Program-made: the position numbers and the translations under genes | NCBI RefSeq assembly: GCF_001194135.2 | Contig: NC_069001.1 | Coordinates: forward strand, 8,176,178-8,236,969 | Direction: 5' to 3' | Source: Octopus bimaculoides | Taxonomy: Eukaryota | DNA length: 60,792 nt | In this document: positions 1 through 60,792 of the stretch, in pieces | Layout of the letters: the number at the start of each line of letters is the position of its first letter | Numbering within the stretch: position 1 is the stretch's first letter | Notes under the pieces: generated by a model | What the model saw: only the letters and a program-made list of their open reading frames with translations | Database searches by the model: none | What the model was told of the DNA's origin: nothing

Positions 1-55
<55 letters not shown>

Positions 56-56
56 G
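1..56. repeat. (TA)n/(TATG)n microsatellite
   Basis: Directly visible alternating TA with TATG interruptions. Confidence 0.95.
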
Positions 57-94
57 ATTACGATACTTGACCGGCATAATGGCTGATAATTATT

Positions 95-270
95 ATCGAA
101 ACTGCGGCTGGAATCATGAAGTCAGCTTCGTTGTTTCTGTCTGTTAAGACGTAAATTTACCTTTATACACGAAGAAGTTTTAATAACTACACGAAGCAGA
201 ACAACATTGAAAAACCCAATCTAGCAAGGAGATCATTTTCCTTTGTCGATGTTTCTTAAAAGTGGTAAGT
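95..270 (+). promoter_or_regulatory. Putative TSS motif and non-coding exon 1 of ZNF-1, ending at a GTAAGT donor (265-270)
   Basis: CpG-rich for this window. ATCGAAACTGCGGC (95-108) is identical to the motif upstream of ZNF-3 (19167-19180, minus strand), followed by the same ATGAA-N4-GCTTCGTTG. Canonical donor AGTG|GTAAGT. No transcript evidence. Confidence 0.55.
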
Positions 271-754
271 TTACGGAAATTTCTGTGAATAATAGAATTA
301 TGTTGCCTTCGAAGATGCTGTGATTATAGAGAAGTGAAATCCCATAACACTTAGAAGAAATATCTATATGTCCTAACTTTTTTGTGTAGGATGTTACTTT
401 TTGAAAATTCGAGATGACTGTTACATGTGATATATAACAAGATATAGATACGGCACCAAGAGCAGACTGTCCACTGTACATAGTTTCGAATTTTACTCTT
501 TTAGGGTAATTTCTAACATTCGCACCAGGACTTATATTTTGGGAAGTGCGAAGTGAATTAAATATACTTCAGTGGATTAGTATTTCTTTGATCAAATCCA
601 GAAGTATGAAATTTATATATAATCTTACTGATAACAGAACTTATAATGGTCAAACTAAAGCGTTAACATAGGCATGTAACAAAATACCAATTCTGTTATC
701 CACCACCCCTGTCAATGCAAACATGTACACACATCCCATAAATAGTAGAGAGTA

Positions 755-1309
755 CTTCAGTGGGATCTTTTTTAAAACGGGGGCCACATTTTTCATTAAC
801 GAAACACTTTGAAACTTGGAACACTGGTAGAATGTGTCATATAAAACATCTTTTTCTCTTAGTCTTCTTAAAAAAAAAAAAAGAAATCCATAAATTATTC
901 CATGTTAAAGTTGTCGTATTTCTGTAATTTCAACCAATCACTGACGTCCATTCAGCCGATATACATTAAGTGCCGACTACATAAACAAACGATTCTGAAA
1001 CAATTAATCCTAACCCTAGGGTTAGGGTTAAAGCAAATTTAAAATGAAAAAAGCAAATAAAACGAAGAATCGTTTGTTTATGTAGTCGGCACTTAATGTA
1101 TATCGGCTGAGTGGACGTCAGTGATTGGTTGAAATTATCGAAATAAGACAATTTTTTACATGAAATAAATTCGAATACAAAAATATTTTTCTGTTCTATA
1201 ACACAAAATAGATAAATATACGAAGTTTGAAAGTCTTTCTGTACCAAAAACACTACGTAAAACATTAATGAAAAATGTGGCCCCCGTTTTAAAAAAGATC
1301 CCTTCAGTG
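755..1309. mobile_element. Foldback MITE (TA-flanked, Tc1/mariner-type ends) with a telomere-like palindromic centre
   Basis: Outer IR GGGATCTTTTTTAAAACGGGGGCCACATTTTTCATTAA at ~762-799 and ~1265-1302. Inner 72-bp IR 925-996 / 1066-1137 with one mismatch. TA at 753-754 and 1310-1311. Centre CCTAACCCTAGGGTTAGG (1009-1026). Confidence 0.8.
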
Positions 1310-1529
1310 TATAAAGCGAAAAGTCCCGTTATCTTTGTTCCTCTACACGCAGATGATGTATTGGCACAGCTGTAATCTATTGAACTGAATATACTAAATA
1401 TTTTAGGCAGACAAACAATGGGATAAATTGTAATATCGAAGCTGACTGGCAGGATTTGAACTCTGATCATTAATAAACGAAATTAATTACTACTCGGCGC
1501 GTTAGCATCCGTGAATAAATTGTGTCAAG

Positions 1530-2292
1530 ATAATCCTTTCTACTAAAAGCACAAGGCCTGAAATTTGGAGGAGGGGTAAGTCGATTACATCGACCCTAGT
1601 ATTCAACTGGTACTTACTTTGTCGACTCCGCTAGCTAGTCGTGACTAGTCGATCCTACGACTAACTAGCGCGTCATGCGCAAAACATGCATGAGGGTTTT
1701 TCTAAACAAAGTAAATAATTTTTTTAAAACAAAATAAATAAATTATACACTACCTGTTTTTGGTAAAGGATCCATTAAAAAGTCGGTCTTTCAAAATCTA
1801 CTGTTGTTCAATAGTATCAGTACATGAAGGACATTACAAGTAATTATCTTTTGCGTAACTCCTACCAAATTGGTGGACTTGGGCACATCGTAGAAATAGA
1901 TGAATCCATGATGTGCAAGCGCAAATACAACGGAGGATGGGATAGAGAGGATAAAAATAGGTTCTTCTGAAAAACCAAAATACACCCTGGAAGAACGTAA
2001 AACGACGTTTTAAGAGTAAGATGGGGAAGATTCAACAAAAAAATATTATTTACTTTGTTATAAAAAAAAAAACCCTCTACATGTTTTGCGCATTCACGCT
2101 AGAAAGTCATTGTAAGATCAACTAGTCACGATTAGTTAGCGCGGATACGCGAGTGCGCACACCGGGACCACTCTTCTTGAATAGTACCAAGTAAAGTTGA
2201 CCCTGGTGGAATTCGAAATCAGAACGTAAAAACGAATGCAATGCCACTAAGCATTTTGTCCAACGTGCTAACGGTTCTGCTAGTTCGCCGCC
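1530..2292 (-). mobile_element. tRNA-derived SINE (family A) split by a Merlin insertion
   Basis: 3' half at 1530-1627 (GCACAAGGCC...CAACTGGTACTTA) and tRNA-like head at 2189-2292 (B-box-like GATTTCGAATTCC on minus). Same family as the intact copy at 7119-7335. Confidence 0.8.
1628..2188 (+). mobile_element. Non-autonomous Merlin (IS1016/ISXO2-like) DNA transposon with internally deleted transposase
   Basis: 1869-1937 translates IGGLGHIVEIDESMMCKRKYNGG, the Merlin first-D motif (GG.G..VEIDES...RKY). ~100-bp imperfect TIRs at 1628-1735 / ~2040-2145. Right end reads GGTACTATTC inward from 2188; the outer part of the left TIR is missing. Confidence 0.8.
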
Positions 2293-2379
2293 AGAACACG
2301 GCCAATAATTTTACGGAGAGAAGGAGCTTTATGCTAGTTGAGTGTTAAAATATAAAGGAAAGGGCTAAAGCAGAACAGG

Positions 2380-2750
2380 TTTCTTATTGTAGAGGAGCTA
2401 CATGGTTTCTCACATTTTAGAAGAGAGAGTGGGGATGATCAGGATACAGCTGGGAAGAGACAAAAAATAGTGGTGTTGAGATGTGTAGGGGGACCCACAA
2501 GGCACAAGGTGAGTAGAAGTGAGTGGGGACAGAGAAACTGGGAGTGTGGTTGAGTAGAGAGTGCAAGCGAATAGGGGAGTGATGTGTGTGTGTGAATGTA
2601 ATAAATGAAGAATATGGGTGGAGAGGACAGCATAAGGATGAAGGAAGGACATCAAGTAAAATGGTTCTGAGCAATGAGAAAGATTAGGTTAGTGGTGTCA
2701 AAGAAAAGCTACAGTTAGAAAGATATGATGTGTAGAGGATGTCTTGAAGA
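2380..2750 (-). mobile_element. Possible highly decayed LINE fragment
   Basis: Strong purine/pyrimidine strand asymmetry typical of I/Nimb-like LINE relics; no clean motif recovered. Confidence 0.25.
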
Positions 2751-3453
2751 GGAAACTGGTTATGCATATATATATTTATATATATGCACAGCATATGGAG
2801 TTGATACCTCCTCTATTGTACAGTTCATAAGTCTTCTCAGTAAGGATTAGTTTAGAACTAAAAAATAACTGATCTTCCTAGCAAGATCAGTTGCTCAGTC
2901 AGCTAGAAATAACAATCATGTATATTGTAGTTCTAGAGGTTCACAACTTGAGAGAAGGACAAGATGATCATGGCTGAAGACTTCATGGTAAAGGTTTACA
3001 TCTACTGTTCACCAGTATAGAAATGTAGTGAAATTTCCTCTGTTTAATCAATGTTTTTTTAAAGTTCTATCTATATCTAATACTGTTTCTTTATTATTTC
3101 AGAATATCGGATGACTTTGACATAAGTTTTTACATGAGATGCATCATCAATGTTTATCATCTTTTAAAGACTTGAGGAAGTTGTTATACAAAACAGATAT
3201 AACCCATTTTTATATAAATCTGTAGAAGAATCAGTTTGGAAAACTTCTGCAGGTTGGAATTATTACCGATATTCTTTTACCTCACCGTCTTGAATGGACA
3301 TAAGATAATTAAATATAAACATAGTTACAAAACATCAGCATCTTCTGGTATCAACAAAATATCACAGTTGATTGAAATATAGCAGAAATACTAAAAATTG
3401 AAAAAAAGAAATATATCTATGTATTGTGGTGAAAATAAGAAAAATTATGGAAA

Positions 3454-4662
3454 ATGAATCCTGAAAGGATTGATTCTGATGGGATGCTGAAAGTAGATGG
3501 GGAAACATTATACAACTGTGATGTCTGTAAAAAGTCATTCTCTCAGAAGGATAACCTGACTTCTCATAAATGTATTCATAGAGGAGAAAAACCAAATCAC
3601 CGTGGTAACTCACTCTCTCAAGTAACTACGAACAAAAGTATTTATGCAGAAGAGAAATCATATCCCTGTGATGAGTCATTCTCTCAAAGATCTAGTTTAT
3701 CTAGTCACAAATATATTCATACAGAAGAAAGACCATTTCACTGTGATATCTGTGGTAAATCATTCTCTCAAACACGAAGATTAACAACTCACAAACGCAT
3801 TCATACAGGAGAAAGACCATATAATTGTAATATCTGTGATAAATCATTCTCTCAAACAAGTAACTTGACTACTCACATACGCATTCATACAGGTGAGAAA
3901 CCATTTTACTGTGATATCTGTGGTAAATCATTCTCTGCGAAATGTATCTTAACTAAACACAGGCGTATTCATACAGGAGAGAAGCCCTATCACTGTAATA
4001 TCTGCGGTAAATCCTTCTCTACAAGTAGTGACCTAACTAAACACATACGCATTCATACAGGGGAGAAACCATATCACTGTGATATCTGTGGTAAATCATT
4101 CAGTGAAACAGGTCACTTAACTACTCACAAATTTATTCATACAGGAGAAAAACCATATCAGTGTGATATCTGTAATAAATCATTCTCTGAAAAATATAAA
4201 TTAACTCGACACAAGAATATTCACACTGGAGAGAAGACTTATCCATGTGATATCTGTGGTAAATCATTCATTCTAAGAAGTCATTTGACTACTCACAAAC
4301 GCATTCATACAGGAGAGAAGCCCTTTCACTGTGATATCTGTGGTAAAGCATTCTCTCAAATAAGTGAATTATCTTCTCACAAACGTATCCATACAGGAGA
4401 GAAGCCATATCACTGTGATATCTGTGGTAATTCATTCTCTCATGGACATACTTTAACTAACCACAAACGCATTCACACCGGAGATAAACCATACCATTGT
4501 GATGTCTGTGGTACTTCCTTCTCTCAAACTGGTAACTTAACAAGACACAAACGCATTCATACAGGAGAGAAACTATACAATTGTGATATCTGTAGTAAAT
4601 CATTCTCCCATGTAACTTCATTGACTAACCACAGGCATATTCATACAGCAGAGAAAGATTAA
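3454..4662 (+). CDS. ZNF-1: C2H2 zinc-finger protein, 12 intact + 2 degenerate fingers
   Basis: 402-aa ORF of CxxC-X12-HxxxH repeats with TGEKP linkers. Family acceptor TTTCAG|AATATC at 3102/3103; AATAAA at 4859. The family start ATG (3447) is out of frame (MENES*), so the true start (3454 or the downstream MLKVDG) is uncertain. Confidence 0.93.
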
Positions 4663-5039
4663 CTACAAATATCAATGATATTTATGGTTAATCTTTCTGA
4701 GAAATGTTACTTGTCTATATATGTCTGCATTATATAAACATTATATACTTCCAGAAAGTAAAAAAGATATTTATTTGGAGTTATGGGTAAATAACTGAGA
4801 AATGTATTATTGTCATAAATTAAGCATATCATTGTACAGTTATTTTGCTAGAAATATAAATAAAAGAAGGGATAGGTTGCAGGCTTAATTGTACTGGTGT
4901 CAGACATCAAATAAATGTTCCCTAAAACAATCAGATTGCTGCCAGCCATTTTCATCAATATATATATATAATACTCTGTTTAATGCAATAGATGATGTTT
5001 TATTGAGTACAGGTAAAGTAACCAGTAACCTGGAAGTTT

Positions 5040-5660
5040 ACGCTAAGTCTATGGAAGGTGGTGATGTTCTACAAAAGGAACAGATGTTGCTGTAGGAGTA
5101 CACAGAGGGTTCAAGTTAAGTATGCAAAAGGATAAAGGAGCTGGGAATTAGAGGGTTATGCAGATTTGTCATTCTGTTTGAAAAGAGGAAGAGAGGGCAT
5201 TCAGTAAAAGTGCAGAAAGTGATGGGATCAGGTTGAAAGAGACAAGTTCTGTAAGATAGTATGCTAAATGATGTGGAAGGTAGTTGGTTGTAGGGCAGAG
5301 GCACAGAAAGGAGCAACAGTATGCAACCTCAGAAGCTGGTTGAAGATAACCATGTAGAACGTAGTGAACTATGTGGGGTCATCAAGCATCAAAGGTGGGA
5401 AGGCAGAATCATTGTAAGGATGGAGTGAAGTGAAATCAAGGTAAGAGTGGGTATTGAGGTTGTAAAAGATAAAATTGGACAAGTTGGAGGTGGCAATAGA
5501 AAAGATTCAATAAGTTATCAGGTGGGAGAGATGAAGAAAGTAAAAACTAGAGCAGAGTGGAAGGGGTTAAAAGCAACGAAGATGAGTTGTTCATGGGTAA
5601 AGGAGTTGGCTCTGATGCCATTGTCATTTTTGTATGTTGTTTGGGGTTGAACATGTCTCT
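5040..5660 (-). mobile_element. Decayed LINE reverse-transcriptase relic (I/Nimb-like)
   Basis: Minus strand gives fragmentary matches to RT subdomain 1-2 (ATVAPF...PTTNY.P). Many frameshifts and stops. Confidence 0.3.
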
Positions 5661-5799
5661 TGTAAAGAATATTAATACATTTCTCAAATCTTTTGTGATC
5701 TCAATGGCATGGTACTAATTTCAGAGGTGAAGAATTTAGCCAAAGTCATTTGCCATTTAGAGCTCTCATATTTCTAAATGTGGCCCAGTATAGTGACTG

Positions 5800-6870
5800 A
5801 GTTAATTATACTCGGCCTAAACTGTTTTATAGTCTCTGCATTGGCCTCCTTCAGCAAATATATACCTTCTGCCTTACACCAATATTCTACTAGAGGCTCT
5901 TCACGCCACAGCTATTGGAGTAGGACAAAGAGCTTTTGCAGACGATTGCTATATTTATAAACTTTATATGAGACACCATCACCTCCTGGGGCACTCTTAG
6001 CTCTAGCTTTCCTTACGAAATCATTCACCTCTCACTCCCTTCAATATCAGGTTCTGAGAGATGATTTAGCCAATGTAGAGGTGGCAGTGTGGATCACTGT
6101 AGGTTTTTTTGATATGAGCATCCAATTCTTTTGTGCACGATAAAGAGCCACTCTTCAGTCCAGTGAACAGCTTCTTAGTAAACCCATACGGGTCCTTCAG
6201 AAACTGCCCCCCGAGTCCTTTTATTCTCTTATTGGCGGATATGTCGTTGCACATAACAACATTTCCTTTTCAAATCGTTATACAGCAGCAGCGAGGCCAG
6301 GTTTTTCATCTTTTGCAGCACATTTCCATCGCTTTCTTAGGTTGGTCTTTTCCTTCCTCAACTGTTTCATTTTCCTGATCCTCCTGCTTGGTCCACACTT
6401 TCCTTTCACTAATTCAATATTCTCTTTCACTCCAAATAATTCCTTTCCTGTATCGTAAATTGAGCTTGTTAATTTTCCCAGTTTCTCCACTGTAGATCCT
6501 GTCATTTTATAAAGAGCTCGACATACCTTGTTTTCAAACTCTTTATATTTTCCTTTCTCATTAGCAGTAGGCCACAAGACCTCAGTTTCCTCCGAGTACA
6601 ATCTGATGCACCAGTTTCATAACTTGCAGTTTCCTGACGGGAAGAGGTCTTTGCTGTAACATCTATCAATCCACTGTGGTTTGAGTCCGGGGATAATTTG
6701 CCACATGTTTTACAATCAGATGATCCACACTGCTCTGTCTTCTTCTCACAAGTCTTTCCCTGATGTATCTTCAAGCCTCTCACAGTTGCAAAGTGTCGAA
6801 CTTCTTCCAGTAGTTTGTAAAAATAAGTTTATCTCCACCTTCAATTGCTTTCATAAATTGTTAGACATGC
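5800..6870 (-). mobile_element. HERO-like (R2 superfamily) non-LTR retrotransposon relic, 5' part (N-terminal Zn finger to RT0/1)
   Basis: Minus-strand peptides RGLKIHQGKTC; FLKDPYGFTKKLFTGLKSGSLSCTKELDAHIKKTYSDP; EVNDFVRKARAKSAPGGDGVSYKVYKY...WCKAEGIYLLKEANAETIKQFRP match HERO-clade ORF motifs. Stops and frameshifts are present. Confidence 0.75.
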
Positions 6871-7118
6871 TTTTAAGCTTCTTTGTGTAGAACAGTACAG
6901 TTAGTGGGAGCAGTATGAATCTAATTTTCTATGTATTCTAAGAAACCATCACTAAGGATTGAACCTATGCTGCTACACCTTTGTAGGTAAAGAAATGAAG
7001 TACTAATGTATCATGATCAGTTTGTTCAGACGATTATCAATTAAGAACAAAGAATGATTTGTATTTTCAGTAAGGTAAAAACTATTTTAAGGGGCAGGGT
7101 ATGACCTGGAACAATAAT

Positions 7119-7335
7119 CTTTTCTACTCTAGGCACAAGGCCCGAAATTTTTAGGGAGGGAGCCAGTCGATTAGATCAACCCCAGTACACAACTAGTACT
7201 TAAATTATCGACTCTGAAAGGATAAATGGCGAAGTCAACCTTGGCAGAATTTGAACTCAGAGCATAAAGACAGACGAAATACTGCTGGGCATTTCACCTG
7301 ACATGCTAACGTTTCTGCTAGCTCGTCACTTTGGT
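7119..7335 (-). mobile_element. Full-length tRNA-derived SINE (family A) with a 15-bp TSD
   Basis: TSD ACCTGGAACAATAAT at 7104-7118 and 7336-7350. A/B-box-like head on minus (GAGTTCAAATTC). Confidence 0.88.
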
Positions 7336-7679
7336 ACCTGGAACAATAATGAGAAAATATTTTATGTGATTCTTACTCTTTCACTGAAAGTGGAGGCTGC
7401 CTTGAGATTTCTGGACACTTTCCAGGTTTTAGCATCCAGAGGCTGCCACAAGATTTTTTTTTTGTAGTGCACTTGGACACTGTACAAAACAAGTTTATTA
7501 TTATTTTATATATATCAATAATTATACAATATTGCTATATATACACATCATCTTCTTTCACTAATAAGAGGTCCCACCTACTGGATTGCTTACCTAGTAC
7601 TCAATCTTAATTTTTTCAACCTGGGATCAATTCCATTAAAAATGTGGAGTTATGCCATAGAGGCAACCAGGCATCATAC

Positions 7680-8470
7680 CTCTACATCTCTTCTCTAACC
7701 AGGTTTCATCATAACCTTTCAACCATATCCAATGGCTGGCTCTCTTAACTGTTAACTAAATCTCTTTCAAAACAGTTAACTTGACGATGATTCACACCAA
7801 TTTATAACAACCATCCTCTAATTCTAATTACAATACAATCCTTACATCCAAATACAACAAGAATGTGTTCTGCACTCCAACTAATATCTTTACAAATTTC
7901 TAGTAGCATTCTATAACACTCATCTTTCCTAAACAGTGCAACAATCAATATTGTCCTCGTGTGGAACAGTTAAATCAACAAAATGCACTCTAGATCAAAA
8001 TGCTATATCAGAATTCTCATTGTTGGTTTTGGAAAGAGGCGTTCACATTCTGAAAGATTTGCTGCCTCCTTCCAAACCCCATCTCAGTTCTAGTCGTTGA
8101 GAGCTTTCACTTTCTGTTTTGGGTAACCATCTTGACCCTGTCGCACATGTGTCATAAACCATTTACTGCCATTCTTCTTCAGCTTCTTGCTGCCATTGAT
8201 CATTTCCATCTACTTCTTAGCAGCACTATAAAGAATTTTGAGAACTTCAAGGTGTCTCCATGTATACCTTTCTGCTATGATGGAGTGATGCTAGAGCTGT
8301 GAAATATTGCATGCATTAATCGACACTTATTGTTTCTTTCCAGGTAAACTGACGTCTGACTGTTTAAAGGAAGACTTCAAAAGTAACTAGACTTCTCTTG
8401 GAAATCGACATTTGGTATCATGATCATATCAAGTACCTGCAGAAAAAGGGTTTTGCCCCCTAGGTCATTT
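7680..8470 (-). mobile_element. HERO-like retrotransposon relic, 3' part (restriction-like endonuclease region)
   Basis: Minus-strand peptides RYTWRHLEVLKIL, VHFVDLTVPHEDNID, ICKDISWSAEHILVVFGCK and KRASHWIWLK resemble HERO/R2 RLE motifs (RYRWRHDQVL, IELTVPWEE, ASRWLWIK). Confidence 0.7.
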
Positions 8471-8880
8471 CATGTTGACATGGTTGCTACATTAGGAGAT
8501 GATGCACCAGATTTATCAACATGAAAACGTGGGCATCTGAATTTAGGAGAAGGGTGAGTTTTGAAGATGACCCAAGGACTGGACGGCCTGCAACTGCCAC
8601 CATTGATCGTGTTCACCACGTGGTGACGGATGACAGACGATTGACTATAAATCAAATGCCAGTGTTATTAGCATATCCCCGTGAGAGAGTTGAGAATATT
8701 CTGCACAGTGAACATGGCATGACGAAGGTCTCTCTTCGGTGAGCGCCACGTCTTCCGACACCTGAACAAAAGCGCTCCATTACGGGAAAATCTGATATTG
8801 TTTGAATTAGATCCGGCTGGTTTCCTTGGACGTTTCCTAACCCATGTTGAGTGTTGGATTCATCATTTCGCTCCGATTTA
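8470..8880 (+). mobile_element. mariner transposase relic (N-terminal HTH region)
   Basis: Translates DMVATLGDDAP...WASEFRR...EDDPRTGRPATAT...DDRRLT...ERVENILH...GMTKVS, then a degenerate WVPR-like motif. Frameshifted. Confidence 0.8.
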
Positions 8881-9769
8881 TTGCTATTTGCTCAATAATC
8901 ATTTTCTACTCGACCGAGTGGTGGTGGAGCATGATTGTGTATTTAGAATACAAACGTACAATGCAAAGTATAGAAAATAAATAGGTGAAGTAACCACCGG
9001 ATGGGGGTGGTCACGGTACAAAAACTCAGCCGTCAGACAAAGAAAACGTAGTAAACAGATATTTCTTTCCAAAATTCACACTTAACTAAAATTTGAATAT
9101 ATCTCGCGATGAACCCTACGTTCTGCGTTTTAAAACCATGTACCAATTCGAATATCTTAAAATAATAACGGGCTCTGTAGTAACAGATAGTTTACTTAGC
9201 CACATAACAAAATACAATAAACTGTAGACGATAATTCATCGAAAGAATAGGGGATGTAATGAAAGTTATTTTTCCTTACATATGTGATTTTAAATACGCA
9301 TGTTCAACAAGCGTGTCTTCCGTTTCCGTTTTGAATCCATCTTGATGTTTTAGCTCGAATTATTTCTGTCATCTCCCACACACAAACAAAAACGTATCAA
9401 AGTACTTTAGAAAACATTTCTGTAAGTATTAAAGATCGACATTATTCAGTCACGAAAAAAAAAAGCACTCTTATGCATGTGAGTCCAGTTTCGAAACAAA
9501 ATGAATAGATTCGTTTTTCGTTTCACAACCAACAATTTCGCTTTTTCAGACTTCATATTTTTAATAACAAAAACCTTCAACAAATGTTATAAGGTTTCGT
9601 TACTTCTGTTTCTTTTAACATTTATAAAGAAAAAAAGTCGAAACGAGTTATTGAAATAACTTTTAAAGGCTAAGGTTATGTATAAACAGTAAAATTACTT
9701 AGATCCTTGCCTTACTTCTGGAATTTTGGAAAAGCTCTATTTTATCTTTATATTTATGGATCTGTTTTG

Positions 9770-10745
9770 GGCATAACTACAGGGTTTTACCCCCCAGACT
9801 TTGGGAGGTCATAACTTTCAGAAAAATGAATATTTTTAAATGAAATTTTCTATGCATATAGTATTTACTATGTAGAATCCGAATATACAAAAATGGGGGT
9901 GGGGGACAATTTTCGGAAATTCCAACAGAGTCCACTTAAATTCTTCTTAACTTCCAGGAAAATTAATATTTTTTCGTGAAATTTTCTACAAATATACCTT
10001 GATGTATGTACATTTCGAGCATGTAGGAATTTTGAAGGAAACAACTGCAGGTTATTTTTGAGAAGCGTTCCCCACTCAGTGGTGTTTCGGAGCAAGTCGT
10101 CCATATTTGTTTCATTTTTCTCTATTATGTGCGNNNNNNNNNNNNNNNNNNNNNNNNNNNTAGACAGTGAAGAGAAGCCGTCATAAGAAAACTTTCGTTA
10201 AAAATAACATGCACACGATTTTTTTTCCTCAATAGAAGTAAATTCCAAAGTAAACGTTTCTAGTAGAGAAGTAGAAGAGAACAGGAGCAAAAATAGGAAT
10301 ATACACGCACGGTAAAATATAGAAACTATAGTGTCGCTTCCCGAAGAATTTTAAAATGTTAGCTTTCCTAAACTTTTTTTCAATCTTGCAAAAACACGAA
10401 GATTAAGAATAAACAGAAAAAGTACACAAATATATTTTACACACCTGTCGTATACGTCGGTTTTGTTTTTTTTTCACTTTAAAGGTGGTTATGTTATTTT
10501 GTTGGGATATTTCACGAAAAAATATTAATTTTCCTGGAAGTTAAGAAGAATTTAAGTGGACTCTGTTGGAATTTCCGAAAATTGTCCCCCACCCCCATTC
10601 CAAAACACTTTCACCGGAAATTTTTCTATATTCGGATTCTACATAGTAAATACTATATGCATAGAAAATTTCATTAAAAAATATTCATTTTTTCTGTAAG
10701 TTATGACCTCCCAAAGTCTGGGGGGTAAAACCCTGTAGTTATGCC
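9770..10745. mobile_element. Non-autonomous DNA transposon with ~215-bp TIRs and an 8-bp TSD (Merlin-like signature)
   Basis: TIR GGCATAACTACAGGGTTTTACCCCCCAGACTTTGGGAGGTCATAAC... at 9770-~9985 mirrored at ~10508-10745. CTGTTTTG is duplicated at 9762-9769 and 10746-10753 (alternatively a 6-bp TGTTTT TSD with GGG ends). Contains a 27-N gap. Confidence 0.78.
10134..10160. other. Assembly gap (27 N)
   Basis: Directly visible. Confidence 1.
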
Positions 10746-11089
10746 CTGTTTTGCAAGATTCTTGATGTGAAATCGTGTGTTAAAACCGATATTGCTATAT
10801 TTCGGGATGGTCATTTTTTTGTTTTCTTGTCAAATAAACACACGCTCTATATATTCGTTCTTCACACGTTTATTATTGTTCTTAATTTATCTTATTTGCA
10901 TTGTTTGGAAATCTTTCATCACACATCTGTGACCTCTTCAGCGACCCTTTCCATCCACGTGTGTCCTCCTGCTCCACCAGTCCATTCTCAGAGAATGGAA
11001 GAGAAGAACAATAATAACTGAGTATTTTGTTGCATCTTTTATCTCTTGAATCAATAGCTTCCTATTAGTTTGCATCCTTGTGGCATATG

Positions 11090-11610
11090 TTGACAGAACT
11101 GTTTCTGTCCTACAGTGCCCCAGGATTCAGTTTTCTCCTCCAGTCTCATCCCCCTATACATTAATGACTTAATTGCAGCCGTATCTAACAATGCCCATTA
11201 AATAATACTACCCTTCATTCCTCCCTAATCTTCTGCAACCATGCACTGTCCATGTACAACTTAGACATCACATGCCTTTAAGATCATCCTACAGTGGAGC
11301 CATGCCAATTTTGTCAATTTTAGCAGTAAAAAACCTCAAGCACTTCTCCCATTAATAAGACACTATGATACCATGCATCCCCTAAACATGAATGACTCAG
11401 TTAGAGCCCCCATAGTCACTCCAACTGTTGGGCCTTGCTATCACTGAGGATCTCTCATGATGATAGTAGATTTTCAACACAGCTAAGACTGTATCCCAAA
11501 GACTGCCATTTCTCTTCGGAGCTAGAAAATATTTCACCTCCCAATAAATTTCTAACACCCTACAAAGCACAAATGAGGCCCACAATGGTGTATTGCTCCC
11601 ATATCCTGGA
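11090..11610 (+). mobile_element. CR1/L2-group LINE RT relic
   Basis: VPQDSVFS (cf. GVPQGSVLSP) at 11115; ARKYF...LTPYKAQMRPTMVYCSHI at ~11520-11605. Confidence 0.7.
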
Positions 11611-12140
11611 CTGCATCCAAAAGGGGGACATTCTGTAAATAAGTAGATTTCATAAGGCTTGTCTAATATAATTTTTATAACAAACTGAAAAAAAGTTCAG
11701 TTGTTCAACTAAAGCCTGATATCTACAGTTTAGTAATATAGGAACATTGTAAAATTTCCAATGCTGAATCTCTACTTTTTAAGCATTTTCTATATCTTAC
11801 ATTGTTTCTTTATCATTTCAGAATATCGAATGATACTGACACCAAAGAATTTTTACTTCAGATGCATCAATAATGTTTATCATCTTTTTAAACTAAAGAA
11901 AAATGTTCTACAGAACAGATCTAGTCCAGTTGACACAAATCTATCGTAAAATACTCTGAAATATTTCTTTTGATTGCATCTCTTAATATCTTTCTATTTT
12001 ACTGTTTGGAATATATCCAAAATGATTTTTACAGAGAAGTTTGCAGCATCCTCTCATATTGACAAAGATAATAATTGATGGAAATATAGTAACAGATAAA
12101 GTTATTACTTATAAAATATATATTAGTAATAATATACATG

Positions 12141-12176
<36 letters not shown>

Positions 12177-12207
12177 TGAAAGAAGAAAAAAAACTATGTA
12201 AAATTAA

Positions 12208-13086
<879 letters not shown>

Positions 13087-13899
13087 TGTTAACATCACTT
13101 TTTACAAAAACACTTGCTCAAGAGAAAATATATAAGTATTAATATCTTTAGTAAATCAATCTCTCAAAAGTCTGGTCTAACTACACACATGGAAGAGTAA
13201 CCATATTAATGTCAAAATTCATTCTATGAATAAAACAATATGACCATCATCTTATTTACAAAGGAATGACTATAAAGCAGTACTTACACCTCATCAGTCA
13301 TATAGCATGGAAAAAGATATGCTAAATGATGATGATGATGATGATATCTACATTGATGAAATAACTTATCTATATTCTTATGGAAGCATTCTTTTAGAAA
13401 AGTCGTGTGTGTATCGGACTTTTTTTCCCTTCTCTGGACCCTTCCTTTCTCCTATTTCTGACAAAGAGCTATGCTCTAAACATTAAAAATCTACTCTTTT
13501 TGCCACCTTTAGAGAGTGTCAGTCAATACATTCCATGTGTATGTCCTTTTGTTGTTTTTTATTTACTTTTAATGTTCAATTTGACTAATATATATATATA
13601 TAAATAATAATAGTAAAAATAACAAGGATTATTACAAAGTAGCATAGCATTACTTTTAATTCCTTTATATATATAGTTATAAAATCTCTAGAAGAGATAG
13701 AGAAATGGATCTTAGCTATCACTCCATGGCTGATGTGAGGCAAATAGCTCGTAACTGGCTAGTTCCATGATCCTGTCAGCTGCTGGGGAATAGTAAGCGT
13801 TCGCTCCCCCCTGCTAGCGATACACCAGCACAATTCTTTATTTATTGGTCATGGGAAGCTGTGCCATGGCCTTTGCAGAGCTTATGAATGTCATAAGAT

Positions 13900-14500
13900 C
13901 AGTTCAGTTAATGATGCTATTGAATAGCTTTAGTCGTAAGTTGCAAGACAAACATTTTAGAAAATTCCAGAAAGCTAGAAAGGAAAAATTATTAGACTTT
14001 TGTAGTTAAATTGGAGAGGGTGGGGGTATGGTAGATCTGGTGAATGAGTCAGGAGTGCCTTAAACTAACCAGTTGTGAAGAGAAGAGGCTACTGAAAGGG
14101 TGGAGAAAGAAGACATCACATTTGTGGGCCAGGTGAGTGTCTTGATGTCAATCGGTCAAATAGCCTTGTTTAGGATGTCTGTATGCAGCATAATCCCAGT
14201 ACTTGATTGTGGACTTTACTTGAGATTTGTAGAGGAGTTAATAGTTGATTGGCAGAAGTATTTTCTCTTTGAAGAAGAATGCCAGTTTCTGTGATGCAAT
14301 CCTTTGTATGTTGGAACACCACCAGTGTTGATAATGAGAGCTCCAGTGTATGTTCCACAATTTGTTGACTAGTCACTAACCCAAGAGTCAAGAGATGAAC
14401 AGAATATAAGGCCAGGCAGTTTGTGCGACAAGGTTCTTTTTTATTAACTCTGAGTCCCAGATCCACAGCACTTGCTTGTAAGGTCAAGCTTGCCAGATCA
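13900..14500 (-). mobile_element. CR1/L2-group LINE 3' relic, homologous to 11090-11610
   Basis: Minus strand AGAAAATACTTC...CTACAAATCTCAAGTAAAGTCCACAATCAAGTACTG aligns by eye to the + copy near 11520-11595. Confidence 0.55.
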
Positions 14501-16137
14501 ATAACATCAAAAGTAGCAAAAGTTTTCAAAAAAATAGCAAATTTAAATAGAAAAGTATTCTTCGTAAGTCAGTTTTAATTCATCTTATTTGATAATTTAA
14601 TATGATCAGTCACGTAGTTCAGGAAGGTGTCATATCCAGCTGCAACAGAAAAAAAGGTAATACCAGATATGTCAAACTGCTGAATCAGGCTATGAAAATT
14701 ACAGGAAAAATTGAAGCTTGCTTGATTTGAATGAGAATTAATGTAGATGAATGAAGCTCAGTCAAATGTCTGAGAGAAGTATTGATGCCCTTTATAATGA
14801 GGAAACTACAAGAGTACCAGGAGTATGAAGAATGTAGTAAAATAATTTTGTCATTATCATTTTGGTGTTCAGAACATATATTAAAATGAAATTTTGATAG
14901 AAGGTTTTGATTTAGATCACTTTAGAATAGAAAATTTCAATCATAGAAGCAGGGGTGGTTTTCTCAGGTGGATTGGAATCAAAAGAGTAAATGATATTTA
15001 ATACAATTTTTACCTTCAAAGATTAATATTTTGATGTAACAAGCAGTCCAAAATGGAAAGAGATAATGGTGACATACAATCCTCAAAAGTGGTTTAAATA
15101 TTTATAGTACCAAATTTTTCATAAATTGTCATCTTGTCTCACAATAGTGTAGATACAAAACCTCACATCCTGTTGTCCTAGTGCTTTTTATCACCTTGTC
15201 TTCATTGCACCATTCCCTTGTAACATTTTCCATGTATCTACTGGCACACTGAAGCAAGCAATTCTGTTGTTAAATGTGCTGAAATTGCAACCTTCAACTA
15301 ACAGCAAATGAAGAGAGATTGTATTCATGTCCTTTTAACCTGTCTTTTTTGTGCTTAGTTTTTCATCTCTCTCTCTCTCACACATACACAAAAGTATTTA
15401 TATATCTATCTATATACCACTAAAACTCTTTGGTTGCTTGCATGCATGCTTGCTTGTAATTTAATACATCTATTAAGTGTGGAGAGAGAAGTATCTGAGA
15501 CAGGAAGATAGCTTTATCTGAGGTGATAGATAGACAAGTGCAGATGTTTAGCTATAGAGAAGATACATGGTTACCCAACATGATAATAGAATTGGGAAGA
15601 TAAGATGGTTGTGATGAGGTATCAAAGCAAAAAAATTTAATAAAATTATATAATTTTTACCAACAACAAAATCATTCCATTGATGGGATAAATACATAAT
15701 AAAAATTTAAACCCTAATGTATATTAGATACAGAATATAAATATGATACCCTACCATGTTATAAGAAAATATTTTCTTTTATGATTTGTGCATTTATTCA
15801 TAGCATAACTGTAGAAGGAGATCAGCCTTGACTTCTGAAAAGACATTCTTTGTTTACCCAGTGTCAAAATGAATCATTGGAATCATTTCTCCTTTGAGTT
15901 TTTTGAAGGAATCATTTTATTAAAAATATCATAATTGTAAGTTATCTCAGCAATGTACAGTTGTGGTCATATAAAATATACTTTGGAACATTGTTATTAC
16001 ACTGTTATATCTTCTTTCCTGAATGAGAACATTTGTTGTTAAGAATCTTTTTATAGAATGCCAATGATATGATTAAGCTTATGTATCAATACATGTAAAT
16101 GTAGTGAACTTGATTAAAGAATGATGTACCACATATA

Positions 16138-17334
16138 TCAATAGCATGGCTTCTCTCTTGAATGAATGCGTTTGTGTCTAGTCAAGTGATCATTTCGAGA
16201 AAATGATTTACCACAGATATCACAGTGATACGGGATCTCTCCTGTATGAATGGGTTTGTGTCGAATGAAGCTAGATATTTGAGAGAATGATTTATCACAG
16301 ACATCACAGTGATATGGCTTCTCTCCTGTATGAATACGTTTGTGTGTAGTTAAGTGACCAGTTTCAGTGAATGATTTACCACAGATGTCACAGTGATATG
16401 GTTTCTCCCCTGTATGAATGCGTCTGTGAGTAATTAAATGACCTTTTTCATAGAATGTTTTATCACATATATCACAACGATATAGTTTCTGTCCTGAATG
16501 AATGCGTTTGTGCTTAATTATGTCATAACTTCTAGAGAATGATTTGCCACAAACATCACATTGATATGGTTTCTCTCCTGTATGTATATTTTTATGAGTA
16601 GTTAAGTTACTTCTTTGAGAAAATGCTTTACCGCATATTTTACAGTGATATGGCTGCTCTCCTGTATGAATGTATTTGTGAGCAGTTAAGTTTGATTTTA
16701 AAGCAAAAGATTTACTACAGATATCACAGTGATATGGTTTCTCTCCTGTGTGAGTGCGTACATGTGTAGTTAAGTGACCACTTACGAAAAATGATTTCCC
16801 ACAGATATGACAGTGATAGGTCTTTTCTCCTGTATGAATATACTTGTGTTGAGTTAATCTATAACTTCCAGAAAACGATTTTCCACAGATATCACAATGA
16901 TATGGCTTCTCCCCTGTGTGAATATATTTGTGAGTAGCCAAGTAATTCTTTTGAGTGAATGACTTGTCACATACATCACAGTGATATGGTTTTTCTCCTG
17001 TATGAGTGCGTTTATGTTTAGTTAAGCCACCACTTTGAGCAAATGACTTACCACAGATATCACAGTGATAGGGTTTCTCTCCTGTATGAATGTATTTGTG
17101 TTTAATTAAATCACCTTTTCCTGAGAATGATTTACTGCAGACATCACAGCCATATGGCCTTTCACCTGTGTGAATACGTTTGTGAGTTGTTAAGTTACTT
17201 TTTTGAGAGAATGGCTTTTTACAGACATCACAGTGGTATAATGTTTTTCTTTTCTCTCTCAGCACGTCAGGAAAATCAAATTTTTTGGACTCTATTGTAC
17301 AGTCAATCTGGTCCTCACATAATTCATTTTCCAT
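16138..17334 (-). CDS. ZNF-3: C2H2 zinc-finger protein, 13 fingers (398 aa from MENEL)
   Basis: The ORF track starts at a GTG inside a TE; the family start MENELCED is at 17334. Acceptor at 17588/17587. Ends HSREKPCY*. Confidence 0.93.
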
Positions 17335-17412
17335 AATCTTCTGTAACCTCTCTCTCTCTATATATATATATATATTCAGGATTTTCTTCTTTTTTATATA
17401 TAACAAATATTT

Positions 17413-17542
17413 GGCATCCAGCTGTAGAAACTCTGCCAAATCAGACTGGAGCCTGGTGTTGCCATCCGGTTTCACCAGTCCTCAGTCAAATCGTCCAACC
17501 CATGCTAGCATGGAAAGCGGACGTTAAACGATGATGATGATG
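17413..17542 (+). mobile_element. 5'-truncated retroposon 3' tail, (GAT)n-ended, inserted in the predicted ZNF-3 5'UTR
   Basis: GGCATCCAGCTGTAGAAAC...GGACGTTAAACGATGATGATG, same family as 32597-33068 and 38866-39270. ATATTT at 17407-17412 and 17543-17548 is a candidate TSD. Confidence 0.85.
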
Positions 17543-17852
17543 ATATTTCCATCAGCTGTTACCATTTATGCCACTCTTATTTGATATCTGAAATGATTGA
17601 GAAAATAACTGAAAAGCAGAGATTCAACAGTAGAAACTTTAATACATTATTTTTCTCATAAACTTTCACCTGAAAAATTTAACTCTACTTTTTAATATGT
17701 TCTTAAAATTACATCACCTTATGTGATGTCTACATATCTGCAGACTACATCCACACCTTTACTTTTTACTTTTTAAAATTTCATCAGACAACCTTGTGTA
17801 AAGTGAACATATTTCCAGACCAAACCTCCATATTCTATAACACATATGTTAA

Positions 17853-18072
17853 CCCTTTCGTTACTGTATTTATTTTGAGATGTTCTGCGTTTCTTTCAAT
17901 TACTTTAAATATAACAAAGAATTTAGTAAAATAACTTAGTTTTCATTCAGCTAGTGTTAGGAATAAAATTTGTGACTAAGGTTTGGTGGAAGATTTTAAT
18001 TCGAAACTTATGAAAACAAGACATTTGTACTCAGAGCCAGAGCCAGTTTCAGCTGGGTTAGTAACGAAAAAG
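17853..18072. mobile_element. piggyBac-type MITE
   Basis: TTAA|CCCTTTCGTTAC ... GTAACGAAAAAG|TTAA. Confidence 0.75.
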
Positions 18073-19054
18073 TTAAACTAAAGAAAAACAGTTGATGAAA
18101 TTCTTTTCTCTCCAGAAACATCATTCATCATTGCTCAGTTACTCAGCTTAAAAATAAGTCTTGGAGCCGATTTGTTCAACTAGACTAAAACAGTTCGAGG
18201 TGGTGCCCCAGCATGGCCGCAGTCAAATGATATCGATATTGACAAGTGAAATTAGTAAAATTAAATTTGGTGGGGATTAATCTGGAATTTTACGTAAACA
18301 AAATATTCTATTTCAACTGATAGAAGATACATATGTATTTTCCCACCAACTTATAATACAACATGCTTATTTATCACGTATTGATTTTCAGTTCATAGAA
18401 AATCAACAAAAGAAAAAAAGAAGAAAAAAACACTCAGGATAAAAACCAACTTTTTAAAAATAAATTTACATTAATGTTTGTCAAGGTTCCGTTTACATAT
18501 TCTTCATCTGGACCCAATTTATTATTGAGTTTCTACTAACATAATTATGAAACACCTGCAAACTAACGGAATGAATATCTATTCACAAACAACTGTGAAG
18601 AATAAAGATTCTCCTTTTCTCTGGCCATTAAATAATTTTCTGTAGAGCTTTGGAATAAGATATCCGATACCTCATGAGAAAGGAGAAGGATATTCATTAT
18701 TTTAGAATTACTGTATTTCTCACAAAGGAAATTGGCATTCCTTCGATATAACTCGAGAATTGAAGACAATAACAACTCTAGAAAAAGATATTTCCTCGTC
18801 GTGACTTAGGTGTACAGAATAAGACTTCCACTGAAGTAAGCTCCATGTATGATATAACTTGTATTAAATATGTGGTCATCATGGAACTTTCCGACCGTGA
18901 CGGCCACTGGATAAAAGGAAACAAGGTTACGGAAGTGGTAGGCAAAAGATATTTAAAAAAGGGCATAACTACAGAGGCATATTGAAGTTTTTCGAAAATA
19001 ATTGTTTTCAGAATTAATCTCGTTGAAAGAGAACGTTAAAGTAAATCTTAATCA

Positions 19055-19182
19055 ACTTACCTTTCACAGGTGTAAACAGTGAATATAGCGGGTTGTATCT
19101 TTCACCAAGCTATGAAAAATTCGAATCTTGTCAAAACTATGCAACGAAGCAAATTTCATATCTTTCGCCGCAGTTTCGATAC
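19055..19182 (-). promoter_or_regulatory. Putative TSS motif and non-coding exon 1 of ZNF-3
   Basis: Minus strand GTATCGAAACTGCGGCGAAAGATATGAAATTTGCTTCGTTG ... GTGAAAG|GTAAGT (donor at 19060). Homologous to 95-270. Confidence 0.55.
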
Positions 19183-19472
19183 AAAATATATAAATAGGAG
19201 AGAAAGTGAGAAATAGATGAAAAGAATAATGATGAAATGGTAAAGAAATATATAGAGACTTAATATGAATATGATGATCGGAAGATAACCAGAGATGTTA
19301 TCCATCCGATCTCCACCACCCCGCCCTCATGTTCACGTCCGTTTTTCTTTGTTTACGTATGTTGGTCGAATTCAATGCCTTATCATTTTCGTCGTGGAGT
19401 TCAGTCTCCAGAGATTAATCTTCACTATTTCTTTCCGTGTCTTCTTTGACTTCCATGTTATATAGGAACGGT

Positions 19473-19840
19473 GGAGGCGCAATGGCCCAGTGGTTAGGGC
19501 AGCGGATTCGCGGTTTCGATTCCCAGACCGGGCACTGTGAGTGTTTATTGAGCGAAAACACCTAAAGCTCCACGAGGCTCCGGCAGGGGATGGTGGCGAA
19601 CCCTGCTGTACTCTTTCACCACAACTTTCTCTCACTCTTACTTCCTGTTTCTGTTGTGTCTGTAATTCAAAGGGCCAGCCTTGTCACACTGTGTTCACGC
19701 TGAATATCCCCGAGAACTACGTTAAGAGTACACGTGTCTGTGGAGTGCTTAGCCACTTGCATATTAATTTCACGAGCAGGCTGTTCCGTTGATCGGATCA
19801 ACTGGAACCCTCGACGTCGTAAGCGACGGAGTGCCAACAG
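19473..19840 (+). mobile_element. tRNA-Arg-like SINE (family B; possibly an octopus OR-type SINE)
   Basis: Head GGAGGCGCAATGGCCCAGTGGTTAGG...GGTTTCGATTCCC with A/B boxes. Near-identical to 34001-34392 but lacks the segment between two CGCGGT repeats. Confidence 0.85.
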
Positions 19841-20644
19841 CTATATAGCTTTTCTTTATGCTTGCACCAAATATTCTCTTTTGCATTCTACATCTAATTT
19901 CTCTTCCTATCTAAATTACCCTGTCTACCATACTGCTGTTAACTTGAAAGGTTGGCTCGCAATAGATTCTCTCTCCCACGCATTCTTCACACTAAGTGTA
20001 CACATACACACGCATTAACCACATGGTTGCAAAGCCACGTAACTTTACAATGTACCTTATAAAAATATATTTTAATAACTAGGCATTCAGTGCCAAGAAA
20101 TACCCCTTACTTCAATTCTTGTGGGCCCTCCATAAATCATAAGTGCAACCAAATTAAACTTGTCTTAACTAGAATACTACAACTGCTGCACCTTGTTCAA
20201 ATAATTAGTAAGGAAATAGACACCAGTACAATATAACCTCTAACCACATATATACTATTTCTTTTCACTGCTTCTTGTGGCTCTGCTAAAATTATTTCTG
20301 CTCAATGCATATAGCTCTACTGGTGACATCACCCCATGAAACTCCTTACTCAATCATTTTCTATCCCTGAACTGTTATTTATGTAAGCCCTTCACTTCCT
20401 ATAAAGTACAGAACATTGATGACTTTTCTCCACTGCTCTCAACTCTGGACTGCCATTTCTACTTCTCTCCAGTTGGATCTTTGCTTTTTTTTCTGCACAG
20501 CACCATGTTTCCCTGAGGAAAGACCTTTCTCTCCCAAATCTTGATGGTTTTTGTATGTATGCCCTTCCTGACACCAACCCCCACCTGTTTCCAAGCAAGG
20601 TAAAAAAACTCTATCGATCCAAGGAGACAACACACACACACACA

Positions 20645-21098
20645 GATATGGCTCCTGTGTGGTTAAGAAGTTTGCTTTGCAACCTCCTGGTTATGGTTTC
20701 AGTCACTGTGTGGCACTTTGGCCAAGTGTCTTCTACTACAGTCTTAGTTCTGACCAAAACATTGCCAGTGAATTTGGTATATGAAGACTGAAAGGAACCT
20801 GGCATATACAGATATCTTCGTGTGTATGTGCAGGAGTCCATGACGTTTTGTCTTGGCATTGTGTGCAAGTTGTAAACAAGCATCACCGTCATACAAGGTG
20901 TTGTTTCACTTACAATCTTCCATGAGAACACCATCAGTGAGTGCACTGTTTGTGTTCGGAATACTAAAGGAAATATTACCTTGCTAAGAAGCAGGTGATG
21001 TTTGGTGACAGGGAGAGTATCCAACCATAGAAAGACTACTTCCACAAATTTGATCTGATCCATGTAAGCATGGAAAAGAGTTTGTTGAAATGACAATG
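20645..21098 (+). mobile_element. Degenerate CORE-type SINE with a retroposon-type 3' tail
   Basis: tRNA-like head, CORE-like GTGGCACTTTGGCCAAGTGTCTTCTACTA, tail CCATGTAAGCATGGAAAAG...GAAATGACAATGAT. Confidence 0.6.
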
Positions 21099-21169
21099 AT
21101 AGATAGACAGCTAAATTTATGAATCATCTTACCATCTTTGATTTACATTAAGAGTATCCCAATACATAA

Positions 21170-21855
21170 GAGACGTTATGCTCACAACACTGGCTTATCC
21201 TCTTTCGCCATTGCTCTGTAATCACCTGCTCGATCTGTAGAAAAGGTGTAGGTAGAAACTCCACAAGATGTACCTGGTGTAATCTTTGGACACATAAGAG
21301 GTGCAGCAATATCAAAGGAAGGTTAATTGGGAAGATAGTGTTTGTGTGTGGAAGATGCACAGGTACAATAAACACTGAAGATGTACAGAAAGCAGATTCC
21401 ATCACATGCTGGGTAGGAAAACTAGAAGTGATTGACAGCTTCCGTTACCTAGGTGACCAAGTCAGTAGTGGGAAGTGGTTGCTCTGAGAGTGTAGCTGCT
21501 AGAATAAGAATAGCCTGAGCAAAGTTCAGAGGGATCCTACCTCTGCTGCTAACAAAAGGCCTCTTGCTCAGAGTGAGAGGTAGACTGTATGATGCACGTG
21601 TGTGAACAGCCATGCTACATGGCAGTGAAACATGCGCTGTGACTGCTGAGGACGTGTAGGCTTGAAAGAAATGAAGCTAGTATGCTCTGCTGGATGTGTA
21701 ATGTCAGTGTGCATACGACAGTGTAAGCACCTGAGAGAAAAGTTGGACACAAGAAGCATCAGATGTGGTGTGCAAGAGAGACGACTGCGCTGGTATGGTC
21801 ACATGTTGCGTATTGATGAGGACAGCTGTGTGGAGAAGTGGCACACCCTAACAGT
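21170..21855 (+). mobile_element. RTE-clade LINE, RT C-terminal relic
   Basis: CSICRKGVGRNSTRCTWCNLWTHKRCS; LEVIDSFRYLGD; GRLYDA; LREKLDTRSIRCGVQERRLRWYGHMLRIDEDSCVEK. Confidence 0.85.
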
Positions 21856-22599
21856 AGAATTCTATATTTCTAACCCAGTTCTATCAGAACTTGATCAAAT
21901 TTTTAATCCTGTTACAATATCGTATTTTTCTTTTCTTTAAATATTCTTTATTGTAACAGAAATATTTTCTACTCAATCAAGGAACGCTGTTGATGAACAA
22001 TTATATTTTAGAAAAATTTTACAAGTACAGATGCCCTTGAAATTAATGACGCTTCATCATTAACTATACACATAATTTTTGTCAATTTTACAGAAAATGT
22101 CATTTCTTGATAATTCAGTAATGAGCTCAGAAACACTATAATAAGAGTTTTAATTTTTTTTTTATCATTTAATATATTTACAATTGATTAGAATTTAATT
22201 CAAAATATTCTTACACTTTGTTTTGTAATGAAAGTTTACAGAGGTTTTTTTCTTCAATCAACATTGAAGTTACATACTTTCACCATTCAAAAGAAATATG
22301 AAAAGATTTCAAAGATTCCCAATTGCAGGATTCACACAATGAGAAAAACCCAGTTTCTGTTTTCTTGTGTTTTTAGTAAATGTTGCACATAAATATTGTT
22401 CAGCATTCCAATAACTGGACCAATAAAATTTTAAATTTACATTTATGAAAGAAATCTGTTCTATCATAACTGAAAACACATTTTCAGATGTTTCATGATG
22501 TGAAGCATTGGAACTTCGTTACTTCATTAAAGAACCAATCTTTCACACTTTTATGATATTGCATTCTGAGGGTCTTATATTATAAGAAAATAATATTTA

Positions 22600-22880
22600 A
22601 ATAGAGTAAAATCCAGAATCCAAGAAAAATGTTGATGACCTGGGCCAACAAAAATCTGTGAGAAAATAGGTAAGGTTTGGTTGTTGTGAGGAGTGTAGCA
22701 TGTTTCATGGCTTTGGCCCTTCATGTAAGTGCAAGGAAAAGAAGAGAAAATAATTGAGCCTGAAGAATTAATTTGGTAGGCTGAAGAATAGCCAAGCAAG
22801 AGGGATGATATAAATAGGTGAGAAATCAAGGTAGGGAGCTGGTGAAGGAAATGGATCGAAAAGTTGGTCTGTAAGGTAAA
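22600..22880 (-). mobile_element. Decayed LINE RT relic
   Basis: Minus strand FRSISFTSSL resembles YRPISLTS; otherwise degenerate. Confidence 0.35.
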
Positions 22881-23011
22881 CACATCACTCAAACAACCAC
22901 AAAAAGAGATATGGTTAAAGTGATTGGCTAAAATTAAGTGTGGACAGAACCAAAAACAGGAAGGTAACTAAGCACAGAACAACACATTACAAGCATGGTA
23001 CACAACAGATG

Positions 23012-23785
23012 TCATTTAACTGGATTTTCTCTTGTATGAATATACATGTGTCTAGTTAAGTGTCCACTTTGTGAGAATGAATTATCACAGATATCACAGT
23101 GATATGGTTTCTCTCCTGTATGAACACGTATGTGAGTAGTTAAGTGATAATTTTGAGAGAATGATTTACCACATATATCACAGTGGTATTGTTTCTCTCC
23201 TGTATGAATATATCTGTGAGTAGTTAAGGAATTTCCATGAGAGAAGGATTTATCACAGATATCGCAGTGAAATGGTTTTTCTCCAGTATGAATGCGTTTG
23301 TGAGTAGTTAAAAGAATTTTTTGGCAGAAAGATTTACCACAGATATCACAGTTGTACGGCTTCACTTCTGTATGAATATGTCTGTGTTTAGTTAAATCAC
23401 TGCTTCCAGAGAATGATTTACCACAGATATCACAATGGTAAGGAGTTTCTCCTGTATGAATGCGTTTGTGAATAGTTAAATTATATGGGGCAGAGAAAGA
23501 TTTATCACAGATATCACAGTGATATGGTTTCTCTCCAGTATGAATGCGTATGTGTGTAGTTAAGTGATGATTTCGAGAAAATGATTTACCACAGATGTGA
23601 CAATGGTATGGTTTCTCCCCTGTATGAATGCGTTTGTGAATAGTGAGGTTACATTTTTGAGAGAAGGATTTTTTGCAGACTTCACATTTGTGTACTTTTT
23701 TCCCTATTTCTTTTGGCATCTCATTAGAAAAAATTATTCCTTTTGGACTCTCTTTTACATTTAAACTTGTATTCACATAATTCAT
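23012..23785 (-). CDS. ZNF-4: C2H2 zinc-finger protein, 8 fingers
   Basis: First in-frame ATG is 23785 (MNYV), alternative 23719 (MPKEIGK); the ORF-track start 23812 is a GTG. The family MENEL ATG at 23792 is out of frame (22-codon ORF, stop 23724-23726). Acceptor at 24082/24081. Ends HTRENPVK*. Confidence 0.88.
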   Translation of the reverse strand: MNYVNTSLNVKESPKGIIFSNEMPKEIGKKVHKCEVCKKSFSQKCNLTIHKRIHTGEKPYHCHICGKSFSRNHHLTTHIRIHTGEKPYHCDICDKSFSAPYNLTIHKRIHTGETPYHCDICGKSFSGSSDLTKHRHIHTEVKPYNCDICGKSFCQKILLTTHKRIHTGEKPFHCDICDKSFSHGNSLTTHRYIHTGEKQYHCDICGKSFSQNYHLTTHIRVHTGEKPYHCDICDNSFSQSGHLTRHMYIHTRENPVK

Positions 23786-24284
23786 TTTCCATAATTTTTC
23801 TTCTCTCACCACAATATATGGATATTTTCCTTGTGTTTTTATACTTTATTTTAACAATTTCTTCTGCTATAGTTCGATCAACTGTGACTTCTATCAATAA
23901 TTTCTTTGTAAATTTATGTAAGTTGAATTAGAATACAGATTCATCTTCTACACATTCCAAACAGTGAAACAGAAATTTTGCTGCTAATCTCACAGCAATT
24001 TCTTCATATCTTTATAAACACGGAGTTATATCTGTTCTATGTGATTTTTTTTTCTTTAAAAGATGAAAAATGATGATGGACCTGAAATAAAAGAGAAACC
24101 ATTTAAAATATGAAGTATACACAAAAATAAGAGATTCAAACACTGATAAATTATAGAAATAAACCTTTACATGAATAATTAAATTTTACATTCAAAGCTG
24201 TTCTAAATATTACAACATACAACTGAATGGACAGACTACATATTTTCATATTACATTTACTCCTCCTGATAATACTGATTTCAA

Positions 24285-24460
24285 ATTTTGGGCACAAGGC
24301 CAGCAATTTCGGGGGAGGAGGTAAACCGATTACATTGACCCAGTGTTCAACTGGTACTTATTTTATCAACCCTGGCAGTATTTGAACTCAGATTGTTAAG
24401 TCGGAAGAAATGTTGCTATGCATTTTGTCTGGTGTGATAACGATTCTGCCAGCTCCCTGC
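24285..24460 (-). mobile_element. tRNA-derived SINE (family A), partly deleted
   Basis: GGCACAAGGCCAGCAATTTC...CAACTGGTACTTA...TTTGAACTCAG...ACGATTCTGCCAGCTC. Confidence 0.75.
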
Positions 24461-26331
24461 TTTCTGATAATGTAATATTATGTGTTAAACAAAATTGTGG
24501 ACAAAAATAATCTTCTCTATCCAGAAGCATAATTTCTTGATGTAATTGTTATTTAACCCAGGCCAGTTCCAATACAAATTGTTTTCAGGGTACTATGAAT
24601 TTCATGAGAATGAATTTTAAGTTGGAAAGTGTCAGGTAGTATTAGTGATTCCCAATAATCAATGTAAACATGTCTGGCCATGGGAATATATTACCTTGCT
24701 TGGAAACACGTGAGCATTAGCAGCAGGAAGGGCAACTGGCTGTAGAAAATCAATAAACTTCGTCTGATCCATGCAAGCATGGAAAAGTAGACATTAAACA
24801 TAAACATGAAAGACTGACATATTAAAAAAGATCTTTCGGCAAATTATCAAAACCAAATAACTCAAGTAAGAAGTATTCAATAAGCGACATCATTGTCTAG
24901 ATCTCGCTGTTCAACAAAACTCCTTCAGAAAATTCTCCAGACAAAAATGAGTATTCAAGCAAAACCATTCTATTGTAGAATAAAAGTTGTGATTACTCGA
25001 TCTTTTACTTTTTGGTGTGTGTGTAATTAGTTTTGTTTTAGTTCGTTTTTCTTCATATGCATATTTTAAAACTATCTTTAAAGTACTTGCAGTTCGCATA
25101 TGGAAATGTTAAAAAAAAAGAACCATATGCTTAACAAGAACTGTAGTTTGGGACACAATGTATTAAGAATAGCGAAATGGATAAATGTTTAATATCTTAT
25201 GAGGGCAAGTAGCGAAAGTATTAGAATTATTTACCTATGTTCGATTGAAATTTACAGTTTATGTGTTAGAAGATAATTGATGACTAAGGTATTAAAATGA
25301 TATGAAATGCAAACCAACAAGTTAAATAAACGATCGATTAGTTAGATGGATAGATATTGAACTGATTAATAATAAAGGAGTGCAATTGAACCAGCGTGTG
25401 TGTTATTATTATTATTGGCGTAATAACTCTCCCTAGATTCAGCAAAATTCGTTTCAACACACGAATTCACATTCAGTCTTGCAAACCAAATACAAAAACG
25501 AAGCAAGCTATCTCTTTTGTGGATATTAAAATTTAGAAAATCATGAAAATTGAATGGAGTGTCGTCGACGGGAAAAACGAAACAATGAAAATAAGAAGGT
25601 GAGATTATTACTTTTGCAAAATTTCTTCTTTACTTTCTTTACTTCATCTCATTGAGCAAATGAAAACAAATAGCTGTAATGTCGAATGACACGAATAGAG
25701 TACAGGTGTTTATATTAAATAATAATACTTACAAAAATTAACGAGGAAAAGTCACAATATGTCTAAGTAGGTCAGAATTGAAGTCAGAGTAGACAATGTC
25801 AGCTTCAAGAAAGCTTGTAGATTTCACAACACATATTGACTTACATCTTTCGATTCAACATAATAAAGAACGCAGTAGCTATGTCTTTACACAATTAATT
25901 ACCAATCATCTACACTTAATTCGATGTCGATGTTAACTGGAGCTGACAAGGTGGTGCACTAGATGCTATTCAAACAATAACATGGAAATGGACAATTATT
26001 TGTAAATTTTTAAGTGTCAGGGGAAGTAACTCTATCTTCTTTTTTTTTTTTAAATCTTTAAGCTTATCCTTGAGTTTCTATTTCATGAAAATATTTTATC
26101 TTTCACTTGTTTCACTCATTAGACTGATGCCATGCTGGAGCACAGCCCTTGAAGAGTTTAGTCGAACAAGTCGATTGCAGTACTTTTTTTTTTCTAAGCT
26201 TGGTACTTATTCAATCTGCGGTGGAGGTAAAGAATACGCACACCACCCGTTTTCAGCGTAACAAAAATCCCTAACCCTAAATACCGGGTGTGCGTATTGT
26301 TTACCTTCGCCCAATCTGCTCTCGTTTTGCT

Positions 26332-26567
26332 NNNNNNNNNNNNNNNNNNNNNNNNNNNNNNNNNNNNNNNNNNNNNNNNNNNNNNNNNNNNNNNNNNNNN
26401 NNNNNNNNNNNNNNNNNNNNNNNNNNNNNNNNNNNNNNNNNNNNNNNNNNNNNNNNNNNNNNNNNNNNNNNNNNNNNNNNNNNNNNNNNNNNNNNNNNNN
26501 NNNNNNNNNNNNNNNNNNNNNNNNNNNNNNNNNNNNNNNNNNNNNNNNNNNNNNNNNNNNNNNNNNN
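26332..26567. other. Assembly gap (236 N)
   Basis: Directly visible. Confidence 1.
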
Positions 26568-26689
26568 TATATATACTAGCTGAATGCTCGCATTCTAGAC
26601 AATAAATAGTGTTTATGGAATCAAGCAAACACCTGTTCTAGAGAAAGAGTGGCGATCTTCCCTGGCAATCTTACGGTACAATACCTAGA

Positions 26690-26926
26690 AATGCCACGAA
26701 GATCGCCGAAAGGGTATTTAGAAAGCTAAACAATATAGACGAACATATCGTTTAAGAGACGAGGTTAAAACAGACTTGGATTGGGGTTTAGGCATCAATT
26801 ATTTGCTGGGCGTCATCGTATGAGATTTTAATTATACTGTCAAATATTTTCTGAAAATTTAACATTAGGATTGCTAAACTCATACCTAAAAACGTACGAG
26901 TGCCGAGTAAATTATAAATAGTAAGC
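26690..26926 (+). promoter_or_regulatory. Putative TSS motif and exon 1 of ZNF-5
   Basis: CGAAGATCGCCGAAAG (26697-26712) resembles the ZNF-6 motif CGAAAAATCGCCGAAAG. Candidate donor AATA|GTAAGC at 26921. Confidence 0.35.
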
Positions 26927-28968
26927 AATTATCTCTTAGTCATTCTATTAATGTTTATATCAAACAGTTCACTAAACTAATTATTACTTAATTACACTGT
27001 CTCAGCTTTTATGTTTAATTTTTCACAAATACAAATGCACTAATAATTATTTCTTGTGTGATTTTGTTTACAAACTAATAATACCTCGTGCTTTCTCTTG
27101 AATGTCGATTTCCTGCTGATCATTGAGCATGCGTAGTTCAGAAAATTTCTTCCGTGAGCAAGTATATTATTAATTGAATAATTTCTGTTATTTTATTTCA
27201 TGATCAAAGAAATTTAATAAATGCTAAACTAATTGCTAAAATACCAATACAATATAGGTTATATATAAATATATTGAATCTCATCTATATCTCAATTAAA
27301 TATATATTTAGCTTCAAAGACTTTCACACTGATCCGGTTACGCACACAGAAAGAGATTAATTCATTTTTTTTTTACGTTGTCAGTTGCATAAATAAGAAA
27401 TTATTAATTCATTAGTTTTGATCGTCTTACAGTACAGGCTTAAACTGATAATGAAACTTGATCACGCAATATATTGTCTCCTAAGGGCGAACTATTCACA
27501 ACTTAGTAAACAATTTATTCTAAAATTACTTTCATAATCCACGAAACAGCCTCTTTACGTTTTGATTTTTTTCATATTTAATTTAATTCGTTTCCCTTAT
27601 TTTTATATTGATATCTTTCCGTATTCCTAATTTTCAAATGTGGACTTTGAAAACAGTTTTTCGGGATTGTTTTTATTCCAGATAAACTGAAGTCGATAGA
27701 AAGTAATGTCTATCACTGTCCATACCGTTATAAACTGAAGATTTATACGAGGTATTTTTCTTTTTAACATTTTTTTTATTTAATCGTATTTTGTTCATTT
27801 ACCAAAACAATGTTTCGAAAGAATACCATGTTTCTTTTTGTTTGATCTACCATAAAATTCATAGTACCCTGAAAGCAACTTGCTTTTGCTCTGCCGGGAT
27901 TAACAGAACTTAACAACGACGAACCACCTGTATAATCTCAATGTGAGCGTTAGATCTGCTAGAAATAGCAACCGTATTCTTTAAATTATGCTCTAAATCT
28001 GTGGTTCTGTAATTCGTAGAGCAAATAGGATTGCACTTTGTGCATGAAGTCAAAATTATTAAGAATGGCATTTATATATTAAATTTTTTAAACTTATTAA
28101 ATGATGTAAAATTATCAATGAGAAACATGAGCCTGTTTTGGCGAAATGAGAGTATGTCTATCTTCTTTGCAAATTGTTTTTTTTTTAACATTTAAAGTTA
28201 TGAGTGATAAAAAGACTTTATAATAAGAATTTCAGTTTGTATTTTTCACATTTTTAAAACCTCTGTTTTCCTTGCTCGTTGTTATCAAAGAGATAGACAC
28301 ATTGGCTCGTAATGAGTTATGTTGTTTAAGATAAACGCTGACCATAGAAAAGGACAGAATGTTCATTAAGTGTAAGTCTAACAAGTCAGATCTAATCTTC
28401 AACCAATCAACTACATTTTGTTCATTATTCTTTACTAAAATATACGTTACACAATTTGAAGGTGTAACTGTGGTCTGCAGATATCTAGACTTCACATGTG
28501 GTTATAATGACAAAGAAAAGTGAAAATGAATTAAATAGTAAAAGTACAAATGTTTACGTATACAGTTTATCAATGAAAATATCTACTACTGTTTAATCTC
28601 CACTTTCTAAATATCGTCTATATTTTATACTGTTTCTTTCTTATTTTCAGAATATCAGGTGACATTTACATCAAAGAATTATTTTAATTCAAATGCATCG
28701 TCAATATTTACTAACTTTTGAAGAGTAAAAGAAGATCTTATACAGACACATAGGCTCCTGTTTATATTTTTCTCTATGAATTAGATTAACATAATTTCTA
28801 TAATGCATCTGATGGAATGTACCTGAAATTTTTCTAAACTTGGACCGATTTGCAAAGAAGTTAACTGCATGATTAGATAGAAAGATCACAGTTGATAACA
28901 CTACCTCAAGAATAAAATATAAAAACAAAGAAAGAAATTATTGTATATTGTGCTGAAAAAGAAAAATT

Positions 28969-30834
28969 ATGGAAAATGAATTATATGAGAATCGAGTTAA
29001 ATTTAAAGAACAGTCTACACAAATTAATTCTCCTGATAAGATGTTGAAAAAGATAGGGAAAATATACCACTGTGATATCTGTAAAAAGTCATTCTCTCAT
29101 AAAGGTAACTTAAATACTCACAAACGCATTCATACTCAAGAGAAACTGTATCACTGTGATATCTGTGGTAATTCTTTCTCTCAAAGAAGTACCTTAACTA
29201 ACCACAAATATATTCATACAGGAGAGAAGCCATATCACTGTAATATCTGTGATATTTCATTCTCTCATACAAGTAATTTAGCTATGCACAACAAACATAT
29301 TCACAAGGGAGAGAAACGATATCATTGTGATATATGTGGTAAGTCCTTCATTCGAACAACTAAGTTAACTGTTCACAAACGTATTCATACAGGAGAAAAA
29401 CCATATCAATGTGATATCTGTGATATTTCATTCTCTCATAGAAATAATTTAGCTATGCACAACAAACATATTCACAAGGGAGAGAAACGATATCATTGTG
29501 ATATATGTGGCAAGTCCTTCGTTCGAACAACTGAGTTAACTGTTCACAAACGTATTCATACAGGAGAAAAACCATATCAGTGTGATATCTGTGGCAAATC
29601 ATTCTCTGCAGGAGGTAACTTAACCAGACATAGGCATATTCATAGAGAAGAGAAGCCATATCACTGTGATATCTGTGGTAAATTATTCTCTGAACAAAGT
29701 ACATTAACTATGCATAAGAGACATATTCATACAGGAGAGAGTCCATTTAGCTGTGATATCTGTGGTAAATCATTCTCGGCAAAAAATGCCTTAACTACTC
29801 ATAAGCGTATTCATACAGGTGAGAAGCCATATTGCTGTGATATCTGTGGTATATCATTTGCTGTAACAGGTCAGTTAACTACTCACAAGTATACTCATAC
29901 AGGAGAGAAACCTTATGACTGTGATATCTGTGGTAAATCATTCTCTGCAAGATGTAACGTAAATACTCATAAACGCATTCATACAGGAGAGAAGCCGTAT
30001 CACTGTGATATTTGTGGTAAGTCGTTCTCTGGAAATTGTGTTTTAACCAAACACAAACGCATTCATACAGGAGAGAAGCCATATCACTGTGATATCTGCA
30101 GTAAATCATTCTCTCAAAGATATACCTTAACAAGCCACATGCAGATCCACACAGGAGAGAAACCATATCAATGTGACATCTGTGGTAAATCATTTTCTCG
30201 TGGAAGCACCTTAACTACACACAACAGACATATTCATAAAGGAGAGAAACGATATCATTGTGATATTTGTAGTAAGTCTTTCTGCCAGAAAACTGAGTTA
30301 ACTACTCACAAACGTATTCATACAGGAGAAAAACCATATCACTGTGATATCTGTGGTATATCCTTCTCTACAAGGAGTAACTTAACTAGACACGGATCTA
30401 TTCATACAGGAGAGAAGCCATATCACTGTGATATCTGTGGTAAATCATTCTCTGAACGAGGTACTTTAACTAAACACAACAGACATATCCATACAGGAGA
30501 TAATACATATCTCTGTAATACCTGTGGTAAATCATTCCCAGCAAGAAGTAACTTGACTACTCATCAACGCATTCATACGGGTGAGAAGCCATACCACTGC
30601 GATATCTGTGGTAAATTATTCTCTGTAATAGGCAACTTAACTGCTCACAAATATATTCATACAGGGGAGAAGCCCTATCAGTGTGATATCTGTGGTAAAT
30701 CATTCTCTGCAAGATGTAACTTAAATACTCACAAACGCATTCATACAGGAGATAAGCCATACCACTGTGACATCTGCGGTAAACCATTCACTGGGAGGGG
30801 TGACTTAACTAAACACAAACGCATTCATTCATGA
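28969..30834 (+). CDS. ZNF-5: C2H2 zinc-finger protein, 21 fingers (5 with HX4H spacing)
   Basis: 621-aa ORF from MENELYEN; acceptor TTTTCAG|AATATC at 28650/28651. TGA replaces the linker Gly after finger 21, followed by one dead finger. Confidence 0.95.
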
Positions 30835-32054
30835 GATGTACTACATTACTGCAATATCTGTAGTAAATCATTTTTTTTAAATGTCATGTAACTACATTAT
30901 TTTATTCATACAGAATGATGGTATTAATTTCAACTCTGTTTATGATAAAGAAAATATCTCATAAAACCATAAATATATTCACTCGGAAAACGATATAACT
31001 GTATAACAACTTCCGTGTACCATATTTCATCCAACCACATCTTTATCTACATTGATGAAATAATTTTCCACTATGTGTGTGTACATGTGTTTAGATATGT
31101 TTGTTTTTACACTGACTCCAGTGGCATAGCATTTTTGCCCCATAAACAAAATACCCAGCAGCTATTCTGTGTACAGAGACATGGAACAAAGTACTTTTCT
31201 TGGAAAGATAGGTATGTCTGTATGGAACACTGCCTTGAAAAAAATCTCCTCCAACCCATGGTAGCATACAATAACCCCCACTAAAAATGGTGATAATATA
31301 TGTGTATGTGCTTTTCTCAACTTGTCTTCACACGGACATCACTTGGGTAGTAACGATGTTTTTGTCTCACATACCTTCAATAGCTTGGCATCTTATGCAC
31401 ATTCTCATTTAAATTTTATTTAAAGACTATTGCTGTTGGTATTATCTATATAACTTCATGATTTCATTTATTTATAAGCTGATCACTTCATGTCTACAAT
31501 ATTCTGTTGAATGTGAATTTGCAAGCATCAATGTAGCCTTCAGTTTAATGTAAATGCAAAGGAGATATTTGTGAATTGTCTTCTGTTTTAAAGTCTGTTC
31601 TCCATGCTGGTTTCAGTTGACATGTCTTTTATACATATTTAATCAATCTTTTCTCATTTCAACTGTAAAAACCAGAATTCTGTGTTCTGGCCTTATCATT
31701 TTTTGTTAATATTTTTAATAACCTGGAATCGAAATAAAGCTTTGTTCTTCAATTATTTTCCTTATTCTTTTATGTACAACATCTAAGCAAGACTTACACT
31801 AACCTAGTCATAAACTATAGAATCCACAAGTTTGATCGATGTTTAGCAAAAGTTGTATATTTCTCCAAATTGATCTTCACTAACATTTCTATATTATTTC
31901 ATTCAAAACATGAAAGGTATCATGTCGTGAATGAGAGATAAACAATAGGGTAACTTTGTATATTAAATGATAGTGCTGATGATTATCTTGTGAATGTATA
32001 ATGTGGCCAACTGATTGATGTTACCCAAGTCCAAGGCAGCCTAAGGATAATGTA

Positions 32055-32282
32055 TTGGGTTGTCTGGAAGGTTCGTGCCGATTTTTAAAGGAAAGGAAAA
32101 GGTTAATAAATACTTGCCATTACATTTTTAATCAACCAAATATGAACCATTTTGTTGCATAAAGCGTCACCATCTTTCCTTTAACTTGAAAATACCCTCT
32201 TCCCAGAATTGAGGTGGTTTCATGGCAAATAAGTCAAAAGGTAAGCTACTATAAATTAGCATGAAGTTTCCGGACAACCCAA
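32055..32282. mobile_element. mariner-type MITE / deletion derivative
   Basis: TA|TTGGGTTGTCTGGAAGGTTCGTGC ... GCATGAAGTTTCCGGACAACCCAA|TA; 24-bp TIR with 4 mismatches. Confidence 0.85.
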
Positions 32283-32596
32283 TATTTCCTAATCACTGAT
32301 GCTGTGATGATGGTGGTGGCAGCTGATCTTCTGAGTGAACCAAGGAAGGAAACTGTTGTTGTAGGTTTTATCAGTCTTCTAAAAAATTTTATGGTTTCAA
32401 AGACATGATTTGAACTCAGAATGCACAGAACCAGAACAGGTAACATAAGTTCTGTTCACTGCTTTAAAAGTTCTACCTGCCCACTGCACTTGGCTGCTAC
32501 TTAATTGATTGTGAAACGAAACACAAAGTTGATTTCAGCAAAACATTCTGATGTTCTAACCACCCTGAAAATTCATCACCTTATAAAATTTTATTT

Positions 32597-33068
32597 TACT
32601 CTTTTACTTGTTTCAGCCATTTTGACTGCGGCCATGCCAATGTCGTCTCCTTCATTGGACACGAAACTCAGCTTGCGAAGACTTATTGGGGCAAGCGAAA
32701 GCGTAATTGTGATGGCACCTGTGCCCAGCGTCGCCTTTCTGGCACTTGTGCCCGCAGCATGTGTAAGGACTTTCAAGCAAGATCGTTGCCAGCGCCCCTG
32801 GACTGGCTCTTGTGCGGGTAGCACATAAAATACACCATTTCGAGCGTGGCCGTTGCCAGTACCTCCTGACTGGCCTTCGTGCCGGTGGCACGTAAAAGCA
32901 CCCACTACACTCTCGGAGTGGTTGGCGTTAGGAAGGGCATCCAGCTGTAGAAACTCTGCCAGATCAGATTGGAGCCTGGTGTAGCCATCTGGTTTCACCA
33001 GTCCTCAGTCAAATCGTCCAACCCATGCTAGCATAGAAAGCGGACGTTAAACGATGATGATGATGATG
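32597..33068 (+). mobile_element. Young retroposon tail element with (GAT)n end, preceded by a CORE-SINE 3' end on minus
   Basis: GGTTGGCGTTAGGAAGGGCATCCAGCTGTAGAAAC...GGACGTTAAACGATGATGATG. Internal GGCAC-based repeats. Confidence 0.85.
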
Positions 33069-34000
33069 AAAACTTCCACTTGCACTGGCTACTTTTCAAC
33101 CTCCTCTAAATTGCAAATATTTGGTAAATCTCCTTGAAACCTATGTCCTCTCCAACCCATCCAGATTCATCACCAATTGCAAAATTACCGTCAGTCACTT
33201 CATATCAACAAGGCCATTTGCCCATGGCATGTTCATTTCATCACCTTAAACATTGCAGCTCACACGCACACCTATATTGACTAAACTCTTCAAATTCTCC
33301 CATCTCTAAGATCTATTCTGATCTTTTGGAACATGCTATAATGTACTCCATTCCATGAAAGGCAACTATGCCAACTATTGCTCTGTTGTACTCACTTCTA
33401 ATAATGGAGACAGCCATTAACAATGACATCCTCCGACACCTTAACCATTTCATTACCATATTCCTGTTGAAATAAACCAACTTTGTTTCTATTTTCAAAA
33501 TAACTGTCATTATTAAACTGATGTTTGAAACATAAATTAACCTGAAATTTTGGTGAAAGATGTATTGAAGCTGATCTGGCTTTATATCGTCCCTGTTGAG
33601 TTAAAATCTTCCTTGGGTGTGTTGTGAAAAACCTAACTACCACTCCACTCAAACCCACACACCCAAGAAAGATGTTAACTCAACAGAGACTATATAACGC
33701 TAAGATCAATTTCAATACACTGCAGTCCAATGATGACTGACACTCTGAAGTCACTGTCAACAATATTCTTGTTTAAGAATATTGAATTTGTACTCTGCAA
33801 AAGTACAGAGTAACCCATCAGATTAGTGTAAAATTATTTTCATTATAACTGAATATAAAAACAAACATATTCTATTTTATAGCAATGTTATATATATAAC
33901 CGAATATAAAAAAATGGAATATTTACTTTCATATTAACTGCACAGTGATGGTATTCATCAGTTATGACAGTACATTTCTCAACTATGTACCCATTTGTTA

Positions 34001-34392
34001 GGAGGCGCAATGGCCCAGTGGTTAGGGCTGCAGACTCGCGGTCATAGGATCGCGGTTTCGATTCCCAAACCGGGTGTTGTGAGTGTTTATTGAGCGAAAA
34101 CACCTAAAAACTCCACGAGGCTCCGGCAGGTGATGGTGGCGAACCCTGCTGTACACTTTCACCACAACTTTCTCTCCCTCTTACTTCCTGTTTCTGTTGT
34201 GCCTGTAATTCAAAGGGTCAGCCTTGTCACACTCTGTGTCACGCTGAATATCCCCGAGAACTACGTTATGGGTACACGTGTCTGTGGAGTGCTCAGCCAC
34301 TTGCACGTCAATTTCATGAGCAGGCTGTTCCGTTGATCGGATCAACTGGAACCCTCGACGTCGGAAGCGACGGAGTGCCAACAACAACAACA
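34001..34392 (+). mobile_element. Full-length tRNA-Arg-like SINE (family B) with (CAA)n tail
   Basis: A/B boxes, TCG in the anticodon-like loop. TSD ACCCATTTGTT (33989-33999) / ACCCATCTGTT (34393-34403). Confidence 0.9.
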
Positions 34393-34685
34393 ACCCATCT
34401 GTTGAATATATAAACAGTATATTTTCTTCATTCAAAAAAATATGTACACAAGTATTTAGAAAGAATCTTTTTATTAAAAACATAATAATGTTCGGTTATC
34501 TCTTCAAAGTTGATATCACTATAGTTAAATGAATTGTGGGGAAATTATCAGTTATTTTTTCCTTCCAGTATACAAGTATTTATAGTAACACACAAATTCT
34601 TTAAATAATTAAAATATTCATCACTTAATTGCATTAGAACAAAGACTGCTATGTATACCAAGAGAAAAAACTCTATGGTTATTTG

Positions 34686-34862
34686 GTGCATGAAAGCACG
34701 TCATACCTATTGCCAGCAGTAGACAATCACCACTACTTCAGCTGCTTGGACTACCAAATCAGGTTGTTTCGGCCTCATATCACCTTTTCAATCATAGTCT
34801 GAACAGCAGAAGTAGCAGTGATTGTCTTCTGCTGGCAATAGCTAAGATGTGCTTTTATGCAC
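34686..34862. repeat. Inverted repeat, 67-bp arms (56/67 matches), 43-nt loop
   Basis: Arms 34686-34752 and 34796-34862 compared base by base. No TSD found. Confidence 0.85.
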
Positions 34863-34899
34863 ATCAGAGGCTATATTAATACTACCTTTGTTGCTCTAA

Positions 34900-35131
34900 T
34901 TTATTGTTTAAATAGTTTGAACGAATACAAACACATGTAGTAAAGTGATTCCAAATAGAGTATCATTTACCACAGTAGTATGCTTCCTTTTTTGTATAAA
35001 TGTACTTATGAGTAGTTAATATGTCACTGAAAGAATGATTTTAACACTAATACCAGTGATATGAATTATATATGAATGTGTTTGTGTATAGTTAAATCTC
35101 AACCTTTTAAGACAATCATTTGCCATAGATA
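34900..35131 (-). pseudogene. About 3 dead zinc-finger repeats downstream of the ZNF-6 stop
   Basis: Minus strand retains GATATCTATGGCAAAT, ACTACTCATAAGTACATTTATACA and TACTGTGGTAAATG with stops and indels. Confidence 0.75.
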
Positions 35132-36310
35132 TCAGTGATATAGTTTTTCTCTTGAATGAATGTTTTTGTGTGCAGACAAATGATGATTTCGTGAGAAAGA
35201 TTTATCACAGATGTCACAATGATATGGCTTCTCACCTGTGTGAATGCGTTTGTGAGTAGTTAAGTGACTAGTGACAGCAAATTGTTTTCCACATATATCA
35301 CAGTGATATGGCTTCTCTCCTGTGTGAGTACGTTTGTGCTTACTTAAGTCACCACTTAGAGAGAATGATTTACCACAGATAACACACTGATATGGCTTCT
35401 CTCCTGTATGAACACGTTTGTGAGAAGTTAAGTGGGCAATTACAGAGAAAGATTTAACACAAATATCACACTGATATAGTTTCTCTCCTCTATGCATATG
35501 TCTGTGAGTGGTGAATTGATTTCTGAAAAAGAATGATTTACCACAGACATCACAGCAAAAGGGGTCTTCTCCTGCATGGATAAGTAAATGGTTTCTTAAC
35601 TTATTACTTAAAGAGAACGTTTTACCACAGATATCACAGTGATACAGCTTCCCTTCCATGTGAATATGTTTGTGAGTAGTTAAGCTACCTGTCTGAGAAA
35701 ATGATTTACCACACATATCACACTGGTATGGTTTCTCTCCTGTATGAATGCGTTTGTGTCTAATTAATTCACTACTTCCAGAGAATGATTTACCACAAAT
35801 ATCACAGCGATATGGCTTTTCTCCTGTATGAAAGCGTTTGTGCTTCGTTAAATCACTACTTGCAGAAAAAGATTTACCACAGATATCACAGTGATACGGT
35901 CTTTCTCCTGTATGAATGCGCTTGTGTACAGTTAAGTTGCCTGTATCAGAAAATGATCTGCCACAGATATCACAGTGGAATGGTTTTTCTCCTGTATGTA
36001 TACGTTTATGTTTAATTAAGTTACTTCCTTGAGAAAACGATTCACCACAAATATCACAGCAATATGGCTTCTCTCCTGTATGAATACGTTTGTGAGTAGT
36101 CAAGTTACTACTTGTAGAGCATGATTTACCACAGATATTACAATGATATGTTCTTTCGCCCACACGAATACATTTGTGAATAGATAAGACACTTTTATGA
36201 GATGTTTTGTATGATGTCTTTCTTATTTTTTGCAGTATTTCATCATGAAAATCACTCATTTCAGGTTCTGTTTTATTCTGAACATTGTTGCCACAGAATT
36301 CATTTTCCAT
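35132..36310 (-). CDS. ZNF-6: C2H2 zinc-finger protein, 12 intact fingers plus a collapsed first finger
   Basis: 392-aa ORF from MENEFCGN; acceptor at 36652/36651. First finger lacks CxxC ([17 protein letters not shown]). Ends HSREKLYH*. Confidence 0.94.
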
Positions 36311-37509
36311 ATTTTTCCTTCTCTCCCTTCAAAATATGGATATATTTCTTGTTTTCTTTTATATTATACTCCAAACAAATATTCCTTCTGCTAGATGCTG
36401 AGAACTACTTTGTAAATTTGTCCAAGATTAATTAGAAAGCAGAGCCATTTTGCACATGCTGCAGTCTTTTGAGCAGAGGAATTCTGCTGTTAATCTAAGT
36501 TCACAGGAAATACACGTAATTGTACAAATGAATTTATATAAACATGGGTCTATTTGTTCTGTACAATAGCATTCTTCAGTATCTAAAGCAGTGTAAATAT
36601 TATTGAGACATCTGAATTTAAAAATTTTAAATGTGAATGTCAGCTGATGTTCTGAAATGACAGGAAAAACAGTATAAGATATAGAGAATACTTGAATCAA
36701 CTGTGGGAATTTTATTACATTTTTATATTGATAAAGTGTACCTTTTTAATTTGTCATTAAAATTATATCAGATAACTATACATATTTCTAGACCTTCAAA
36801 TTGCATAAAATTAAATTACAAAGTTATAGAGAAATTGTTTTGTGGAAATATTATTAGCTGTTGTTGTTGTTTTTTTGCTTCAGGCTAGCCTTGATTGAGC
36901 AGGTGCATAAACAAGTGTATTTCATCCATAACCATCCTAGCCTTCTCTCAAGCATTGTATATCTTGAACTACATTATACAAATGTACCCAACTCTTTTCA
37001 AGATGGTAATGTAATGTAATGTATGGTAAGGCTACCTTCTCAAGTTATGCCAACTCATGACGGTTTCCATGGCGTTTAAATTCCCCTCCTGGATAGGATG
37101 CTGATCTGTCACGAGATTAATTATTTTTACCAGTTGACTGGACCAGAGCAACAGATGAAGTGCTTTGCTCATTTTGTCCATCATATAAACAATTCTGTCA
37201 GCTTGCTGCCTTTCAGTACCTTGATAATGAAATATATTAACACTAACATGTTTTGATTTTTAGATGTCGGCAGAATTAATTACTATCTAAACAATTCCAT
37301 TTTGCCACTCCCAATAAATATACAATATTCTACAGTTACTTGAATGTGATTTCCTATGTACCGTGTTCAGAAAGTATAATGAAGGTTGCATATTAAGTAC
37401 TAGTTACAGTATAGCTGGATCATTAACTTACCTAAAGATAAGATAAGGAAACTTACGTAAAGATTAGTTAATGATAAACAAATGGCAGGGAAAGATACAT
37501 TTTATCATT

Positions 37510-37862
37510 TCTTTAATCATTGGACTTCAGCTGTGCTGGAGCACGACATCGAACAAATCCATCCCAGTAGTTATTTTTTAAAGTTTGGTACTTATCTATT
37601 GGTTTCTTTTACCAAACCAGTTATGGGGACATAAACAAACCGACACTGGTCGTCAAGCTATGAAGGGTGGGAGGGATATAAACACTCGTACATATACGCA
37701 CGATGGTCTTCAACACCAAATTCCGAGTATCAAATTCACTCACAAGATATTGTTCGACCCGGAGCTATATAAGACACTTGCCCAATTTCCCTCGCAGTGT
37801 GACAGAACCCAAAACCAGGTGATTACAAAGCGAGCATCTTAAACACACTGCCATACCTGCTA
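37510..37862 (-). mobile_element. CORE-type SINE, near full length
   Basis: Minus strand GCAGGTATGGCAGTGTG...GGGCAAGTGTCTTATATAGCTCCGGGTCG...AAGTACCAAAC...GCTCCAGCACAGC. Confidence 0.75.
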
Positions 37863-38865
37863 AATATGCAGATTATAAAAACTTTCGGCGATTTTTCGAT
37901 ACGTTTACGGTAAAGGCCGATATTTAGGACTCGTATCGTAAGATTGTCAAACTTGCTAACATTCACTCATGTATCGTTATGAACTTAACTTATTTAAACA
38001 TTAATGGACGACAATCAATTTTGTTAAATAACGATCTTGTAGAGGTTGGCTCCTGTGAGATTTTGATTTTAGCCAAGATAATACAAACAGTGTCTTCTAT
38101 TAAAAGTTATAAGATTAAGAAGCCAATATCAAAGGAAAGTATTCAACAAAGTAAATCGGTAGAGACTACATTGTACTATAGCGTCAAGCTGATACTTATA
38201 CATATAAAATAGCTCGAATTCACTTTTAAGTCATATACAAAATACTAAAATCATCTCAACATTTGAGTTTCTATACACAGGAAGTAGAAATCTCTTTTCA
38301 AGTGTAACATTTTTCACTCTGCTATAAATACTGTAAGTCGTTTATTTAATTATTTACACACATTATCAAAGCCTTTAAGTAAATATCCGTCAACTTACCG
38401 TTATCAGATAAACAGCAATGAACAAGTGCTTGAGAGGAATAAGATTGAAATTGATTAATGTTTTAAGGTGTGCTAATTATTTCCCTTTATATGACTTCTT
38501 TTTTCGGCGGAGATCTGTTATATCACTTGATGTTAATTTCCTAGTATTTTTGGTTATTTCAACTATTTCCTCCGATTGAATATCTTTTCACCGTGTAAGA
38601 TTACGATGAGTGTGAATAACAATGTTTAGGTTTCTTTGGCATTCTTTCGGTCTATGATCACAAATTGAAAGTGAGGAAAATTATCGTCAGCAATCAGTAT
38701 TGATATTTTGAAAAATAATTGAAATTGAAATTTTTTTTTCTATCAGAATCGTAATCTCTGAGATCCACACTATGAACCCCCACACACACGAAACAGTTTA
38801 AAACGATATTGAGCGATGTAATGCAGTGGGGAATTAAAAAGTCGAGAAGTGATTAGAAATAGTTT

Positions 38866-39270
38866 CATCATCATCGTTTAACGTTCGCTTTCCATGCTAG
38901 CACGGGTTGGACGATTTGACTGAGGACTGGTGAACCAGATGGCTACACCAGACTCCAATCTGGTTTGGCATGGTTTCTACAGTTGGATGCCCTTCCTAAT
39001 GCCAACCACTCCGAGAGTGTAGTGGGTGCTTTTACGTGCCACCGGCACGAAGGCCAGTCAGGAGGTACCGGCAACGGTCACGCTCGAAATGGTGTATTTT
39101 ACGTGCCACCTGCACAGGAGCCAGTCCAGCGGCACTGGCAACGATCTTGCTCGAATGTCTTTTCACGTGCCAGAAAGGCGACGTTGGTAACGATCACGCT
39201 CAAATGGTGCCATTTACGTGCCACTGGCACGGAAGCCAGACAGCTGGTGCTCTGGCAATGACGGTTGATA
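38866..39270 (-). mobile_element. Young retroposon tail element, inverted relative to 32597-33068
   Basis: CATCATCATCGTTTAACG...GGATGCCCTTCCTAATGCCAACCACTCCGAGAG...; same family and highly similar. Confidence 0.85.
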
Positions 39271-39399
39271 ATGCATGAAAGATAATTTATAAAATGTTGG
39301 CCTATCCTTTAGCTCCTTGTGACAAGAGCATCTACCAAATTTACAGACTCACCTTAATAACTGTACAGCGTGAAGTATTGAAGAACGATCAGGATGCTT

Positions 39400-39665
39400 A
39401 ACATTTCAGGTGAGATGACAAAGGACTGAGATGCCTGGCACTTTGCTCTACAGAAGAAGACTCATGCTTTGCTGCAGAAGTGTTAAGACCAGTCCCTCTG
39501 GTGGTGAAAAGCACCTGTGCAGTGCCATGTAAAAGCACCCAGCACACTGTGTTAGGGCATCCAGATATAGAAACCATTCTAAAGACTGGAGTCTGGTGCA
39601 GCTGGCCAGCTCTGGCCAAACCCATGCCACCAGCATGGACAACTGATGTTAAATGATGATGATAA
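39400..39665 (+). mobile_element. Older copy of the (GAT)n-tailed retroposon
   Basis: GTAAAAGCACCCAGCACAC...AGGGCATCCAG...AGCATGGACAACTGATGTTAAATGATGATGAT. Confidence 0.65.
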
Positions 39666-40339
39666 TTTATCAAAAGTTTGTTGTTTTATGTCACTCAAAT
39701 GTGGGCCCATGCCCTTGAGAAATTTTGTGTAAAAAGTGTTGCTGCTCTTGAGCAAATAATTCAACCATATTTGCTGTGAATGTTCTATCCTTTAAAGGTA
39801 GCACCTGAGCATGGTGCAGTGACCAGATACAAGAATAAGCAAAATCATGTGCTGTTTTTCAATGGAGCAACACAATGGATTCAAACGAATAATAATGAAT
39901 AGTCCAGGAACTTGATTTCAAAGACACTATCTTATTAACCCTTTGCCAGTCCAAAGCATTTTTGTAAGTTCATCCTAAACGTCCATACTTGCTTCCAGAC
40001 TTTTAGTTAGTCCCTTTTTTTTTCTTAACATAAAAAAAAGTCCCAAGTTACTCTGGTATTTGAAAAAAGTTGGGAATGTGTACCATACGTGATACATGGA
40101 TGCCAGGGAAATTATGTTGTGTACCACATGTGATACATAGGACAAGCAAATGGTTAATATTTTTAATACTCTGGAAAAGTTGTTTCTGTTGGTTTTCCTA
40201 AATTTAGCATGCAAAATGTAGAACAATGTTGTTGATGAGACACTAAATTATCAACCTCAGTAAAAAAGCAACAAACTCAAATTATTTCAAAAACATATTT
40301 TTATTATTCAATAAAACATAATTTTAATCAGTCTTCAAA

Positions 40340-40559
40340 ATTAGACACAAGGCCAGAAATTTCAGGGAAAGGATCAGTCAATTACATTGACTTTATTTAT
40401 CCCAGAAGGACAAAAGGCATAGTTGACCTCAGTGGAAGTTAAACTCAATATATCAGACCATGATTAAATGCTGCAATACATTTAAGTTTGACACTAACAA
40501 CTCTGTCAACCCACATTTTTTAGACTGGTACTTTATTTTGTTGAATCCTAAAGGATGGA

Positions 40560-40560
<1 letters not shown>
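40340..40560 (-). mobile_element. Degenerate family-A SINE(s)
   Basis: GACACAAGGCCAGAAATTTC...GTCAATTACATTGAC...GACCTCAGTGGAAGTT; second fragment GACTGGTACTTTATTTTG...AAAGGATG. Confidence 0.6.
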
Positions 40561-40798
<238 letters not shown>

Positions 40799-41099
40799 TA
40801 GTAACAGCAACAAGATATAATGGGTGAGTGACAGAAGAGCAGTTCCCCAATAAATCAGAATATGCCAATGCTGGGTGAAGCCGAGGGACTTGGGGGTGAT
40901 GGTGATAATTCCTAAGCTATACCACCCATTCACCTTCCCCTTAGTCAGGAGGGAATCATGCCATAAGTGATGAAATTAGACAAATTGCATCAATATTCTT
41001 TGAGGAGATATGAAACCTGACTTTCCAGTCTCTAGTCTAAATATCAGCATTTCTTTGATCCCTTTCAATTGTTACTACCCTTATCCACCACCACTACAT

Positions 41100-41290
41100 C
41101 AAGCTATTTGCTTCAACCACCATCATAAATCAAGACTGTGTAATCACCTCTCGTCTCTTAAACATTGTTATAAAGCTACCAGCCAATCCCTCGCAGAGAA
41201 AGTGTGTGAAATAAGGAACAGTAATCCTGAATTTGAGATTACGTGGAACAGAGGAGGGCCCCATCATATTCTAATAGAAGGTATGGCTAC
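41100..41290 (+). mobile_element. Penelope-like element relic (GIY-YIG region)
   Basis: KSRLCNHLSSLKH...SQSLAEKVCEIRNSNPEFEITW resembles the PLE endonuclease C-terminal motif (R..NH..SF...T.LS..IW.LK....I.W). Confidence 0.45.
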
Positions 41291-42099
41291 ACCAAACAGT
41301 ACAAAATATTAAAACATCAAGGTAACCTACTAAATTGAAAAACTGAACTTAGTTTATCAGTTTGCACCAGATTCAAAGGGTGTCCACGTACTTAAAACCT
41401 GTTACATAATGTTTACCACGTGTCATCTGAGCACAAAACCTGAGAACTCTTTACAAAATAGATGTTGAATGTGGTAAACGTCATGTTTCTGTCTGCCCTC
41501 AATGGTTCAGACTTTAGAATGATTTCAGGTCAAAAAGAGGGATACCATAATTCTATGACAGTGAGAAATGGTTGAGCTACCAAATTGGTCCTTGCAGTGC
41601 CTGGCCTGTGTGTCTTCCACTACCATTACTGTTGAGCAAAAGTAACAGCAAAAACCAATCATTGATACAGAAGTTGCAGAAATTTGACAACTGGTTTCTG
41701 ACCTAAGCCTAGAAATAATGGATATTAAAACAAAAATTTGTATTAGAACCTCACAATCAGTGATCATATTGGAATGCCTTGCTTAAAAATTTGCCTGCAG
41801 CCCTTGTTGAATTTAGGTGCATTGAGAAAGCTACTGAAACTGGTGCACATAAAGTAATTGTCATTGGCTTATCTGAAGAAATAACTGATCTTCAGGCATT
41901 TGCTGGCAACTCGTCCAAGTACTTAGACTGTGTGCTTCCAAAGAAAAGACAATGGAAAATATGCATAATGAAATTTAAACCAGAATATAACATAGGTGTA
42001 TCTTATTATGGCATATAATGACTCATTTTAACATGACTAGAGTGGTTATCCCATTATCAAATAAATCAATAGTATATTTTCTCCCTTCTGGAAACATGT

Positions 42100-42530
42100 T
42101 ACATAGAATATGAGTATTCTGATAAAACGCTTTTCCAAAATTATCACAATGGTATGAAGAGTTTGTTAGCTCACTGTTATATCTTCTTTACTGTATGAAT
42201 ACATCAATGGATATACAAGATATTCTCTTGGCAAAGAATGACCTTTAGTATTGATATGGTTACTCTTTTGTATAAATATATACATGTATAGTAAAGTGAC
42301 TTGTTCATAACAGCTTTATGCTTGTTTGTTAAGTCACTATTTCAAGAGAATGATTTACCATAGATATCACAGCAATATGGTTGCTCTCTTGTTATAGATA
42401 AAGTAATTCATTTACTTCTTTCAGATAATGATTTACCACAGATATCACAGCAATATGATCCTTTTCCAATATGAATCAACTTGTATGTTAAGACACTCCC
42501 AGCAGAGAATCATTTACCACAGATATTGAA
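42100..42530 (-). pseudogene. ZNF pseudogene, 3' part (about 5 dead fingers)
   Basis: Minus strand repeats of GATATCTGTGGTAAATCATT-like units with stops and indels. Confidence 0.8.
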
Positions 42531-42549
42531 GTAAATGATATAACACACA

Positions 42550-44750
42550 ATTCTTGAACAAAATTAAAACTCTCAAGTCCATCAATATGTATAATGATAA
42601 GGAATCTTCCAAAAATATTTGAGTAGCAAAGGAACACTTTTGCACTGGCTTAACCATAGTAAAAACAGAAACTTCATGAAGGCCACTGAGGCAGTCATAG
42701 AAACTTGCTGAAGAAAACAATGTGTTAAAAGGTTCCAGAGAAAATACAGCAAGAGGGTATACATCAGGTAACCAATGGACATGGAGAAAATAACTAAGTG
42801 TTGTATTACAAGCTGTAAACTTTTGAAGACAAAGTAATTTTGAAAAGAACTGTTGAACCAGTTATTTTGCACAATTATGACTCAAACAGTCCCTCAGGAA
42901 GTACAAGTTAGCATTATTGCAGACAACAAGCAAGCTAAAAACAGGCCAGAAGTTAGTACTGTAGACCAAAATCAATTGCCTGAAGGTACATGTTTAGAAC
43001 TGCTTTCCACTGTATTTCAATCATGATAAAAGAGGAACCATTTGGTACAGCCAAAGTGAAGATGATTGATCCAACAAATGGAAAACAACACAAAGTAGTT
43101 CCACAATGTTCATTTCAATTTAGTCTGCATTATAGATCTCATTGTTGCACACCATGTGGAATTTATGGTTATTAACCAGGCTGACAACTGCAGTCCAAGT
43201 AGCATAAACAAAAAGTATTCAAGGATGGTGTAGGTACAATAGCAAGGAATACAGAAACTAGAGACAGACAATGTGGCCCAGCCCATCAAGTTCCAATTAA
43301 GGCTGAACTACAGAAATGAACTCATGGCAAACTAAGAGTATACATGAACTTCAAAGTTCAGAACTCAGCTCTGAAATACGAATTTTATTTTGTAGCAATT
43401 ATAAAGGATGCCTATCCTAAAGATGCAAGAGTATTTTACCTTGATAGATTATGCCCAGGGTATTGGCATATTCAAGTAACAGAGTTTACCATATCGCAAA
43501 GGTCCTACAGACAATTCAAATGACTTTGTCTATTCTTTAAATTGGATGTATTCATCAGAAACGTTTCAGTAAAAACTACAGTGAGCTTTGGTAGGGGTGA
43601 TGTATTGCTGACAACAATGTCATAAATTGGAAAAGCATTGACAGATACAAAATGTAACCAATGGCCATGGAGAAAATAACTAAATGTTGTATTACAAGCT
43701 GTAAAATGTTGAACCAGTTATTCTACACAATTACAACCCAAACAGTCCCTCATGAAGTACAGCTGATGGAGGATTCAGAGCAGCACTTCAACAAAAGCAA
43801 AAGTGCAGCCACTAGTACATCAGCATGGCTCTGAGGGATGTACAGACATACTATGCCACAGGAGAGGCAAACTTGGAGTGCCCAATTCCTGGAATTATTG
43901 TACCTCGGATTACTGTTCCTATTGGATTACGCCATTCCTCCACCAATATACTTTGAGATATATTCAAGTCACAAACCTATTAGGGAGATAATGCAGAAGC
44001 CTTGAATGAGATACTAAAGGGTTTGCAAAATATACAGTGGTAATTAAAATATTATGATATTAAGGCATTCTCTAAGCTTGGTTGTAAGCAATATTTATCA
44101 AGACATACCAAGCTTAATTGTTTAGGGATGAAGCTCAGTCACAAGTCAGCATTAATATATTGGACAAGATGTAGTGTAAACCACATATTACCAGGATTGT
44201 GGGATACAGATGAGAGAAAATAGATAATCTCAGAAACACAATGTCTGTATATTCTGGTATTATGATAGCTGTGGCATGTGGCACCTTGAACCATGTGAGC
44301 AATAATGAAATTCAATCTACAGTCTGCAGCAGGGTTTGCAAACATACCCAAACAGAGCTAGAAAATGTGTACTGGGCCAATGATGTCTGTTGAGATTGAG
44401 GATCAAGAAGCCTTGAAACAAGCCAAATGAACTCCATGCCTAACAAAGAATAACACTGATGACCCAAGGTATGGAAAACCCTTTCAATTGACTTGTTACA
44501 ATGGCAAGACAAAATTTATGAACTATCAACCATTATAGCAACATGAAAGGTGACAAGCCAAAAACAGACAACCAGAGAATCTCATCATTTACATTGACCC
44601 TCAATTCCCTGCTCAGATATGTATAACTCTTTTGCCACCAAACAACCAGTTCCTACCACCCCAAGGGGCATTTTGCTATAACCCTCATGAGAATGATAGG
44701 TGTTGGTGACATCATTGAAATGACTGTCACAAAGAAATAATTATGACAAA
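42550..44750 (+). mobile_element. Decayed Ty3/Gypsy LTR-retrotransposon pol (RT, RNase H, integrase)
   Basis: Fragments VFKDGVGTI; ARVF...GYWHIQ; ILHNYNPNSP...AALQQ (RNase H start); RAR..VYW..MSVEIED and DLLQWQDKIY (integrase). Heavily frameshifted. Confidence 0.7.
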
Positions 44751-44769
44751 GAATACATTCTTTGAAACC

Positions 44770-44990
44770 AGTAAATTGAAATTTGAAGAAATAATTAATG
44801 ACTGTAGTCATATGAATTTGCATCATCTAAAAACACGCGAATGTGGATTAGCTATGGTTAATTGGCAAAATTATGTGATATAATGACTGAGTATTTTATT
44901 GCTAATCCAGTTAGACTTGGACATGTTGGTCATATTGTAGAAAGAGACAAGTCAGTCTTTAACAGCCGAAAATATGTTATTAGACACTGG
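44770..44990 (+). mobile_element. Merlin transposase fragment
   Basis: EYFIANPVRLGHVGHIVERDKSVFNSRKY, a degenerate GG.G..VEIDES...RKY motif. Confidence 0.65.
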
Positions 44991-44999
44991 CACTAAAAG

Positions 45000-45780
45000 G
45001 AAGAATTTGAACTGACAGGAAGATCACCAAAGACCAGTTGATACATCTCCTTGCTGAAAACATGGACAGCAATGCTAAGTTACCACAACTGGCCAAGGGA
45101 ATATCTAAGAGCCTGTGGTACTTCAAGAATGCCCAAAGGTTGCCTCTGGCCTACAAACACAACAGGAGGCATGAATTGTGTCCACAATCTAATTGATTAC
45201 GGTTAAGTAATTGGATCAATTGTTTCAGCATGAAGTACAAAAAGTGATGCCCATCGTCAATAATTGCATGCTCCAAAAATATTCATCACCTTAACACAGT
45301 TACAAGACTGCTTCTCAGTACAATAAGCATGTACCAACCATGCAATCAGGGAATTATTAAGACATACAGAAAGTTTGTTGTTGTTTGTAAGCTAGTTTGT
45401 TGTTGTTTGTAAGCTAGTTTGTTGTTGCTTGTAAGCTAGTTAGTTTTCAGATGTACACCTCAATGATGTTTCCAGATGCTGAAAACTTCAGTGAAGAGGA
45501 CAAACTGAATGTCCTTGATGCATTGTACATATCAAAGACAGCAAGGAAAGACACCACAGCAAATTCCATAGAGAACTGTGTGTAATGATGCAGGTTTCGA
45601 GAAACCAGAATCAGAGCACAAAGGAAGACAAGACCAGTTGATGACAATGACGAGGGCAACATTTCCTTGGGATACAGGATATCATTCCTACTATTTCTAC
45701 AGTGGCAGACTTCACAAATGTTGATGAAAATGTGAAAACCACTTAACCACAGGAAACAGGGGATTGAAGGACATAAAGCA
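45000..45780 (+). mobile_element. pogo/Tigger (DDE_1) transposase relic
   Basis: FKNAQRLPLAYKHNRR; VMPIVNNC; QPCNQGIIKTYRK; KLNVLDALYISKTA...SIENC. Confidence 0.7.
45372..45441. repeat. 22-bp tandem repeat x3 (AGTTTGTTGTTGTTTGTAAGCT) inside the pogo relic
   Basis: Directly visible; one substitution in copy 3. Confidence 0.9.
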
Positions 45781-45829
45781 TTTAGTGGACTGAAAAATAA
45801 TCATCTCATTCTTATTATTATTATCCATA

Positions 45830-46240
45830 CTATATAACAAAATAATGATATAATCTCACTATCTATGAATATCTAAAGCTAATTAGCCTATATCTTGCAG
45901 AGAACGACTTACCATAGTGATATGGTCTTTCTCTTGTATAAATACATTTGAGAGTAGTTAAGTTACCTTTTTAAAAGGATGACTTTCAACAGTATCATAT
46001 AGGTATGATGTTTTTACACCTCTATCTTAACCAACTGTGATCTATTCCGAAGCCTGAAAATGTAGCAAATTCCTTTCTAATGTTGTCCAAGTTTAATTAG
46101 AATGCAAAATCAGCTTGTCAACATTCTGAACAATGAAGAGAGATATTTTGCAAATAATCTCACCCAGAGCAAATATTGTTTCTGCCAATGTCATCAGATA
46201 TTCTGAAAGAATAGAAAACTAATATAAGATATAGAGGATA
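45830..46240 (-). pseudogene. ZNF pseudogene, 5' part (family acceptor, decayed UTR, dead fingers 1-2)
   Basis: CTATATCTTATATTAGTTTTCTATTCTTTCAG|AATATC at 46203/46202 matches the family acceptor. AAAGGTAACTTAACTACT...AGAAAGACCATATCAC are finger remnants. Confidence 0.72.
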
Positions 46241-47519
46241 AATAAAAAGTAGAGATTAAACAATGGAAATTTTACATTTCAATACTGATCAATTTTTTAT
46301 CTGAACAACTGAATTTTACGATTTATTAAAATTACACTGTACAACTTTGTGTGAAGTCAATGTATTTGTAGATTATACATAGACTTTCAGACTGCCCATG
46401 TGGTCTCAGGTTCAGTCTCACTTCACAGCATCTTGGACATTTTCTATTATAGCCCCAAGCCAACCAAAGTCTTCTGAGTGGATATGATAGGTAAAAACTG
46501 AAAAGAGCTCATCATAGATATTTATATATATCATCGCTTTAACATTCCTTTTCCATGCTTATTTAGTTCAGATGGAGTTAAGACAGATTTTCTATGACTG
46601 GATGCCCTTCCTGTTTCCAAGCAAAGCAATATTTATCCATGATTAGGCATTGTTTTAGAATTTTGGAAATGACATTCAGTTATAACAATCACACAATGTT
46701 AAGACAAGGAGACACAAACAATCTCACATACATATATGATGTGCTTCTTTCAGTTTCTTCAATTCAGGACTTAGAACATGTCATGACAAGTGATGGTTGT
46801 AAATAAGCATCATTGTCATGCAAGTGATGTTTTGTTTCCAGTCTTCCATGGAAAATGTCTGGCCTAGGGAATGTTACCTTACTAAGAAACAGGTGACTGT
46901 TGGTGACAGGAAGGGCGTCTGGCCATAGAAAATCTGCTTCAACAAATTTTGCCTGACCCATGTAAAAGGACGTTAAATGATGTTAACTCATTGGCCTATG
47001 ATGAAAAATATTTCAGCCATGACCACATCTTTCTTCTTTTAGCCATCTAGATTCACCTTTATCATTGTTTAGGCCCAAGACAGATCTGACTGGACAAATC
47101 TATGATCAAAAACAGGCTACTTTCAAGAATGCTACTAATTTTATGACACTTCAAACAAAATGGAAAATTAAACTGATAAAGAGATGAGTAACATAAGGTC
47201 AAAAAAAATAACTAACAACAAATACCTCAAATCCATTTCAACAAACATCAGTTGAATTGGTGGTAAATTGTGACTGGATGTCATGATTAGTGTTATTCAT
47301 GTGGATAACCGTGTCGGTGACGGTAGCTGTCAAGAGAATAAAAGTCGGTCTTGAACATCAAAGCATGTGTGGTATATCAAAACAAAAATATTAAATACAT
47401 AAAATCTTTTTACGGATTTTACCGAACACACCATCAAAACTGCTGGGAAGGAATGACATAAGATATCTATATTGAAGGAATGCCAAAAAAGGCTAAAGAA
47501 AAAACGGTTTTAAAGTTTA

Positions 47520-47990
47520 CTTACTGATATAATTGTGAATTGGACTCATATCCCCAGCAGCAATTCTTTTTTTGACACTTGCTGACGATAATATTTTCGT
47601 TTCTTTTCGGTTAAAAAACGAACATTCCGTCCTATTGCTGATATTCACCAGCATTGCGAAGTGCTCCACAATCAAACCTTCCTTTGTCCACTTCCTTTTC
47701 TGCTCAAAAATTTACATAATCTGTAAAAACAAAAAATGCGATTGTGAGAAAAATCCTTTTCGCTTTCATTTAATTGTCGAATCATGCCGATTATCACGGA
47801 TTATTTTTCTTACACTCGTTTCCTATCACTATACCGATGTCTGTGATTTCGAAGCTCGCTTTGCAACCACCTGACTTCGGATTCAGTTCCGCTGCATGAC
47901 ACCTCATATGTCTCCTACTACATTCTCACGCAGACCAATCACTTGGGAGTGAAAATCGTAGGCGGAAAGTGTAAGTCCATCATGCATGTA
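47520..47990 (-). promoter_or_regulatory. CpG-rich putative promoter / exon 1 of the split ZNF pseudogene
   Basis: Donor-like TCA|GTAAGT near 47520-47527. GCGGAACTGAATCCGAAGTCAG (about 47866-47892) resembles the ZNF-1 exon-1 motif. CCAAT at ~47935. Confidence 0.35.
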
Positions 47991-48591
47991 TATATGTGAG
48001 TTTTCGTATTTGCTTGTCACCACCACCACATGACAACTGGTGTTGGTTTGCTTACGTAGCAGTAACTTTGCAGTTCATTAAAGCCGACCGATAGAATAAG
48101 GGTAGATTTGTTCGACTAAATCCTTTAAGGCGATTCTTCAGCATGGTCACAGGGTTAACAAACAGTTTAACGTCGTAAAATCACGCAAGTAAATTGTTCT
48201 TCAAAAAAATTGAAGTATATTGCGACAGTTACATCTCGTAGTTTAATGGAAAAACTATGCGGCGTACCAATGCATCCAACACATAAACATATATTTAACA
48301 TGAAAATCGTACATATATTTTATACAAGAAGACAATCACATTTGTGGGAAGACAGTAGTCACTAATGCTCATGAAGATATGGTGAAAATAAATCATCACT
48401 AGTTTCTAATTTTCACCTAAGTTTCCCTTTGGCTAACATCCATCGCCCTTCTAATGTCTATGGATTTTGTCATCATTTGGATCAATAGAATTGAGTGAAC
48501 GCTTGGCAATTTGATGAATACATATAAGTTGCCGAGACCCACATAGTAAGTGCACCCATCAGATATCAGACGTACGGCAATCAATCAGAAT

Positions 48592-48714
48592 AAGTCTCAG
48601 GCTTGTCAAGGTTCGCCCGTTACTTTCCGTGTGCTTGAGAGCACGTGTTGTCAAGTCTCAGACTTGTCAAGATTCGCTCGTTACTTTCCGTGTGCGTGAC
48701 AGCACGTGTTGTCA
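48592..48714. repeat. 61-bp tandem duplication carrying CACGTG and TTTCCG motifs
   Basis: AAGTCTCAG at 48592 and 48653; two copies differing at a few bases. Confidence 0.9.
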
Positions 48715-51156
48715 ACTGTAAACATGAAATATCACTAATACAGCATTTTCTACACACATACATATACATACTATTTTTGTATGCCGTATGGGCAACAGTA
48801 ACGAAGGAATGCCTTTGTGTGTAGAATGTAAATAACAAAATGTCGCATTTTAAACTTGGCAAAAAGCCTTGGATATTTATAATGTGCGAGTTATGTATGT
48901 ATATGCACAAAATTCATACATACATACATAACTCCTACATTATAAATATGCAAGGCTTTTCTCAAGTTTAAAATACGACATTGTTTTTGTTATCTACATT
49001 CCACACACATACATACTAACAAACAAATCTTGAGAAGTCGGAAACTTATTTCGATTAATTGCCAAACGTGCTCTTTGAAATTTTCATATATCACTATCGT
49101 CACTTCCGGCTTATTTTCCAACGAAAAACTGCATGTGAAGTGGCCAATCCTCTAACTGAAATAAAGGATATGGTATCAAATTTTAAAATTCGGCGGGTTT
49201 AGGATTAGCTACCCCTTACATCGTGAGGAAGGAAAAGGATACATAATTATATGCCCACTTTCTTACGATTTTCAGTATCCGTGTTTCAAACAAGAATTAC
49301 GATTCTGAAGGAATTTTGGCCATCATTCATTTTGACATTCGAAAGATTGTCGGAATGGCTGTCACGATTAAAATGAAATGTTTGTTTCTTCGGTATTTTC
49401 GTCATTTTATAATATCTCACATTCTGAAACATTCGCATTTTTTCCTCCTAAAAACCAATGTTTTTCAAACTTCTTAACGCTGACCTTTCACCGTACCTTA
49501 TGTGGTGCAAAGGTACGTTCTTTTACGCTTAGACTAAAACTCGAGGATAATAATTAAAGTCGTATATACAAACGAAAGCAAAACATTCTATAATCGAGCC
49601 AAGCTGATCGTAGCACTGCGTCAAAGTAAATTTTCTTCCGCGGCCTCCTTCCACTCTCACATACCCAACAATGTCCTCACATCGACACAGAAGGTAATTT
49701 CATATAAATCACGCCTTTTCATCATAAAAAAAAAACATTAACAATAAAAGCTGTTTACAACTTGATTAAATAATCGAGTCGTAAATAGAATAAGAATATG
49801 AAATAAATAATCAACTATTATATATGTATACATTACTTACATGTCAATGGAGTGGGATTGTGAGAAGGTCAAAATGAAACCCCACAATGTCGTTAAAATT
49901 TCATCTTATGACAAATCCCCACAGGAGACAATAGCATAATGTTTTGCGTTAGATCTTTATATGAACCTAACATCTGACTGATTACCATGTATACAAGTAT
50001 AACAGTCATTTGAAGCTGATCAACTGCACAGCTTCCAGGGTTCTGGTAGGAAATGAAATGAAAAGAATTGATCGAGACACCGTGTACACCGGTTAAGTCG
50101 TTTCTCATTGGCTAATGGTGTTCAGGTGGTCTGTGACATAAACTGATCGTTGTTGTTTAGCCCTAGGTCAGTACTACAGGAGTAGCCTATGGTATGTAAT
50201 TCCTAGGCTGAAATGTTAGAAGTGATGCAAAATTTCCATTGACACTTTACAGCTCAAATTTCACTCGACAAGTCGTTCATGCGTCACCGTTTTTCTTAAG
50301 CATTTACAAAAAATATAGAAACGAATAAATTATTGAACTTTTTAACACAGTGAAAATTTTATGAAGTTGTAAAACTTCAGTGGGTATGTAAAAAAAGCGG
50401 ATTTGTTATGGCGGAAAGTGAAGCGTTCACAAAACTGAAACATGCGACACTGGAGTAATTTACACGCCGACTAAGTGATTCATTGTATGGAGTGCTGTGT
50501 GACACCCTGGACATGTTGCACACTGCCCAGTCTATTTTTTCATCTCTGTAGATTCTGTCGATATCCTCAGCAGAGGAACGCAAGGTGTACTCCATCAGAG
50601 CCTGAAAGTTGCTGTTCCTCTGCATTTTATTATTGGTGGTGTGCCTAGCAGTAGTGTTTAGGAGGGTAAATACGGCCATTGACGGTGTAGCTATTTCTGC
50701 ATGCATGTGTTTTTTAATGTGGGGAAATTGTTTTAAAGACGCTTTTGCAAATGTTTAGCCCCAGATAAACCTTGATTGCGCAGTCAATACGATCAAAAGC
50801 CTCCCAACCATGACTCTTCAGTCTTTTTAAGGGTATCCAGAAATGCAAATTACATGTCATTATTGTATAACTGACGCTGCTTAAAATTTTTGAAACGAAA
50901 CGACAGGTTAACGCACTGCAGCTTGTAGACGTAACCTCTTGACAATATTGTTATGCTATTATTGCCAAACAAAAAACATAAGTCATTTCCAATTAAAGTA
51001 ATTCTAGTTAATAATTTTTTTGATGAACGCGAACTTGTCTATGAATATAGTCTTTCTTCGTTTAATGCTTGTGATCATTTAGTAGGCCTGTGTAAAAGTA
51101 TATATGAAAATAAAACTGTTACCAAAGTGATGTCTCATCATATCAAAATGTATTAA

Positions 51157-51327
51157 CCCTTTGAAGTCGGGTATAAATAGCAAGTTTTTTCATGCGAGAC
51201 GCAAAAAAAGGGTGGGGGGGATAGATGATAATCAATCAAATAACTTATAATGCAAACGTGGCTTATATACCACAGCCGTCTTCAGAATTTAGCAGTGTGT
51301 CAATAAGCCACACCCGGTCTTAAAGGG
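51157..51327. mobile_element. piggyBac-type MITE (171 bp)
   Basis: TTAA|CCCTTTGAAGTCGGGT ... ACCCGGTCTTAAAGGG|TTAA. Confidence 0.75.
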
Positions 51328-52385
51328 TTAATATTGCAAAGAACGTGTTTGTCCAACACTTCGATGAAGATTTTCTAAATGAACGTCTAAAAATAGGAAA
51401 TTTTTTTTCACAATTAGTAGAATCTAATTATATTACCGTTAACAAGCTTCCAGGAGCATACATATTTTGATTTGGTAGTTTTAGAAACGTGTGGTGCAAA
51501 TGAAATTGTATATGCCTTGAGCAAAAAGGAAAAAGCTAGTAAAAAACGTAATTAATATTTAAAAATCTATTAGTTACTGGGACTTACAAAATCAGTGTAG
51601 GAGCGAATAATCACTACCAGTGTGATAAACGAAGTTCTATCGTTACCTCTGTGTAAATGTCCATGTGACATTCTTTGTAATTTTTAAATTTCTATATCAG
51701 ATACTTGTTCTGAATATCTCTCTAGAAACATCGAATTTTTCGGAGCAGAAAATTATAAATGGTTTTCAACTAAATTGTATAATTTACTTTAAGAAGATAG
51801 GGGCGTGGTTTTAGAGAATCTGGCTGCTATTTCTAGCACGACGAGTGACTACTGCATTAATAAAGTATTACGTAATTGTAATAATGTTCTTATGGTGTTT
51901 TGTATTAGTTTGGCTACTATGGATGATTTTTTTTATTTTACAGTATACTACAGCCGTCTTCTTTGGTACAAATAATTTGTTTGTTTAACCTGAGGTCAGT
52001 TCTCCTTCAGCAGAATATGATTAAAAGCATTCTTGTCGTGACCATCGCATCTTCAGATACATTTCTTTTTAAACGTGGTAAAATGGTATACCTCTGACTT
52101 CGTCACCCAAAGTGTCCTTCCTTGGTACTCGTGTACCAAGGTCCCTGTAAGAATCAGGGAGAGATAATTAAAACTGTCAGAAGTGGATGAGAAATTTAGA
52201 AATTTGTGAAGACTACTCTTGAAAAAAAGAGATGTCACATCTAGCTGTCATTAAAACGAAGCTGTTGCTTATTATTTATTATTTTAGTTATTTCATTATA
52301 AATCTCAACTTTATTATAAAGTAAATTTCCACAACATAATATTTGTAATATTGTAACAACTTAAGTGAAAATGTTATATGGTTAT

Positions 52386-53011
52386 TGTAGGGATCTAGCT
52401 TGACCCTGCCTGAGATTTGAAACCAAATCCACCCGCTTGTTGCTTGTCAAAACGAGCGGGAAATCCCCTCCACACCAGATAATGGATGAGGAAACACTCG
52501 ACCCCCTACGATCTGTGCTGGTCAAGGAAAGGTCAGTCCTTTGTTTAGGGTTTGAACTACATTACTGACCATAATCTATATAACAGAGAGAATTTCCGAT
52601 CTCTTCCTCTTTTGTGTCAGTCAGACCAAGGAGCAACACTTTTCTGTCAGCCATGACCAAGAGCAGCACTTTCCTCGGCCACAAGAAAGATGATGCCACC
52701 TCTATCCTTTCTAGTCAGCACCGTGCATTCCTTACTCTTTCACTCTCTACTGACAGACAACCTTTTTCTACACTACTAACCATTGAGCCAACCTTGTCAC
52801 TATCACTAGAAGAGCTACTGTCTCTTTAACTACCTGTTGGGCAAACAAATAAACACATGTAAATAATATTTCTTCCTTCTTGGTCTTGATTTTTTGATGT
52901 TTACTGGTTACTTCAACGCGAGAACCTTGAAGTGTTACATCTACATGCTACATTCAGTAGTGGGCTACATCATATCGACCTGATATCATATCTTTTATCC
53001 AGCCCGCTACA
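52386..53011 (+). mobile_element. Solo LTR (626 bp) with a 5-bp TSD
   Basis: TGTAG...CTACA termini; GTTAT at 52381-52385 and 53012-53016. TATATAA near 52578 and AATAAA near 52849 give + polarity. Confidence 0.88.
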
Positions 53012-53864
53012 GTTATAAATTGAGAAGTAAATGGAGATCAAAAGAATAACATGCGTTTAGTTTCACGCATCATTCAAATGTCTGTTAAAACAATTATGAT
53101 GGATTCCTGTCAACAGCACATAAACTCTTAAATATTGGTAAAGATAGCATTGGTTCCAATGATTTAGAGATGTCACATTGTATTGGTTGTTAATTAATGA
53201 ATTTCAAATTGGCAACCTTAACAGTATGGTCTAATAGGGTATGCAAGCAACTGATTTAAATGGCATTAATTGCAAAATCTGGTCAAATTATCTTACATTT
53301 GATATCAGTAGCCCTTGAACTGAATAAATTACATTTATTGAACTATCGTGTGAAATGAATAATTAAACATTAAGAATCTGTGTAGCCTGAAGATGTATCA
53401 GGCCAAGATGAAATGTATGAAGATGGCACAAGTATCACTGGAACTCATTAGGAACTGATCCTAGCAAGGTGTAGAAGGAGCCAGGCAAGTCAACCCACAG
53501 TTTATGGAACCTCCTGTCACAAGTCCCAGAACGCTGTTGGGTAAAGTAACCTCAAAATATCAAGGAGGAAAAGTGATGACAGACTGATAAAGATGGTGAC
53601 TACATCTTTGAAGCAACAACCAAAGATGATGTGAATCAATTCCTCCAGGCAATGACTACTGTTATCATTAGTCTTGCAGTGGAATGGTCTGGACCAGAAG
53701 TGTAGAAAAAAGGTAAACATCTCTATGTTATGAGTAAGAGAGGTGGATGAAAAAAACAGCACAAGTTGAAAAACAAAAAAGTCAAATTATTTCCAAAACA
53801 TTTTTTATTATTCAATAAAGCATAACAACAACAATGATAATAATAATAATAATAATAATAATAA

Positions 53865-54757
53865 TGGTTTCTTACGTGGGCACAAAACCTAACATATTGA
53901 AGGGAAGGAACAGTCAATTAAATCGACCCCAAAATTTGATTGGTACTTTATTTTATCAATCCTGGAAGGATAAAAAGCTACATCAACTTTGGTGTGATTT
54001 GAACCCAGAATGTAAAGGGATGTAAAATAATGCAAAGTATTTTGTACAATACTCTAACAATTCTCCCATCACCACCTTAATATTGGATTCACATTTTGGC
54101 ACAAGGCCAGCAATTTCAGGGGAGGGGTAAGTCAATTACATCGACCCCAGTACTCAACTGGTACTTGTTTTATCGACCCCCAAAAGGATGAAAGGTAAAG
54201 TCAACCCCAGCGGAATTTGAACTCAGAACGTAAAGGTGGATGAAATGCTTTTAAAGAATTGCGTCCAACATGTTAACGATTCTGCCAGCTTACCACCTTC
54301 GTCACCACCATAATGTTGATAATTGTTTGTAAGGTACAAAGGGAGGGAGGGAGGGAGTTAATTGATTACACTGACACCACTAACTGGTACTTTATTTTTC
54401 AACCCAAGAAGGATGAAAAGGTAAAATTGGTTTCAGTGGGATTTGAACTCAGAATGTAAAGAGCCATAACTAAATACCACAAGCCATTTTTGTTCAACTC
54501 TGTGACAATTCTGCTTTTACCACCTTAATAATCCTTTCTACTATAGGCACAAGGCCTGAAATTTTGGGAGGAAGGGGGTTGGTCAGTTCCATTGACCCCA
54601 GTGCTCAACTGGTACTTATTTTATCGACCCTGAAAGGATGAAAGGCAAAGTCAACCTTGGTGACATTTGAACTCAGAACGTAAAGAGTCAAAAGAAATGC
54701 TGCTAAGCATTTTGTCCATTGCCCTAACGATGCTGATGCTGCCAGCTCGCTGCCTTA
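53865..54757 (-). mobile_element. Head-to-tail array of four family-A SINEs bracketed by (ATA)n
   Basis: Copies at ~53865-54077, 54078-54298, 54325-54527 and 54528-54757; (ATA)n at 53833-53864 and ~54763-54792. Confidence 0.85.
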
Positions 54758-54761
54758 CATG

Positions 54762-54792
<31 letters not shown>

Positions 54793-55619
54793 TATATGAT
54801 GATAGGAATGTATGATAAAAGTCTAAAAAATTATTCCAAAGACTTTAGCAAAAGAATTAAAATTAAAAAAAATTTATAGAAAAATGTTTACTGCTGCAAT
54901 GATATTTACAGACATATTTTAAAATACTTGTTTACATTTATTTATTTATTTATTCTCTTTGTAAAAATTAAAATTAGGATCAAAACTGGGAGAAACAGGT
55001 TCAAATGACACCAGAAATTTGTAGGAATTAATGCATGTCACATATTTTCCTTTTTTTTTTTTTTTTCTTTTTGATTTTCTGCCAGTATAGGGTTTCCATA
55101 CCGAATGTTAAGGGTCATTGCTAGAAAACATGAGAATCTCCCTCGCCTATCTATCAAGGGGTCAGTCGTTGTCTTCTGTTTAACTCTGTCTGATAGAGTT
55201 AGGGGGAGAACACTGGGGTGGGAAAGGAAGGTAGGAAGTAAGGAAAGAAGGAAGGAAAGGAGGTGCTTTTTGACTATTCTTTGTCTTGACATCATCTTGT
55301 GCCCTAATTGTTTTTGTTGATGATGTTAGACCTCAAGTCAACTCTGACTGAGCAAATTTATAATCAAAAACGTTCCAGCTTCACTGTCCTGATTTGAGGG
55401 AAATTTTGCTGCTATTTCTAGTAGGTCAAGCAACTCTGCAGAGGTTCCCTCATTGGCTTAAATGGCCCAGAGTTTTAATAAAAGGCTATTAGCTAGAACC
55501 TTTGTGGTTCCCAATCAAGGTAAGGAAGTGAATAATTCTTAATCCTATTCAATGGAAGAAATTTGAACAATATTAATAACAGGTTCTAATTAAGATACGA
55601 GGGCCAGAAATACTGAAAG

Positions 55620-58130
55620 GAATTATGTCCAAAGCACTAATGATTCTAACAATCAATCGTTCTTTAATAACATTTAAAAAAATTTAGGTACAGAGCCAGT
55701 AATTCAGAAGGGAGAGACATCATCAACACAAGTACTTGACTGGTATATTATTAAATTGATCCAGGATTGATGAAAGTAAAGTTGACCTTAATAGAATTTG
55801 AACTCAGACTGTAATCAGCCATTGTATTTACTAATAATAGAAGTTAGAGGGGCTAATGTAAATCTTTAAAGACAAGAAAATGCTCACACACACATACACA
55901 CAAAAATAGAATTCAAGCTAGTTGAGCTCCAAAGTTTGCTGCCACAAGTTTGACAAGACATGTCTAAATGTAAAATACAAAGTGTAAGAAATATTAGCAA
56001 AACTATTTACAGTTATAATTTTTATACAATTATACATTTACAGAGAAATTGTAAAGAATTAAATATATGTGTGTGTGAGTGAGAGGGAGAAAGAGAGAGA
56101 CAGACAGAGACAGGGTGTATGTGCTTGTGTACGTGTATATATAGACATGTATATATTCATATGTAGATATATGTATATGTTAGTGTGTACACATAGACAC
56201 ACACAAATATATATGAACCAAGTATATCCATTAAAGCTTTAACAATACATTTTGATATATTACAATGTGACTTTCCATTCAGTGTCTAAAATGAGATTTC
56301 TATAAATGGAAATTCACAAACTGGATTGGTTTACACAAAATTTGCTTTCTGTAAGTGATTGGCATGAGGCCACTCATGTGTAGGGAGAGGAGATATTAGT
56401 CAATTTGAATTGTCTCCAATTCTTATCTTTTGTGTTCATTCTTTTTTTTTTCCCTCAATATATTTCTTGTTGACCTCTCAAGGATGAAAGGCAGAGTCAA
56501 CTCTGTCAGGATTTGAAGCCAGATGTAAAGAAGAAGTAAAATTAAACACTAAGACATTTAGTTCTAGATTTCTGTCTTTTCATTACCATTAGTAATAACA
56601 ATTTCTAACATTGGCACAAAACCAGAAAAATTTAGGGTGGAGGTGTAATGTGCAGACGATAATGTCTTGTGTTTAACTTTTATCTAACCGGGAAAAGGAT
56701 GAAAGGTAAAGTTGCCCATAGGAGGGTTCTTATTACTACTTCTACTACTACTACTACTATTACAATAATGAATTCTGTTCTAGGCACAAGGCTAGCAACC
56801 TTGAGAGGAAGGATAGTTCATACTTACACCCCAGCACTTGACTGGTTCTCTATTTTATCTGCCCTTGAGGAAAGAAAGGATTTGAACACATAACTATAGA
56901 GCTGTAACTAAATATAACTAGGCATCTTTTCTGATATTCTACCAATTTTGCAAAGTCATAATTTTTAATATAGTCAAATAAATCAACTCCAGCCTACATT
57001 GGTATTTATTTCCTCAACCACCAAACAATAAAATATTTAATGTCTATATTATATTATATGATAATAATTTCTATCATTGACAAAGTCCAAAAATTAGCCA
57101 TATAATCAATAAAATCGACACCTGGCATTTATCTTATCTGACCCCAGAGAGATGAAATAATTCAAGGTATTATGGGATATAACTAAATACTGCAGGGAAT
57201 TTTGTCTGTTGCTCAAACAGGTCTTCCAATGGAATAATATTGAGTTAACTTTGTTGCAAGATCTAGCAATGTGAGGGGAGACATTATAGGCAGTTGATTT
57301 AAACCCAGTATATAGCTAACTGGTGCTTATTATGTTGACTACTAACTTTTATTGGTTAACGCTAGCCTAATTGGAACAAAGGGGAGATGAAAGCCAAAAC
57401 TGACTGAATAAGATTTGAACTCAGAATGTAAAAAGAAAACATAACCAAGGGAGATAACTAAAGTATTTTGTCCAACGCTCAAACAATCCTACCTGTAACG
57501 AAGATAAACTCTGTTTTACAGGATGATCTTAAAAATATACAGTTTTATTACTGTTGTTATAAAAGTAGAATCAGTAGACTGTCAGAAAATGCCTTGCGGT
57601 TATTTGGTTGTTGTTTTTTAATGTTCTGACTTCATATACTGTGAAGGATAACTTTGTCTTTTGTTCTTGCAGACTCAATAAAATACATCCCAGAATCTTC
57701 CTATGTTTAATGAGACTATAAATTTTCACTGGGGAATTTTCTCTCCCAGATGCAGGCTCAGGCAAGGTTTCTTTGTTGTAGAAAGACCAGCAGTTGTCCA
57801 TACATGCAAGTCTCCCTTTCTCTACACCACTGATATTGTCTATGGGAAAGGTAAAGGTAAAGAGCAAATAATACAGTTTGGTCAATACGCCATTGTTGAA
57901 GGTGTGTGTTACTGTCAGAAGGCAAAAAAAACTCACACAACAAGGTATCTTGCCTAGCACTCTAACAATTCCACTAACTCCCCACTCTTGATGGCGCTTC
58001 ATTATCAACAGTATAATGATGAAAAACAAAATTGACCACAGTGGGGTTTGAACTCAGAATATAGAGAGGTGGAACAAATAGCACAAAGCAGTCTATCTGA
58101 CATTCAAACCACTCTACCAATTTGTCAACC
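55620..58130 (-). mobile_element. Field of at least 6 further degenerate family-A SINE fragments, same orientation
   Basis: Repeated GGCACAA..., GGATGAAAG...AAAGT and ATTTGAACTCAG signatures near 55.7, 56.5, 56.6-56.9, 57.1, 57.4 and 58.05 kb. Confidence 0.7.
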
Positions 58131-58259
58131 CTATTAGATAAAATAAAATACCAGTTAAGTACTAAACTCAGTTCAAATTATCACATCTTCCACAACAAAA
58201 CCTTTATAGCTTTGTGCCTATGTTAGAATCATTATTATTATTACTATCAGTACTTTTCA

Positions 58260-59870
58260 ACAGTTTCATGCGAGATTCTACTGCATTACTAGGTGCATCT
58301 CTTTGTTTCATATGCATGTGCAGCTTTGTCTTTTTGAAGTAAGGAACTGTGTTTGTACAGTGCATTTTATTTTGTTGTGGGGATTGTTTGTTGTTTCAAG
58401 TGTCGCTTTCTTGTTATATCTGTTTGTTGTGTAGAATAAATATGTACAATGTGTGTTCCAATATTTTGTTACATAACAGCTGTATTTTGTATATGTTGTG
58501 AGAGATACTGTGTTTTAGTGTTGAATGGTCATTATGCAAAGTATGTGCTGTGCAGGTTGTGTTGTTTCATTGGGTGACAACTGTGTAAAATATGAGTGGC
58601 ATGATTTTCTGCTGAAGATGTTAGGGATGTTCACAGTACAGGGTGTTGACCGTGTAGAGTGTGTTTTGAATATATTATTACAGTACATGATGTTATTATT
58701 ACTAAAAGTGCTTGAATGCATAATTAAATAGATAAAAAAAAAACACAGATATGTTATAATTGTATGAGATAGGTGGGAGGCAAGATTAAGTGAGAGAGGA
58801 TATGTTTGTGATGTTAGATTAACTGGAATTATAATGGTCAGTTGAATAGGAGAGGAGCAAGTGAGCGGGTGAATGATGAGTATTATGTGATGGTAGTTGT
58901 GGTGTGGTGTGGTGGTGTAGTGGTGGCTGTAAGATGGGATTATCCCCATTTAATTTAATTGATCTCTTGGTGAAAGCTAAGATGTCTGAGAATTTGGTGA
59001 GAAGGGAACTAAAAGTAGTCAGAAATAACGAGAAATTAAATAGTCAATTAATGAATTAACAGTTGTAGATCTGTTGAGAAATTATTGTATATTAATAATA
59101 GATCAACAGATGTGAATTTGTTAATCAACAGTAGTAGATTAATAAATCAAAAGATGCTGAGTGGTTGAGCAACTGTTTGGGGTTATTAGATTAACAAATT
59201 TGTATTTATTGAGCAACTGTTGTGATTTAAGATATGAATGGATGTGAATTTGTTGATCCACATTAGATTAGCAGAGAGTTGCAGAAAGAAAGGAAAGTCT
59301 ATAAGGACAAAGCCAACAGGGAAGTCTTCAGGCAAAGTTTGGGTTAAAAGGGAGGTTTTAAGACTAAGGGGTGGTCAATATTGATGTACTAAGGCTAATA
59401 CTTAGTAAATAAGGAGATGTTAAAACTAATATGGTAGTAAAAGGGACTGTTACGTAATGTTGAAAGAGAAATAACAAAAAACATATACACACAGACATGT
59501 TCAAACATGCAGCCACATGTATACATAACACTTTCAAGTAAAAAATATATTAAAGAAACAATAAGGGAAGGTAAAAAAGATTGATTTAAAATAAATGTAT
59601 TTGTGGAATTTAGGGGTTTGTATTGGTGGGATTTTAGGGGACTGCACTGTAGGATCTACATTGGTGAAGTTGAGTGGTTGCATTTATTTGTGGAAATTTA
59701 GGATACTGTTTGGTTAAAGATTGGAAGTATATAGGAAGAGAGTTAAAAAAACTCTATTAATAGGATTTAAGGGGCTGTATTAGTGTAACATAAGAGATTG
59801 CACTAGTAAAGATAAGAGTTTGAAAAGAGAAGTCAAGAAAGAATAAAAGTTGAAATTTTAAAAGAGAAAT
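58260..59870 (-). mobile_element. Possible ancient Penelope-like/LINE relic
   Basis: Long G/T-rich (+) versus C/A-rich (-) asymmetry; only weak motif resemblance. Confidence 0.25.
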
Positions 59871-60198
59871 TTTGATCAATTGAGGCATGAGAATAAAATA
59901 CTAAAAAAGGAAAAAAAGAAACTGTATAAGAGTTCAAGAAAGAAAGATGACAAGGGTGTCGTTAAAGATTCCACCTTCTGTATCCATACCGCCATGGATG
60001 AGACAAACTGTGTATGTCTCCCTCGAACTGCACTCCACGTTTTCTACAGATTCACACCCTACAATAAAAGACAGAAAAGAAAACTCAGAGAGGAAGGCAT
60101 TTTATGAATGTCAATCATTATATAGTCAAATAAGTAGGAGATATTCTAAAATATAGAAGTGCATTAGCACCACAAATTCTCAACATACACTATGTTGA

Positions 60199-60199
<1 letters not shown>

Positions 60200-60235
<36 letters not shown>

Positions 60236-60295
60236 CATATATATACACGCCACACACACACATAAACACATATATATATTATATATATATATATA
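60200..60295. repeat. (TA)n/(CA)n compound microsatellite
   Basis: Directly visible. Confidence 0.95.
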
Positions 60296-60359
60296 TGTAA
60301 ATTTAATTAGAGGATATGTTAATCTCGTGAAGGGATGGTTGTATCCAAGGAAATACTGA

Positions 60360-60792
60360 GAAAAACCAAAGCATTGAGTTCTACCCAGATCAGATGGTGA
60401 ACACACAGAACAACCGTTGGCTTAACATGTTCCGAAAGTGATAAAAATCAAATATTCAGTCAGCATCATAATGTTTGGAGTGATCACTAATGATGGCAAC
60501 ATTATGCCTCCATTCATCTTCCCACATGGCCTTAGATTCAACACAAAGGCCTACATCAAGTGCCTGGAGGAGGTAGAGCTGCTCTGGGTCAAGAGGGAGG
60601 CTGCTGAAAGACCCTGTGTCTGGCAACATGACTCAGCACCATGCCACACATGCAGCAGAACCCAATCATGGCTGTCAGACAATTTCTGCAGCCACATCAC
60701 CCGCTAACATCTGGTCACCTAACTCCCCAGACTGCAACCCCCTTGATTATTATGTGTGGGTTGCAGTTGAGCGAAAGTCCAACAAAACTCCT
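60360..60792 (+). mobile_element. DD37D (maT-type) Tc1/mariner transposase relic, runs off the window
   Basis: MFGVITNDGNIMPPFIFPHGLRFNTKAYIKCLEEV...WQHDSAPCH...[+1 frameshift]NIWSPNSPDCNPLDYYVW; 37 residues between the second and third Asp after correcting the frameshift. Confidence 0.88.

Follow-up and report, generated by a model that had tools for sequence, protein, structure and literature searches.

The question raised by this locus is what is repeated in its tandem zinc-finger genes and what the finger arrays might recognize. The window, a stretch of 60,792 nucleotides of Octopus bimaculoides DNA, matched chromosome CM046621.1 (GCA_001194135.2) exactly at about 8.18 to 8.24 Mb and contained six genes and three relics packed into 46 kb (Table 1). 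A preliminary description had counted six genes and two pseudogenes; the six intact open reading frames (ORFs) were confirmed, but the dead fragments numbered three, possibly representing two pseudogenes. The genes, oriented + + - - + - along the cluster, encode 8 to 21 fingers each (75 in total), which are canonical C-x2-C-x12-H-x3-4-H fingers in tandem with TGEKP-like linkers; the linker consensus T-G-E-K-P-Y was present in 58 to 61 of 68 fingers. All six proteins matched Pfam zf-C2H2 and zf-H2C2_2 (E values of 1e-44 to 1e-158), and no families other than these zf-C2H2 ones were matched. By these criteria, the products are Krueppel-type C2H2 poly-zinc-finger proteins. The host is an Octopus genome and the genes form a cluster of paralogues, and the cluster is very probably an ordinary part of the known lineage-specific C2H2 expansion of O. 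bimaculoides, derived from local duplication. An orthologue search with the window proteins gave matches dominated by generic poly-zinc-finger proteins (poly-ZNFs).

Table 1. Positions of the ORFs, predicted exons, upstream blocks, relics, and non-coding features in the window
Feature	Position	Strand	Remarks
Z1 candidate non-coding exon 1	94-276	+	CpG motif TATCGAAACTGCGGC at 94-108; GGTAAGT donor at 264-270
Z1 main exon	3097-4662	+	junction 3097-3102; 344-nt 5' UTR; dead start (MENES, then stop) at 3447
Z1 ORF	3454-4662	+	12 fingers; starts MNPER
Foldback/MITE-like inverted repeat	9769-10746		arms 9769-9996 and 10495-10746, 94-98% complementary; third terminal copy at 18961-18976
Assembly gap 1	10134-10160		Z1-Z2 interval, in the loop of the inverted repeat; span need not equal missing length
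Z2 upstream conserved block	10742-10828	+	common to Z4 only; nhmmer E 6e-21
Z2 main exon	11816-13190	+	junction 11816-11821; 374-nt UTR; dead ATG (ATGTAA) at 12196; frameshifted dead fingers 3' of ORF reaching ~13190
Z2 ORF	12268-13086	+	9 fingers; starts MPREIGK
Z3 main exon	16062-17593	-	junction 17588-17593; 253-nt UTR split by SINE-like insert at 17413-17549; dead finger past stop
Z3 ORF	16138-17334	-	13 fingers; MENEL ATG at 17334
Z3 candidate exon 1	19047-19181	-	CpG motif at 19167-19181; GGTAAGT donor at 19061
Z4 ORF	23012-23812	-	8 fingers; read from MNYVN (23785) down to 23012; MENEL ATG at 23792 out of frame through +1 T
Z4 main exon	23012-24087	-	junction 24082-24087; 289-nt UTR
Z4 upstream conserved block	25412-25509	-	common to Z2; E 4e-24
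Assembly gap 2	26332-26567		Z4-Z5 divergent (head-to-head) intergenic region
Z5 main exon	28645-30913	+	junction 28645-28650; 318-nt UTR; dead finger past stop
Z5 ORF	28969-30834	+	21 fingers, five with H-x4-H; MENEL start; internal two-finger duplication 29239-29409/29410-29580
Z6 main exon	34936-36657	-	junction 36652-36657; 341-nt UTR; dead fingers past stop
Z6 ORF	35132-36310	-	MENEF start; degenerate first finger; 12 intact fingers
Z6 candidate exon-1 donor GGTAAGTTGACGG	38387-38399	-	E 2e-7
Relic P7	40560-40750	+	decayed leader and first finger, then broken
Relic P7b	42183-42527	-	three to four dead fingers with stops
Relic P8	45872-46234	-	intact junction motif 46197-46208; UTR truncated; fingers 1 and 2 dead

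The gene unit would comprise a short non-coding first exon, an intron of 1.5 to 2.8 kb, and one large exon, which would begin at the TTTCAG junction and carry a 5' UTR of about 300 nt, a short leader, and the finger array. The TTTCAG/AATATC junction was exact in Z1, Z2, Z5, and relic P8 and occurred as variants in Z3, Z4, and Z6, and the UTR, previously put at about 250 to 370 nt, measured 253 to 374 nt over the six genes. Two to eight in-frame stops per UTR were present ahead of the ATG in Z1, Z2, Z4, Z5, and Z6, the genes checked, and exclude an N-terminal extension within their main exons. In alignments compared with shuffled controls (0.09 to 0.14), the last 100 nt of the intron reached 0.33, the UTR 0.26, and the leader 0.33; the intron farther upstream, at 0.061 versus 0.055 when shuffled, was not conserved. 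The first exon was less uniform than had been supposed: a CpG motif and a non-coding exon had been ascribed to every copy, but a candidate was found in only two to three of the six genes. The CpG motif TATCGAAACTGCGGC occurred at two sites only, at Z1 and Z3, each with a GGTAAGT donor downstream; the candidate exon 1 of Z1 was 67 to 80% alike to the Z3 block, and a related donor was found at Z6. The donor context GGTAAGTTGA..GATTT recurred in Z1, Z3, Z6, and a head-to-head gene pair of O. sinensis. Z2 and Z4 had in common an upstream block unlike the CpG-motif block, and no exon 1 was identified in the DNA upstream of Z2, Z4, or Z5, the last having neither the CpG motif, a donor, nor any other common block. 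For the six genes, exon 1, the splice junction, and expression are predicted from sequence conservation.

The same letters could be read in another way, with CTATATCT...TTTCAG/A serving as a TATA-plus-initiator core promoter instead of a splice acceptor and the genes having a single exon. TATAT begins 29 nt ahead of the A of CAG in the window copies, which equals TATA-to-start spacing; sequence is conserved for about 100 nt ahead of the motif, more than most acceptors require; and half of the genes have no identified exon 1. However, copies in O. sinensis and O. vulgaris retain TTTCAG and the pyrimidine tract but not the TATA-like letters, and perfect AG/GTAAGT donors, carrying a common downstream context, are found in the same orientation 0.8 to 2.8 kb ahead of the motif in Z1, Z3, Z6, and two O. 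sinensis genes. We consider a core promoter unlikely and retain the predicted acceptor.

The gene cassette was real and was also kept in O. vulgaris and O. sinensis. The junction-plus-UTR module recurred at more than 12 sites among ZNF loci of these two species, on four other chromosomes (E values of 1e-42 to 1e-8); of 16 copies whose alignment spanned the junction, 15 retained TTTCAG. This recurrence at ZNF loci on other chromosomes indicates a family-wide gene structure. Over at least three Octopus species and five chromosomes, the non-coding module was kept, and the intron and the coding leader were not. Conserved within the module were the context of the exon-1 donor, the TTTCAG junction together with some 100 nt preceding it, and blocks of the 5' UTR, which is roughly 300 nt long.

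The MENEL leader had been assigned to the architecture as a fixed element, which proved true in part: a usable ATG was present in Z3, Z5, and Z6, and the leader was interrupted by a stop in Z1, reduced to ATGTAA in Z2, and frameshifted in Z4. The O. sinensis relatives, among the members found, start at a downstream Met and have no long MENEL leader. Since the long leader is lost in three of the six copies and absent from these relatives, it is no obligatory effector, and its dispensability speaks against the leader being the missing effector. The CKK-type first finger was better preserved, being found in five of the six genes and in relic P7, with a between-gene identity of 0.83 versus 0.73 for the average finger. 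As described previously, the genes lack KRAB: neither the six proteins nor the isolated leaders matched it (PF01352). SCAN, BTB/POZ, and ZAD domains were absent from the Pfam matches of the six proteins (E of ≤0.01), and the isolated leaders had no Pfam match at an E of ≤0.1.

The finger helices were indeed hypervariable, with 2.5 to 3.2 bits of amino-acid entropy at positions -1, +1, +2, +3, and +6 and mostly ≤0.9 bits at backbone positions. The claim that the backbone nucleotides are homogenized did not hold: synonymous sites had diverged (backbone pS, 0.435), finger identity was equal within genes (0.734) and between genes (0.732), and no collinear finger register was seen between paralogues. 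An excess of dN at the helix contacts was borne out, at five times the backbone dN, but dN/dS, at 0.93 versus 0.23 for the backbone, stayed near 0.9 in comparisons of non-orthologous fingers close to saturation and thus does not demonstrate positive selection. The only recent duplicate, in Z5, differed by five non-synonymous changes, of which three fall in the helix, and two synonymous changes, too few for significance. Selection would act to preserve the fold of the fingers, finger 1, and the 5' non-coding module; at the DNA-contact residues of the remaining fingers, divergence would have reached saturation.

Decay was evident at the array ends, where dead terminal fingers, as noted earlier, were found past the stop in five of the six genes. 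Segmental duplication, both direct and inverted, would have built the cluster, which would then have gone through birth-and-death evolution: internal duplication, as in Z5, would have added fingers to arrays, stops and frameshifts would have removed fingers at the 3' end, the long start codon would have disappeared from some copies, and three fragments would have died. It is very unlikely that the copies are mostly functionless and on their way to becoming pseudogenes, as might be suggested by these dead fragments and terminal fingers, the missing MENEL starts of Z1, Z2, and Z4, the SINE-like insert within the Z3 UTR, and the lack of Logan transcript contigs with the exact Z3, Z5, or Z6 protein. 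Against this, the six ORFs (266 to 621 codons) are still open at a dS of about 0.65, at which ORFs of 0.8 to 1.9 kb would be expected to close without selection; the backbone dN/dS is that of constrained fingers; and the MENEL-less copies retain the downstream Met, the start codon of the O. sinensis relatives.

Transposon relics lie between the genes. Where about ten TE groups had been listed, about eight repeat families were recovered, and protein-level support was limited to Tc1/mariner and one ORF relic found in more than one species. Because the first assembly gap falls inside the inverted-repeat loop, both its flanks belong to one element. Both gaps are confined to non-coding DNA, clear of every ORF, junction, UTR, leader, and cassette, so the question of reading frame does not arise; ORFs running across gap 2 were rejected as artefacts. 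The first exon not found for Z5 may lie within gap 2.

Judging from their fold, the arrays are inferred to bind DNA, and each product would recognize DNA sequence-specifically, at long target sites particular to its gene. These sites may lie in transposons, in gene-regulatory DNA, or in both. The targets could tentatively be octopus transposons, with the arrays engaged in an arms race with them and silencing them through a partner, in parallel to KRAB-ZNFs and FiNZ-ZNFs. The expansion is lineage-specific, the contact residues are maximally diverse on a conserved fold, and the one recent finger duplication differs mainly non-synonymously, with helix changes; moreover, motifs predicted for octopus ZNFs show in-silico enrichment in TE consensus sequences and ZNF and TE copy numbers correlate (PMC10547256), and a burst of TEs at about 25 Mya is reported to be concurrent with the ZNF expansion (PMC12988792). 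However, dN/dS nowhere exceeded 1, the proteins have no effector domain, the MENEL leader is dispensable, and reported expression is neural and embryonic, not germline-specific (PMC12988792). In the repeat-rich octopus genome, chance alone would place TE relics beside the genes, and their presence therefore shows no special link.

To the same tentative degree, the duplicates may regulate host genes as neuronal or developmental transcription factors, kept as their neural expression and targets diverged. Expanded cephalopod C2H2 genes are brain-expressed and fall in different co-expression modules (PMC12513265), and purifying selection on the fold, first finger, and 5' module suits this role; nevertheless, no link to host targets was found within the window, and the very rapid turnover, together with truncated arrays and dead copies, is more in keeping with a dispensable repertoire than with fixed regulators. 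A combined proposal, that the non-coding 5' module is a shared regulatory handle co-switching or co-translating hundreds of effector-less ZNF genes whose arrays form a TE-recognition repertoire via a partner binding the fingers, is quite improbable.

These readings have precedents. The octopus C2H2 expansion goes back to Albertin et al. 2015 (as cited in PMC10547256), and the expansion, its clustering, and its neural and embryonic expression have been described (PMC9068888 [Albertin et al. 2022], PMC12513265, and PMC12988792). A TE-silencing reading was already proposed by Wells et al. 2023 (PMC10547256), a 2026 Bioessays essay sets arms-race and neuronal-regulator readings side by side (PMC12988792), and Holzinger et al. 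2025 regard the matter as an open question (PMC12513265). The TE-defence idea is thus already in the literature, and the window brings no functional evidence for or against it. If octopus ZNFs do silence transposons without KRAB, ZNF-based genome defence would have arisen independently a third time, with a bearing on the debate over whether the cephalopod ZNF expansion is about brains or about parasites.

The cluster resembles tetrapod KRAB-ZNF clusters in its tandem arrangement, its arrays on one large exon, its variable contacts on a conserved backbone, and its degenerate fingers, pseudogenes, and rapid lineage-specific turnover, but the octopus genes have neither KRAB nor separate effector exons; the absent KRAB match and the in-frame stops upstream of the five ATGs checked speak against KRAB-ZNF identity. 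Cyprinid FiNZ-ZNFs (PMC10547256) are likewise an independent lineage-specific poly-ZNF expansion with a proposed TE-silencing role and a short acidic N-terminus (28 amino acids in FiNZ versus about 33 in the octopus leader). FiNZ, however, is highly conserved and has its own exon (PMC10547256), whereas the octopus leader lies in the array exon, is poorly conserved, and is missing in its long form from half of the copies; exon layout, weak leader conservation, and the cephalopod host set the two apart. With the octopus C2H2 expansion itself, the cluster shares species and assembly, clustering, lineage specificity, and freedom from accessory domains. The difference is one of approach: PMC9068888, PMC12513265, and PMC10547256 use counts, trees, and expression and make no mention of a junction-plus-5' UTR module, a candidate non-coding first exon, or an optional MENEL leader. 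To that expansion, the window modestly adds a clean gene-unit description for one subfamily and a non-coding 5' module conserved across Octopus species.

Exact coding matches of the Z5, Z3, and Z6 proteins were found on chromosome CM046621.1 of O. bimaculoides GCA_001194135.2, which places the window (35% G+C; CpG observed/expected, 0.48) at about 8,176,000-8,237,000. A six-frame scan of the window recovered six ORFs, the genes Z1 to Z6, holding 75 canonical C-x2-C-x12-H-x3-4-H fingers, in agreement with the gene count of the preliminary description; the two pseudogenes that it listed became three decayed fragments (the relics P7, P7b, and P8) under tblastn with a consensus finger. Past 46.3 kb, neither the scan nor tblastn returned finger-like sequence. 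All six proteins were absent from the protein collection on exact look-up, and those of Z3, Z5, and Z6 were carried by no transcript contig searched. Two assembly gaps lie outside the ORFs, junctions, UTRs, and leaders, so the reading frame is not at issue. Gap 1 is flanked by both arms of an inverted repeat, and order and orientation are therefore coherent across it; no evidence of continuity was found across gap 2, and ORFs spanning gap 2 in a mechanical ORF list were discarded as artefacts.

Features of the zinc-finger cluster, in window coordinates
Feature	Position	Strand	Remark
Z1	3454-4662	+	12 fingers
Z2	12268-13086	+	9 fingers
Z3	16138-17334	-	13 fingers
Z4	23012-23812	-	8 fingers
Z5	28969-30834	+	21 fingers
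Z6	35132-36310	-	12 fingers
P7, decayed ZNF fragment	40560-40750	+	tblastn, consensus finger
P7b, decayed ZNF fragment	42183-42527	-	tblastn, consensus finger
P8, decayed ZNF fragment	45872-46234	-	tblastn, consensus finger
Assembly gap 1	10134-10160		inside ~500-nt loop of inverted repeat
Assembly gap 2	26332-26567		between divergent Z4 and Z5
TATCGAAACTGCGGC, Z1	94-108		exact copy
TATCGAAACTGCGGC, Z3	19167-19181	-	exact copy
GGTAAGT donors	264, 19061, 38399		38399, Z6
uORF ATG sites	3140-3150, 11860-11870, 28690-28700, 36610-36620
Z5 tandem duplication	29239-29409, 29410-29580		171-nt unit
Z5 older internal block	29581-30828		fingers 7-12 resemble 16-21
Inverted repeat arms	9769-9996, 10495-10746		94-98% complementary
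Third copy of terminal 16-mer	18961-18976		candidate first intron of Z3
SINE-like copies	17413-17549, 32757-33067, 38856-39170		first inside Z3 5'UTR
Mariner helix-turn-helix relic	8503-8977		weak SETMAR match, 8503-8739, E 0.11
Cys-rich ORF	21170-21484		weak PHD/C1-like Pfam match, E about 1e-3
Retrotransposon-like ORF relic	21650-21937		68% identity to O. vulgaris ORF
CpG-rich stretch	47300-51450		just past last ZNF relic
61-nt tandem repeat	48592-48715		within CpG-rich stretch
Tc1/mariner transposase relic	60426-60792		Sleeping Beauty catalytic domain match, E 5.5e-5

Alignment of the 700 nt 5' of each first finger revealed a common order of elements: a pyrimidine-rich tract closed by TTTCAG; AATATC, in some genes as a variant; the 5'UTR; and the leader. 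The conserved junction had been proposed from the outset and was found across the window genes, its second half with variants; the 5'UTRs, put at ~250-370 nt, measured 253-374 nt (344, 374, 253, 289, 318, and 341 nt in Z1 to Z6, respectively). The five UTRs checked (Z1, Z2, Z4, Z5, and Z6) each contain two to eight in-frame stops ahead of the ATG, so that this region does not code for protein and leaves no room for a concealed N-terminal domain. Normalised alignment scores in the window were 0.33 for the last 100 nt of the intron, 0.26 for the 5'UTR, and 0.33 for the leader, versus 0.14, 0.09, and 0.12, respectively, for shuffled controls, and only 0.061 versus 0.055 for intron positions -400 to -101, indicating a 5' module under constraint and a decayed intron. 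RNAalifold predicted no consensus structure for 13 UTR copies. In Z1, Z2, Z5, and Z6, an ATG (ATGCATCA or ATGTCTCA) ~40 nt 3' of the junction opens a uORF of 3 to 28 codons, which is absent from the O. vulgaris and O. sinensis copies.

The same module was present in other octopuses. An HMM spanning the junction (-60) to the ATG, built from five window genes, was scanned against ZNF loci of O. vulgaris and O. sinensis reached via the short octopus proteins of the first profile search; its matches, at over 12 sites spread across four other chromosomes, had E-values of 1e-42 to 1e-8. All but one of the 16 copies that aligned across the junction retained TTTCAG, and several UTR blocks were retained in at least 80% of copies. 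The exception, a 1.2-kb Logan contig (L004; SRR11869394), has the same UTR and a leader reading MMEDEGCENK...VDFPD, and its mutated junction (TTTCAA) and a stop after finger 2 mark it as a pseudogene copy. Two donors facing outward (GGTAAGTTGATAAAGATTTCC) stand 0.8-1.3 kb 5' of two divergent cassettes at L008, a locus of O. sinensis, which extends the two-exon layout to a second species. These donors are borne by an inverted duplication (CM016885.1, L008 7300-7950), and the locus is apparently a head-to-head ZNF pair with one common promoter region.

The long leader was less constant than the UTR. A MENEL leader had been ascribed to every gene; three of the six (Z3, Z5, and Z6) have a MENEL/MENEF ATG that reads in frame into the array, but it is broken in Z1 (a 32-nt deletion, reading MENES*), Z2 (ATGTAA), and Z4 (one additional T), all of which retain a second Met ~10 residues ahead of the first finger (MPREIGK, MLKVDGE, and EMPKEIGK). 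Leaders at the O. sinensis locus are short (MNKEQGKTSHHC, MDKEKSKASHHC) and equivalent to this second Met, and outside the window the long form was confined to a single O. vulgaris gene and a sequencing-run contig. The long leader is thus optional, which argues against an essential-effector role. The proteins were rightly called KRAB-less: Pfam returned only C2H2-type families for all six, with no KRAB, SCAN, BTB, or ZAD, and nothing for the isolated leaders. A leader plus first-finger profile searched against a 5.8-billion-protein set found no protein longer than 107 aa; a few octopus fragments were among the matches, but they gave no census of the family. Exhaustive HMMER searching with that profile was dominated by giant poly-ZNF proteins, since a finger was part of the profile. 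A full-length Z3 search was dominated by vertebrate poly-ZNFs, the self match being absent.

Upstream of the junction, likeness was confined to subsets of genes. TATCGAAACTGCGGC has two exact copies in the window, at Z1 and Z3, each followed 115-170 nt on by a perfect AG/GTAAGT donor, and the downstream context of the Z6 donor (GGTAAGTTGACGGATATTT) matches that of the Z1 and Z3 donors. Z2 and Z4 have in common a 90-nt block different from that of Z1 and Z3. K-mer, blastn, and nhmmer searches of the window for a motif common to all genes gave only these two pairwise blocks, Z1/Z3 and Z2/Z4, and nothing common for Z5, whose first exon, not found elsewhere, could sit in gap 2. The CpG motif and non-coding exon attributed to all genes would accordingly appear, to judge from sequence likeness, to hold for three genes rather than six.

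The CKK-type first finger (C-D/E-I/V-C-K-K-S/P-F-S-Q/H-K-x-N-L), thought to open every gene, was present in Z1 to Z5 and in relic P7. It is the sole finger with clear positional homology, and its between-gene nucleotide identity was 0.83, versus 0.73 for fingers overall. At the other end of the array, one to three dead fingers follow a stop or frameshift in five of the six genes, and the flanks beyond them are weakly alike in three genes; of the fixed ends proposed, the 5' end is therefore upheld but the 3' end is not.

Helix residues are hypervariable, as proposed, with amino-acid entropy of 2.5-3.2 bits at positions -1, +1, +2, +3, and +6 and ≤0.9 bits at most backbone positions. Collinear alignment of fingers between paralogues had no preferred register, the best never beating the second best (e.g., 0.780 versus 0.780); the compared fingers are thus not orthologous, and orthologous site-wise dN/dS is impossible from the window. 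Pooled Nei-Gojobori estimates over best-register pairs of genes, and hence over non-orthologous fingers, were dN 0.72 and dS 0.77 (ratio, 0.93) for the contact residues (-1, +2, +3, and +6), with dN near saturation, and dN 0.15 and dS 0.65 (ratio, 0.23) for all other codons. The suggested comparison of helix with backbone thus yielded a contact-residue dN five times that of the backbone but no demonstrated excess over dS. Homogenisation of backbone nucleotides was not supported: finger identity was 0.734 within genes and 0.732 between genes, 43% of synonymous sites differed, and nothing pointed to concerted evolution. Purifying selection acting on the protein accounts for the conservation of the backbone. 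The sole recent event was the tandem two-finger duplication in Z5, whose copies differ by seven changes: two are synonymous, and of the five non-synonymous ones three fall at +1, +2, and +3, a concentration in the helix with P ~0.1 by binomial estimate. Internal duplication is how Z5 grew; its array also includes an older internal block, and H-x4-H, the longer spacing, occurs in 5 of the 21 fingers.

About ten TE groups had been described between the genes, and self-comparison of the window revealed ~8 repeat families. The roughly 230-nt arms between Z1 and Z2 look like a foldback or MITE-type insertion (9769-10746). The SINE-like copies are 90-96% identical, with related sequence in O. vulgaris (L005), and had no Rfam or tRNA match; Rfam and tRNA scans of the window found nothing. 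One ORF relic carries an RLRWYGH motif typical of non-LTR retrotransposon tails, without Pfam confirmation, and it probably belongs to one element with the adjoining Cys-rich ORF. That ORF gave the only Pfam match among single non-ZNF ORFs, and concatenated non-ZNF ORFs gave none; the TE classes are therefore based on PDB matches, one cross-species ORF match, and internal repeats. ORFs in the CpG-rich stretch had no Pfam match. Such TE relics are expected between any genes of a repeat-rich genome and show no ZNF-TE link.

Taken together, the preliminary description was largely sound but went too far on the CpG exon, on the MENEL leader, and on homogenisation. The cluster most likely would have arisen through local duplications and inversions, with genes turning over by birth and death under selection for the finger fold, a fold that suggests sequence-specific DNA binding as the molecular role. 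As read here, the cited octopus ZNF papers (PMC9068888; PMC12513265; PMC12988792; PMC10547256) contain no description of the common 5' module or of the optional leader. Wells et al. 2023 (PMC10547256) described FiNZ, an N-terminal motif of 28 aa that has an exon to itself, and found that the predicted motifs of all octopus ZNF ORFs are enriched in TE consensus sequences. A 2026 essay weighs arms-race against neuronal readings (PMC12988792), and Holzinger et al. treat the arms race as an open question (PMC12513265); recognition of TEs by such genes is thus an already existing hypothesis. Expansion, clustering, and neural and embryonic expression of octopus C2H2 genes are established (PMC9068888; PMC12513265; PMC12988792), and the cluster is a normal member of this known gene-family expansion.
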